From the IMG/VR virus record IMGVR_UViG_3300035389_000048, positions 1 through 39,823 of that record: 39,823 nucleotides of DNA, one strand, 5' to 3'. Both the position numbers and the translations under genes were made by a program. Shown piece by piece: positions 1-39,823 of the stretch. Under the pieces are notes generated by a model. It was not told the origin of the DNA, made no database searches, and worked only from the letters and a program-made list of their open reading frames with translations. The number at the start of each line of letters is the position of its first letter. Positions within the stretch are counted from its first letter, which is position 1. The stretch is from a virus (Duplodnaviria; Caudoviricetes).

Positions 1-489
1 TATGACAGTGCACAGTTATTCACATTAATTGATAAGTTACGTGCTGCAGATGCAAGCCTAACTTTTTCTACAGATATTATGGTTGGATTTCCTGGCGAAA
101 CAGAAGAAGAATTGGCTGATTCTCAGAGGATGTTGAATTATCTTAAATGTACTGAAGCTTTTATGTATTTTTGGAATCCACGAGAGGGAACTCCTGCTAC
201 AAAAATGGAAGGACAACTTGAGCTATCCGTAAAGAAATCAAGATTGGCAGGTGTTATTGATCGTCAGCAGGTTATTTTTAATGAAGAAAAGACAAAGATG
301 GCCCATGGTGTTCACAAAGTACTTGTTACTAAGGTATCACGTGATGATGAAAATAAGTATTTAGGAAGAGGTGAACATAATGAAATGGTTGCTTTTACTC
401 ATAATAGTACAGTTAAATTTGATGATATAGCTAGTATTGAATATATAAGCGTTAAGGGTAATACAATACTTGGTCGACAGGTAGATTAA
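1..489 (+). CDS. miaB: MiaB-family methylthiotransferase (radical SAM end + TRAM domain), 5'-truncated by window
   Basis: Frame open from base 1; TDIMVGFPGETEEE, AFMYFWNPREGTPA and C-terminal TRAM-like segment ending GNTILG. Confidence 0.8.
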   Translation, partial: YDSAQLFTLIDKLRAADASLTFSTDIMVGFPGETEEELADSQRMLNYLKCTEAFMYFWNPREGTPATKMEGQLELSVKKSRLAGVIDRQQVIFNEEKTKMAHGVHKVLVTKVSRDDENKYLGRGEHNEMVAFTHNSTVKFDDIASIEYISVKGNTILGRQVD

Positions 490-505
490 ATACCACTCTA
501 ATATG

Positions 506-557
506 AAACATCTAGGAAATGGATTTGAATTAACAATCCAACCTAGATGTTTTTTTT
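506..557 (+). terminator. Rho-independent terminator after miaB
   Basis: AAACATCTAGG...CCTAGATGTTT stem followed by T-run. Confidence 0.75.
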
Positions 558-613
558 GTCTTGATAAGTTAATACATTGGTATTATTCTTTATAAATATA
601 AGAAGGGATAGTT

Positions 614-1396
614 GTGAATAATTTTGATAAAAATCTAATAGAATTGGAAAACTTAATAAAAAACTCTCATAGTACGGTGATCCTATCTGGTGCTGGAATA
701 TCCACCTTGAGTGGTATTCCTGATTTTAGATCCTCACATGGTATATACAGTGATAGCTGGAATAATATGAACGTTGAAGAAATATTAGATATTGGTTTCT
801 TTCGTCTTCATCCTGATGTATTTTATGCTTGGGCAAAAGACGTGTGGTATAAATTGGAAGATTATGAACCAAATATTGTTCACAAAACATTAGCAAAACT
901 TGAGAAAAAGGGATATCTTGATGGTATATTTACTCAAAATATAGATATGCTTCATACAAGAGCAGGTTCAAAAAAAGTCTATGAAGTTCATGGTAGTTCA
1001 AAACATCAGTATTGTACAAATTGTGGAGAGCATTATGATTATAAAGATATTGCACCGATAGTTCTTAAAGGGGAAGTTCCATATTGCAAAAGATGTGGTG
1101 GATTGATTAAACCGGATATTGTTTTTTATGGTGAGGGACTTAATAGTTCTACTCTAATGAGAGCAGATCACATGTTTAGTGATTGTGATTTATGCATTGT
1201 TTTAGGTTCTTCTTTGGTTGTGCAGCCAGCAGCTTCTTTTCCTTTACATACTGCAAGAGGTAATGGGAAGATAGTTATTGTAAATAAGCAGCCAACATCA
1301 CTTGATTCAGTTGCAACACTTCATTTTGATGATTTAAATCAGCTTTTTGAACCTTTAAGTAAATTTGCAGATGATTTAGTCAGTAAAAATAAATAA
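614..1396 (+). CDS. cobB: NAD-dependent protein deacylase (Sir2/CobB family)
   Basis: GAGISTLSGIPDFR, TQNID, HG, CxxC...CxxC zinc site, KPDIVFYGE, GSSLVVQPA. Confidence 0.93.
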   Translation: MNNFDKNLIELENLIKNSHSTVILSGAGISTLSGIPDFRSSHGIYSDSWNNMNVEEILDIGFFRLHPDVFYAWAKDVWYKLEDYEPNIVHKTLAKLEKKGYLDGIFTQNIDMLHTRAGSKKVYEVHGSSKHQYCTNCGEHYDYKDIAPIVLKGEVPYCKRCGGLIKPDIVFYGEGLNSSTLMRADHMFSDCDLCIVLGSSLVVQPAASFPLHTARGNGKIVIVNKQPTSLDSVATLHFDDLNQLFEPLSKFADDLVSKNK

Positions 1397-1450
1397 ATAT
1401 AATATTACTATGATATATATATAGTATCGTTTTAATACAAAATTAATATT

Positions 1451-1488
1451 AAACCCTCATGTATTAATATACATAAGAGGGCTTTTTT
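1451..1488. terminator. Terminator between convergent cobB and lipoprotein genes
   Basis: CCCTC-ATGTAT...ATACAT-AAGAGGG stem followed by T-run. Confidence 0.6.
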
Positions 1489-1529
1489 ATATCAAAACAC
1501 TAAATTATATAACTAATTGATACATTAGT

Positions 1530-2198
1530 CTAATTATCAGCTTTATATACATTTTCTAAAAATGCTTTAAGTTCTGAGGAATAATCCATATCATCAATAG
1601 TTAAAGATGCAGTGGCTAAGGTAACAGGGCCACTCATGTCTACGTAATAAGAAAATACGATATCATAAGTAGTATTATCTGTGGTAATTTTTAATCCATC
1701 GTTTGATGTTGAACTAATGGTTGGTCCAAAATTTCCTGCAGTCCAATTCAAATCACCATTTATCTCTACATCTCTAGTTGAGAAATAGAAAAAAAGGCTA
1801 TTAGCAAAAGTAGGGAAGGTTGTGCTTAAAACAAAGTCCTTTACCTCCCAATCCTTAAGTTCAATTTTAAAATTATCACCATCGAAGATTTTATGATAAA
1901 TTGTCTTCCATTGTGTAATAAAAGCGGTTGGATTTATTATTTCTTTAATCTTATAATCACCTAGAAACTGAGCAATAGGATTTGTATCAGGATCTGGTTC
2001 AATAATAAAGTGATCATCAGTTACAAAACGGTCACTTGCATAATAATTCTGATCCAGCACTGTTAAAGTATGTAAAACAACTGCCAAATCATTTTCATTC
2101 ACAGGGGTCTCTATACTAGATTTGCATGAAATAAGTAAACTTCCAATTATAAAACAAGTTAATATTGTTTTAATGACAACTCTCTTAGGATTTTTCAT
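1530..2198 (-). CDS. Putative lipoprotein of unknown function
   Basis: Likely start MKNPKR at 2198 after GGAAG; basic N-region, hydrophobic stretch, LLISC lipobox. Confidence 0.65.
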   Translation of the reverse strand: MKNPKRVVIKTILTCFIIGSLLISCKSSIETPVNENDLAVVLHTLTVLDQNYYASDRFVTDDHFIIEPDPDTNPIAQFLGDYKIKEIINPTAFITQWKTIYHKIFDGDNFKIELKDWEVKDFVLSTTFPTFANSLFFYFSTRDVEINGDLNWTAGNFGPTISSTSNDGLKITTDNTTYDIVFSYYVDMSGPVTLATASLTIDDMDYSSELKAFLENVYKADN

Positions 2199-2676
2199 TT
2201 TTCTTCCCTTTCCAATTCTTATGGATTTTATTTTGTTTTGATTATCTAAAAAGAATAACAAATTTATTATAGTCATACATTTTATGTAAAAGCAAGTAAT
2301 ATAACATAAAATGCATTAGTATAAATCTCACTTATGCGTTAATTTATCAATATTATTTTTTACAATTCTAGTTTTACTATTTGCTTTAGGTTGAAAAATA
2401 TCTATATCTAATTATTTAGAGTGCAAATTAAGAAAATTTTAAAATTTAAAATATATGTATTGAAATATTAATTTTCTAAATTTTATGTCTTTTCAATCTT
2501 TAATAATTGTACGAATGATATTTTTTTGATGAAATAAATCAAGTTTTATGTTATTATTTAATTATTAGTTAAACAAATATATCATCTATGTAATAGAATT
2601 ATTTAATTGGATAATTATGAATTTGTTAAACAATTACATTTTATGATTGTTTAAAATTTGGTAGGTGGGAAAATAA

Positions 2677-3420
2677 TTGAGTTATAGTTTAATATTAGTT
2701 GAAGATGAATTTATAATGCTTAAAGAACTAGAGATGATTGATTGGAAAAGCCTTAAGGTTGATTTGGTAGCAAAAGCTTCCAATGGTATTGAAGGTGAAA
2801 AGGTTATTGAAAAATACCATCCCGATATTGTTATTACAGATATAAGACTTCCAGGACAAGATGGACTTGAAATGCTATCAAAATTTTCTGATTTGAGATC
2901 AGTAATTCTTTCTGGATTCAGTGATTATAAATACATGAAGAAAGCCATTAAAATAGGTGTTGAAGATTACCTCTTAAAACCTGTAGATAATGATGAATTA
3001 TTGAAAACTATTTCCAATATTGTTAAAGAACTTGATTCTGAAAAATTACTTCAAGCAAAAGAAAATATTGAAAACGAAGTTGTTCCTCTTGAAAGGAATT
3101 TTAACAATCATTTGATAAACTCTGCTGTAAATTATATTAGTGAAAATTATAGCTCATCTATTGGTCTTCAGGAAGCAGCTGCAGCACTTAATGTCTCGGA
3201 AACACATCTTTCAAGATTGTTTAAAGAGGTATCTAAAGTTAATTTTCTTTATTATTTAAATGCTTTTAGAATCAATAAGAGTATATATCTTTTGAAAAAT
3301 TCAACAATTAATATTTCTGAAATTGCATTTAACTGTGGTTTTTTAAATCCTGGTTACTACACAAAAATCTTTAAAAGATTTTTGGGTATAACTCCTACTT
3401 CTTATAGAGAAAAATTATAA
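2677..3420 (+). CDS. Response regulator, REC + AraC HTH (YesN-like)
   Basis: LVEDE, DIVITDIRLP, DYLLKP; C-terminal AraC signature IAFNCGF..YYTKIFKRFLGITP. Confidence 0.9.
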   Translation: MSYSLILVEDEFIMLKELEMIDWKSLKVDLVAKASNGIEGEKVIEKYHPDIVITDIRLPGQDGLEMLSKFSDLRSVILSGFSDYKYMKKAIKIGVEDYLLKPVDNDELLKTISNIVKELDSEKLLQAKENIENEVVPLERNFNNHLINSAVNYISENYSSSIGLQEAAAALNVSETHLSRLFKEVSKVNFLYYLNAFRINKSIYLLKNSTINISEIAFNCGFLNPGYYTKIFKRFLGITPTSYREKL

Positions 3421-3480
3421 TAGAAAGAAATCAAATGATTAATAATGAACTGTACTTTTAAGGAGAACATTTTTAGTAAT

Positions 3481-5238
3481 ATGAAAAAGAAACCAACCCT
3501 ATTTAAACAGTTGTTTTTATATTTTGGAGTAATAATAGCAATTCCATCCTTAATTTTTGCAGCATATGCTCTAGTAACTGGTCAAATTCAATTAAATCGT
3601 GATATTAAAAATGAAGCTGAAATCAATATAGTAGATGATTTAGAGACCTTTTCTCAAATTATAGAGGAGTATCGTCATAAAACATATGAGATATCTAAAA
3701 ATGATAACTTGATTTCTCTTCTTTCAAAAAGCAAGGATGATGATAAAGATAGTAAAGGAATCTATTCCAAGTTATTTGATGTAATGAAGGGTGATACTTA
3801 TAAAGCTTCATTATCTGTTGTTTCAACAGATGGTTTGGTAAGGCTTTCAACTCACATATTTCCAAAAAGATATGATGTTAGATATTATAATACTGAATCA
3901 GATATTACAAACCCAATTACCTGGAATATTCCAAGTACTCAAACCTCGATTTCAATTATTAACAGATACATAAATGATACTGGAAATCAAATTGCATTAA
4001 CGTTTTTAAGAAATGTGTTTGATAAAAATGGTAAGAATCTTGGTTATGTTATTATTGATGTTTATGATGTGAGATTGAATAATTTAATTAACAAAAGAAA
4101 CTTCTTTGATGACACAATAGTTATCAACAAGAAAGAGTTCTATGCTGCATCTCTTACCGATTCATCAAGTTATGGAAATTTCTCTAAATTTTCATTTCTT
4201 TCTAAAAGACCAGAAAACCTTGAAACATCAAACATTATAAAGGATGAATATTTATATTCAATTAAGGAAGTTGTTAATACTGATTTAATTGTTATGGGTG
4301 TTATTGACTTGGCTCATTATAATGACAATTTTCTTTCTGTAATGAAGATTCTTTCAATTGCACTTATCATTGGTTTGCTCTTTGGTGTTATTCTTGCCTA
4401 TCATTTTTCTAGGAACATCTCAAAATCTATCAATAATGTTATTGATTCAATGCATAAGGTTGAAGAAGGAAATATGGCTATTGATATAAGAAGTCATGAT
4501 ATAAAAGAAATGGAAGAATTAAATGATAACTTTAACATGATGGTTGTACAACTTGTGAAACTTGTAAAGCATATTCAAGAAGATGATAGAAAATACGCAG
4601 AGTCTGAAATGAAATCACTTGAAGCACAGCTTAATCCTCATTTTTTATTTAATACCTTGAATACAATAAAAGCTCTTGCAAGGATAAATAACCAAGAGGA
4701 AATCTATGAAATAGCCATAAAACTTGGGACTTTACTTAGATCTAATCTAAATAATTCAAAGACTACAAGTACGGTTGATGAGAGTATTTCTCTTGTAAAT
4801 GATTATTTGACAATTCAAAAGATTCGTTTTGGAGAAAAACTTAAAGTAAGTTATGATGTTGATGACGAAATTGCTAATAATGTAATACCAAAACTTATAA
4901 TTCAACCTTTGGTTGAAAATGCAATAAACCATGGCCTTGAAACTAAAATGGGTGATTGGATAATTCATATCTCATGTAAGAAAATTGATGATAGAATAAT
5001 TATAAAGGTTCGTGATAATGGTGTAGGTTTGCCATCTGATTTTAACAGTGATTTTGCATCTTTTAAAAAAACCACTCATGTTGGTTTGTACAATATATAT
5101 AGAAGACTTATCATACATTATGAGGGTAAAATTAAATTTACTATAAACAACTGTGAAGATGAATTTACAGAAGCATTAATTTCACTTCCATTAACATCAA
5201 GGATAAATAACTTTAAAAGTAGTACAGAGAATGATTAA
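3481..5238 (+). CDS. Sensor histidine kinase (YesM/LytS-type)
   Basis: Two TM segments, HAMP, AQLNPHFLFNTLN, QPLVENAINHG, DNGVG; start at 3481 follows AGGAG (ORF open from 3445). Confidence 0.9.
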   Translation: MKKKPTLFKQLFLYFGVIIAIPSLIFAAYALVTGQIQLNRDIKNEAEINIVDDLETFSQIIEEYRHKTYEISKNDNLISLLSKSKDDDKDSKGIYSKLFDVMKGDTYKASLSVVSTDGLVRLSTHIFPKRYDVRYYNTESDITNPITWNIPSTQTSISIINRYINDTGNQIALTFLRNVFDKNGKNLGYVIIDVYDVRLNNLINKRNFFDDTIVINKKEFYAASLTDSSSYGNFSKFSFLSKRPENLETSNIIKDEYLYSIKEVVNTDLIVMGVIDLAHYNDNFLSVMKILSIALIIGLLFGVILAYHFSRNISKSINNVIDSMHKVEEGNMAIDIRSHDIKEMEELNDNFNMMVVQLVKLVKHIQEDDRKYAESEMKSLEAQLNPHFLFNTLNTIKALARINNQEEIYEIAIKLGTLLRSNLNNSKTTSTVDESISLVNDYLTIQKIRFGEKLKVSYDVDDEIANNVIPKLIIQPLVENAINHGLETKMGDWIIHISCKKIDDRIIIKVRDNGVGLPSDFNSDFASFKKTTHVGLYNIYRRLIIHYEGKIKFTINNCEDEFTEALISLPLTSRINNFKSSTEND

Positions 5239-5885
5239 AAAATGTTGTAATATTTTCTTACTACCTTGATTATCAATTCAGTTTGGGTACTAAAAATTAC
5301 TTGCAAAATAGCCTTTTAATACTCTAATTGCTGATCTTGTATTTTTATCATTAAACATAACTTCTTAAGCAGTTTTGAAATGATTAAATTAAGCTATTTT
5401 TCTATATATATATTTCCCTTTTGTTTAATTGAGGATGGCTATTATGAAAACACTCTGGATATCAAATAGCATAATACAATACTCTCGTTTATTAATTATT
5501 CCACAGTGGTTCTTTAGATTATCAATGGTTGAAGAAAGATTTTGTTCAAGTTGTAAAATCAACTATATAAGGTATCTTTTTGGCTATTCATTTAGCCTAA
5601 TAATATTATTTATTATTAGAAAAATAGTATCAACAGATTTTATATCAATTACTCTTTATAGTATAAATGTTGTTCTTTGATTTTTATAATTTCTATAAAA
5701 ATAATAAAGAGGTGCATATAAGTTGAATTTACCTCTTTTTTATAAAGGGACCTCAAGTTCTGTAGATGGAGGTTTTTTTGATTTTAATTTTGGTCTTTTA
5801 GAGGAATCCATTTACCTCTATCAAGTTTTTCGAATTACCTTTATATAATAAACCACAATGTATTTAAATTAATAATAGGAGCGCT

Positions 5886-5920
5886 AAAAAGGAGTTGATG
5901 ATTACATCAACTCCTTTTTT
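5886..5920 (+). terminator. Perfect hairpin terminator; probable group IIC intron target
   Basis: AAAAAGGAGTTGATG-ATTA-CATCAACTCCTTTTT. Confidence 0.9.
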
Positions 5921-5922
5921 AA

Positions 5923-6337
5923 GTTTGTCATGCATGTTTGATAACTAGGTGGTGCAATCCCACTGCGTGTACTCGGAGCTACTGGAAAGATGTAGTTATA
6001 ATCGCTAGCCAAGAGCAAGTGCGTTACTGTGAAGCTACGTGTGAAGGAAGCTGGAGGCGAGGTCTTGAGCCAACGTACAGAAATTTGTTTAGGCTTAATA
6101 TATGGATAAGTTAGCTTAATTTGATAAAGTCCATTCTGAGAGTATATTGAGTAAAGCAAATGGCTACATGAGATTAAGAAGCTATCAAACTTAACATGAG
6201 AGGACTAATCGTATGTGTCTGAGAGTCTGCAATATCGACCAAAACTAAAGACAAGCCCATGAGGTATGCAAGATTAGTAGTCAGCCGAGGTCATAGTAGT
6301 AAGTTGGAATCTTACGAAGGACTGAACAATTTATGCT
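5923..6337 (+). mobile_element. Group II intron, class C, ribozyme domains I-III (5' part)
   Basis: Starts GTTTG 2 nt after the terminator T-run; IIC-like motifs GCATG.TTGATAACTAGG.GGTG, CTAGCCAAG.GCAAG, GAAGGAAGCTGGAGGC; DI closure GTTTGATA(5936-43)/TATCAAAC(6183-90); DII ACTAATC/GATTAGT; DIII AGTCAGCCGAGGTCATAGTAG...GAAGGACTGAAC; GC-rich island. Confidence 0.85.
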
Positions 6338-6352
6338 TTTCAAAGAATGAAA
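6338..6352. repeat. attL core TTTCAAAGAATGAAA
   Basis: 14/15 match to 39687-39701; dyad TTTCA/TGAAA; lies where intron similarity stops. Confidence 0.7.
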
Positions 6353-6655
6353 TCTGTAATGGTAACACTTATGAATAATTTACGGAATAAATTACATATA
6401 TTAGTATAATAAAAGTGCATTTACTATAGCAAATAAAGTGTAACAGACTATTACACAAAATATTACAATAACTTACATTATATTATATTAAAATTTTCTG
6501 AGTTTGAAGTTTAGATTTTAGGGTTTTGAATTTCCCTTCTAGGAAGAAATAAGTTCCTTTTTTATTAGCTAAAAAGTAAACTTATAGTAAAAGATAATTG
6601 AATAATCACTTGCTTATTGTAATAGTATTTTATCTTATTTGTCTACATTTTTACG

Positions 6656-6688
6656 AAAAAAAGAAACCAAGTTAATGATTCCTTTCTT
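6656..6688 (-). terminator. Terminator ending the late operon
   Basis: Minus strand AGGAATCA-TTAACT-TGGTTTCT followed by T-run. Confidence 0.55.
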
Positions 6689-6723
6689 AATATGAATTGA
6701 TAGTTGAAGTTTAGAGAAGGGTA

Positions 6724-7152
6724 TTAATCAATTAGTACAATTAATGATAAAACTGAGACTCCAATTAGTACTCCACCAAGAAGTATATTATTCCAGTTTC
6801 TCAAGTTCAGTAATTCTTTTTCTTTCTTCGTCAATGAGAGATTGGATTCTACTAATTGAGTTTCCAAGCTCTCGACTTGTGGAGTTAATGTCTCCACTGT
6901 CAGCTCTAAGTTCGCTAACCGTATCTCTTGTTTCTGAGATTGAGTTTGTAAGTTCAGCGTTTGACTGTCTAATAGATTCAACTTGCTGTTCTGTGTTTCC
7001 AACTGTATCTCTAAGTTGTTCCACGTTGTTTCCATCGTATTCATTTCCAGACTGAGATTGTTTAGGAAGTCTAATTCTGTTGAAGCCGATAAGGGCAACA
7101 ATACCAGACAAGAAAGCAGTAAGATACTTCCAATTCTTTTTAAACCATTCAT
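6724..7152 (-). CDS. Spanin-like coiled-coil protein (N-terminal signal/possible lipobox, C-terminal TM)
   Basis: MNGLKRIGSILLLSC..., heptad-rich middle, hydrophobic C-terminus; overlaps 6788-7162 out of frame. Confidence 0.5.
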   Translation of the reverse strand: MNGLKRIGSILLLSCLVLLPLSASTELDFLNNLSLEMNTMETTWNNLEIQLETQNSKLNLLDSQTLNLQTQSQKQEIRLANLELTVETLTPQVESLETQLVESNLSLTKKEKELLNLRNWNNILLGGVLIGVSVLSLIVLID

Positions 7153-7162
7153 TCATTATCAC
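6788..7162 (-). CDS. i-spanin-like protein (N-terminal TM + coiled coil)
   Basis: WKYLTAFLSGIVALIGF TM then coiled coil; follows holin-like gene with AAGGAG RBS. Confidence 0.55.
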   Translation of the reverse strand: MIMNEWFKKNWKYLTAFLSGIVALIGFNRIRLPKQSQSGNEYDGNNVEQLRDTVGNTEQQVESIRQSNAELTNSISETRDTVSELRADSGDINSTSRELGNSISRIQSLIDEERKRITELEKLE

Positions 7163-7350
7163 TCCTTTTTTTCCTTCATCTTTTTCAATCCAGAGTTGAA
7201 TCCAATACTTGCTATAAGAGGAATATACATTGTGGAGAATCCTTTTATAAATGCTATGAATCCAATCATGTTGAAAGTTGTAATAAAACTTCCTACAAGA
7301 CCAACTCCGAAAATTATTAATATCATTGCCAGTGTTATATTTTTTGCCAT
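7159..7350 (-). CDS. Putative holin (2 TM, basic C-terminus)
   Basis: 63 aa, two hydrophobic helices, KKMKEKKE tail, lysis-module position. Confidence 0.55.
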   Translation of the reverse strand: MAKNITLAMILIIFGVGLVGSFITTFNMIGFIAFIKGFSTMYIPLIASIGFNSGLKKMKEKKE

Positions 7351-7351
7351 T

Positions 7352-7732
7352 TTAACATCCTATTGTTTTTGAGATAAATTCCCAAACTAATTTCCCAGCT
7401 ACTACGATTACACAACTTCCAACCAATGAAAATTTTATCCAATTCGCAAACTTGTAGTATCCATCTTTCTTGTGGCTGACAAATTCATAAGCCACTATCT
7501 TTTCTACTTTTGTTGGTAGTTCCTTTTCAATGTTGTCAACTTTCTTATCAACAGCATCGAACTTCTCTTCTAACCCAGAAATTTTTTTGTGAAGGTCAGA
7601 AAAGCCTGTATTCATATTTTTATTTAAATCATCCATCTTCTCTTCTAACCTCTCCATCATTAAACTAAACCTCTCGTTTATCTTTTCTATTTCTTTTGCA
7701 TTTTCTACAATTTTTATATCATTTTCATTCAT
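7352..7732 (-). CDS. Coiled-coil protein with C-terminal TM (XhlA/holin-like)
   Basis: N-terminal coiled coil plus one C-terminal hydrophobic helix; late motif upstream. Confidence 0.5.
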   Translation of the reverse strand: MNENDIKIVENAKEIEKINERFSLMMERLEEKMDDLNKNMNTGFSDLHKKISGLEEKFDAVDKKVDNIEKELPTKVEKIVAYEFVSHKKDGYYKFANWIKFSLVGSCVIVVAGKLVWEFISKTIGC

Positions 7733-7754
7733 TCAAAATCTTCCTTTAGTCTTA

Positions 7755-7764
7755 TAACAAGTGT
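7755..7764 (-). promoter_or_regulatory. Late-promoter-like motif ACACTTGTTA, copy 1
   Basis: Ends 23 nt before start at 7732. Confidence 0.7.
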
Positions 7765-7780
7765 GTTAGAAGAGCTTTTT

Positions 7781-8101
7781 CTAAAGAGTTGTGAACAGTA
7801 ATTGGTTAGCTGAAACGAACGGAATTGTGGTTTTTGTTATAGTCCCATCTTCGTTTGTTATAGATGATACAGTTTCGCTAACTGAATAAGTATAACTTCT
7901 ATAAATTCCGTATTCCTCTGGAATACTTAAATTTTCTGTTTCGTTTACTACAGAAATTGTATAAACAGAATTAACATTTAATCCTATTGTTTTATAATTT
8001 TGTTCTTTAATTGCTAATGTTAATTCGTTTCCGTTTAACAAAACTCTACTTAGTTCTAAATTAAGAACTTCTTCTCCGTCCTTTTTTACTAATAAATACA
8101 T
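7781..8101 (-). CDS. Hypothetical tail-fibre-associated protein
   Basis: 106 aa ORF with GGAG RBS downstream of tail genes. Confidence 0.55.
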   Translation of the reverse strand: MYLLVKKDGEEVLNLELSRVLLNGNELTLAIKEQNYKTIGLNVNSVYTISVVNETENLSIPEEYGIYRSYTYSVSETVSSITNEDGTITKTTIPFVSANQLLFTTL

Positions 8102-8110
8102 TTTTTTCTC

Positions 8111-8632
8111 CTATAATGTTGTTATATAATGCTCGTTTAATTTTGTAGCACTTAATTCTGAACCATGAATTCTACTTCCAGTTGAACTATATTCAACTAG
8201 TTCATGTTGTGATATTGCACTCATTGGATATCCATAAACAGCAATATCCATATGTTCGCCACCAGCTTTGTTAATTTGCTGTATAGTGAATTTATACCAG
8301 CCCGAAGCTGGCAACAAACTTCCATCAAGATAATAGGTTATATAATCTTGATGCCCAGACCATTGTTTTGAAAATAATAATGTTCCAGTTGTTCCACTAG
8401 AATTACTTTGATATAATTTCACATAGTGATATGAACCAACTCCAAACCAGCCATCCAAAGCATGCATATACAATTTTGCTATATGCGTATTTGAACTGGC
8501 TGGTTTGTGCATGTATCTAACAATTGTTTCTGTATCATTTTCGTTATTACCTATGTATTGCGTATTACTTGCAACATAATTTTCACTATTTAATTTTGAT
8601 GCTGAGATTTCATCTCCTACATTCCATGCCAT
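8111..8632 (-). CDS. Putative receptor-binding/tail tip accessory protein
   Basis: N-terminal WNVGDEISASKLN resembles phage fibre attachment motifs; aromatic beta-rich core. Confidence 0.5.
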   Translation of the reverse strand: MAWNVGDEISASKLNSENYVASNTQYIGNNENDTETIVRYMHKPASSNTHIAKLYMHALDGWFGVGSYHYVKLYQSNSSGTTGTLLFSKQWSGHQDYITYYLDGSLLPASGWYKFTIQQINKAGGEHMDIAVYGYPMSAISQHELVEYSSTGSRIHGSELSATKLNEHYITTL

Positions 8633-8644
8633 TCCTTTTCTCCT

Positions 8645-11600
8645 TTAGCTTGCGTAAACCTTTCCATGAAACTGTCCACTAGTTCCAGTTGAATAAATAT
8701 CTGTTGCGTGAATTTCAACTGTATGAATTTCCGCAAACTTAGAAACTGCACTACCTATATTTGAAGTTGTTGCACCATTTGAAACGAATGGAAGCAATGT
8801 ATCACAAATGATACCTCTTTCTTCATCGAATACTTTAATTGTTCCATTATACAAACCCCAACTCATATTAGGTAAAAACTCTGTAGTTAAACTTGAGTTT
8901 GAAACTCCATCTACGTTAGTTGTAAACGCATTATCATTTTCATCAATGAATGTTAAAACATTTGCACTAGAAACGCTGATATACCTAAAATCTTTTACTA
9001 CTCCATATTCATAGAGAGTAGAATTATCGGTATCAATTTTAAAAAGAGTGTCTTTGTCTGTAACTGCTCCAACGAAACTATTCATGTTTGTGTATTTATT
9101 AACTACACTTACTCCACCAATACTTAATGATTTATTAGATACATTAGATATTGGAAAGTATTCTTTAATAGTTGCTGTTATTGTTCTGTGAGTTAAATCA
9201 TTTACAGTAGTTGTTACTGTATTTCCTGTAGTAAATAATACACTACCACCAGAAGTTGTTTGAACATTATCTGGAGTGATATAACAATAGCTTACTACTT
9301 CATAACTCTCTGTATGGTAAACTACTCCCCAATAGCCTTGCTGTATAATATATACTTCACCATTCATAGTTATAGTTTGAGGTGGAAAATAAGTTGGAAC
9401 AGCAACTTGCATTGTAGCTATGTCTGAACGATATCCACCAGTAATTTGTACTACATCATTAGCAGCAAAAGTTGCTGTATAAGTTTGTGTTGTTGGAGAA
9501 CCAGTAAATACAGTTGTTCCATTTTTTACAACAGTCTGCCAACCAAGTAATTCTACTCCTTCGTGCAAGTAGAAAGTTAGTTCCATTGCTGTAGGAATTG
9601 TTATAGTTAAATCAGTTACATTAGTATTACCACTTGCAACTGTTTCTATATTTTTATTTATTCCAGAGTTTGTTCCAGATTGTCCATCATAAACTATTGC
9701 TGAATGGTAATCAGTAAGTTGTTCATCAATGCTAAATCTTCTAGGAGAACTAGCTGAAATTGTATGAGAAGTTCCGTCTTGTCCTTTTTGAACCCAGAAT
9801 AGTTTATCGTTTTCATCACCAACTTCAATACGGATATTTTTTAAGATTGCTTCTCTTGCTTGTAGTAGTCCTGTTGAATCTAAACTAAATCCAGAACCAG
9901 TTCCAGTTCCAAAGTTTGCTGATTTAATAACTCCATCATCTCCATTAACTGTTATTGTCTTAGAAAATAAATTATCAACATCAATCTTAGAAGCTTTTAC
10001 ACTTCCTTCTAATAGAATTTCTTCAGCATCTAAAATTATCTTAGAAGCATCGTTAGCATCAGCTAGAACTTTAATACTAGCATCACTTGCAAGGTTTCCT
10101 TCTGAGTTTGTATAGCTAACTTTAAGCTTAATTCCAGCAGTGTTAGCTTCTATTGCAGAAGTATGACTTGTGATAATTCCATCAGCAGTATTTATTGCAA
10201 TAGTATTTAAGGAAATATTATCAGAGTTAATTTCTGCTACAGATTCTGAAGCACTAATAGATTCTCCATTAGCTGAAACAGAACTTACTACTGCTGTAAT
10301 ATCGTCAGCGTTTTGAGTTATTGCAGCAGCGTTTGTATTAGTTTTTCCGTCTACTGTGTTTAAAGCAGAAGTTGAAGCTTTTGAAGTAATAGCTGTTGCG
10401 TTCTGACTTATTGACGTTCCTTGTGAAGTATTAACTCCCTCTACACTTGAAATTCTTGATACAGCAGAAGTTATAGCACTTGAGTTAATTCCAATTGCTG
10501 AAGTATTAGAAGTGATATTTCCTGTAGCTGTATTTAAGCTAGTTTGACTAGCTTTCAAAGCAATGTTTGAAGCGTTTTGAGAGATTGAAGTAGCTTGTGA
10601 AGAAATATCACTTTCTGTTTCTGTAACTCTTGAAGCTAATGAAGTAATGCTTGAAGCGTTTTGAGTAATAGAAGTTGAATTAGTTTGTGATAGTTTAATA
10701 AACTTTCTAATTTTTATTGCTTCTGTATCACTATCTTGTAATGTATCTGGCTTCAATGATTTAAAAGTTTTAGCATCTGGAGCATTCCAACTATAAATTC
10801 CTGTTTCTCCAAGTAGTTCATTATCATAACAAATTTGAGGAGAAATTCCTGTATATTTTTCAGTAGTTAAACTTTGGTCGCTATATAAATGATAAACAGC
10901 TCCACCACCTCTAAGAAATACAGCAAAAGCCATATTACTCATGGTATTTACACAACCACCAAACATTTTTGAATACATTTCTTCAAGTTCATGAACTTCC
11001 CAACCATAGTTAGCTCCACCCCAACCACCAAAGTTAGCTTTAAGTTTTAAGGTTAAACCACCCTTATGAGTTGAAGTATACCAATCTGGTGGAGCTGTTT
11101 CATAATATAACCTAGTTACAAGGATATCTCTTTTTACACTTTGGTCTCCAGCCTTAATAACAACTGGATACATTTTATCACTATCACCATTTACAGTAAT
11201 ATTAACATGATATTTGTAACCATGATTATCTGATTTCGCATTTGATATTGAAGTATCAACTTCAATTTGGCTAACCTTAGAAGTAATGTCTGTAGCGTTT
11301 TGAGAAATTGAAGAAGTATTAGAAGTTATAGTTCCTTCAGTACTAGTTACTCTTGAAGCTACTGAAGTAATATCATCAGCGTTTTGAGTTATAGCAGTTT
11401 CATTAGTTGAAATATCCCCAGTAGCAGAGTTTAAATCTGTTTGACTAGCTTTCAATCCTATAGCCGTAGAATTAGCTGTGATAGAAGTTCCTTGTGAACT
11501 TACTGTTCCAGATAGAGTATTAACTTCTGTCTTAGTTGCTTTCAATTCAATATTATCAGCGTTCTGTGAAATAACTGTAGCTTGGGAAGTATTCACTCCT

Positions 11601-14107
11601 TCTGCATTAGTTAATCTTGTTGCTAGAGAAGTAATTCCTGATGCGTTTTGAGTTATCGAAGTTCCTTGTGAAGTATTCACTCCTTCTGCATTAGTTAATC
11701 TTGTTGCTAGAGAAGTAATTCCTGATGCGTTTTGAGTTATCGAAGTTCCTTGTGAAGTATTAACTCCTTCTACATTAGTTAATCTTGTTACTGCTGAAGT
11801 AATAGCAGTAGCGTTTTGAGTTATAGAAGTTCCATTGGAAGCAATATCTCCTGTAGCTTTATTCAAATCTGTTTGATTAGCTTTAGAAATAATTGCTGTA
11901 GCATTAACACCTATTGAAGAAGTGTTGCTTGAAACATTTCCGTTAGTAGAATTTAAATTAATTTGACTAGCTTTCAATCCAATAGCTGTAGCGTTTTGAG
12001 TTATAGAAGTATTTGCAGTTGAAATATCTCCTTCATTAGAACTTACTCTTGAAGCTACTGAAGTAATATCTGAAGCGTTCTGTGAAATAATAGTTCCATT
12101 AGAGCTTACTGTTCCAGAAAGAGTATTATAATCAGTTTGACTTACTTTAGAAGTAATTGCTGTAGCATTAACTCCAATAGCTGAAGTATTTGAAATAACG
12201 TTTCCGTTAGTAGAATTTAAACTAGTTTGATTAGCTTTCAAAGCAATGTCTGTTGCGTTCTGTGATATTGAAAGTCCTTGAGCTGTAGCTAAATTATTAA
12301 TATCATCAACATCAGAGTTCAATGAAGTTATAGCTGATTTTGCTTCAGTTATGGAATTATCTATTTCATCTTTTGCGTTATCAAGAGCTGTTTCTATATC
12401 AGTTTTATTTAAAGTTATTGTACTTGCTTGAGTTGAAAGTTCTGTATTTAAAGAAGTTACACTTCCTTCAAGTTCAGTTTTAACTGTTGCTAGACTAGTT
12501 TCTATTGATGTTTTATTAGAAGCAATAGAACTAGCTTGAGTTGAAAGTTCAGAAACTATTGATACAGTATCACTTTCAGTTTCAGATACTCTTGTAATTA
12601 TTCCAAGTAAATTATCTTCAATAGACCTTATACTTCCAGTTGTAGAGTCTACTTCTTCATTTAATTCATTTAGTTTGTTTGTTAATGTTTCAACTTCTGA
12701 GGTACTTGAAAATGAATCTGAGGGAACTGTTGAAGAAAATGTTGAAGTAACAAAAGTTAAATTACTAGCTGATGTTCCTGTATAACTATAAATAGGATTG
12801 TTTGCTGTTTTATCTTGTGTTTCAATAAATACAATTAGATTTATTCCAGTTGTTGTATCTGAAATTTGAATAAATTGTCCAACATTATACTTAAATTTTG
12901 AAGAGAAATTTAGCTTGTAGATTTGATTCTCTTGTTTTGATTTAATGATGTTAGCTAAATATTCAGCTTCTGCTTTTGAATCAATATAACTACCATCAAA
13001 TTCTTGAATGTTATCTCCAGAAATAGTATGAGTATATTCTTCAGAGAGCGTAACAATATCAGCCTTAATATCAAAGTTATATAAATGTTTTGATGTTAAG
13101 TCTGTTGCATTATTTTTAAAATATACTCTTGCTTTTAGTGATGTATCATAATTTTCATAAGATAAATTTACACCTTCTTCAGCTAAGAATATTACACGCT
13201 CATTTGATGTATCAATTAATTTTGTCTTTATATCTTGAACATTAGAAAGAGTTTGATAAGTTTCTTCATTGTTAGCATTAGCTGGGAAATAGTAACCATT
13301 TACAATTAATTCTTCATCTTCTGGTTCTGAGAACTGTCTGAAAACATATCTGTCAGATTTTACTGCTGTTTTCTTCCAAGTAACTGTTACACCATCTTCT
13401 TCTATTTCCTGTTTCTCTATTGTTAAAGGTTGTAAAAGTTGAGAGTCTGTAAGAGTGTAGGCTGGAACAATTGTTTCTGGGAACAAATTAACAAGTTTGA
13501 TTTCATTACCATTTTTAAAGTAATAAGATAAACCATATTGTTCGCATAAATCATCTAACATATCTGCATAAGTTTCATCAGTATCTATCTTGAAATATCC
13601 AATCTTAAAGTTTGGGTCTAAGATTGAAGTAAGTCTTAAATTTGATACATCAATTCCAGTAGCTGCTACAAGAGTTGTAATAATATCAACTTCATCACCA
13701 TCAACAGAGCCATTATATATCTTAACTGGGAAGTCATACAAAATTGATTTCGTAAGAGGTTTAGTTTCTAACTTATAGCTGTAATCTAAAACTTGAAAAC
13801 TGATTGGTTGAAGAGCTTCGTTAATGTTGTAAGAGATTGTATCTCTCATAATTCCAGTAAAATAATTAGTATCATTTACAGTTACTATTACTTGAATTTC
13901 ATAAGTTCTTTTGTTATTTAATAATGCTCTAAATAATACTTCATCTGGTTTAAGAGTTACATTCAAAGTTGATTGTTCATGTCCATCTATTCCAGTTGCT
14001 GTATGCTTAGTAAAACTTGTAGCTAATATGTTTTCATAATGAAAAGTATTTACTACATCATCACTAGTTTTATTCACAAAATTTATATCAATTTTATATT
14101 TATCCAT
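8645..14107 (-). CDS. Large tail tip/central fibre protein (1820 aa)
   Basis: Position after tape measure; hub-like N-terminus, long TSITQNA..I repeat shaft, GSVKASKIDV motif, beta-rich C-terminus. Confidence 0.85.
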   Translation of the reverse strand: MDKYKIDINFVNKTSDDVVNTFHYENILATSFTKHTATGIDGHEQSTLNVTLKPDEVLFRALLNNKRTYEIQVIVTVNDTNYFTGIMRDTISYNINEALQPISFQVLDYSYKLETKPLTKSILYDFPVKIYNGSVDGDEVDIITTLVAATGIDVSNLRLTSILDPNFKIGYFKIDTDETYADMLDDLCEQYGLSYYFKNGNEIKLVNLFPETIVPAYTLTDSQLLQPLTIEKQEIEEDGVTVTWKKTAVKSDRYVFRQFSEPEDEELIVNGYYFPANANNEETYQTLSNVQDIKTKLIDTSNERVIFLAEEGVNLSYENYDTSLKARVYFKNNATDLTSKHLYNFDIKADIVTLSEEYTHTISGDNIQEFDGSYIDSKAEAEYLANIIKSKQENQIYKLNFSSKFKYNVGQFIQISDTTTGINLIVFIETQDKTANNPIYSYTGTSASNLTFVTSTFSSTVPSDSFSSTSEVETLTNKLNELNEEVDSTTGSIRSIEDNLLGIITRVSETESDTVSIVSELSTQASSIASNKTSIETSLATVKTELEGSVTSLNTELSTQASTITLNKTDIETALDNAKDEIDNSITEAKSAITSLNSDVDDINNLATAQGLSISQNATDIALKANQTSLNSTNGNVISNTSAIGVNATAITSKVSQTDYNTLSGTVSSNGTIISQNASDITSVASRVSSNEGDISTANTSITQNATAIGLKASQINLNSTNGNVSSNTSSIGVNATAIISKANQTDLNKATGDIASNGTSITQNATAITSAVTRLTNVEGVNTSQGTSITQNASGITSLATRLTNAEGVNTSQGTSITQNASGITSLATRLTNAEGVNTSQATVISQNADNIELKATKTEVNTLSGTVSSQGTSITANSTAIGLKASQTDLNSATGDISTNETAITQNADDITSVASRVTSTEGTITSNTSSISQNATDITSKVSQIEVDTSISNAKSDNHGYKYHVNITVNGDSDKMYPVVIKAGDQSVKRDILVTRLYYETAPPDWYTSTHKGGLTLKLKANFGGWGGANYGWEVHELEEMYSKMFGGCVNTMSNMAFAVFLRGGGAVYHLYSDQSLTTEKYTGISPQICYDNELLGETGIYSWNAPDAKTFKSLKPDTLQDSDTEAIKIRKFIKLSQTNSTSITQNASSITSLASRVTETESDISSQATSISQNASNIALKASQTSLNTATGNITSNTSAIGINSSAITSAVSRISSVEGVNTSQGTSISQNATAITSKASTSALNTVDGKTNTNAAAITQNADDITAVVSSVSANGESISASESVAEINSDNISLNTIAINTADGIITSHTSAIEANTAGIKLKVSYTNSEGNLASDASIKVLADANDASKIILDAEEILLEGSVKASKIDVDNLFSKTITVNGDDGVIKSANFGTGTGSGFSLDSTGLLQAREAILKNIRIEVGDENDKLFWVQKGQDGTSHTISASSPRRFSIDEQLTDYHSAIVYDGQSGTNSGINKNIETVASGNTNVTDLTITIPTAMELTFYLHEGVELLGWQTVVKNGTTVFTGSPTTQTYTATFAANDVVQITGGYRSDIATMQVAVPTYFPPQTITMNGEVYIIQQGYWGVVYHTESYEVVSYCYITPDNVQTTSGGSVLFTTGNTVTTTVNDLTHRTITATIKEYFPISNVSNKSLSIGGVSVVNKYTNMNSFVGAVTDKDTLFKIDTDNSTLYEYGVVKDFRYISVSSANVLTFIDENDNAFTTNVDGVSNSSLTTEFLPNMSWGLYNGTIKVFDEERGIICDTLLPFVSNGATTSNIGSAVSKFAEIHTVEIHATDIYSTGTSGQFHGKVYAS
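11586..11837. repeat. Three 84-bp (28-aa) tandem repeats in fibre shaft
   Basis: TSITQNASGITSLATRLTNAEGVNTSQG units starting at 11586, 11670 and 11754. Confidence 0.85.
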
Positions 14108-14123
14108 TTATTCTTTTTCCTTT

Positions 14124-14180
14124 TTTCTAAGTAACAAGTGTTAAAAAGAACAAAAAAATAGCTCCCATTTCTGAGAGCTT
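14124..14180 (-). promoter_or_regulatory. Terminator + late motif cassette (motif copy 2 at 14132-14141)
   Basis: Minus strand GCTCTC-AGAAAT-GGGAGC, T-run, then ACACTTGTTACTTAG; near-identical to 17691-17746. Confidence 0.8.
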
Positions 14181-14205
14181 TAAGATTATTTAATAAAATA
14201 ATCAA

Positions 14206-14424
14206 TTAGTTTCTAATATTATGGCTATTACAAATATTACTATTATTATTACTACCACTATTTTTACTATTATTGTTAAAAGGTCTAACAGCTACAATAA
14301 CTATACCTATAATAGTTAGCCAAAAACCCCAAGCAAAACCACCATCATAACCTTTTGATTGATTAATAGATTTAGTTATAAAACCACAAATAATACAGGC
14401 TATAATTACTACAAAAACTTCCAT
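14206..14424 (-). CDS. Small 2-TM membrane protein (moron)
   Basis: 72 aa; KGYDGGFAWGFWLTIIGIVIVA; GAGG RBS; AT-rich upstream region and own terminator. Confidence 0.7.
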   Translation of the reverse strand: MEVFVVIIACIICGFITKSINQSKGYDGGFAWGFWLTIIGIVIVAVRPFNNNSKNSGSNNNSNICNSHNIRN

Positions 14425-14534
14425 AATGAAACCTCTCTTCTTTAATAAATATTTACTTATTTTACCATTGTTGTGAGTGAGAATCTACTAAAATTAGTTA
14501 GTTTCCAGTATATAATAAAAAACATTTATTTAAA

Positions 14535-17500
14535 TTACCATTGTTTTATTCTTCCAATATTTTGAGCTTTTGATATTCCTTTGTAGATTGCAGCATAAAC
14601 TTCATCTGATGTTGAATAAGTTGAACCGTTCATATTAATTATTATGTTTCCACTAGAAGAACTATCTCCACCAAATCCAAAGTTCTTTGCTTTTGAAAGA
14701 GGAAGTACCATTTCTGGTTCACCACCTTCACCAATTAAAGCCATAGTTGGTTTAGTTGCTATTCCACCTTCAGCAAGTGCTGGAACAAATTCTTGTTTAT
14801 TAACAGCTGATGTTTGAAATCCAGCTGTAGTTCCCATTGCAAGAGCAAAAGCACTACCACCCCAGAATCCTAATTGAGAATAACCTTTAACTACAGCAAC
14901 TGCTGTATCCATCCAAATCTGTGCAATAGCATTTTTCTGGTCTGAATCAAACTTCTTCTTATCAATTCTATTTTGTTCAGCAAGTTGTTCAGCTTCTTTT
15001 ACCTTAGCTTCTTCATCCATTGCATCTTTCAAAGCATTGTGTTCAAGTTTAGCTTCTGTCTTATTTGCTAAGTATTCATCATAAGAGATTGCACCAGCTG
15101 AATACTGGTCTTTCCAAGCATCAACTACATCATCAGAAGCTTCTTCTTCATCATTAACACCTTCTTGTAATTCTGACTTTCTTTTATTCCAAGTATTAGT
15201 TTCGTTATCTAAGATAGATTGGTCTGCATCTAATTGAGCATCTTCTATAGCACTGATTCCACTCATTATATCCTTAGCATAATCTCCAAATGTGTCTGAA
15301 AGACTTCCAAAAGTATCTGTCCATGCATCTTCAAATTCCTTTGCTGAACCATTTGGGTCTATAGCACTCATTATATCATCAGCCCAACTAGTATCAGAAG
15401 CAGTTGTAACAACCTTTTCTAATGCAGACTTCTCCTCATACAATGTAGCAACTATTTCTTTTAGTTTTTCTTTTTCATCACCTTTGGAATCTAGTAGTAA
15501 ATGTTGAGTGTTTAATATCTTTTCATCTATAGCTTCAATCTCAGCTTTCTTTTTAGATTCATCAGATAACAACTCATTATTTTCTTCTAGGAAGGACTTG
15601 ATATTTGAATAAATTACTTCTTCAGCTTCTTCAACTTCAACATTGTCTTTAATTATTTGAGCCTTTGTATTATACAAAGTATTTACAGCTTCTATTGCTC
15701 CAGTTTCATCTTCAGTATATTGAGCTAACTCTGCTTTTCTATTTATCTCATTCTTTTCAAGTTCAGTCTTAGCATTTAATAAATCATTAATCAGTTTGTA
15801 TTGAGCAATAGCTATATCATTGTTCTTAATTATAACTTCATCATCATCATCTGCTGCTGGAGTAGAAAGACTTCCACCATTTACTGGAGATGCTCCTGTA
15901 TCAGAGTGTCCTTCTGGAGTTTCTAAGTCTAATTTCTTTTGAGCTTCTCTTTGTTTATCAATTGCATCAGCATTAGCAATGAAAGTATCATATAAATCTT
16001 TGTTAGAAAATTGAAGAGCATCAATGTTAAGAGTTCCATCTGCTACTTCTGTAGATAGAGTTCCCATTGTTACAGCTTCTTCTTTTAGTAATAAACTTAA
16101 TTTATCAGTTGCTACATCATTCTTTCCCATTGCTCTGGAATAATCGTCATTTGCTATTTCTGCAAGTTTAGGACTTATCTCATTCATCTTAGAAAGTAAT
16201 TCACCAAAACTAATATCTGGACTGTAATCAACTTTGTATCCGTTTGCACTTCTTTTTAAGTTAGCAAATACAGCATCCATACTCTTTTGTGAAGATTCAA
16301 CATCAGCTTCATAAGTTACTTTTAAATCTTGATTATCTCCATAAGAATCAGAAAAATCATTAAGACTATTCTTCATACTCATTTCTGTTTGAGCCTTTGT
16401 TAATTCAAGAGCAGCTTTTGTTTGTTCATTTATATCACCAGTTAAATCTTTTAGAATCTTGCTGTAGTTTGAAGATGAAGTAATTAATTTATCAGTAGAA
16501 GTTTTCATATCTCCCATTGCTGAATCATCATCATTCAATCCAGTAAGGATATCACCAAGCCAACCAACTGTAAGTTCTGCAACTGGATTGAAATCATCAC
16601 CAATTTTAACTTTGAGTTTTTCCCACTTTGCTTTGTTCTGGTCAATCTCATAACCAAGTTTATTAACACCAGTTTTAACTTCAGTTAGAGCTTCATTAGT
16701 TGAACCAGCAGCTTCACCCATTTCTTTCTGTTTCTTATTATAAGTGTCATATTGTCTACCACCAACAGAAGCTACATAGTTCATTGCTTCAGCTGAACCA
16801 ACTAAATCTGAAAGAGGAATTCCAGCTTTAGTTGCATAGTTATTAATCAACTTCATTGAGTCTGCCCAGCCATATTGAGCAACCATAGCTTCACTGGATT
16901 CAATTCCCATAGTTTCATACATTTTGTTTAATGAATCTGTAGGAGATAGTAGAGCTTTCTGTGTTGCTGCAAACTTAGTACTTACTTCAGCTGCTCCACC
17001 AATAACTCCTGTTAAGGTTGCAAAAGTTGTAAACATTTCTTCTTCAGTTATTCCAAGAGAAGCTGAGTTGTCTGTTACTTTCATTATTGCTGTAGATAGT
17101 TCTGGTATTGTAGTTTGTCCAAGTTTAACTGTTTGGAAAGCTAAATCAGAAGTATGTTGTGCTGCTTCAGTTGAGATATCACCAAATCCCTTCATAGCTG
17201 CTGAAGTTAAGTTAATCATTTGTTCTGTAGTTGACATACCAGCAGTTGCACCATTAGCTGCAATAGTTAAATAAGTCATTGTATCAACTGAATCTCCAAA
17301 GGCTGAAATAACTTGATATGTACCTTGAGAAAGGTCTTCAAATGATTTACCTGTTTCAGTTCCTAAGTCTAATACTCCATCTTTTAGTTCATTAACTCTG
17401 TCAGTGCTTTTAGGTATAAGAGTTGCAACAGCAGCCATTGATTTATTTAAATCATTAGAAGTTGAAATACATTCTCCAATTCCTTCTGCTAATTTTTTTG

Positions 17501-17675
17501 CTACTACTACAGCTGCTGTGATTGCAGCACCTGTTGCTAGAAACCCAGAGACACCAGAAGAACCAGCTAAAACTGAGCCAGACTTAACCTTTGAAAGTTG
17601 TGATTCTAAATTTGATATTGATGTCTTAGCTGAAGCTGTATCAGCTTGTACTTTTATTTTTAAATTACTTGCCAT
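14535..17675 (-). CDS. Tail tape measure protein (TP901-like N-terminal core)
   Basis: 1046 aa helical; YQVISA, TVKLGQTTIPEL; C-terminal LAEGGIATKPTMALIGEGGEPE. Confidence 0.9.
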   Translation of the reverse strand: MASNLKIKVQADTASAKTSISNLESQLSKVKSGSVLAGSSGVSGFLATGAAITAAVVVAKKLAEGIGECISTSNDLNKSMAAVATLIPKSTDRVNELKDGVLDLGTETGKSFEDLSQGTYQVISAFGDSVDTMTYLTIAANGATAGMSTTEQMINLTSAAMKGFGDISTEAAQHTSDLAFQTVKLGQTTIPELSTAIMKVTDNSASLGITEEEMFTTFATLTGVIGGAAEVSTKFAATQKALLSPTDSLNKMYETMGIESSEAMVAQYGWADSMKLINNYATKAGIPLSDLVGSAEAMNYVASVGGRQYDTYNKKQKEMGEAAGSTNEALTEVKTGVNKLGYEIDQNKAKWEKLKVKIGDDFNPVAELTVGWLGDILTGLNDDDSAMGDMKTSTDKLITSSSNYSKILKDLTGDINEQTKAALELTKAQTEMSMKNSLNDFSDSYGDNQDLKVTYEADVESSQKSMDAVFANLKRSANGYKVDYSPDISFGELLSKMNEISPKLAEIANDDYSRAMGKNDVATDKLSLLLKEEAVTMGTLSTEVADGTLNIDALQFSNKDLYDTFIANADAIDKQREAQKKLDLETPEGHSDTGASPVNGGSLSTPAADDDDEVIIKNNDIAIAQYKLINDLLNAKTELEKNEINRKAELAQYTEDETGAIEAVNTLYNTKAQIIKDNVEVEEAEEVIYSNIKSFLEENNELLSDESKKKAEIEAIDEKILNTQHLLLDSKGDEKEKLKEIVATLYEEKSALEKVVTTASDTSWADDIMSAIDPNGSAKEFEDAWTDTFGSLSDTFGDYAKDIMSGISAIEDAQLDADQSILDNETNTWNKRKSELQEGVNDEEEASDDVVDAWKDQYSAGAISYDEYLANKTEAKLEHNALKDAMDEEAKVKEAEQLAEQNRIDKKKFDSDQKNAIAQIWMDTAVAVVKGYSQLGFWGGSAFALAMGTTAGFQTSAVNKQEFVPALAEGGIATKPTMALIGEGGEPEMVLPLSKAKNFGFGGDSSSSGNIIINMNGSTYSTSDEVYAAIYKGISKAQNIGRIKQW

Positions 17676-17690
17676 TTTATTTCCTTGTAT

Positions 17691-17746
17691 TTTCTAAGTA
17701 ACAAGTGTTAAAAAGGGCAAAAAAATAACTCCCATTTCTGAGAGTT
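17691..17746 (-). promoter_or_regulatory. Terminator + late motif cassette (motif copy 3 at 17699-17708)
   Basis: Duplicate of 14124-14180. Confidence 0.8.
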
Positions 17747-17752
17747 TGTGCT

Positions 17753-18040
17753 TTAGTTATCGTATATATTATCTAGTTTTGAAAGCATTTCAATTACTTC
17801 AATATGTTTGTTCATTTGTTCAGCAAATCCACAAGGATAAGGCAAACCAAACTTCTTATATCTCAAGTAGAAATTAATCATTGAAACTGCATCTTCATCT
17901 TGTAGAGCTTCCTTAATGTTCATCTTTTTAAATTGACTTCCAGACTTTAAAATTACTACTCTTTCTTGTTGAGATTTATAGATTGGAACATCAGTTGTCT
18001 TGTAATTTTCTTTGAGAAGACTATAGCATAATATTAATTT
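17753..18040 (-). CDS. Tail assembly chaperone gpGT extension (-1 frame; not in ORF track)
   Basis: Open -1 frame after GA10 run: KLILCYSLLKENY...KKFGLPYPCGFAEQ...DNIYDN*. Confidence 0.8.
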   Translation of the reverse strand, partial: KLILCYSLLKENYKTTDVPIYKSQQERVVILKSGSQFKKMNIKEALQDEDAVSMINFYLRYKKFGLPYPCGFAEQMNKHIEVIEMLSKLDNIYDN

Positions 18041-18375
18041 TTTTTTTCTGTATGTTTTAAACAGCTTGATGTCATTACAAAGTTTGCTGTCTCTTGGAAT
18101 AACTCGTTAAGTTCTGGAAGTTCATAAATCATATCTGGTGTAAATTGTTTTACATTACCATCAACTTCTAAATCAATTCCTTTTACACTTACTACATTCT
18201 TATCCCAAAGCTTTTTTGAAAGACTCATAATAGTAGCTGATTTATCTATTAAATCTTCTCTATCAACTAATGTTAAATATCTAAACTCAACAGAAATTTG
18301 TTCTTTTTCTTCTAACTCTCTGTTGCCATTCCAAGCTGGAATATATGTTCCGTTCATTTTTAATTCTAATTTCAT
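18034..18375 (-). CDS. Tail assembly chaperone gpG-like
   Basis: Between major tail and tape measure; ends EKKN on a slippery A-run. Confidence 0.8.
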   Translation of the reverse strand: MKLELKMNGTYIPAWNGNRELEEKEQISVEFRYLTLVDREDLIDKSATIMSLSKKLWDKNVVSVKGIDLEVDGNVKQFTPDMIYELPELNELFQETANFVMTSSCLKHTEKKN

Positions 18376-18434
18376 TTTATTTTCCTTTTGTTTTATATAT
18401 AATGTGAAACTGGGATTTCTCCCAGCTATGTTTG

Positions 18435-18839
18435 TTAAGCTACTACTGGAGCTTGTTTAGTAAATCCACCATCTGCACTGAAGGAACAACTAAAAGTTAC
18501 TTTGTCATTATAGTTAACACCCAAGTCTACACTTGATGCTACTGTTGAACCATTAAGTTCACTAGTTGAATCTAAACCTAAGTGTAAATCCATTTTGGCT
18601 AATGTACCATCTACTAAGAACATTGAGTAAATTCCCATTTGTGCTGGGTCTAACAAGTCCAATGTACCTGAGAATGAACCACTTGCATCTGAAGTTGTAT
18701 ACTCTCTGTTAATAAACTTTTTTCCAAGTTCTGGTAGCTCTACAATGTTATTAGTTAAACTAATACTGTAGTTATCGATATATGCAATTTTGTCTGCACC
18801 TATTTTTATAAATCCGTCTTTTCCCATTACTGCTGACAT
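18435..18839 (-). CDS. Major tail tube protein
   Basis: 134 aa; GKDGFIKIG...SGSFSG...VTFSCSFSADG pattern; synteny. Confidence 0.75.
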   Translation of the reverse strand: MSAVMGKDGFIKIGADKIAYIDNYSISLTNNIVELPELGKKFINREYTTSDASGSFSGTLDLLDPAQMGIYSMFLVDGTLAKMDLHLGLDSTSELNGSTVASSVDLGVNYNDKVTFSCSFSADGGFTKQAPVVA

Positions 18840-18856
18840 AATATTTCTCCTATATT

Positions 18857-19018
18857 TTAATCAATTAATTTTTGTAATTCTACTTGTTCTATTACTTCAA
18901 TGTTTTCTTTCTTAACCTTACGTTCTACATAAGGTTTGCAAATACTTCCACAAGTTGGACAAATAATACAATTCTTCGCTGTAGCCTTATAGCCACAATT
19001 ACTGCATTTTACTTTCAT
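18857..19018 (-). CDS. 53-aa zinc-ribbon protein (not in ORF track)
   Basis: MKVKCSNCGYKATAKNCIICPTCGSICKPY...; AGGAG RBS; abuts upstream stop. Confidence 0.65.
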   Translation of the reverse strand: MKVKCSNCGYKATAKNCIICPTCGSICKPYVERKVKKENIEVIEQVELQKLID

Positions 19019-19468
19019 CTAAATTTCTCCTTCTTCCACTTCTACTAATAACGAAATTGCACTAACAAACATTGTATCTGTTTGAAAGTATTCAACTGTT
19101 TGAATTTCTGAATTTAAAGCAATACCACCAAGTCTAGAATTTGTTTTTAAAAGATAAACCAAAGTATCTGATAGTAAGTATCCGTCTTTAACCATTTGCT
19201 CTTTGCTAGAACTTTTGTTGGCTGATACTAAATCAAAACTGTAAATGTTTGAAAACATTTCTTCTGGTTTTCTTTCTCCTATTCCAATAACAAGTGATGG
19301 AAAAGTTTTAAGTTTGAATATATCTACAAATCCAGTTTCATAATTTTTATATTCTAAAAGAATATTGTCTGGACTTTCTTCCAGTAAATCATCAGCTAAT
19401 AGAGGTAAGCTTTCTTTTATCCAATCTGTAAGATCTTCTATTAGTTTATTTGTTTGACTTATAATCAT
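19019..19468 (-). CDS. Putative tail terminator/completion protein
   Basis: Position before major tail; FPSLVIG and LGG motifs. Confidence 0.6.
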   Translation of the reverse strand: MIISQTNKLIEDLTDWIKESLPLLADDLLEESPDNILLEYKNYETGFVDIFKLKTFPSLVIGIGERKPEEMFSNIYSFDLVSANKSSSKEQMVKDGYLLSDTLVYLLKTNSRLGGIALNSEIQTVEYFQTDTMFVSAISLLVEVEEGEI

Positions 19469-19857
19469 TTTGTTAATCCTTTGTTCTTTGAAACCTTGTT
19501 AAAGTTTGCTTCTATAATTTTGAATGCTCTCTTCTGACTTTTCCAATCAGTAAAAGAGGGACTCATAAATTCATGTTTTGTTCCTATATATCTCTTCAAG
19601 TAATTCAAATGTCCTTTAACTCCAACACCAGCCATAACTACAAATGAATGTGTTTCTTGTTTGTCTTTTAAAAATTTAACACTCTTATATAATTCACCAG
19701 TTTGGATATTCATCTTCTGTCCAGATAAATATTTCTTTTTAATATACTCAGCGTAATCTTCAGAAGCTTTGTACAAACCGTAATCAAAGATTTTACCAAA
19801 ATCATTATTCAATTTCTTATAGTCTTCAAAAGCAGAACCATCTATTACAAATTTCAT
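19465..19857 (-). CDS. Neck protein, HK97 gp10-like
   Basis: LSGQ...TGELYKS and FMSPSF motifs; synteny. Confidence 0.6.
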   Translation of the reverse strand: MKFVIDGSAFEDYKKLNNDFGKIFDYGLYKASEDYAEYIKKKYLSGQKMNIQTGELYKSVKFLKDKQETHSFVVMAGVGVKGHLNYLKRYIGTKHEFMSPSFTDWKSQKRAFKIIEANFNKVSKNKGLTK

Positions 19858-20387
19858 TAAACTACTCCATGCGAATTTCTAAATCTATTAAGAATAAATA
19901 AAATATTAGCTGGAATATGTTTCTCCAATGAAGTATTTCCACCTTCAAATGATTTAGAAGTTTCACCAACTAATTCATTTACTAATCTTTTTCTGAAAAA
20001 TTGTACTAATTCACAAGCTGCATACTTAATTATCTCTGGTGCTTCTTCATAACCAGCTGTATAAATAATATGAACTTCCTTGTCAAAGTTAATTCCTTCT
20101 TCAGTGAGTTTTACTATTCCTGTTTTTAGATCTACTCTATATAGAGGACTTTCTTCGTTTACAATTATTGATGTAACTTCGCTTACTGGCTTGTGAGTTA
20201 AGACTAATCTGTCATTGTAATTTGCATCATAATACTCATCAAATTCTTCTAGGGAGAAGTTAAGACCAGTATAAGTTTCTATAAAATCTTCAGCCATTGC
20301 TATCAAAGTTGTAGCTTGGTTTTGACTTTCAATGTTATTCTCTGGAATACTAAATCCCATGTTATTTAAATCTGCTATTGTTATCAT
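19857..20387 (-). CDS. Head-tail connector (gp6/gp15-like)
   Basis: AEDFIETYTG, YTAGY..P.IIKYAACELV; follows capsid. Confidence 0.8.
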   Translation of the reverse strand: MITIADLNNMGFSIPENNIESQNQATTLIAMAEDFIETYTGLNFSLEEFDEYYDANYNDRLVLTHKPVSEVTSIIVNEESPLYRVDLKTGIVKLTEEGINFDKEVHIIYTAGYEEAPEIIKYAACELVQFFRKRLVNELVGETSKSFEGGNTSLEKHIPANILFILNRFRNSHGVV

Positions 20388-20430
20388 GTTGTTTTTCTTT
20401 TCGTTTTTATTAGAAGTGGAAGAGGTGAAA

Positions 20431-20452
20431 CTCAGTAGAATTAACTACTGAG
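20431..20452 (-). terminator. Hairpin after major capsid gene
   Basis: CTCAGTAG-AATTAA-CTACTGAG. Confidence 0.65.
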
Positions 20453-20464
20453 CTATTTTAGAAT

Positions 20465-21532
20465 CTAAGCTGCCATTTTAAGAGCTACCATTGCTTCTGA
20501 TAAAACAAAGTGAGCATCTTCTCTAGCTGAACCCAAGAAACCTTTTTGTGAAGTAGTTGCATACAATTCATTAAGAGGTTTAATCTCAAAACTTGTTCTG
20601 TCCATAATCTTGTAATAAGCTAAGTCTGCAAAGATAATAGGAGTTGCTTCTGTTGCTACGTCTGGCATAGATTCTGCAATCTGTACATGTTTACCAAGAA
20701 CTTCAGTAAGAGCAACATTTTGATAACCATCATCAGTTAAAAGAGCTTTAACTGCTTTAAGAGTTTTAGAGTTCATTAACCAAGTTGCGTTTTCTCTGTA
20801 TTGTTCTTTCAAACCAAAGTAAGCTGTTTCAATATCTGCCCAAGTTAATACTGCTGCATCTGCTGTTACTGTATTTCCAGCTACAATAGATTTTGTAATA
20901 CCTTTTGGTTCGCCAACACCAGTACCATTGATGTATTTTACATTTTCAACATTAGCAATAGCTCTACCCATTTGTCCAACAAGTTCGCCTTCTAAATCGA
21001 AACCAGCGTTGTTCAAAGCATCTTCTGAAACTTTAACAAGAGTTGCTACTTTGTTAGCTTTCATTTCTACTGTTTCAAAAGTTGCAGTACTTTCTGTAAT
21101 AGAAGCAATTTCAGAACCGAAAGCTGCTTCAACTGGTGAACCTTCAACTGGAATAATTGAGTTACCATCAGCATTAGAAACACTTGCATACTTTCTCATG
21201 AAAGAACCTTCATCTCTCTTTTGTACTATTCTAGCATCTACTGTAGATGGTAATAGGATTGATACATTTGAGCTTGTATCGATTGCTTCTTTGATTAATT
21301 CTTTTATTGTTTTGTCCATTGTAATATTTTCCTTTAAGTCTTTAATTTTAGCTGGAAGTTCTACTTCAGCTACCTTTTCCATTTCAGCTATTTTGAAATC
21401 AATGCTTTCAACTTTTGTTTCTAAAGCTTCATATTCTGCTTTCAATTCTGGAGTTTTACTTTCATTAAGTTCTGTGAGTTTTGTCTCTAACTGAATAATT
21501 AATTCTTTCTTTTCTTCAATTAATTTTTCCAT
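20465..21532 (-). CDS. Major capsid protein, HK97 family
   Basis: Coiled-coil delta domain, VSEDAL, INGTGVGEPKGI, ATWLMN, IFADL. Confidence 0.92.
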   Translation of the reverse strand: MEKLIEEKKELIIQLETKLTELNESKTPELKAEYEALETKVESIDFKIAEMEKVAEVELPAKIKDLKENITMDKTIKELIKEAIDTSSNVSILLPSTVDARIVQKRDEGSFMRKYASVSNADGNSIIPVEGSPVEAAFGSEIASITESTATFETVEMKANKVATLVKVSEDALNNAGFDLEGELVGQMGRAIANVENVKYINGTGVGEPKGITKSIVAGNTVTADAAVLTWADIETAYFGLKEQYRENATWLMNSKTLKAVKALLTDDGYQNVALTEVLGKHVQIAESMPDVATEATPIIFADLAYYKIMDRTSFEIKPLNELYATTSQKGFLGSAREDAHFVLSEAMVALKMAA

Positions 21533-22182
21533 TTGTTAAACCTCTTATTAATAACTTCCAGTTCATCTTCTGAAATAGAAACCGTTGTTTCTTCGCTTGA
21601 GTCCAACGTTTTTTCATCAAGTTTCTCTTCTAAATCACTATCAGTGTTATCTACTATTTCTTCGTTTTCTTTTACTTCATTGTTTTCATCAGTAATGAAT
21701 ACTGAATAAGAAGGATTCAAAACGAAATCCAAATATCTCACTAACTCAAATGAATCAGCTTCAATTACGTTTGCTTCATTCATAGAGCCATATCCAACTG
21801 AACTAACTCCAACTTCACTTCCAGCTTTTACAATAGCTTTTAGTTTTTCACCAAATTCTCTATCTACTAAGTGAACGTCTACACAAAGATTTCCTTCAAC
21901 AATTTGAGGATTCTTTGAAACAGCTTTTACACTATTAAAATCTTGAGCATATTCTTCGTCTGGATGGTCGCAGTATGAATAAGTAATTGCATTCTCAGCA
22001 ATTAATCTTTCTGCAAGAGTTGTTGTATAAGTTCTTCCATTAAGATTTACTTCATCCAATCTCCAAACTGGAACAGAGTAAAAAATCATACTGTCAGAAA
22101 CAGTATTTACTTCTTCAGTAAGTTCTGAACGTTTAGTATTTATGGTTTTTAAACTTATATTTTCTATTAATAATTCTTTCAT
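21520..22182 (-). CDS. Prohead protease, T4 gp21-like
   Basis: NLNGRTY, CDHP, VGVSSVGYGS, DFVLNPS; acidic tail. Confidence 0.8.
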   Translation of the reverse strand: MKELLIENISLKTINTKRSELTEEVNTVSDSMIFYSVPVWRLDEVNLNGRTYTTTLAERLIAENAITYSYCDHPDEEYAQDFNSVKAVSKNPQIVEGNLCVDVHLVDREFGEKLKAIVKAGSEVGVSSVGYGSMNEANVIEADSFELVRYLDFVLNPSYSVFITDENNEVKENEEIVDNTDSDLEEKLDEKTLDSSEETTVSISEDELEVINKRFNKWKN

Positions 22183-22202
22183 TCTTTTTCCTTTTTTCTA
22201 AG

Positions 22203-22212
22203 TAACAAGTGT
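22203..22212 (-). promoter_or_regulatory. Late motif copy 4, preceded by terminator at ~22235-22269
   Basis: ACACTTGTTACTTAG, core ends 21 nt before 22182. Confidence 0.75.
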
Positions 22213-22328
22213 ATTTAAGGAAAATTTTTTAGACAAAAAAAAACACCATAGAATTAACTACAGTGTTTTATTGAGAAATTGATAATTTATTTAGAACTAT
22301 TTATATTTATAATATGGAGTTGATTTTC

Positions 22329-22895
22329 TTATTTTGAAGAGTTAAGTGTGTCCTTTAATACTTCAACAGTATTTAACTGTTCAGTATAGAAATTAGAATC
22401 CATGTATTTATTAACAGAGTAATCTTTTAACTGTTTTTCAACTTTTTTGATTCTTCTTTCATTCTTTAAGAAATCAACAATATGCTCTGCTTTTTCAAGT
22501 TCTGTACATCCCTCTAATTTTACTGATGTAAATTTTTCAATGTATTGTTTTATTCCTATTCTTTTTTTGCTAGTTTTTCCTTTGCCTGCATCTCGACCAG
22601 AAATAGCATAGTTAATTGATTTCTCCAAATCTTCAGCATCTTTCATTACTTGTTCTTCACTTTTATTTGAACTTCTAGCAATGTTCCCATCATTCAAAAG
22701 AGTAAGTGCTGGTTGAAGATAGTTCCTACAGAATCCTGAAAGACTATCAGTACTTTGATTTTCTTTAACCTTAAAGGAATCAAGTTTATTCCAATTCATT
22801 TTTAAATCTTGGAAGGCTTTGTTATCTATATTGTTTCCTAGTCCTAAGCTATACACACCGTTAATTTCTACTACTGATAATACTACGTTATTCAT
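22329..22895 (-). CDS. Hypothetical protein (moron between portal and protease)
   Basis: 188 aa; own sigma70-like promoter TTAACA(22984-79)-16-TACAAT(22962-57) with TG extension; flanking terminators. Confidence 0.65.
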   Translation of the reverse strand: MNNVVLSVVEINGVYSLGLGNNIDNKAFQDLKMNWNKLDSFKVKENQSTDSLSGFCRNYLQPALTLLNDGNIARSSNKSEEQVMKDAEDLEKSINYAISGRDAGKGKTSKKRIGIKQYIEKFTSVKLEGCTELEKAEHIVDFLKNERRIKKVEKQLKDYSVNKYMDSNFYTEQLNTVEVLKDTLNSSK

Positions 22896-23164
22896 ATGTT
22901 ATTTCCTTGTTTAAGTTAATTTTTTTATTGGTTGTGCACTTCCAATTTACTCTCTTATTGTAACATTTTTTTTATTCTTGTTAATCACTTAACACTTTTT
23001 AGGTTTTAATTTGTTATATTATAGGTAATTACAAATCTAAAAAAAAAATCCGTTAAGTACTTTTAAGAAAATTTAACAACTTAACAAATGTTTTTATAAA
23101 AAAGCCCCAGCCAAAAGACTGGAACAATATATATAAAATACTCTAAGAGGGAGTATTATTTTAT

Positions 23165-25177
23165 TTATATACTTGGTGTGATTACACACTGACAAGATTT
23201 ATGAAGAGGAAAGTGTGAATAGTCTTTTTTGATATAGGTTTTGTTCCCATCACCATCTTCAACTTCACTTCCTTTTGCAGCTAAATATCCTTCAACACCA
23301 AAAACTTTGCCAGAAAATTGTTGACAAAAATCACAAGCATCTGGATCAACTACAGCTTTAAGTTTAGTTAAACCATAACCAATAGAAGCTGCCTTAATTA
23401 TTGCATTAGAACTTCTAACAGATTCTTCTTCTGAAGTTTCTCTTGGAAGATTCATCTTTAAGTTTGAAGATATTTCTTGAAAATCATTTACAGCAGTTTC
23501 TGGAGTAGTCTTCTCTGCTGTATTAATCATCTTATGAACTATTTCTCCTGTGTGTCTGTGAATAAAAGAAGCTGTATATTTTTCTATGAAGTTCTTTAAG
23601 TCTTCTTCATCAGCTAGAGTTTCTTTTCCTAATTGCTTCATTAGAGATTTGTTAATACTAAGTGAAATCTCATTAAAGATTGTTTGAAATTGTTCTGTAT
23701 ATTCTATAGCTATTCTACCAACATTAGAATTGATAAGTTCTTTAAAAGAAGTAACTCCCTGAGAACCTATAACTGCAATATTTTCATCCATCAAAGCAAG
23801 TTCTTGCTTTAACATTTTAGCAGTAAGTCTTTCAATTTTTTTCTTGGCTGTTGCTGAAATTTCTTTGCGTTCTTGAATATAAAATGATTCAGTAAGTAGT
23901 TCTTCTTTGATTGGTTCTATAACTTCCTCAATAATTTCTTCTACTTTTGGTTCAGCTATTTCTTCACTACCAGAAACGTAGTTTGCTGGAATATAGTTTG
24001 TTGCTGTTGCTCTTGAAACATAATTCAATGGAACAAAGAAAGTATCACCATCAATTACTGGATTTAAGTCTTCTCTTTCTCTTACTTCATTAATATTCAT
24101 CCAGCCATTTTGAAGGGCAAGTCCGAAAGCTGCATACCTTGAACTGGTATCACCACGAAGGAAAGCATCCATATTGTATTTGACTGAATATTTCTTTCTA
24201 TCTTTTTCTGAGAACAGCTTATTATTTAATGCTTCCTCAATCTTAACTATTCTAGGGAGAAGAGTTGTTCTTAATTCTTGTATTGCTTGCTGTTCTACAT
24301 TTGAGAATGTAGCATGAGATAAATCTCCAAGAACATAAGGTGAAACACCAAATCTTCTAGCTACTTCTTGAATTGAAAACTCTCTGGTTTGAATTATTTG
24401 TTGGTCTTCAGCTGAGAATTTCAAAGGTTCATAGGTTACTCCACCAGAAAGAACTACTGTAGAAAATGAGTTTTTAACTCCAGCAAATGTATTATCAAAT
24501 GAAGTTTTAAGTCTTTGCTTATCTTCATTAGAATAAGTATCTGGAACTTGAATAACTCCACCAGCCATAGTTCCTTTTTGTAAATACTTTCTTTGAAGGT
24601 CTTCACCAGCTTTGGATAATTCAAGTGTACTATCCATATATTGAATTGGTTTTAAAGGAATAAAACCTGTTGATGAACCACCCATAATCATTAAAAGATT
24701 CTCTATAGGAAGTTCAGCTCCGTTTGGGAGATAAGTATAAGTTAATCTTCCACTGTATGCTGTGATTTGAATGTCTTTTGTAGCTAATGGATATAGAGCA
24801 ATAGGGTAGCCATTACTAGAACGTGTAATTTCTGCATAAGAAATACCAAATAATTCTAAGTTTATAATCATTGTTTCAAAGAAAACTGATTTTGTCATGT
24901 AAGGATTTGGGTTATTTAACAAGCTTACAACTGGATGTTTGAAGTTTTCAGTTCTTTTGTTCTCGTCTTTTTCGTAAATATGAATTGGGAGTGTAGATAT
25001 TGTTTGAGATAGATATCTAACAGCCGCCCAAACTGCTGAGTTATTAAAAACTCTAGAAAGTTCAGATGGGAAAAGAACTGATATTGCAGAATTATTACTT
25101 CCTGTAAATATAGCTTCTTTCAATTCTGTTGATTCTTTTACTTCTACTTTCTTGTTTCTTTTAAATATATTATTCAT
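23165..25177 (-). CDS. HK97-family portal fused to Mu gpF-like head morphogenesis domain
   Basis: AVWAAV..LSQTISTLP, EVARRFGV, SNVEQQ, GWMNINEVR; C-terminal DACDFC...PLHKSCQC. Confidence 0.88.
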   Translation of the reverse strand: MNNIFKRNKKVEVKESTELKEAIFTGSNNSAISVLFPSELSRVFNNSAVWAAVRYLSQTISTLPIHIYEKDENKRTENFKHPVVSLLNNPNPYMTKSVFFETMIINLELFGISYAEITRSSNGYPIALYPLATKDIQITAYSGRLTYTYLPNGAELPIENLLMIMGGSSTGFIPLKPIQYMDSTLELSKAGEDLQRKYLQKGTMAGGVIQVPDTYSNEDKQRLKTSFDNTFAGVKNSFSTVVLSGGVTYEPLKFSAEDQQIIQTREFSIQEVARRFGVSPYVLGDLSHATFSNVEQQAIQELRTTLLPRIVKIEEALNNKLFSEKDRKKYSVKYNMDAFLRGDTSSRYAAFGLALQNGWMNINEVREREDLNPVIDGDTFFVPLNYVSRATATNYIPANYVSGSEEIAEPKVEEIIEEVIEPIKEELLTESFYIQERKEISATAKKKIERLTAKMLKQELALMDENIAVIGSQGVTSFKELINSNVGRIAIEYTEQFQTIFNEISLSINKSLMKQLGKETLADEEDLKNFIEKYTASFIHRHTGEIVHKMINTAEKTTPETAVNDFQEISSNLKMNLPRETSEEESVRSSNAIIKAASIGYGLTKLKAVVDPDACDFCQQFSGKVFGVEGYLAAKGSEVEDGDGNKTYIKKDYSHFPLHKSCQCVITPSI

Positions 25178-25200
25178 TTATGTTCCTTCTATTTTCTAAG

Positions 25201-25210
25201 TAACAAGTGT
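25201..25210 (-). promoter_or_regulatory. Late motif copy 5
   Basis: Ends 24 nt before portal start. Confidence 0.75.
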
Positions 25211-25237
25211 AATAATGATGAATAAATTTGAGTTTGA

Positions 25238-25594
25238 TTATTCTATAGTTAATAATTCTTGTATGTTCTTCATCCACTTCTTTGTAAAGAATTCTGTCTT
25301 TCTAAAATGGTATTTTGCATTTATATCTGATAACCAAATTCTGATATCTATTGTTCCAGAAATTTGAATTCCAGAACATTTAATTCTATCTCTAACTTTC
25401 TCTTCAGTGAATAATAAAATTTCACTATCTCCTAATTCCATTTTCTTAACATTCTCTGTTAAATGAATTGTTGATTTCTCATCATATTCTTCTTCAGTAA
25501 ATGTAATTGCTATTTGTCTTTGGAATACGTGAACTTCTGGATGATTCTCTTGGAACTCTTCTACTAATTTTGTTACTTCATTTTTGTTTGTCAT
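25238..25594 (-). CDS. Hypothetical protein inserted between terL and portal
   Basis: 118 aa, GAGGG RBS, preceded by bipartite motif at 25614-25651. Confidence 0.65.
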   Translation of the reverse strand: MTNKNEVTKLVEEFQENHPEVHVFQRQIAITFTEEEYDEKSTIHLTENVKKMELGDSEILLFTEEKVRDRIKCSGIQISGTIDIRIWLSDINAKYHFRKTEFFTKKWMKNIQELLTIE

Positions 25595-25649
25595 TTTCTT
25601 TTCCCTCTGTAATATTAACTTGTTTTATTTTTGAGGAAGAGAACAATTT

Positions 25650-27350
25650 TTAGAAAAACATAACATCATCTTCAACTTCTCTTTTGCTGAATTTCATTTG
25701 ATCTAAAGCAATTTGATAACTCATAATTGAAGCAATAACTCCATCAATATGTTTGCCAGATTCTCTTTTAACTTTTACAATCTTAACATTTCCATTATCA
25801 TCCATTTTTACAGAACAGTTGTTTATATGATTATTCATTATAGGATTTTCTTCTATTCTTAAACTGGTTTCCATTATTCCACGTTCGAAATGTTGGATAG
25901 CTGGACTCATTGTCTTGTAGCCTTGAGAGAACTCAATGAACTTGTAATCTAAGTCTGGCATATAGTGAACTAAGTCTGTCAATTTCCATCTATCACACGC
26001 TATGTATTCAATATTGTATTCTTTTACAGCATTTTGAATCCATTCAGATACTTCTTCAAAATCAATTACATTTCCAGAAGTAAGAGTTATCAATCCTGCC
26101 TTCTGTAATTGTTGATAAGGCATCTTATCTCTCTTTTCTGCTTCCTGTACGTTGTCTTCTGGAAGAAAACAATGAGTTCTGTTGTAACAAATTGTTCCAT
26201 CTTCACTTACAAATGTCATTGCAAAGGCTGTTAAATCTATTGAAGAACTTAAATCTAGTCCAGCATAGCAATGGAATTTAGGCATTGTCATTGGTTTAAC
26301 TACTGCTTTGTTCCAATTATCATAAGATAACCAACTACTTTTGGCTGCATTTGTCCATTGATTAAGGTTTTTAGTAAGAAAGTCTACAACTTTTGTTGGA
26401 GAAGCTATTGCTTCAGCTAGTCTTTGTTCTAGGAAGGATTGTCTGACTGATATTCCTAAGTTTGGATTTGATTTTCTCCAATTCTCTATCTTAGTCCAAT
26501 CATCTTTCTTTTCCATTATGAAGTTCATAATAAAATAAGAATCATCTACAGCTTCTCCAGAAAGAATCTTTTCAGTCATTTCAAATTCATCATAAGCCCA
26601 GCAATTCAGATCTAGTCCAGCTGTAGTAATTGAAAAGATAAGAGGTTGAACTCTTGAACCCATTCCAGAATACATAGCGTTATACATTTCACCGTTATCA
26701 TCCATAGTATGAGCTTCATCTACAATTACAAAACTTGGATTGTAACCATCTGATTTTCTTCCAGTTGAAGCAAGTGCTGAGAAATATGAATCACTAGATT
26801 TAATTTTATATTGAGCTAAAACAATTAGAGAAGAAAGGTATTCATCAGCTTCAATTATTTTAGCAGCTGCATCAAATACAATTTTGGATTGAGCTAGCTT
26901 AGAACTTATAGAATAAATCTGTCCAGAAGCTTCTCCATCTTCTATTAAGTGATATATAGCAAGAGCAGCACAGAGCAAAGTCTTTCCGTTCTTTCTTGAA
27001 ATTTGAACCCAAGCTTTTTTGAATCTTCTGTAACCAGTTTCTTTTTCAATGAAGCCATAGATATTCCAGATCAAAAATTTCTGAAATGGTTCTAATCTTA
27101 ATCTCTTTCCAGCAAGTACTCCTTCAAAGTGTCTACAATGAATTTGTACAAAGTTTATAACCTTGTATGCTTTGTTCTTTTCAAAGTTCCATTTAGGATT
27201 CTCTAAATCTTTTAGATATCTTTTAACAGCATTGTATTCTGAGTTTCCTACAATGATTTTTCTGTTGATAACTTGGTCAATATAGAAATCAATGTCAGTA
27301 TCTGTTTTATGATTTAGCTGTTTTAATACAGCTGGTTTTATATTCTTCAT
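25650..27350 (-). CDS. terL: Terminase large subunit
   Basis: LEPFQ, SRKNGKT Walker A, VIVDEAH Walker B, ITTAG, GLDLSS..DLTA, HIDG. Confidence 0.95.
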   Translation of the reverse strand: MKNIKPAVLKQLNHKTDTDIDFYIDQVINRKIIVGNSEYNAVKRYLKDLENPKWNFEKNKAYKVINFVQIHCRHFEGVLAGKRLRLEPFQKFLIWNIYGFIEKETGYRRFKKAWVQISRKNGKTLLCAALAIYHLIEDGEASGQIYSISSKLAQSKIVFDAAAKIIEADEYLSSLIVLAQYKIKSSDSYFSALASTGRKSDGYNPSFVIVDEAHTMDDNGEMYNAMYSGMGSRVQPLIFSITTAGLDLNCWAYDEFEMTEKILSGEAVDDSYFIMNFIMEKKDDWTKIENWRKSNPNLGISVRQSFLEQRLAEAIASPTKVVDFLTKNLNQWTNAAKSSWLSYDNWNKAVVKPMTMPKFHCYAGLDLSSSIDLTAFAMTFVSEDGTICYNRTHCFLPEDNVQEAEKRDKMPYQQLQKAGLITLTSGNVIDFEEVSEWIQNAVKEYNIEYIACDRWKLTDLVHYMPDLDYKFIEFSQGYKTMSPAIQHFERGIMETSLRIEENPIMNNHINNCSVKMDDNGNVKIVKVKRESGKHIDGVIASIMSYQIALDQMKFSKREVEDDVMFF

Positions 27351-27800
27351 CTATAGTAACTCTGATAGTAAGTCTTCTTCCTCACTTTCTGTTGGATTTT
27401 TTACTGTATTTGTAAGAGGACAAAGAGCATTAAGAAGTTTGATAGATTTTAGATATGATTCATGAGCCTTAGCTTTGTTAGAAAGTTCAACTTGGTTCTG
27501 GCTGTTTGCGTGAGTCAATAAATACTCAGCCATAGTTCGCTTGTACGATTTACTTTTCTTAGTAACTGGATCTATTTCAATTCTTGTATGAATTGCTTTG
27601 TCAAATTCTTGGAATGTTGAGAAAGATGAAACTGTCAAAGTTAGAAGTCCAATGTCTTTTTCTGTAATGTGTAGTGAATTTGATAATCTATTCCATTCAT
27701 CTTTTTCTCTCTTGAGATATTCTTTTGGTGGTTCTGGAAAGATCCTAGATCCTTGAGTTCGATTTGATTTTATCTTGTTTTTTATGTCTATAGCTTTCAT
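27351..27800 (-). CDS. terS: Terminase small subunit (P27-like)
   Basis: PEPPKEYL...EW.RL motif; abuts terL. Confidence 0.7.
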   Translation of the reverse strand: MKAIDIKNKIKSNRTQGSRIFPEPPKEYLKREKDEWNRLSNSLHITEKDIGLLTLTVSSFSTFQEFDKAIHTRIEIDPVTKKSKSYKRTMAEYLLTHANSQNQVELSNKAKAHESYLKSIKLLNALCPLTNTVKNPTESEEEDLLSELL

Positions 27801-27859
27801 TTTTGTCCTTTTATGATGTTTTTGCCTTTCCTAATTCTTGTGTGTGAGAAACTTTGATG

Positions 27860-27915
27860 AAGCAGTCTGGTCGACTCTCGAGTCTCCCAGACCTACGAAC
27901 CCCCTCTCCCCCTAA
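27860..27915 (-). other. Candidate cos region
   Basis: GC-rich GGGGGAGAGGGGG plus hairpin GTCTGG..GACTCGAGAGTC..CCAGAC between HNH and terS. Confidence 0.6.
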
Positions 27916-27941
27916 AGAAAGTTGAGTCTTAAACTGAATGT

Positions 27942-28358
27942 TTATACAAAGAAATCGTCTTTAACCTTCTTGAATGAATTGAAACTATCCAGTTTCAATC
28001 TGTCTTGTTTTGCTTTTTTTAAGTTGCAGCTTTGACAAAGAGGTTGAAATAATTCTTGGTGATTGTAGAAGGAGTTGAAGTTATCTCCATAGAGTTCTTT
28101 GAAGACTGGAGCTGGGTAAGCTTTGTGGTCTGTTACAGTTGCCTTTGCTCCACAAATAGCACACTGTTGATGTTCCTTGTTTGATAGATACCATTGAGAG
28201 AAAGTCTTCCAACTTCCAGAATATCCACGCTCTGAAGCTGTTGCTCTTCCTTTGTCGTTCTGTTTGTTTATATACTTTGTGCATTCATCACAGTAACCAG
28301 ATTTGTTTTGATGTATTGCTCCACAACGTTTGCACCTCTTTGATATTCTTATTGCCAT
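27942..28358 (-). CDS. Packaging HNH endonuclease (HK97 gp74-like)
   Basis: ASERGY..W, CAIC...ATVTDH, QPLCQSCN..K. Confidence 0.88.
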   Translation of the reverse strand: MAIRISKRCKRCGAIHQNKSGYCDECTKYINKQNDKGRATASERGYSGSWKTFSQWYLSNKEHQQCAICGAKATVTDHKAYPAPVFKELYGDNFNSFYNHQELFQPLCQSCNLKKAKQDRLKLDSFNSFKKVKDDFFV

Positions 28359-28381
28359 TTTCTTTTTCTCTCCTATGCTTA

Positions 28382-28391
28382 TAACAAGTGT
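28382..28391 (-). promoter_or_regulatory. Late motif copy 6
   Basis: Ends 24 nt before HNH start. Confidence 0.75.
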
Positions 28392-28466
28392 TGTTAAGAG
28401 AGATATTTCTTTTGACTTAGTTACCTAATAGTTGTAGTATTTATGAATAAATTAGGGAGAGATAAA

Positions 28467-29810
28467 ATGAATAAGAAAAAAGTACTGTTGATTTTAATAT
28501 TACTTGGTTTTGTATTACCAAGTTTCATCTTTGGGGTTAGTAGAGTAGTTCCACAAACAAAAGAAGAATTACAAACATATATATCTCAGGCTATTGAAGA
28601 AAATGGAAATAAAGTTGATTTAAATTATATTGATGTTTCTAATATTACTGATATGAGTGAGTTGTTTAGTCAATCTTATTTCTATGGAAATATTTCTTAT
28701 TGGGATGTTTCTAATGTTACCGATATGCATAAAATGTTTTTTTGTTCAAGATTCGATGGAGATATTTCTAAATGGAATGTTTCAAATGTTACCGATATGA
28801 ATAGTATGTTTTATTTTTCTTTTTTCAATGGAGATATTTCTAAATGGGATGTTTCAAATGTTACTGATATGCAAGGAATGTTTAATGAATCCCTTTTCAA
28901 TGGAGATATTTCTAAATGGGATGTTTCTAATGTTAATGATATTAGTTGGATATTTTGTGATTCTCCTTTCAATGGGGATATTTCTAAATGGGATGTTTCT
29001 AATGTTATTGATATCTCTGGGGTGTTTTGTTTAACAATATTTAATGGTGATATTTCTGATTGGGATGTTTCTCAAGTTACTAATATGCGTTATATGTTTT
29101 GGGAATCTTCTTTCAATGGAGATATTTCTAAATGGGATGTTTCTAATGTATCAGATATGAAATTATTGTTCCAAGAATCTTCTTTTAATGGAGATATTTC
29201 TGAGTGGGATGTTTCTAAAGTTACTGATATGAATAGTATGTTCGATAGCTCTGAATTTAATGGAGATATTTCTAAGTGGGATGTTTCTCAAGTTACTGAT
29301 ATGAATAGTATGTTCGATAGCTCTGAATTTAATGGAGATATTTCTAAGTGGGATGTTTCTAAAGTTACTGATATGAATAGTATGTTCTATTCCTCTGAAT
29401 TCAATGGAGATATTTCTAAATGGGATGTTTCTAAAGTTACTGATATGAGTTGTCTATTTTGTTACTCTCAAAATAATAGTGATATTTCTAAGTGGGATGT
29501 TTCTCAAGTAATTGATATGAGTTTTATGTTTGCTGCAACAATATTTAATGGTGATATTTCTGATTGGGATGTTTCTCAAGTTACTAATATGAATTTTATG
29601 TTTATGTCATCTGAATTCAATGGAGATATTTCGCGTTGGAATGTTTCAAAAGTAAATGATATGAATTCTATGTTTAATTATTCTGAATTTAATAGAAATA
29701 TTTCTCACTGGGATGTTTCTAATGTAACTGATATGAGTGATATATTTACTGATTCTGAATTTAATGGAAGTATTACTCACTGGGCTAACAAACCCGAAGA
29801 TGATAAATAG
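28467..29810 (+). CDS. Secreted DUF285/BspA-like repeat protein
   Basis: Signal peptide MNKKKVLLILILLG...; about 17 repeats of FNGDISKWDVSNVTDMxxMF (22 aa/66 bp). Confidence 0.88.
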   Translation: MNKKKVLLILILLGFVLPSFIFGVSRVVPQTKEELQTYISQAIEENGNKVDLNYIDVSNITDMSELFSQSYFYGNISYWDVSNVTDMHKMFFCSRFDGDISKWNVSNVTDMNSMFYFSFFNGDISKWDVSNVTDMQGMFNESLFNGDISKWDVSNVNDISWIFCDSPFNGDISKWDVSNVIDISGVFCLTIFNGDISDWDVSQVTNMRYMFWESSFNGDISKWDVSNVSDMKLLFQESSFNGDISEWDVSKVTDMNSMFDSSEFNGDISKWDVSQVTDMNSMFDSSEFNGDISKWDVSKVTDMNSMFYSSEFNGDISKWDVSKVTDMSCLFCYSQNNSDISKWDVSQVIDMSFMFAATIFNGDISDWDVSQVTNMNFMFMSSEFNGDISRWNVSKVNDMNSMFNYSEFNRNISHWDVSNVTDMSDIFTDSEFNGSITHWANKPEDDK

Positions 29811-29842
29811 TAAGTTATATTAAAAATACTGGAGTTTTAAAG

Positions 29843-30250
29843 ATGGATAAGAACTTTCAGTTAATTGTTTATATTAAGAAAGAATTAGAAGTAGAGATAA
29901 GAAGAGCTATTAAAGAGAATGGAAATGAAGTTGATTTAAATTATATAGATGAATCAACTATTACAGATATGAGAGGAATGTTCTCAGATACAATATTCAA
30001 TAGAGATATCTCTAAGTGGAATGTATCTTCTGTTAGAAATATGAGTGCTATGTTTATTAACTCTAAGTTTAATAGAGATATTGCCAACTGGAATGTTGCT
30101 AATGTTGAAGATATGAGTTTGATGTTTCTTAACTCTAAGTTTAATAGAGACCTTTCAAATTGGAAGGTTTCTTCTGTTAAAAATATGAACTTAATGTTTA
30201 GAAATTCTTCTTTCAAAGGTGATGTTTCAACTGGAATGTTAATGAAGTAA
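29843..30250 (+). CDS. Short DUF285 paralogue, no signal peptide
   Basis: Same ENGNxVDLNYID cap; about 4 WNVSSV.NM..MF repeats. Confidence 0.75.
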   Translation: MDKNFQLIVYIKKELEVEIRRAIKENGNEVDLNYIDESTITDMRGMFSDTIFNRDISKWNVSSVRNMSAMFINSKFNRDIANWNVANVEDMSLMFLNSKFNRDLSNWKVSSVKNMNLMFRNSSFKGDVSTGMLMK

Positions 30251-30288
30251 GTGAGTTTTAAGGTTATTATTAAATGTAGGAGAGAGAA

Positions 30289-31227
30289 ATGAAAAAACAA
30301 GAAGAAATATTAGAATTTACAAAGGAAATTCTGGCTGATATTGAATTAGATAGAATAACTGGAGAAAAAATATTATTAAAAACAAAAAGGTTATTACGTC
30401 TTAGACCAGAGAAAGATAATGATATTGAGGAATGGATTGATTATGAGTTGCGAGGATATGATAACGGTTCTATTTCTGAAGATTATATGGAACAAACGAA
30501 AAGATGGACTAATGAAGAACACTCAAGTGGATATTTTGAATCATTAGTACAAATTGAAACATTGATAAAAGTAAATGAAAAAAAACTTTTATGTTATAGA
30601 ACTACAGATTCAAGTGGTAATGATGCAATTTTAGTTAATTATGGTGTTACTAATAGCATTAACAAAATAGGAATAATAATTTCACATTTATCTGGTATTA
30701 AAGGTAGTGTTTTTTCTATTCTTCATGATTATATTACTGACGTTTACTATTCTATTACTTATGAAAAGGTTATCGACTCTATTTTTGAAAAATATAAACA
30801 AGATATTGATAAATCAATTACCAAAGAAGCAAAGGATGTTATTGAAATGTTACCATCAGTAATGGATAGATTACAAGAAAAAGATTCAGAATCAATTAGC
30901 CAAGCTCTATCATCATGTAGAAGAATAATTGATACTTTTGCTGATTTTATTTTTCCTCCAAGTGATGAAACCATTACAATTAATGGAAATGAACTAAAAT
31001 TACAAAAGAAAAATGCTAAAAATCGAATTAATGTTTATATTGATACAAAGATTACAAGTAAAACTCGAAAAGATAGATTGCGTCAAAATTTGTCAAATTT
31101 ATATGAAAGAGTTTGTAATGGTATTCATTCTGATGTAACTTTTGAAGAAGCAAAAGCTTTAATTTTTAATACGTATTTATTAATGGGAGAGGTTTTAAAC
31201 TTAGAGGATGGAGTAACATCAAATTAA
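30289..31227 (+). CDS. AbiTii-like N-terminal domain + helical HEPN-like C-terminus; putative anti-phage protein
   Basis: ILLKTKRLLRL...EEWIDYELRGY; SQALSSCRRII; NGIHSD. Confidence 0.6.
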   Translation: MKKQEEILEFTKEILADIELDRITGEKILLKTKRLLRLRPEKDNDIEEWIDYELRGYDNGSISEDYMEQTKRWTNEEHSSGYFESLVQIETLIKVNEKKLLCYRTTDSSGNDAILVNYGVTNSINKIGIIISHLSGIKGSVFSILHDYITDVYYSITYEKVIDSIFEKYKQDIDKSITKEAKDVIEMLPSVMDRLQEKDSESISQALSSCRRIIDTFADFIFPPSDETITINGNELKLQKKNAKNRINVYIDTKITSKTRKDRLRQNLSNLYERVCNGIHSDVTFEEAKALIFNTYLLMGEVLNLEDGVTSN

Positions 31228-31268
31228 GTGAGTTGTAAATTTAACTTATAAAATTTAGGAAAGCAAAA

Positions 31269-31982
31269 ATGAAAAATATTATTATTAAAATGAAACCCAT
31301 TATGAAGAAGATTATATTATTTGTTACATGGATTATTATAGCAGTAGCAATTTTGTTATTAATAATAATTATTAGAATTAATCTTGAAAAGGTGGTTCTA
31401 AAATATCCAATCATAATAAAATACGGAAGTTATGTATCTGGACTTATTCCATTTTTTACTTCAGTTGGAGGCTGTTTTTTATTCTTTTTTACTTATTCCC
31501 AATTTAAAAAATTTAACAAAGAATATAAAATAAGAAACCAACCAAAAGTTATACCTTATATTGATGTTGTTAAAGATGGTAATGGTTCTATTGTTTTATT
31601 AAAATTTAATAATGCTTCAGATATTGTTGCTAAAAATATAAAAATAACTTTTGATGAAGAATGGTTAAATTCGTTAAGCAAACTTGGAGAATCGGAAGAA
31701 AAAAGTGCTAATATATTTCGAAAATTAGGAACATATAAAAATTTTTATATTACAAATAAACAAGACCCTCTTTTTATTATTGGTTTGTTAGATTCATGTT
31801 TAAAAATTTCTTCTATTCCAATTATAATTACTATCACTTATTCTGATGAAAAAAGAAAACCTGAAACGTTTACAATGGCTATAAGTAATATTGAAAATAT
31901 TTCTCAAGATATAATACTTGAAAATTCTAAAATATTTGAATTACATAGAATAGCTAATAATTTAGAGAAATTAACTCTTTGA
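31269..31982 (+). CDS. Membrane-anchored hypothetical protein (moron)
   Basis: Two N-terminal TM segments, then QPKVIPYI beta-rich domain. Confidence 0.65.
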   Translation: MKNIIIKMKPIMKKIILFVTWIIIAVAILLLIIIIRINLEKVVLKYPIIIKYGSYVSGLIPFFTSVGGCFLFFFTYSQFKKFNKEYKIRNQPKVIPYIDVVKDGNGSIVLLKFNNASDIVAKNIKITFDEEWLNSLSKLGESEEKSANIFRKLGTYKNFYITNKQDPLFIIGLLDSCLKISSIPIIITITYSDEKRKPETFTMAISNIENISQDIILENSKIFELHRIANNLEKLTL

Positions 31983-32002
31983 AGATTAAAAAAATAACCA
32001 AC

Positions 32003-32036
32003 AAAAAGCACACCCTCTTGGATGTGCTAACTTTTT
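32003..32036. terminator. Terminator between convergent units
   Basis: AAAAAGCACA-CC..GG-ATGTGCT...TTTTT. Confidence 0.55.
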
Positions 32037-32110
32037 ACTTACCTTTTGTTCTATCTTTTAGTTTATCTATTAGAGTTTCTAAGTGAACATCCGTATTAAC
32101 GTTTTTACTT

Positions 32111-32707
32111 TTAATATTCTACCTCCTCTCTTAAAATGTCTTCCATTAACTCAAAGCATTCACAGAAACAATCTTTGGTTTTCCTTTTATTAATCTTGTA
32201 TAAATACTTCTTGTAATATTTACCACACTCTAAGCAATCTATAATGTAACCAACTAATTGTTCTTCCTCTTCTTCATCAAGTTCATTGTCTGTAATGTAA
32301 TTATCTATGATTTGATAGATACATTCAAAAGTATTTTCTGTTTCAACTCTATCTAAGACTTTATCCTCTATTGAATACTTAATAGAATTTACTGGCTTGA
32401 ATACCAACCCTTTTGGGTTTAAATATTCTTCATCAGATAGTAATTTTGTATATTTCTTCTTCGGTTTCTGTGAGTAATACAATGCTTGTTTTAAATAACC
32501 AGAAGGATATTTAATTAGTGTTGGATTTTCTTCTGACATTAATCTCATAATATAACTACTAACAATATCTTCTAAATCTTCTAACTCTCCATAACCATTT
32601 TTCTTAATAGAATACTTTCCTAAGTTCATTAAGTTTGTATATAATTCAGAAAGTATTTTTTCATCTCTTGTCTTTAAGTATTCTTCTTGTAATCGTTTTA
32701 TCTTAAT
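32111..32707 (-). CDS. Sigma-factor-like protein, probable ATT start
   Basis: Frame extends 26 codons upstream of annotated ATG to ATT after GGAAGGA; RLQEEYLKTRDEKILSELY...EDLEDIVS..IMRL...SGYL resembles sigma70 regions 1.2/2. Confidence 0.55.
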   Translation of the reverse strand: MKIKRLQEEYLKTRDEKILSELYTNLMNLGKYSIKKNGYGELEDLEDIVSSYIMRLMSEENPTLIKYPSGYLKQALYYSQKPKKKYTKLLSDEEYLNPKGLVFKPVNSIKYSIEDKVLDRVETENTFECIYQIIDNYITDNELDEEEEEQLVGYIIDCLECGKYYKKYLYKINKRKTKDCFCECFELMEDILREEVEY

Positions 32708-32719
32708 GTTGTTCCTTCC

Positions 32720-32917
32720 TTAAAGAATTATTATTAAAGCCATTAAACCAATAATAATTATGGGTGTAAAAATTACTATATTAATTGCTACATTAGTAAT
32801 TTTTCTCATTTCTTTTTCAGTTAGTGAATTGTATTCTTCACTTTGTATTTTCCCATCTTTTGCAAGATTAGTTTCTTCTAAAATTTCTGTTATTGCTCTT
32901 TCTCTTCTTTTTGTCAT
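32720..32917 (-). CDS. Small protein with C-terminal TM
   Basis: 65 aa, AAGGAG RBS. Confidence 0.6.
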   Translation of the reverse strand: MTKRRERAITEILEETNLAKDGKIQSEEYNSLTEKEMRKITNVAINIVIFTPIIIIGLMALIIIL

Positions 32918-32930
32918 ATTTTATTTCTCC

Positions 32931-33086
32931 TTATATATTTCTATTAAAACTCTCTAATATATCTTTGTAATAACCTTCTTCTGTAAAAGGTTCTGCTTTT
33001 ATTGGTGGCTGAGATTTTATTTTCTCAGCTTCCAATTCCATTCCAAGTTTGTTTAATTGTCTTTGTGATTCAGTTGTATTAATCAT
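32931..33086 (-). CDS. 51-aa hypothetical protein (not in ORF track)
   Basis: MINTTESQRQLNKLGMELEAEKIK...; fills gap exactly between neighbours. Confidence 0.55.
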   Translation of the reverse strand: MINTTESQRQLNKLGMELEAEKIKSQPPIKAEPFTEEGYYKDILESFNRNI

Positions 33087-33087
33087 C

Positions 33088-33717
33088 TTATTTGTAGTTC
33101 CTTTCACTTAGTTCTAAGTCTGCGAACTTGAATAAAAATCCACCAGCAGAGAATTGTTTTCCAAGAGCTGCCTGAGATACATTCTGTTTTGTTAATGAGT
33201 TTGCTCTTGCTGCTTCGCTTACTGAACAGTAAGTGTCTAATAGGATTCCGTTCTTATTAAACTTTTGAATTTCTCTACAACTTTTGATTTGTTTGTGAGT
33301 TTTAACTAATCTCTTATACCTTTTAGGTGATAGAGTTTTTCCTGTTCTATTAATTGAAATTTTCTTTTTAATTTCATCTGGAAGAACTCTGAATCTATTA
33401 GTTGTAACTCCTGTTGAACTTGAATAAGTTGCTCTGTTGTATCCGTTCTTTGGGTTTGTAGAATCTTGAGTTGAAATTAGAAATGATTCATATAATTTTG
33501 CTTGTTCTTCTGATAAGTTTTCTTTTAGAACTTCCTTCTTAAAATTATCCCAACCAAATTTAGTTATTGAATTATAGAAATGTTTGTTGTAAAAATATCC
33601 TTTTCCATTGTTCCATCTTTGTTCTGGATTTTTCTTTGTTATACCTATGTAAACTTTTCCATTTGTATTGTTAGTAATTTGATAAACCTTGTGATTGTTT
33701 TCTATTGTTTGTTCCAT
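33088..33717 (-). CDS. GIY-YIG homing-type endonuclease with NUMOD-like DNA-binding domains
   Basis: VYQITN..NGKVYIG, catalytic-type R and E, GYN; C-terminal YCSVSEAAR...FSAGGFLF. Confidence 0.88.
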   Translation of the reverse strand: MEQTIENNHKVYQITNNTNGKVYIGITKKNPEQRWNNGKGYFYNKHFYNSITKFGWDNFKKEVLKENLSEEQAKLYESFLISTQDSTNPKNGYNRATYSSSTGVTTNRFRVLPDEIKKKISINRTGKTLSPKRYKRLVKTHKQIKSCREIQKFNKNGILLDTYCSVSEAARANSLTKQNVSQAALGKQFSAGGFLFKFADLELSERNYK

Positions 33718-33922
33718 TATATTTTTCCATCCTTTTTAATTGCTTTTTAAGAAGTAAGAAGAAGAAGAAAGTCTATTAACTTTGTTAAAAAGGAGGAATA
33801 AATAAATCTTTCCTTCTCTTTGCTTACTATAATTAACTTGCTTTTTTTTTGATGAAACGAACGATTTTTGAACAAAAACAGAAAAAACTTTTCTGAGTTG
33901 TAATGTTTGTTTTTTTCTCTAC

Positions 33923-33932
33923 TAACAAGTGT
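33923..33932 (-). promoter_or_regulatory. Late motif copy 7
   Basis: ACACTTGTTA about 200 nt upstream of the GIY-YIG/sigma-like operon. Confidence 0.55.
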
Positions 33933-34224
33933 TTTACTATCTATATAAGACTTAACTTTGTTGTAGATGGAAAACTTTAATAATGAGTTTTAAGATAAAA
34001 AAAGCTCCAAGAAAATGGAGTTGAAAGTTTGTAAAAAAGCTTTGAAAATGGCTAATAGAAGCTGTTCAGAACGTTTTCTTTTTGAAGTCGAATAAGTTTA
34101 CCTTTTAGAAATTGAAGAAGTTTAAAGAGGTTTTTGAAGATTGTTTTAGTTTGTGGAATTGATTCTCTTAATTCTTTCCGAAGGAAACCTAAGATTGTAC
34201 TCAATCTTATTTGGAAGAATAGAA

Positions 34225-34645
34225 TAGTGAGCGAAGCGAGTTATTCGTATTCGACAAAGAGTGAGCGAAGCGAACGAATGAATACCAATATTTCAACTTG
34301 GTTCTTTAATGGAATTTCTTACAGTAATGGTTTAAATAAAATTTAGACATAGTTATAGCTTAAAAATATTAGAGAAAAAGGACAATTAATTAATTCCTTA
34401 AAATCGAATATTTAATAATTCAATTCAAAGTAATTATCTATAATATAAAATACTTTAATAAGATAAAACAATTTAATGAGAATCATTTATTTAATAAATT
34501 CAATTATATTTTGTTCCTTACGAAATCTTTTTCGTTTCACTCAAAAGAATTTCTAGAACAAAATCACTCGTTTCACTCGTGAGTTTCGCTTCGCTGTTAA
34601 GAGAAGACTCTTAATTGTTCTTATTGTTCTTATTGTTCTTAATAA
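34225..34645. other. Candidate replication origin
   Basis: GCGAAGC x2 on +, GTGAAAC x2 and GCGAAGC on -, flanking AT-rich core; three ATTGTTCTT tandem repeats. Confidence 0.5.
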
Positions 34646-35009
34646 CATTTTGTAATGACTTTAAGTTCATTCAATTCTTCATTTCACTACATTCATTAAT
34701 GCAAATTTTTGTGCTAATTCGGATACATTTTTTGCAAATTTTTATTTAAATAAAAAAAAGCTCAAAAATCATTACAATCTTTGAGCCATTCTAAATTTGG
34801 AGGAAATTTACAAGAGAAAAATTAAACACTACTTTTCCTTTTCTCTATACCTATAATGCTATGGTATGAGTTAAACGATGCACATTCTAAAAACCTTTTT
34901 CATTTATTTTTTCAAATTTCATTTTCTCAAGTCTTAAATAGATTATAGAAAATAAAAAAATGAACTTATTTCTGTTTGCTTGCAAAGATAAGTACATATG
35001 GAGAGAAAA

Positions 35010-35900
35010 ATGAAAACAAATACTACAATTACAATGAATGATAAATTAAAAAAAGCATTAAAGGAAAAAAGCTATACAACTTTTTATTACTTGGTAGATA
35101 AAACGGAGAGTTCTGTTATTAAAGCACATGATGAAATTTATGCTAATGGAAAGTATGAAGAAAAAGATGATATTAAAAGCAAAGTAAATCTTATTATCTG
35201 GTCTAAAATTTGTGGAGAAACTTTTGATAAAAATGATAAGATAGTTAAATGTAATAGATTCTATTCTTATGAGAACATAGAAGGCTTTGTAAAAATAACA
35301 ACATTAACTATTCTAAAGGAAGCAAGAGATAGAGCTTTCAGAAGAAAGAGTGATGGAATTGAAAAACTTGATAATGTAGAATGTTTAAGTTTAGATTTTA
35401 CTTCATCCGAAAAAAGATTATCTATTGAGGTTGAAAAAGAATATTTAGAAAAAGCTTTAAAGGAAACTGAAGGAGAAGTTAATTCTTCTAAGAAAGTTCT
35501 TCCTATTAGAGCATATGATAAAATCACCTACAAAGTTATTGGAGAATATAAAAATGCTTCACAAGCTGCAAGAGAACTTGGTCTTACAAATTCACAAGTT
35601 TCTGCTGTATTGAAACAAACAAAGAAAAGTGCAAAAGGAAATGTATTCTTATATGTAGTTCCTTCCAACCTTCAAAATGAGTTTGAAGAAAAAGAACTTG
35701 AATACAAGAGAAACAATAAGAAAGAATTTAAAGTTGTTATAAGAGCTTTTAGTAATAAAACTGGTAAACTATTAAAAGAATTTAATACTGTTTCTGAAGC
35801 TTCAACTGAATTAAAATGTGATAGATATAGAATAGCAAAAGCTCTAAAAGGTTCAATCAAAAGTACTGTTGGCTTTAAATTTGAATATTATTCAGTTTAA
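35010..35900 (+). CDS. Putative regulator: sigma-region-2-like N-terminus + two NUMOD1 HTH domains
   Basis: KDDIKSKVNLIIWSK...EGFVKI; EYKNASQAARELG and EFNTVSEASTELK repeats; GGAG RBS before 35010. Confidence 0.55.
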   Translation: MKTNTTITMNDKLKKALKEKSYTTFYYLVDKTESSVIKAHDEIYANGKYEEKDDIKSKVNLIIWSKICGETFDKNDKIVKCNRFYSYENIEGFVKITTLTILKEARDRAFRRKSDGIEKLDNVECLSLDFTSSEKRLSIEVEKEYLEKALKETEGEVNSSKKVLPIRAYDKITYKVIGEYKNASQAARELGLTNSQVSAVLKQTKKSAKGNVFLYVVPSNLQNEFEEKELEYKRNNKKEFKVVIRAFSNKTGKLLKEFNTVSEASTELKCDRYRIAKALKGSIKSTVGFKFEYYSV

Positions 35901-35939
35901 AAATTTTTCTGATTCATGAGAAGAAGACTATTTTTTGTA

Positions 35940-35988
35940 TTGACAAAATGTCAAGTTTTACTTGACATTGCAATATTAATGCTATAAT
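35940..35988 (+). promoter_or_regulatory. Consensus-like sigma70 promoter overlapped by palindromes
   Basis: TTGACA(35962-67)-15-TATAAT(35983-88) with TG extension; AATGTCAAGT-TTT-ACTTGACATT dyad. Confidence 0.6.
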
Positions 35989-36081
35989 GTTAACCATATT
36001 AATAGATAAAAACTCCATCAGCTTTCTAGTAAAAGCTAAACGGAGAAAGTAATAAATTACTTTTTTACGTTGCCTTTGCAA

Positions 36082-36222
36082 TTACAGTATTAATAATAAA
36101 ATATCTACGCCAATAGATAGTTCTTTTATCATAACTGGGTCTTGTTTAGGTAAGACGATTAAGGATAAGTACATACTAATCCTAACAACTACTAACAGAT
36201 TTTTAATGTTATTTTTTAACAT
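36082..36222 (-). CDS. 46-aa hydrophobic peptide (not in ORF track)
   Basis: MLKNNIKNLLVVVRISMYLSLIVLPKQDPVMIKELSIGVDILLLIL; AAAGGA RBS. Confidence 0.4.
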   Translation of the reverse strand: MLKNNIKNLLVVVRISMYLSLIVLPKQDPVMIKELSIGVDILLLIL

Positions 36223-36606
36223 TTTTATCCTTTTCTTTGCAATATTAACAACTCAAGTTATTTCCTCGAACAACTCGAGCAAAAGGTTATTGCAACAATT
36301 TAAATTTGTGGAACTTCCTTCTTTTCTGTAGCTCCTTTGTAATAAACTTGTCCATACTTTAACTCCTTAAATAGAACTTTCTTAATACTTGTTTTTATAA
36401 AATGTATTAATTCCTCTAATTTTTTTCAGTATACCAATAAAAAAGATATAGTGCAAGTGGTAGGTTTTCAAAAACAAACTACGCTATATGTAGTGCAGTG
36501 TAGTACAATGATGTAAAACAACCCTTAAACCCATATAACTTCTATATAAGTTATATTTCCTTACTTATGTGTTTCTATATATGATAGTTATTAAATTAAA
36601 TTCATG

Positions 36607-36647
36607 AAAAAGACCAATCTTTAATTAAAGATTGGTCTTTTTTTTTA
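36607..36647. terminator. Bidirectional terminator
   Basis: AAAAAGACCAATCTTTAATTAAAGATTGGTCTTTTT perfect palindrome. Confidence 0.85.
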
Positions 36648-36817
36648 ATTCTTATTCTTATATCCTAATTTTTAGTAGGAATATCAACTAAATTCCTAGC
36701 AAACTCTGTATTAACATATCTAGTGAAAATGTCATTATTGAGTTTTTGTATTCTATTATTATTAACTTCATTTACAAGAAATGGTAGTCTTTTTTATTTA
36801 TATACAAAATGCTAATT

Positions 36818-37648
36818 CTAAATAATAACTGTTATCACAATAGATATGATTGCTACTCCAACTGTAATAATTGTACCTATTCTACTTTGAGCTTTAATTT
36901 CTTTTATACTTTTGTCTGTTTCTTTATTACTATGGGATTTAATTTCTTTAATACTTTTATCAGTTTCATCTTTCATTGGTTTTATAATATTATTATATAC
37001 ATGAATATAATTATCATTAATTATTTCTATAGAATCTATGTTTTTAGTTAATTCAGTTAACTGGTCTACATATCCACTTAAACATCTATCTTCTTTTGCA
37101 ATTTCCAAAAAATCTTGGACATGTTCCTTTGTCTTTTTTATTTGCTTGCCATTTTTTTCTGGACTAAAACCAAGTACTTCTTCTTTTTCTTCTTGTGCTT
37201 TTTTTCTTTCATATTCAGCTTTTTTTATGCATTCTTCAGCCTCGGTTAATTTATACTTACAACTAACTAATTTTTCTTTCGCTTGTTGAAATTCCCCTTC
37301 TGTCTCAATTAATTTGTTTGAAATCCTTTTCCATTCATATTCAGATTTGCTAATTATATCCATAAAAAAACTTCGATATCTATCAATATCAATTGTTCCA
37401 TTACACCCAATAAAAATATTTTTTTCACTTAATTTTGGACGAATCAAAATATATTTAAGTATTTCTTTTTTAGTTAAAAAATCCAAGTAAATATTAATAC
37501 TGCCTTGGAATTTAATTCCATATTTATTTTCCCAAATCTCTCTGTGGCGACTGTGGATTGTAAAGTCAGTTTTATCATTATTGATTCTTGTATTAAGAAA
37601 AACAAGAAAATTTAATAAATTATTATCTGAAAAAAAACTAAATGCCAT
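36818..37648 (-). CDS. Coiled-coil protein with C-terminal TM anchor (moron)
   Basis: 276 aa; AGGAG RBS; ETDKSIKEIK twice; hydrophobic C-terminus. Confidence 0.7.
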   Translation of the reverse strand: MAFSFFSDNNLLNFLVFLNTRINNDKTDFTIHSRHREIWENKYGIKFQGSINIYLDFLTKKEILKYILIRPKLSEKNIFIGCNGTIDIDRYRSFFMDIISKSEYEWKRISNKLIETEGEFQQAKEKLVSCKYKLTEAEECIKKAEYERKKAQEEKEEVLGFSPEKNGKQIKKTKEHVQDFLEIAKEDRCLSGYVDQLTELTKNIDSIEIINDNYIHVYNNIIKPMKDETDKSIKEIKSHSNKETDKSIKEIKAQSRIGTIITVGVAIISIVITVII

Positions 37649-37715
37649 ATAAAAACTCCTAATTATGTTATTAATTTTTATAATAACACTAACAAATTCA
37701 ATTTACAATGTAAGT

Positions 37716-39539
37716 CTAAATATTTAATAGGCTTGAATGGTCTAATAAATTTGCAACATATTCAACATCAGTATAACTATGAAAAAGATATTTAGATAAT
37801 TCTTGAATTTTAGTTTCAGTAATTTCATTTTCAAGAATATGATTAAGGAGAACTCCTTCATACTCTTCTTTTAAATACAATTCTCCTTCAGCTCTTTCAG
37901 TCTTATTTGATAAGTAATCACAGTTATCATAAAAATCTTTGTACTCACTTGGTTTACCAGTGAGATTTTTTATTGCCATAATATTAACAAGAGCATTCTT
38001 AGATAGAATTAATAGTTCTTGAAACACAATTTCATTAACTCTTCTTAGATTTGTTCTTAACTGGTTCTCTAAAATATCTATCTTAGCTATAGTCTCTGGA
38101 GAATTATTTTTGTTATAGTAAGAAGGATTTTCTGGTAAATCTTTTGAGACTAATTTAATTAAACTTTTACCATAAATCTTTTCTACAGCTACCATAAAAT
38201 TTGCTTTTTCAACTTCTTCCTTAGAGGGTTTCCAAGTTGGTGTTTTGTTAGCTTTTTTTTGAAGTTTAACTTCATTAATTACATCAGTTACATAAATTTT
38301 TTGAATAGAGTTTGCTACCTTTGTTAATTCGTTAACTCCATAACCAGTATAATGTCCTTCTTGAACTGCTGTTAAAGTATTTGTAGCTTCACTCCAACCA
38401 CAAAATAAACGTATAAAACTTTCTTTAAGTTCAGCTCCAGAATATATCAATAGATTTGTATTAAGGCTTTTCCTTAAACCATGAGGAGAAACCTTATATT
38501 CCTTAGTATTAATTTTAATATCAAAAGCTTCTAATATTTCGTCTTTAAATCTTGTCCAAGAAGCTGAATAGTTACCATGTATTGAAAGACCTTTTCTGTT
38601 TTTAAAAACGAAATCTGAAGAACTTTTACCTTCAATATTGTCTATAATCATTTCATAAATTTCATCACAAAGAACAATATCTCTAGCTTTTCCATTTTTT
38701 GGAAGACCAATAATTTTACCAGCAGTATCTTTAAAAGCTCTATTAATATGAACTATACGGTCTTCAATTTGCCCAACCGTTAGAGCTGTAATCTCACTTT
38801 TTCTCATTCCTGTATAAGCTGCAAACTTAAAAGCTTTAAAATAATCTGACTCTAAAAAGTTATCCCATTTCTTTTGAGTTGTGTTTACAGGTTCAATCTT
38901 TTCTAAGAGGTTTAAGTTAAAGAGATAATAAACTTGATAAGGTGAAAATACATATTTTAACTTATCTGTAACATTAAACATCTCAATTTGTGAACTTGTA
39001 AAAGGATTGAACTTGATATATTTATCATTCTTAATTAGATAAGAATAAACAGAAGATAGTGAATAGATAATTGTATTTCTAATATTATTAGTCATTTCAT
39101 AAGTTAGAAGTCGTTCTTTGAACTTTCTTATATCATCTTTGGATATATTAAAATATAAAACTTCTCCAAGAGAATCATTTAGTTCCATAAATATTTTATT
39201 TAAATATCTTATTTTTAAAGATGACGCTCTAAGTTGAAAAGAGTGTTGAGAAAGACCAGATTTAAAATCATTATAGAGTGGATTCTTAGTGTTACTAAAC
39301 CAATTGTTATTGATTAAATATTGTTTCAAGGATAAGTGTCTAATTGAAGCTTCAGCAACTTTTACTTTAATTGGTATCTTAGAAATTATCTCTCTAGCTT
39401 TAATGTCTGCTTCTTTCTTGTTTGTTTGTTCAGTATTGATATAAGACAATTTTCCATTGTCATAAAATCTAACATAATAAGTTTTGGAAATCCAACCAGT
39501 AGATTTGTTCTCTCTCTTTAATATTTTATATTTAATCAT
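37716..39539 (-). CDS. int: Tyrosine integrase with long C-terminal extension
   Basis: YTGMRKSE, PKNGK, HGLRKS, CGWS, GHY; start MIKYK after GAGG (ORF open from 39572). Confidence 0.9.
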   Translation of the reverse strand: MIKYKILKRENKSTGWISKTYYVRFYDNGKLSYINTEQTNKKEADIKAREIISKIPIKVKVAEASIRHLSLKQYLINNNWFSNTKNPLYNDFKSGLSQHSFQLRASSLKIRYLNKIFMELNDSLGEVLYFNISKDDIRKFKERLLTYEMTNNIRNTIIYSLSSVYSYLIKNDKYIKFNPFTSSQIEMFNVTDKLKYVFSPYQVYYLFNLNLLEKIEPVNTTQKKWDNFLESDYFKAFKFAAYTGMRKSEITALTVGQIEDRIVHINRAFKDTAGKIIGLPKNGKARDIVLCDEIYEMIIDNIEGKSSSDFVFKNRKGLSIHGNYSASWTRFKDEILEAFDIKINTKEYKVSPHGLRKSLNTNLLIYSGAELKESFIRLFCGWSEATNTLTAVQEGHYTGYGVNELTKVANSIQKIYVTDVINEVKLQKKANKTPTWKPSKEEVEKANFMVAVEKIYGKSLIKLVSKDLPENPSYYNKNNSPETIAKIDILENQLRTNLRRVNEIVFQELLILSKNALVNIMAIKNLTGKPSEYKDFYDNCDYLSNKTERAEGELYLKEEYEGVLLNHILENEITETKIQELSKYLFHSYTDVEYVANLLDHSSLLNI

Positions 39540-39686
39540 CAGTTTAAACCTCAATAATTTGTAATGTATCATATTGAAAAGAATTTGTAAATGTATAATA
39601 TGTTACAAAAACATTACACAGAAAAAAAATATAAATAATAAATACTTACTATAAAACAATTTAATTTATTAAAATAAAAATACTTG

Positions 39687-39701
39687 TTTCAAAGATTGAA
39701 A
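39687..39701. repeat. attR core TTTCAAAGATTGAAA
   Basis: 14/15 match to 6338-6352; about 150 nt upstream of integrase. Confidence 0.7.
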
Positions 39702-39823
39702 AGTCGATTCTACAAGATGTGAAAAGAAATAGGAATAAAGATTATGTTAAGTCCAAATCTGATGTTCTATGGCGGGTATCTACATTGGTGTAGAAAAGGA
39801 ATAAAAACGTGAGGAAAGAAAAT
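39702..39823 (+). mobile_element. Probable continuation of the group II intron (domain IV start with RBS)
   Basis: Nested stems TTCTACA(39708-14)/TGTAGAA(39789-95) and AGATT/AATCT; window ends GAGGA-AAGAAA-AT. Confidence 0.45.

Follow-up and report, generated by a model that had tools for sequence, protein, structure and literature searches.

A class C group II intron split by a tyrosine-integrase prophage in DNA of a likely Sphaerochaetaceae host

The window analysed here is the whole 39,823-nucleotide stretch of a Caudoviricetes virus record (IMGVR_UViG_3300035389_000048). Its plus strand opens with a host flank (1..5238) in which Pfam comparison delineates a fragment that we take to be radical-SAM-like, Sir2, a 248-aa minus-strand ORF, an AraC response regulator and a histidine kinase. 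At the DNA level, this flank is 81-86% identical to genome G147 and 71-79% identical to G001, G139, G141 and G137 (the family of the Sphaerochaetaceae MAG), and the host of the prophage-bearing DNA is likely a Sphaerochaetaceae bacterium. Further downstream, a terminator-like hairpin with a T run (5886..5919, plus strand; 15-bp stem, predicted fold of -19.8 kcal/mol), which is absent from the list produced by a strict terminator scan, forms the 5' exon of a group II intron and ends 3 nt upstream of it. Domains I-III of the intron (5923..6322, plus strand) are matched by two Rfam group II models, RF02001 (6023-6186, 102 bits) and RF01998 (6252-6322, 48 bits), and Rfam detected no further RNA family in the window. 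There follow the 5' strand of the domain IV basal stem (6327..6335, plus strand), recognized by cofolding both strands in the intact copies L003 and L004, where the partner strand lies immediately 5' of domain V, and the attL core TTTC-AAAGAAT-GAAA (6338..6352, plus strand), at which the intron breaks off. The prophage body (6353..39686, minus strand), defined by PHROGs, Pfam and comparison with the prophage G166, extends to the attR core TTTC-AAAGATT-GAAA (39687..39701, plus strand). Beyond it, the intron resumes with the remainder of the 5' part of domain IV (39702..39808, plus strand; assigned from the fold of the intact copies), including an RBS-like AAGGA at 39796-39800, and with the first five codons, MRKEN, of the intron RT/maturase (39809..39823, plus strand), which begin with a GTG at 39809, match the N-terminus of the L003 and L004 RTs and are cut off by the window end. 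A sequence-only reading of this DNA had already described intron domains I-III from 5923 onward behind a terminator, a core recurring some 33.3 kb away beside the integrase and an RBS at the window edge, all of which is borne out.

Comparison with uninterrupted copies confirmed that a single class C group II intron is divided between 5923-6352 and 39687-39823. The intact intron L004 matches 5916-6352 at 407 of 437 positions (93%) and 39687-39823 at 123 of 137 (90%), and the two aligned pieces overlap by the core alone and join without the loss of a base. The join is seamless in all five near-family copies with sequence flanking the core (L003, L004, L019, L141 and L185), and one contig of run X4 likewise shows the uninterrupted intron. 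As the earlier reading expected, the intact copies continue into the sequence of 39702-39823 and run on past the core into the RT, domain V and domain VI. The anticipated downstream RT is present in these copies (463 aa in L003 and L004; TIGR04416 scores of 375-377 bits, cut-off 300) but its catalytic motif is FADD, not YADD. Domain V, which lies beyond the window, contains in L003 and L004 the CGC triad, a short distal stem and an extra 2-nt bulge in the basal stem; Rfam at its cut-off gave no match to domain V or VI in the intact copies. An AGGAA motif is found in domain I near 6046-6050, within the RF02001 match, and the ribozyme of L004 measures about 478 nt once the loop of domain IV is left out. 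A survey of intron 5' ends was given nine sources, two of which (L189 and L143) did not match the anchor, and a hairpin precedes the intron at all seven ends located. Insertion directly behind a terminator-like hairpin, the domain V triad, AGGAA, the short ribozyme and the RT in domain IV jointly argue for the assignment to class C, and the many different 5' flanks point to past mobility of the intron family. A further candidate for an interrupted intron, G073:C23, was rejected: its match stops near the core, but it is a different intron. That lysogeny separates domains I-III from the RT and domains V and VI, as previously proposed, follows directly from the junctions.

It is most improbable that these junctions arose in assembly, by the joining of a free phage contig to intron repeats via the shared 15-mer. 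In favour of such an artefact, the intron is a deep repeat, and a second virus record contains an identical prophage with a different left flank, a type I-F cas operon in place of the two-component system of the window, so that the path through the 5' half of the intron, at least, is uncertain; the differing flank reflects either the invasion of a second intron copy or mis-assembly of the repeat. However, 15 bp that include a mismatch fall short of the word lengths that assemblers usually employ, the two records agree on both junctions, which also appear as graph branches in three runs (X1-X3; at 6352/6353 for attL), and the halves are correctly ordered and fit without loss, with the core next to the integrase. 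In these runs, the depth of the unitigs with the intact junction exceeds that of the attR contigs by a factor of 6-11 (74.6/7.6, 112/9.8 and 71.8/12.2), in line with many empty intron copies. The run contigs contain 15 intron bases before attL and 25 after attR, below the 31-base bridging rule, and almost no coverage of the left flank of the window was seen in X1-X3, which is uninformative since the records are filtered. No attP junction was detected in the contigs of four runs, contigs being apt to drop rare forms. Searches of viral contigs by integrase, alignment, terminase and intron patterns returned the sister record only; none of 396 candidates in metagenome contigs was confirmed as a relative of the phage or the integrase, INPHARED contained no match, and 9 of 258 genomes of the order and 2 of 401 of the class had only kin of about 30% identity. 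These searches recovered no flanks for the integrase relatives P0001 and P0003-5, so the evidence is that of one phage, which counts against the intron as its cognate target. None of the 58 CRISPR spacers of the sister record matches the window (the best has 9 mismatches).

The prophage, a 33,349-bp element of the siphophage type between the two 15-bp cores, encodes HK97-like head proteins, a head-tail adaptor, a tail tube, a tape measure, an 1820-aa tail protein, an HNH protein and a terminase, with DUF285 repeat proteins and AbiTii as cargo. The head, tail and packaging genes are intact, and the late genes are collinear with those of G166, the nearest prophage, whose integrase is 31% identical and adjoins tRNA-Arg; this comparison would fit a swapped integrase-attP module. 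The primase-helicase and the initiator of G166 have no counterpart in the window prophage, which is therefore probably cryptic. PHROGs and Pfam recognized no repressor, replication initiator, helicase or endolysin in it (unrecognized genes are possible), no excisionase was recognized, and the ORF-poor segments 33860-35000 and 35900-36820 contain no replication-protein pseudogene; near the prophage ends, a look for arm-type sites showed only short AT-rich repeats. The intact-looking tyrosine integrase (37716..39572, minus strand; 618 aa as called, relatives starting at residue 12) consists of arm-binding, core-binding and catalytic domains followed by about 190 helical C-terminal residues, and its R257, H364, R367, W393 and Y408 are invariant, as are K281 and K292, the candidates for the catalytic lysine of the R-K-H-R-W-Y set. 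In a fold search, the top hit was Tn1549 Int (E 1.2e-6), with lambda Int close behind (8.7e-6), so the fold is not indicative of mismatch tolerance. In a quick tree, the integrase grouped with P0001 (77% identity) and P0003-5 (45-52%) with an SH-aLRT support of 100, apart from tRNA-adjacent kin; sister integrases adjoin tRNAs in 7 of 13 loci.

The two cores differ at a single base, A at 6347 and T at 39696, which is position 6 of the spacer, so that the spacers are not identical, a situation resembling mismatch-tolerant or secondary-site integration. They are the only two sites in the window with at most one mismatch to the core, and about 8e-5 such matches would be expected in the 250 bp next to the integrase. 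Inverted repeats, CTTTTC/GAAAAG in the intron and TTTC/GAAA on the phage side, surround the 7-bp spacer, a plan of the lambda and ICEBs1 type. The nearest intact copies (L003, L004, L019 and runs X1-X4) have A at the variable base, so that their stem is 7 bp long and the loop 5 nt, and attL thus retains the intron allele. The perfect 8-bp hairpin that the sequence-only reading obtained by rejoining the flanks exists as the T form in more distant copies from G137 (L141 and L185) but not in the nearest ones, and the attR core is identical to this natural G137 allele (15/15). The stem CTTTTCAAA..TGAAAAGTC is unchanged in all six aligned introns, with RTs down to 60% identity, and variation in their hairpins is confined to three loop bases; because the near family shows no compensatory change in the stem, its RNA pairing is unproven. 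In more distant introns, a hairpin of another sequence is seen at about the same place in most of the 15 folded copies, as judged by eye.

The reading that we prefer, with a probability of roughly 0.6, is that site-specific recombination by the integrase placed the prophage in the first hairpin of domain IV, which would be the cognate, multicopy attB of the enzyme. The phage spacer was likely AAAGATT and that of the invaded intron AAAGAAT; exchange across the one mismatch, followed by replication, would leave the intron allele at attL and the phage allele at attR. A requirement of the intron RNA for the hairpin is the likely reason why the palindrome is retained; for other integrases, tRNA loops supply the symmetry. 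Insertion would be cheap for the host because class C introns lie behind terminators outside genes and the other copies are intact. The split copy would be immobile until excision because domains I-III are separated from the RT and domains V and VI. The proposal that excision restores the intron is weakened by the spacer mismatch and by the lack of recognizable replication genes, and the earlier interpretation as a whole is partly supported.

An alternative that we consider rather unlikely is that the intron served as an opportunistic secondary site, the normal attB being elsewhere. The hairpin would have been used as a multicopy and almost perfect imitation of that site, and the prophage, held in place by the mismatch, would later have shed its replication genes. 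A candidate for the normal site is codons 344-348 of a gene that we take to be iron-alcohol-dehydrogenase-like, if the site is not absent from the relatives altogether. This gene shares 14 contiguous phage-side bases, spacer included, in G147, G139 and G141, and 13 in G137, but the right-hand arm of the palindrome is broken, the score is at chance level (E 0.27-0.34), the site is altered in G142 and could not be located in the broken copy of the gene in G001, and crossover would create a stop codon immediately behind the spacer, while the phage side supplies nothing to replace the lost sequence. More generally, differing attL and attR spacers, as seen here, are described for ICEBs1 as the signature of secondary sites, where excision is lowered (PMC3715440, excerpted text); however, the ICEBs1 secondary sites given there have 2-12 mismatches in 17, compared with 1 in 15 in the present case and none against the G137 allele, and IntDOT, as described in part of its literature, tolerates spacer mismatches at normal sites (PMC2817482). 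The missing replication genes and the tRNA-adjacent sister integrases would also suit a secondary site, whereas in five related genomes neither phage arm finds a longer match beyond AT-rich noise. A tRNA as the hidden primary target was rejected: among 30 distinct tRNA sequences (21 isotypes; Ser, Cys, Tyr, Trp, Gln and Asp were absent from the set), the best core match was 10/15, and the 11 sites of G001 with at most one mismatch all lie outside its 76 tRNA genes.

Counts of core-like sites bear on whether domain IV is a preferred target. A 21-nt pattern occurs six times in 258 genomes of the family, every time upstream of an intron RT, which speaks for such a preference; none of these six introns is interrupted, which counts against it. 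So does the abundance of near-core sites in the five related genomes, which are AT-rich: 11, 18, 8, 17 and 15 sites with at most one mismatch, compared with 6, 6, 4, 2 and 12 for a reversed control, that is, 8-18 per genome from which a secondary site could be drawn. In G137, the exact core matches outside the intron fall in coding genes. A 16-nt core scan of viral contigs returned at least 120 stretches, the sister record among them, as chance would be expected to produce with a short AT-rich word.

Far less probable than a secondary site is the possibility that the split intron still functions, either by trans-splicing of a 5' half transcribed by terminator read-through with a 3' half promoted from the phage end, or with excision as a mobility switch. 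Natural trans-splicing introns are mostly broken in domain IV (PMC4424553, in part), trans-splicing in L. lactis has been obtained with Ll.LtrB severed in domain IV (PMC1874635, in part), and the break here falls immediately within the basal stem of domain IV, the two strands of which are predicted to pair. Three promoter-like plus-strand sites lie upstream of attR, but promoter-like sites are about as numerous as chance predicts (7 against an expected 3.9 +- 2.2). Moreover, the first hairpin of domain IV is lost at the break, several alleles of the split copy are absent from the deep contigs, which fits drift, and splicing would bring the host no gain because the intron is outside genes.

Going beyond insertion at a cognate hairpin, we put forward tentatively, as possible but doubtful, a scenario in which a tyrosine-integrase lineage moved from tRNA genes to the conserved first domain IV hairpin of class C introns. 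The spreading retroelement would seed attachment sites, the same phage would sit in two intron copies (next to the two-component system and the type I-F cas operon), and the split would fall where natural trans-splicing introns break. Even as it stands, the locus clearly shows a phage exploiting a retroelement: the attachment site does the host no harm, exists in many copies and can move, and one genetic parasite would offer landing places to another. If the integrase does prefer this target, the spread of the intron would determine how many prophage sites exist and where, prophages would in turn restrain intron mobility, and the reading of structured-RNA-gene symmetry by integrases would extend from tRNAs to ribozyme hairpins. 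The integrase is also a candidate for mismatch tolerance with a short, readable site. In addition, the locus offers a natural bacterial domain IV split; a 2015 review, as far as its excerpted text goes, knew of no bacterial trans-splicing intron (PMC4424553). Our literature search found no published case of this kind, and integration-site tables (TIGER) may list intron targets.

Among the systems with which this locus can be compared, as portrayed in excerpts of the respective sources, class C introns such as B.h.I1 (PMC1702495, PMC4424553) share the terminator insertion, CGC triad, AGGAA, short ribozyme and domain IV RT, but the present intron differs from the B.h.I1 type in its GTTTG 5' end, the FADD motif, the additional 2-nt bulge in the domain V basal stem and the prophage split. 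The attB of ICEBs1 in trnS-leu2 (PMC3715440) has 5-bp inverted repeats around a 7-bp spacer, and mismatch there likewise results in differing attL and attR, although that target is a tRNA gene, whereas here a phage occupies a hairpin of a retroelement. IntDOT and the integrases of the Tn1549/Tn916 type (PMC2817482) are tyrosine integrases that also accept spacer mismatches but act on conjugative elements. The prophage-like phiRv1 of M. tuberculosis, with its attB in the repeated host sequence REP13E12, resembles the present case in the choice of a repeat but uses a serine recombinase, and the repeat is neither a ribozyme nor a known retroelement (PMC9317374, a review). Further systems are the helper-embedded PICIs, in prophage late genes, and the PICI EcCIDi14, in an IS110 transposase gene (PMC10111431): in these, as here, the integrase targets a mobile element and brings no replacement sequence, which means a target broken until excision, but they are satellites in protein genes, whereas in the present case a prophage of full size occupies the RNA portion of an intron. 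Twintrons and prophage-borne introns, as partially covered sources present them, are nested group II elements too, but there the intron is the invader.

The record of 39,823 bases, a virus record, opens with host genes recognized by Pfam (1-5238), whose best DNA matches are to genomes from the family of a Sphaerochaetaceae MAG (81-86% in G147 and 71-79% in G001, G137, G139 and G141). A terminator-like hairpin predicted by folding (5886-5919) stands directly before a group II intron, whose domains I-III (6023-6186 and 6252-6322) are the only RNA family that an Rfam search detected in the window. Beyond these domains lies a siphoprophage (6353-39686) whose head genes are HK97-like and which also carries tail genes and a tyrosine integrase (37716-39572). 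Two copies of a 15-bp core bound it (6338-6352 on the left, attL, and 39687-39701 on the right, attR); they differ at a single base, A at 6347 versus T at 39696, and nowhere else does the window match this core within one base.

That this prophage resides inside the intron is a solid observation. A pattern scan of genome contigs yielded two stretches, both of them intact introns, and the prediction of the sequence-only reading that intact copies would join the two halves was borne out: L004, an intact copy from a related genome, matches the left half at 93% and the last 137 bases of the window at 90%, with the core as the only overlap, and in L004 and a second copy, L003, there follow a 463-aa reverse transcriptase (RT; FADD; TIGR04416), the first five codons of which are the last 15 bases of the window, and then DV and DVI. 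The copies L019, L141 and L185 are likewise continuous, so that the core is uninterrupted in all five near-family copies with sequence on both sides. The contig graphs of three sequencing runs (X1-X3) branch both at 6352/6353 and at the attR core. The intact-junction unitig has 6-11 times the depth of the phage contig, a measure that does not give copy number; these runs share year and habitat, may represent one campaign and may include the source sample, and their phage contigs extend less than 31 bases into the intron. The L003 intron makes up an entire 1.9-kb contig binned with a Bacteriovoracaceae MAG, reflecting either a mis-binned repeat or spread across phyla, and in L019 (1290-2450) the 5' part of the intron is replaced by another element which, from its terminal sequence and ORF, we take to be IS3-like.

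Judging from its sequence, the intron matches class IIC in its DV, AGGAA motif, ribozyme size and preceding hairpin: a CGC triad, a short distal DV stem, the AGGAA motif and a ribozyme of ~478 nt are present, a hairpin lies upstream of all seven intron 5' ends found, and these features fit the description of class IIC given by Toor et al. (PMC1702495). In this family, the basal stem of DV also contains an additional bulge of 2 nt (L004 2400-2475; L003 130-205, minus strand), neither of these DVs giving a DV/DVI match in Rfam at the cut-off, and its GTTTG 5' end and FADD motif are off-consensus too. Folding puts the start of the domain IV basal stem at 6327, with its partner strand just ahead of DV; the core is the element that directly follows the 5' strand of this stem, a hairpin whose stem (CTTTTCA/TGAAAAG in intact copies) is unchanged in six of six aligned introns, variation being confined to three loop bases. 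Of 258 family genomes, three contain the 21-nt pattern, with six occurrences in total, none of them interrupted and all lying before an intron RT, and most of 15 more distant introns have, in folds inspected by eye, a hairpin of different sequence near the same position. The high-affinity maturase site of a IIC intron is D4a (PMC10190682), to which either this small hairpin or the longer stem behind it may correspond, and introns split in domain IV are known to trans-splice (PMC1874635; PMC4424553).

The site comprises a 7-bp spacer flanked by short inverted repeats, the same plan as in attB of ICEBs1 (PMC3715440). Because the variable spacer base is A in all near intact copies (L003, L004, L019 and runs X1-X4) and T in both copies from G137, attL carries the intron allele and attR most likely the phage allele; exchange across one spacer mismatch followed by replication would produce this arrangement, an outcome drawn likewise for ICEBs1 (PMC3715440), although a later point mutation or invasion of an intron copy that already carried T would give the same picture. 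The T form obtained in the sequence-only reading by rejoining the halves is thus a natural allele, being that of the G137 copies, but probably not the one that the phage met. The integrase retains R257, H364, R367, W393 and Y408 in all seven aligned sequences, and its structural model (mean pLDDT 72) matches the Tn1549 and lambda integrases about equally.

We consider it likely, on the basis of one phage, that the integrase is dedicated to the intron, the insertion working like site-specific integration at a structured-RNA palindrome in a mobile, multicopy target. The phage-side core agrees with the G137 allele at 15 of 15 positions, with both arms matching, compared with 10 of 15 for the best tRNA; no long match to either phage arm was found in five related genomes; and the integrase belongs to a clade separate from its tRNA-adjacent kin (a tRNA adjoins 7 of 13 kin loci, and a group II match was found at none of 12). 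The nearest prophage relative (G166:C2 459700-487377; L252, L253), beside tRNA-Pro/tRNA-Arg, has collinear late genes, a portal 51% identical and a primase-helicase, together with a different, only 31% identical integrase that adjoins tRNA-Arg; the far end of this prophage lies off the contig. Alternatively, the hairpin could be a secondary site of an integrase whose normal attB is elsewhere, which we consider less likely. The spacer mismatch between attL and attR is a mark of secondary sites, near-core sites (at most one mismatch) number 8-18 per genome, and no second element of the integrase clade could be placed. In G147, G139 and G141, a dehydrogenase-like gene and the phage side have 14 contiguous bases in common, but this match is at chance level, its right arm is broken, and crossover there would give an immediate stop. 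In a separate locus, L008 (G220:C22), a tRNA-Arg-like 5' half ending at the anticodon loop precedes a 607-aa integrase of the wider family and likely represents an anticodon-loop att site.

The same prophage is present in a second IMG/VR record, G003, which in the stretches compared has 100% identity to the window over 27719-39818 and 15653-37350 and one difference over 5925-11335. There, the 5' half of the intron differs from that in the window at 2 of 430 bases and sits behind cas6f of a complete type I-F CRISPR-Cas locus (L018 953-12902; cas1, cas2/3, csy1-3, cas6f; 59 repeats), the likely host of which is a member of Sphaerochaetaceae; this left flank matches four of the five related genomes at 68-71% and is also found as a loose end in X2. 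Two lysogenised intron copies, recombination between intron copies and a wrong assembly path through the 430-base repeat would each account for the difference in flanks; we put the chance of the first at about one in three. The L018 intron copy, behind the cas6f terminator, begins with GG rather than GT, and none of the 58 spacers of this locus matches the window.

The structural genes and the integrase are unbroken, but genes for a repressor, an excisionase, replication and an endolysin went unrecognized in the prophage. It has nothing that corresponds to two genes of G166, a primase-helicase (phrog_19) and a weak initiator (phrog_270); where this relative carries replication genes, there is ~2.2 kb of ORF-poor, AT-rich DNA (33720-34997 and 35901-36817), within which short repeats occur (34222-34274 and 34609-34646). 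The contigs of runs X1-X4 show no attP junction, although contigs drop rare forms. The prophage is probably cryptic, so that restoration of the intron by excision is possible in principle only. Sphaerochaeta are not known to have normal peptidoglycan synthesis, which makes the lack of a recognized endolysin noteworthy. In the lysis position (6724-7732), there are small membrane and coiled-coil ORFs, two of which overlap in different frames and are presumably spanin-like. Upstream of late gene blocks (14123, 17690, 22190, 25192), the motif TTTTCTAAGTAACAAGTGT recurs on the plus strand, probably as a late promoter or leader; weak indications suggest that 32111-32629 and 34998-35900 may encode sigma-like activators. 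Plus-strand cargo (28443-31982) encodes an AbiTii-domain protein, a membrane protein and a pair of DUF285 repeat proteins whose genes contain 72-nt repeats.

In the accessible literature, which leaves most subscription papers out of reach, we found no case of a prophage inside a group II intron; the word 'intron' is absent from the main text and one supplement of the ProBord survey of 430,134 proviruses (PMC13626063) and from the main text of PMC12884075. The nearest published parallels are phiRv1, which according to a review lies in REP13E12 (PMC9317374), and satellites that reside within genes of prophages or IS (PMC10111431).
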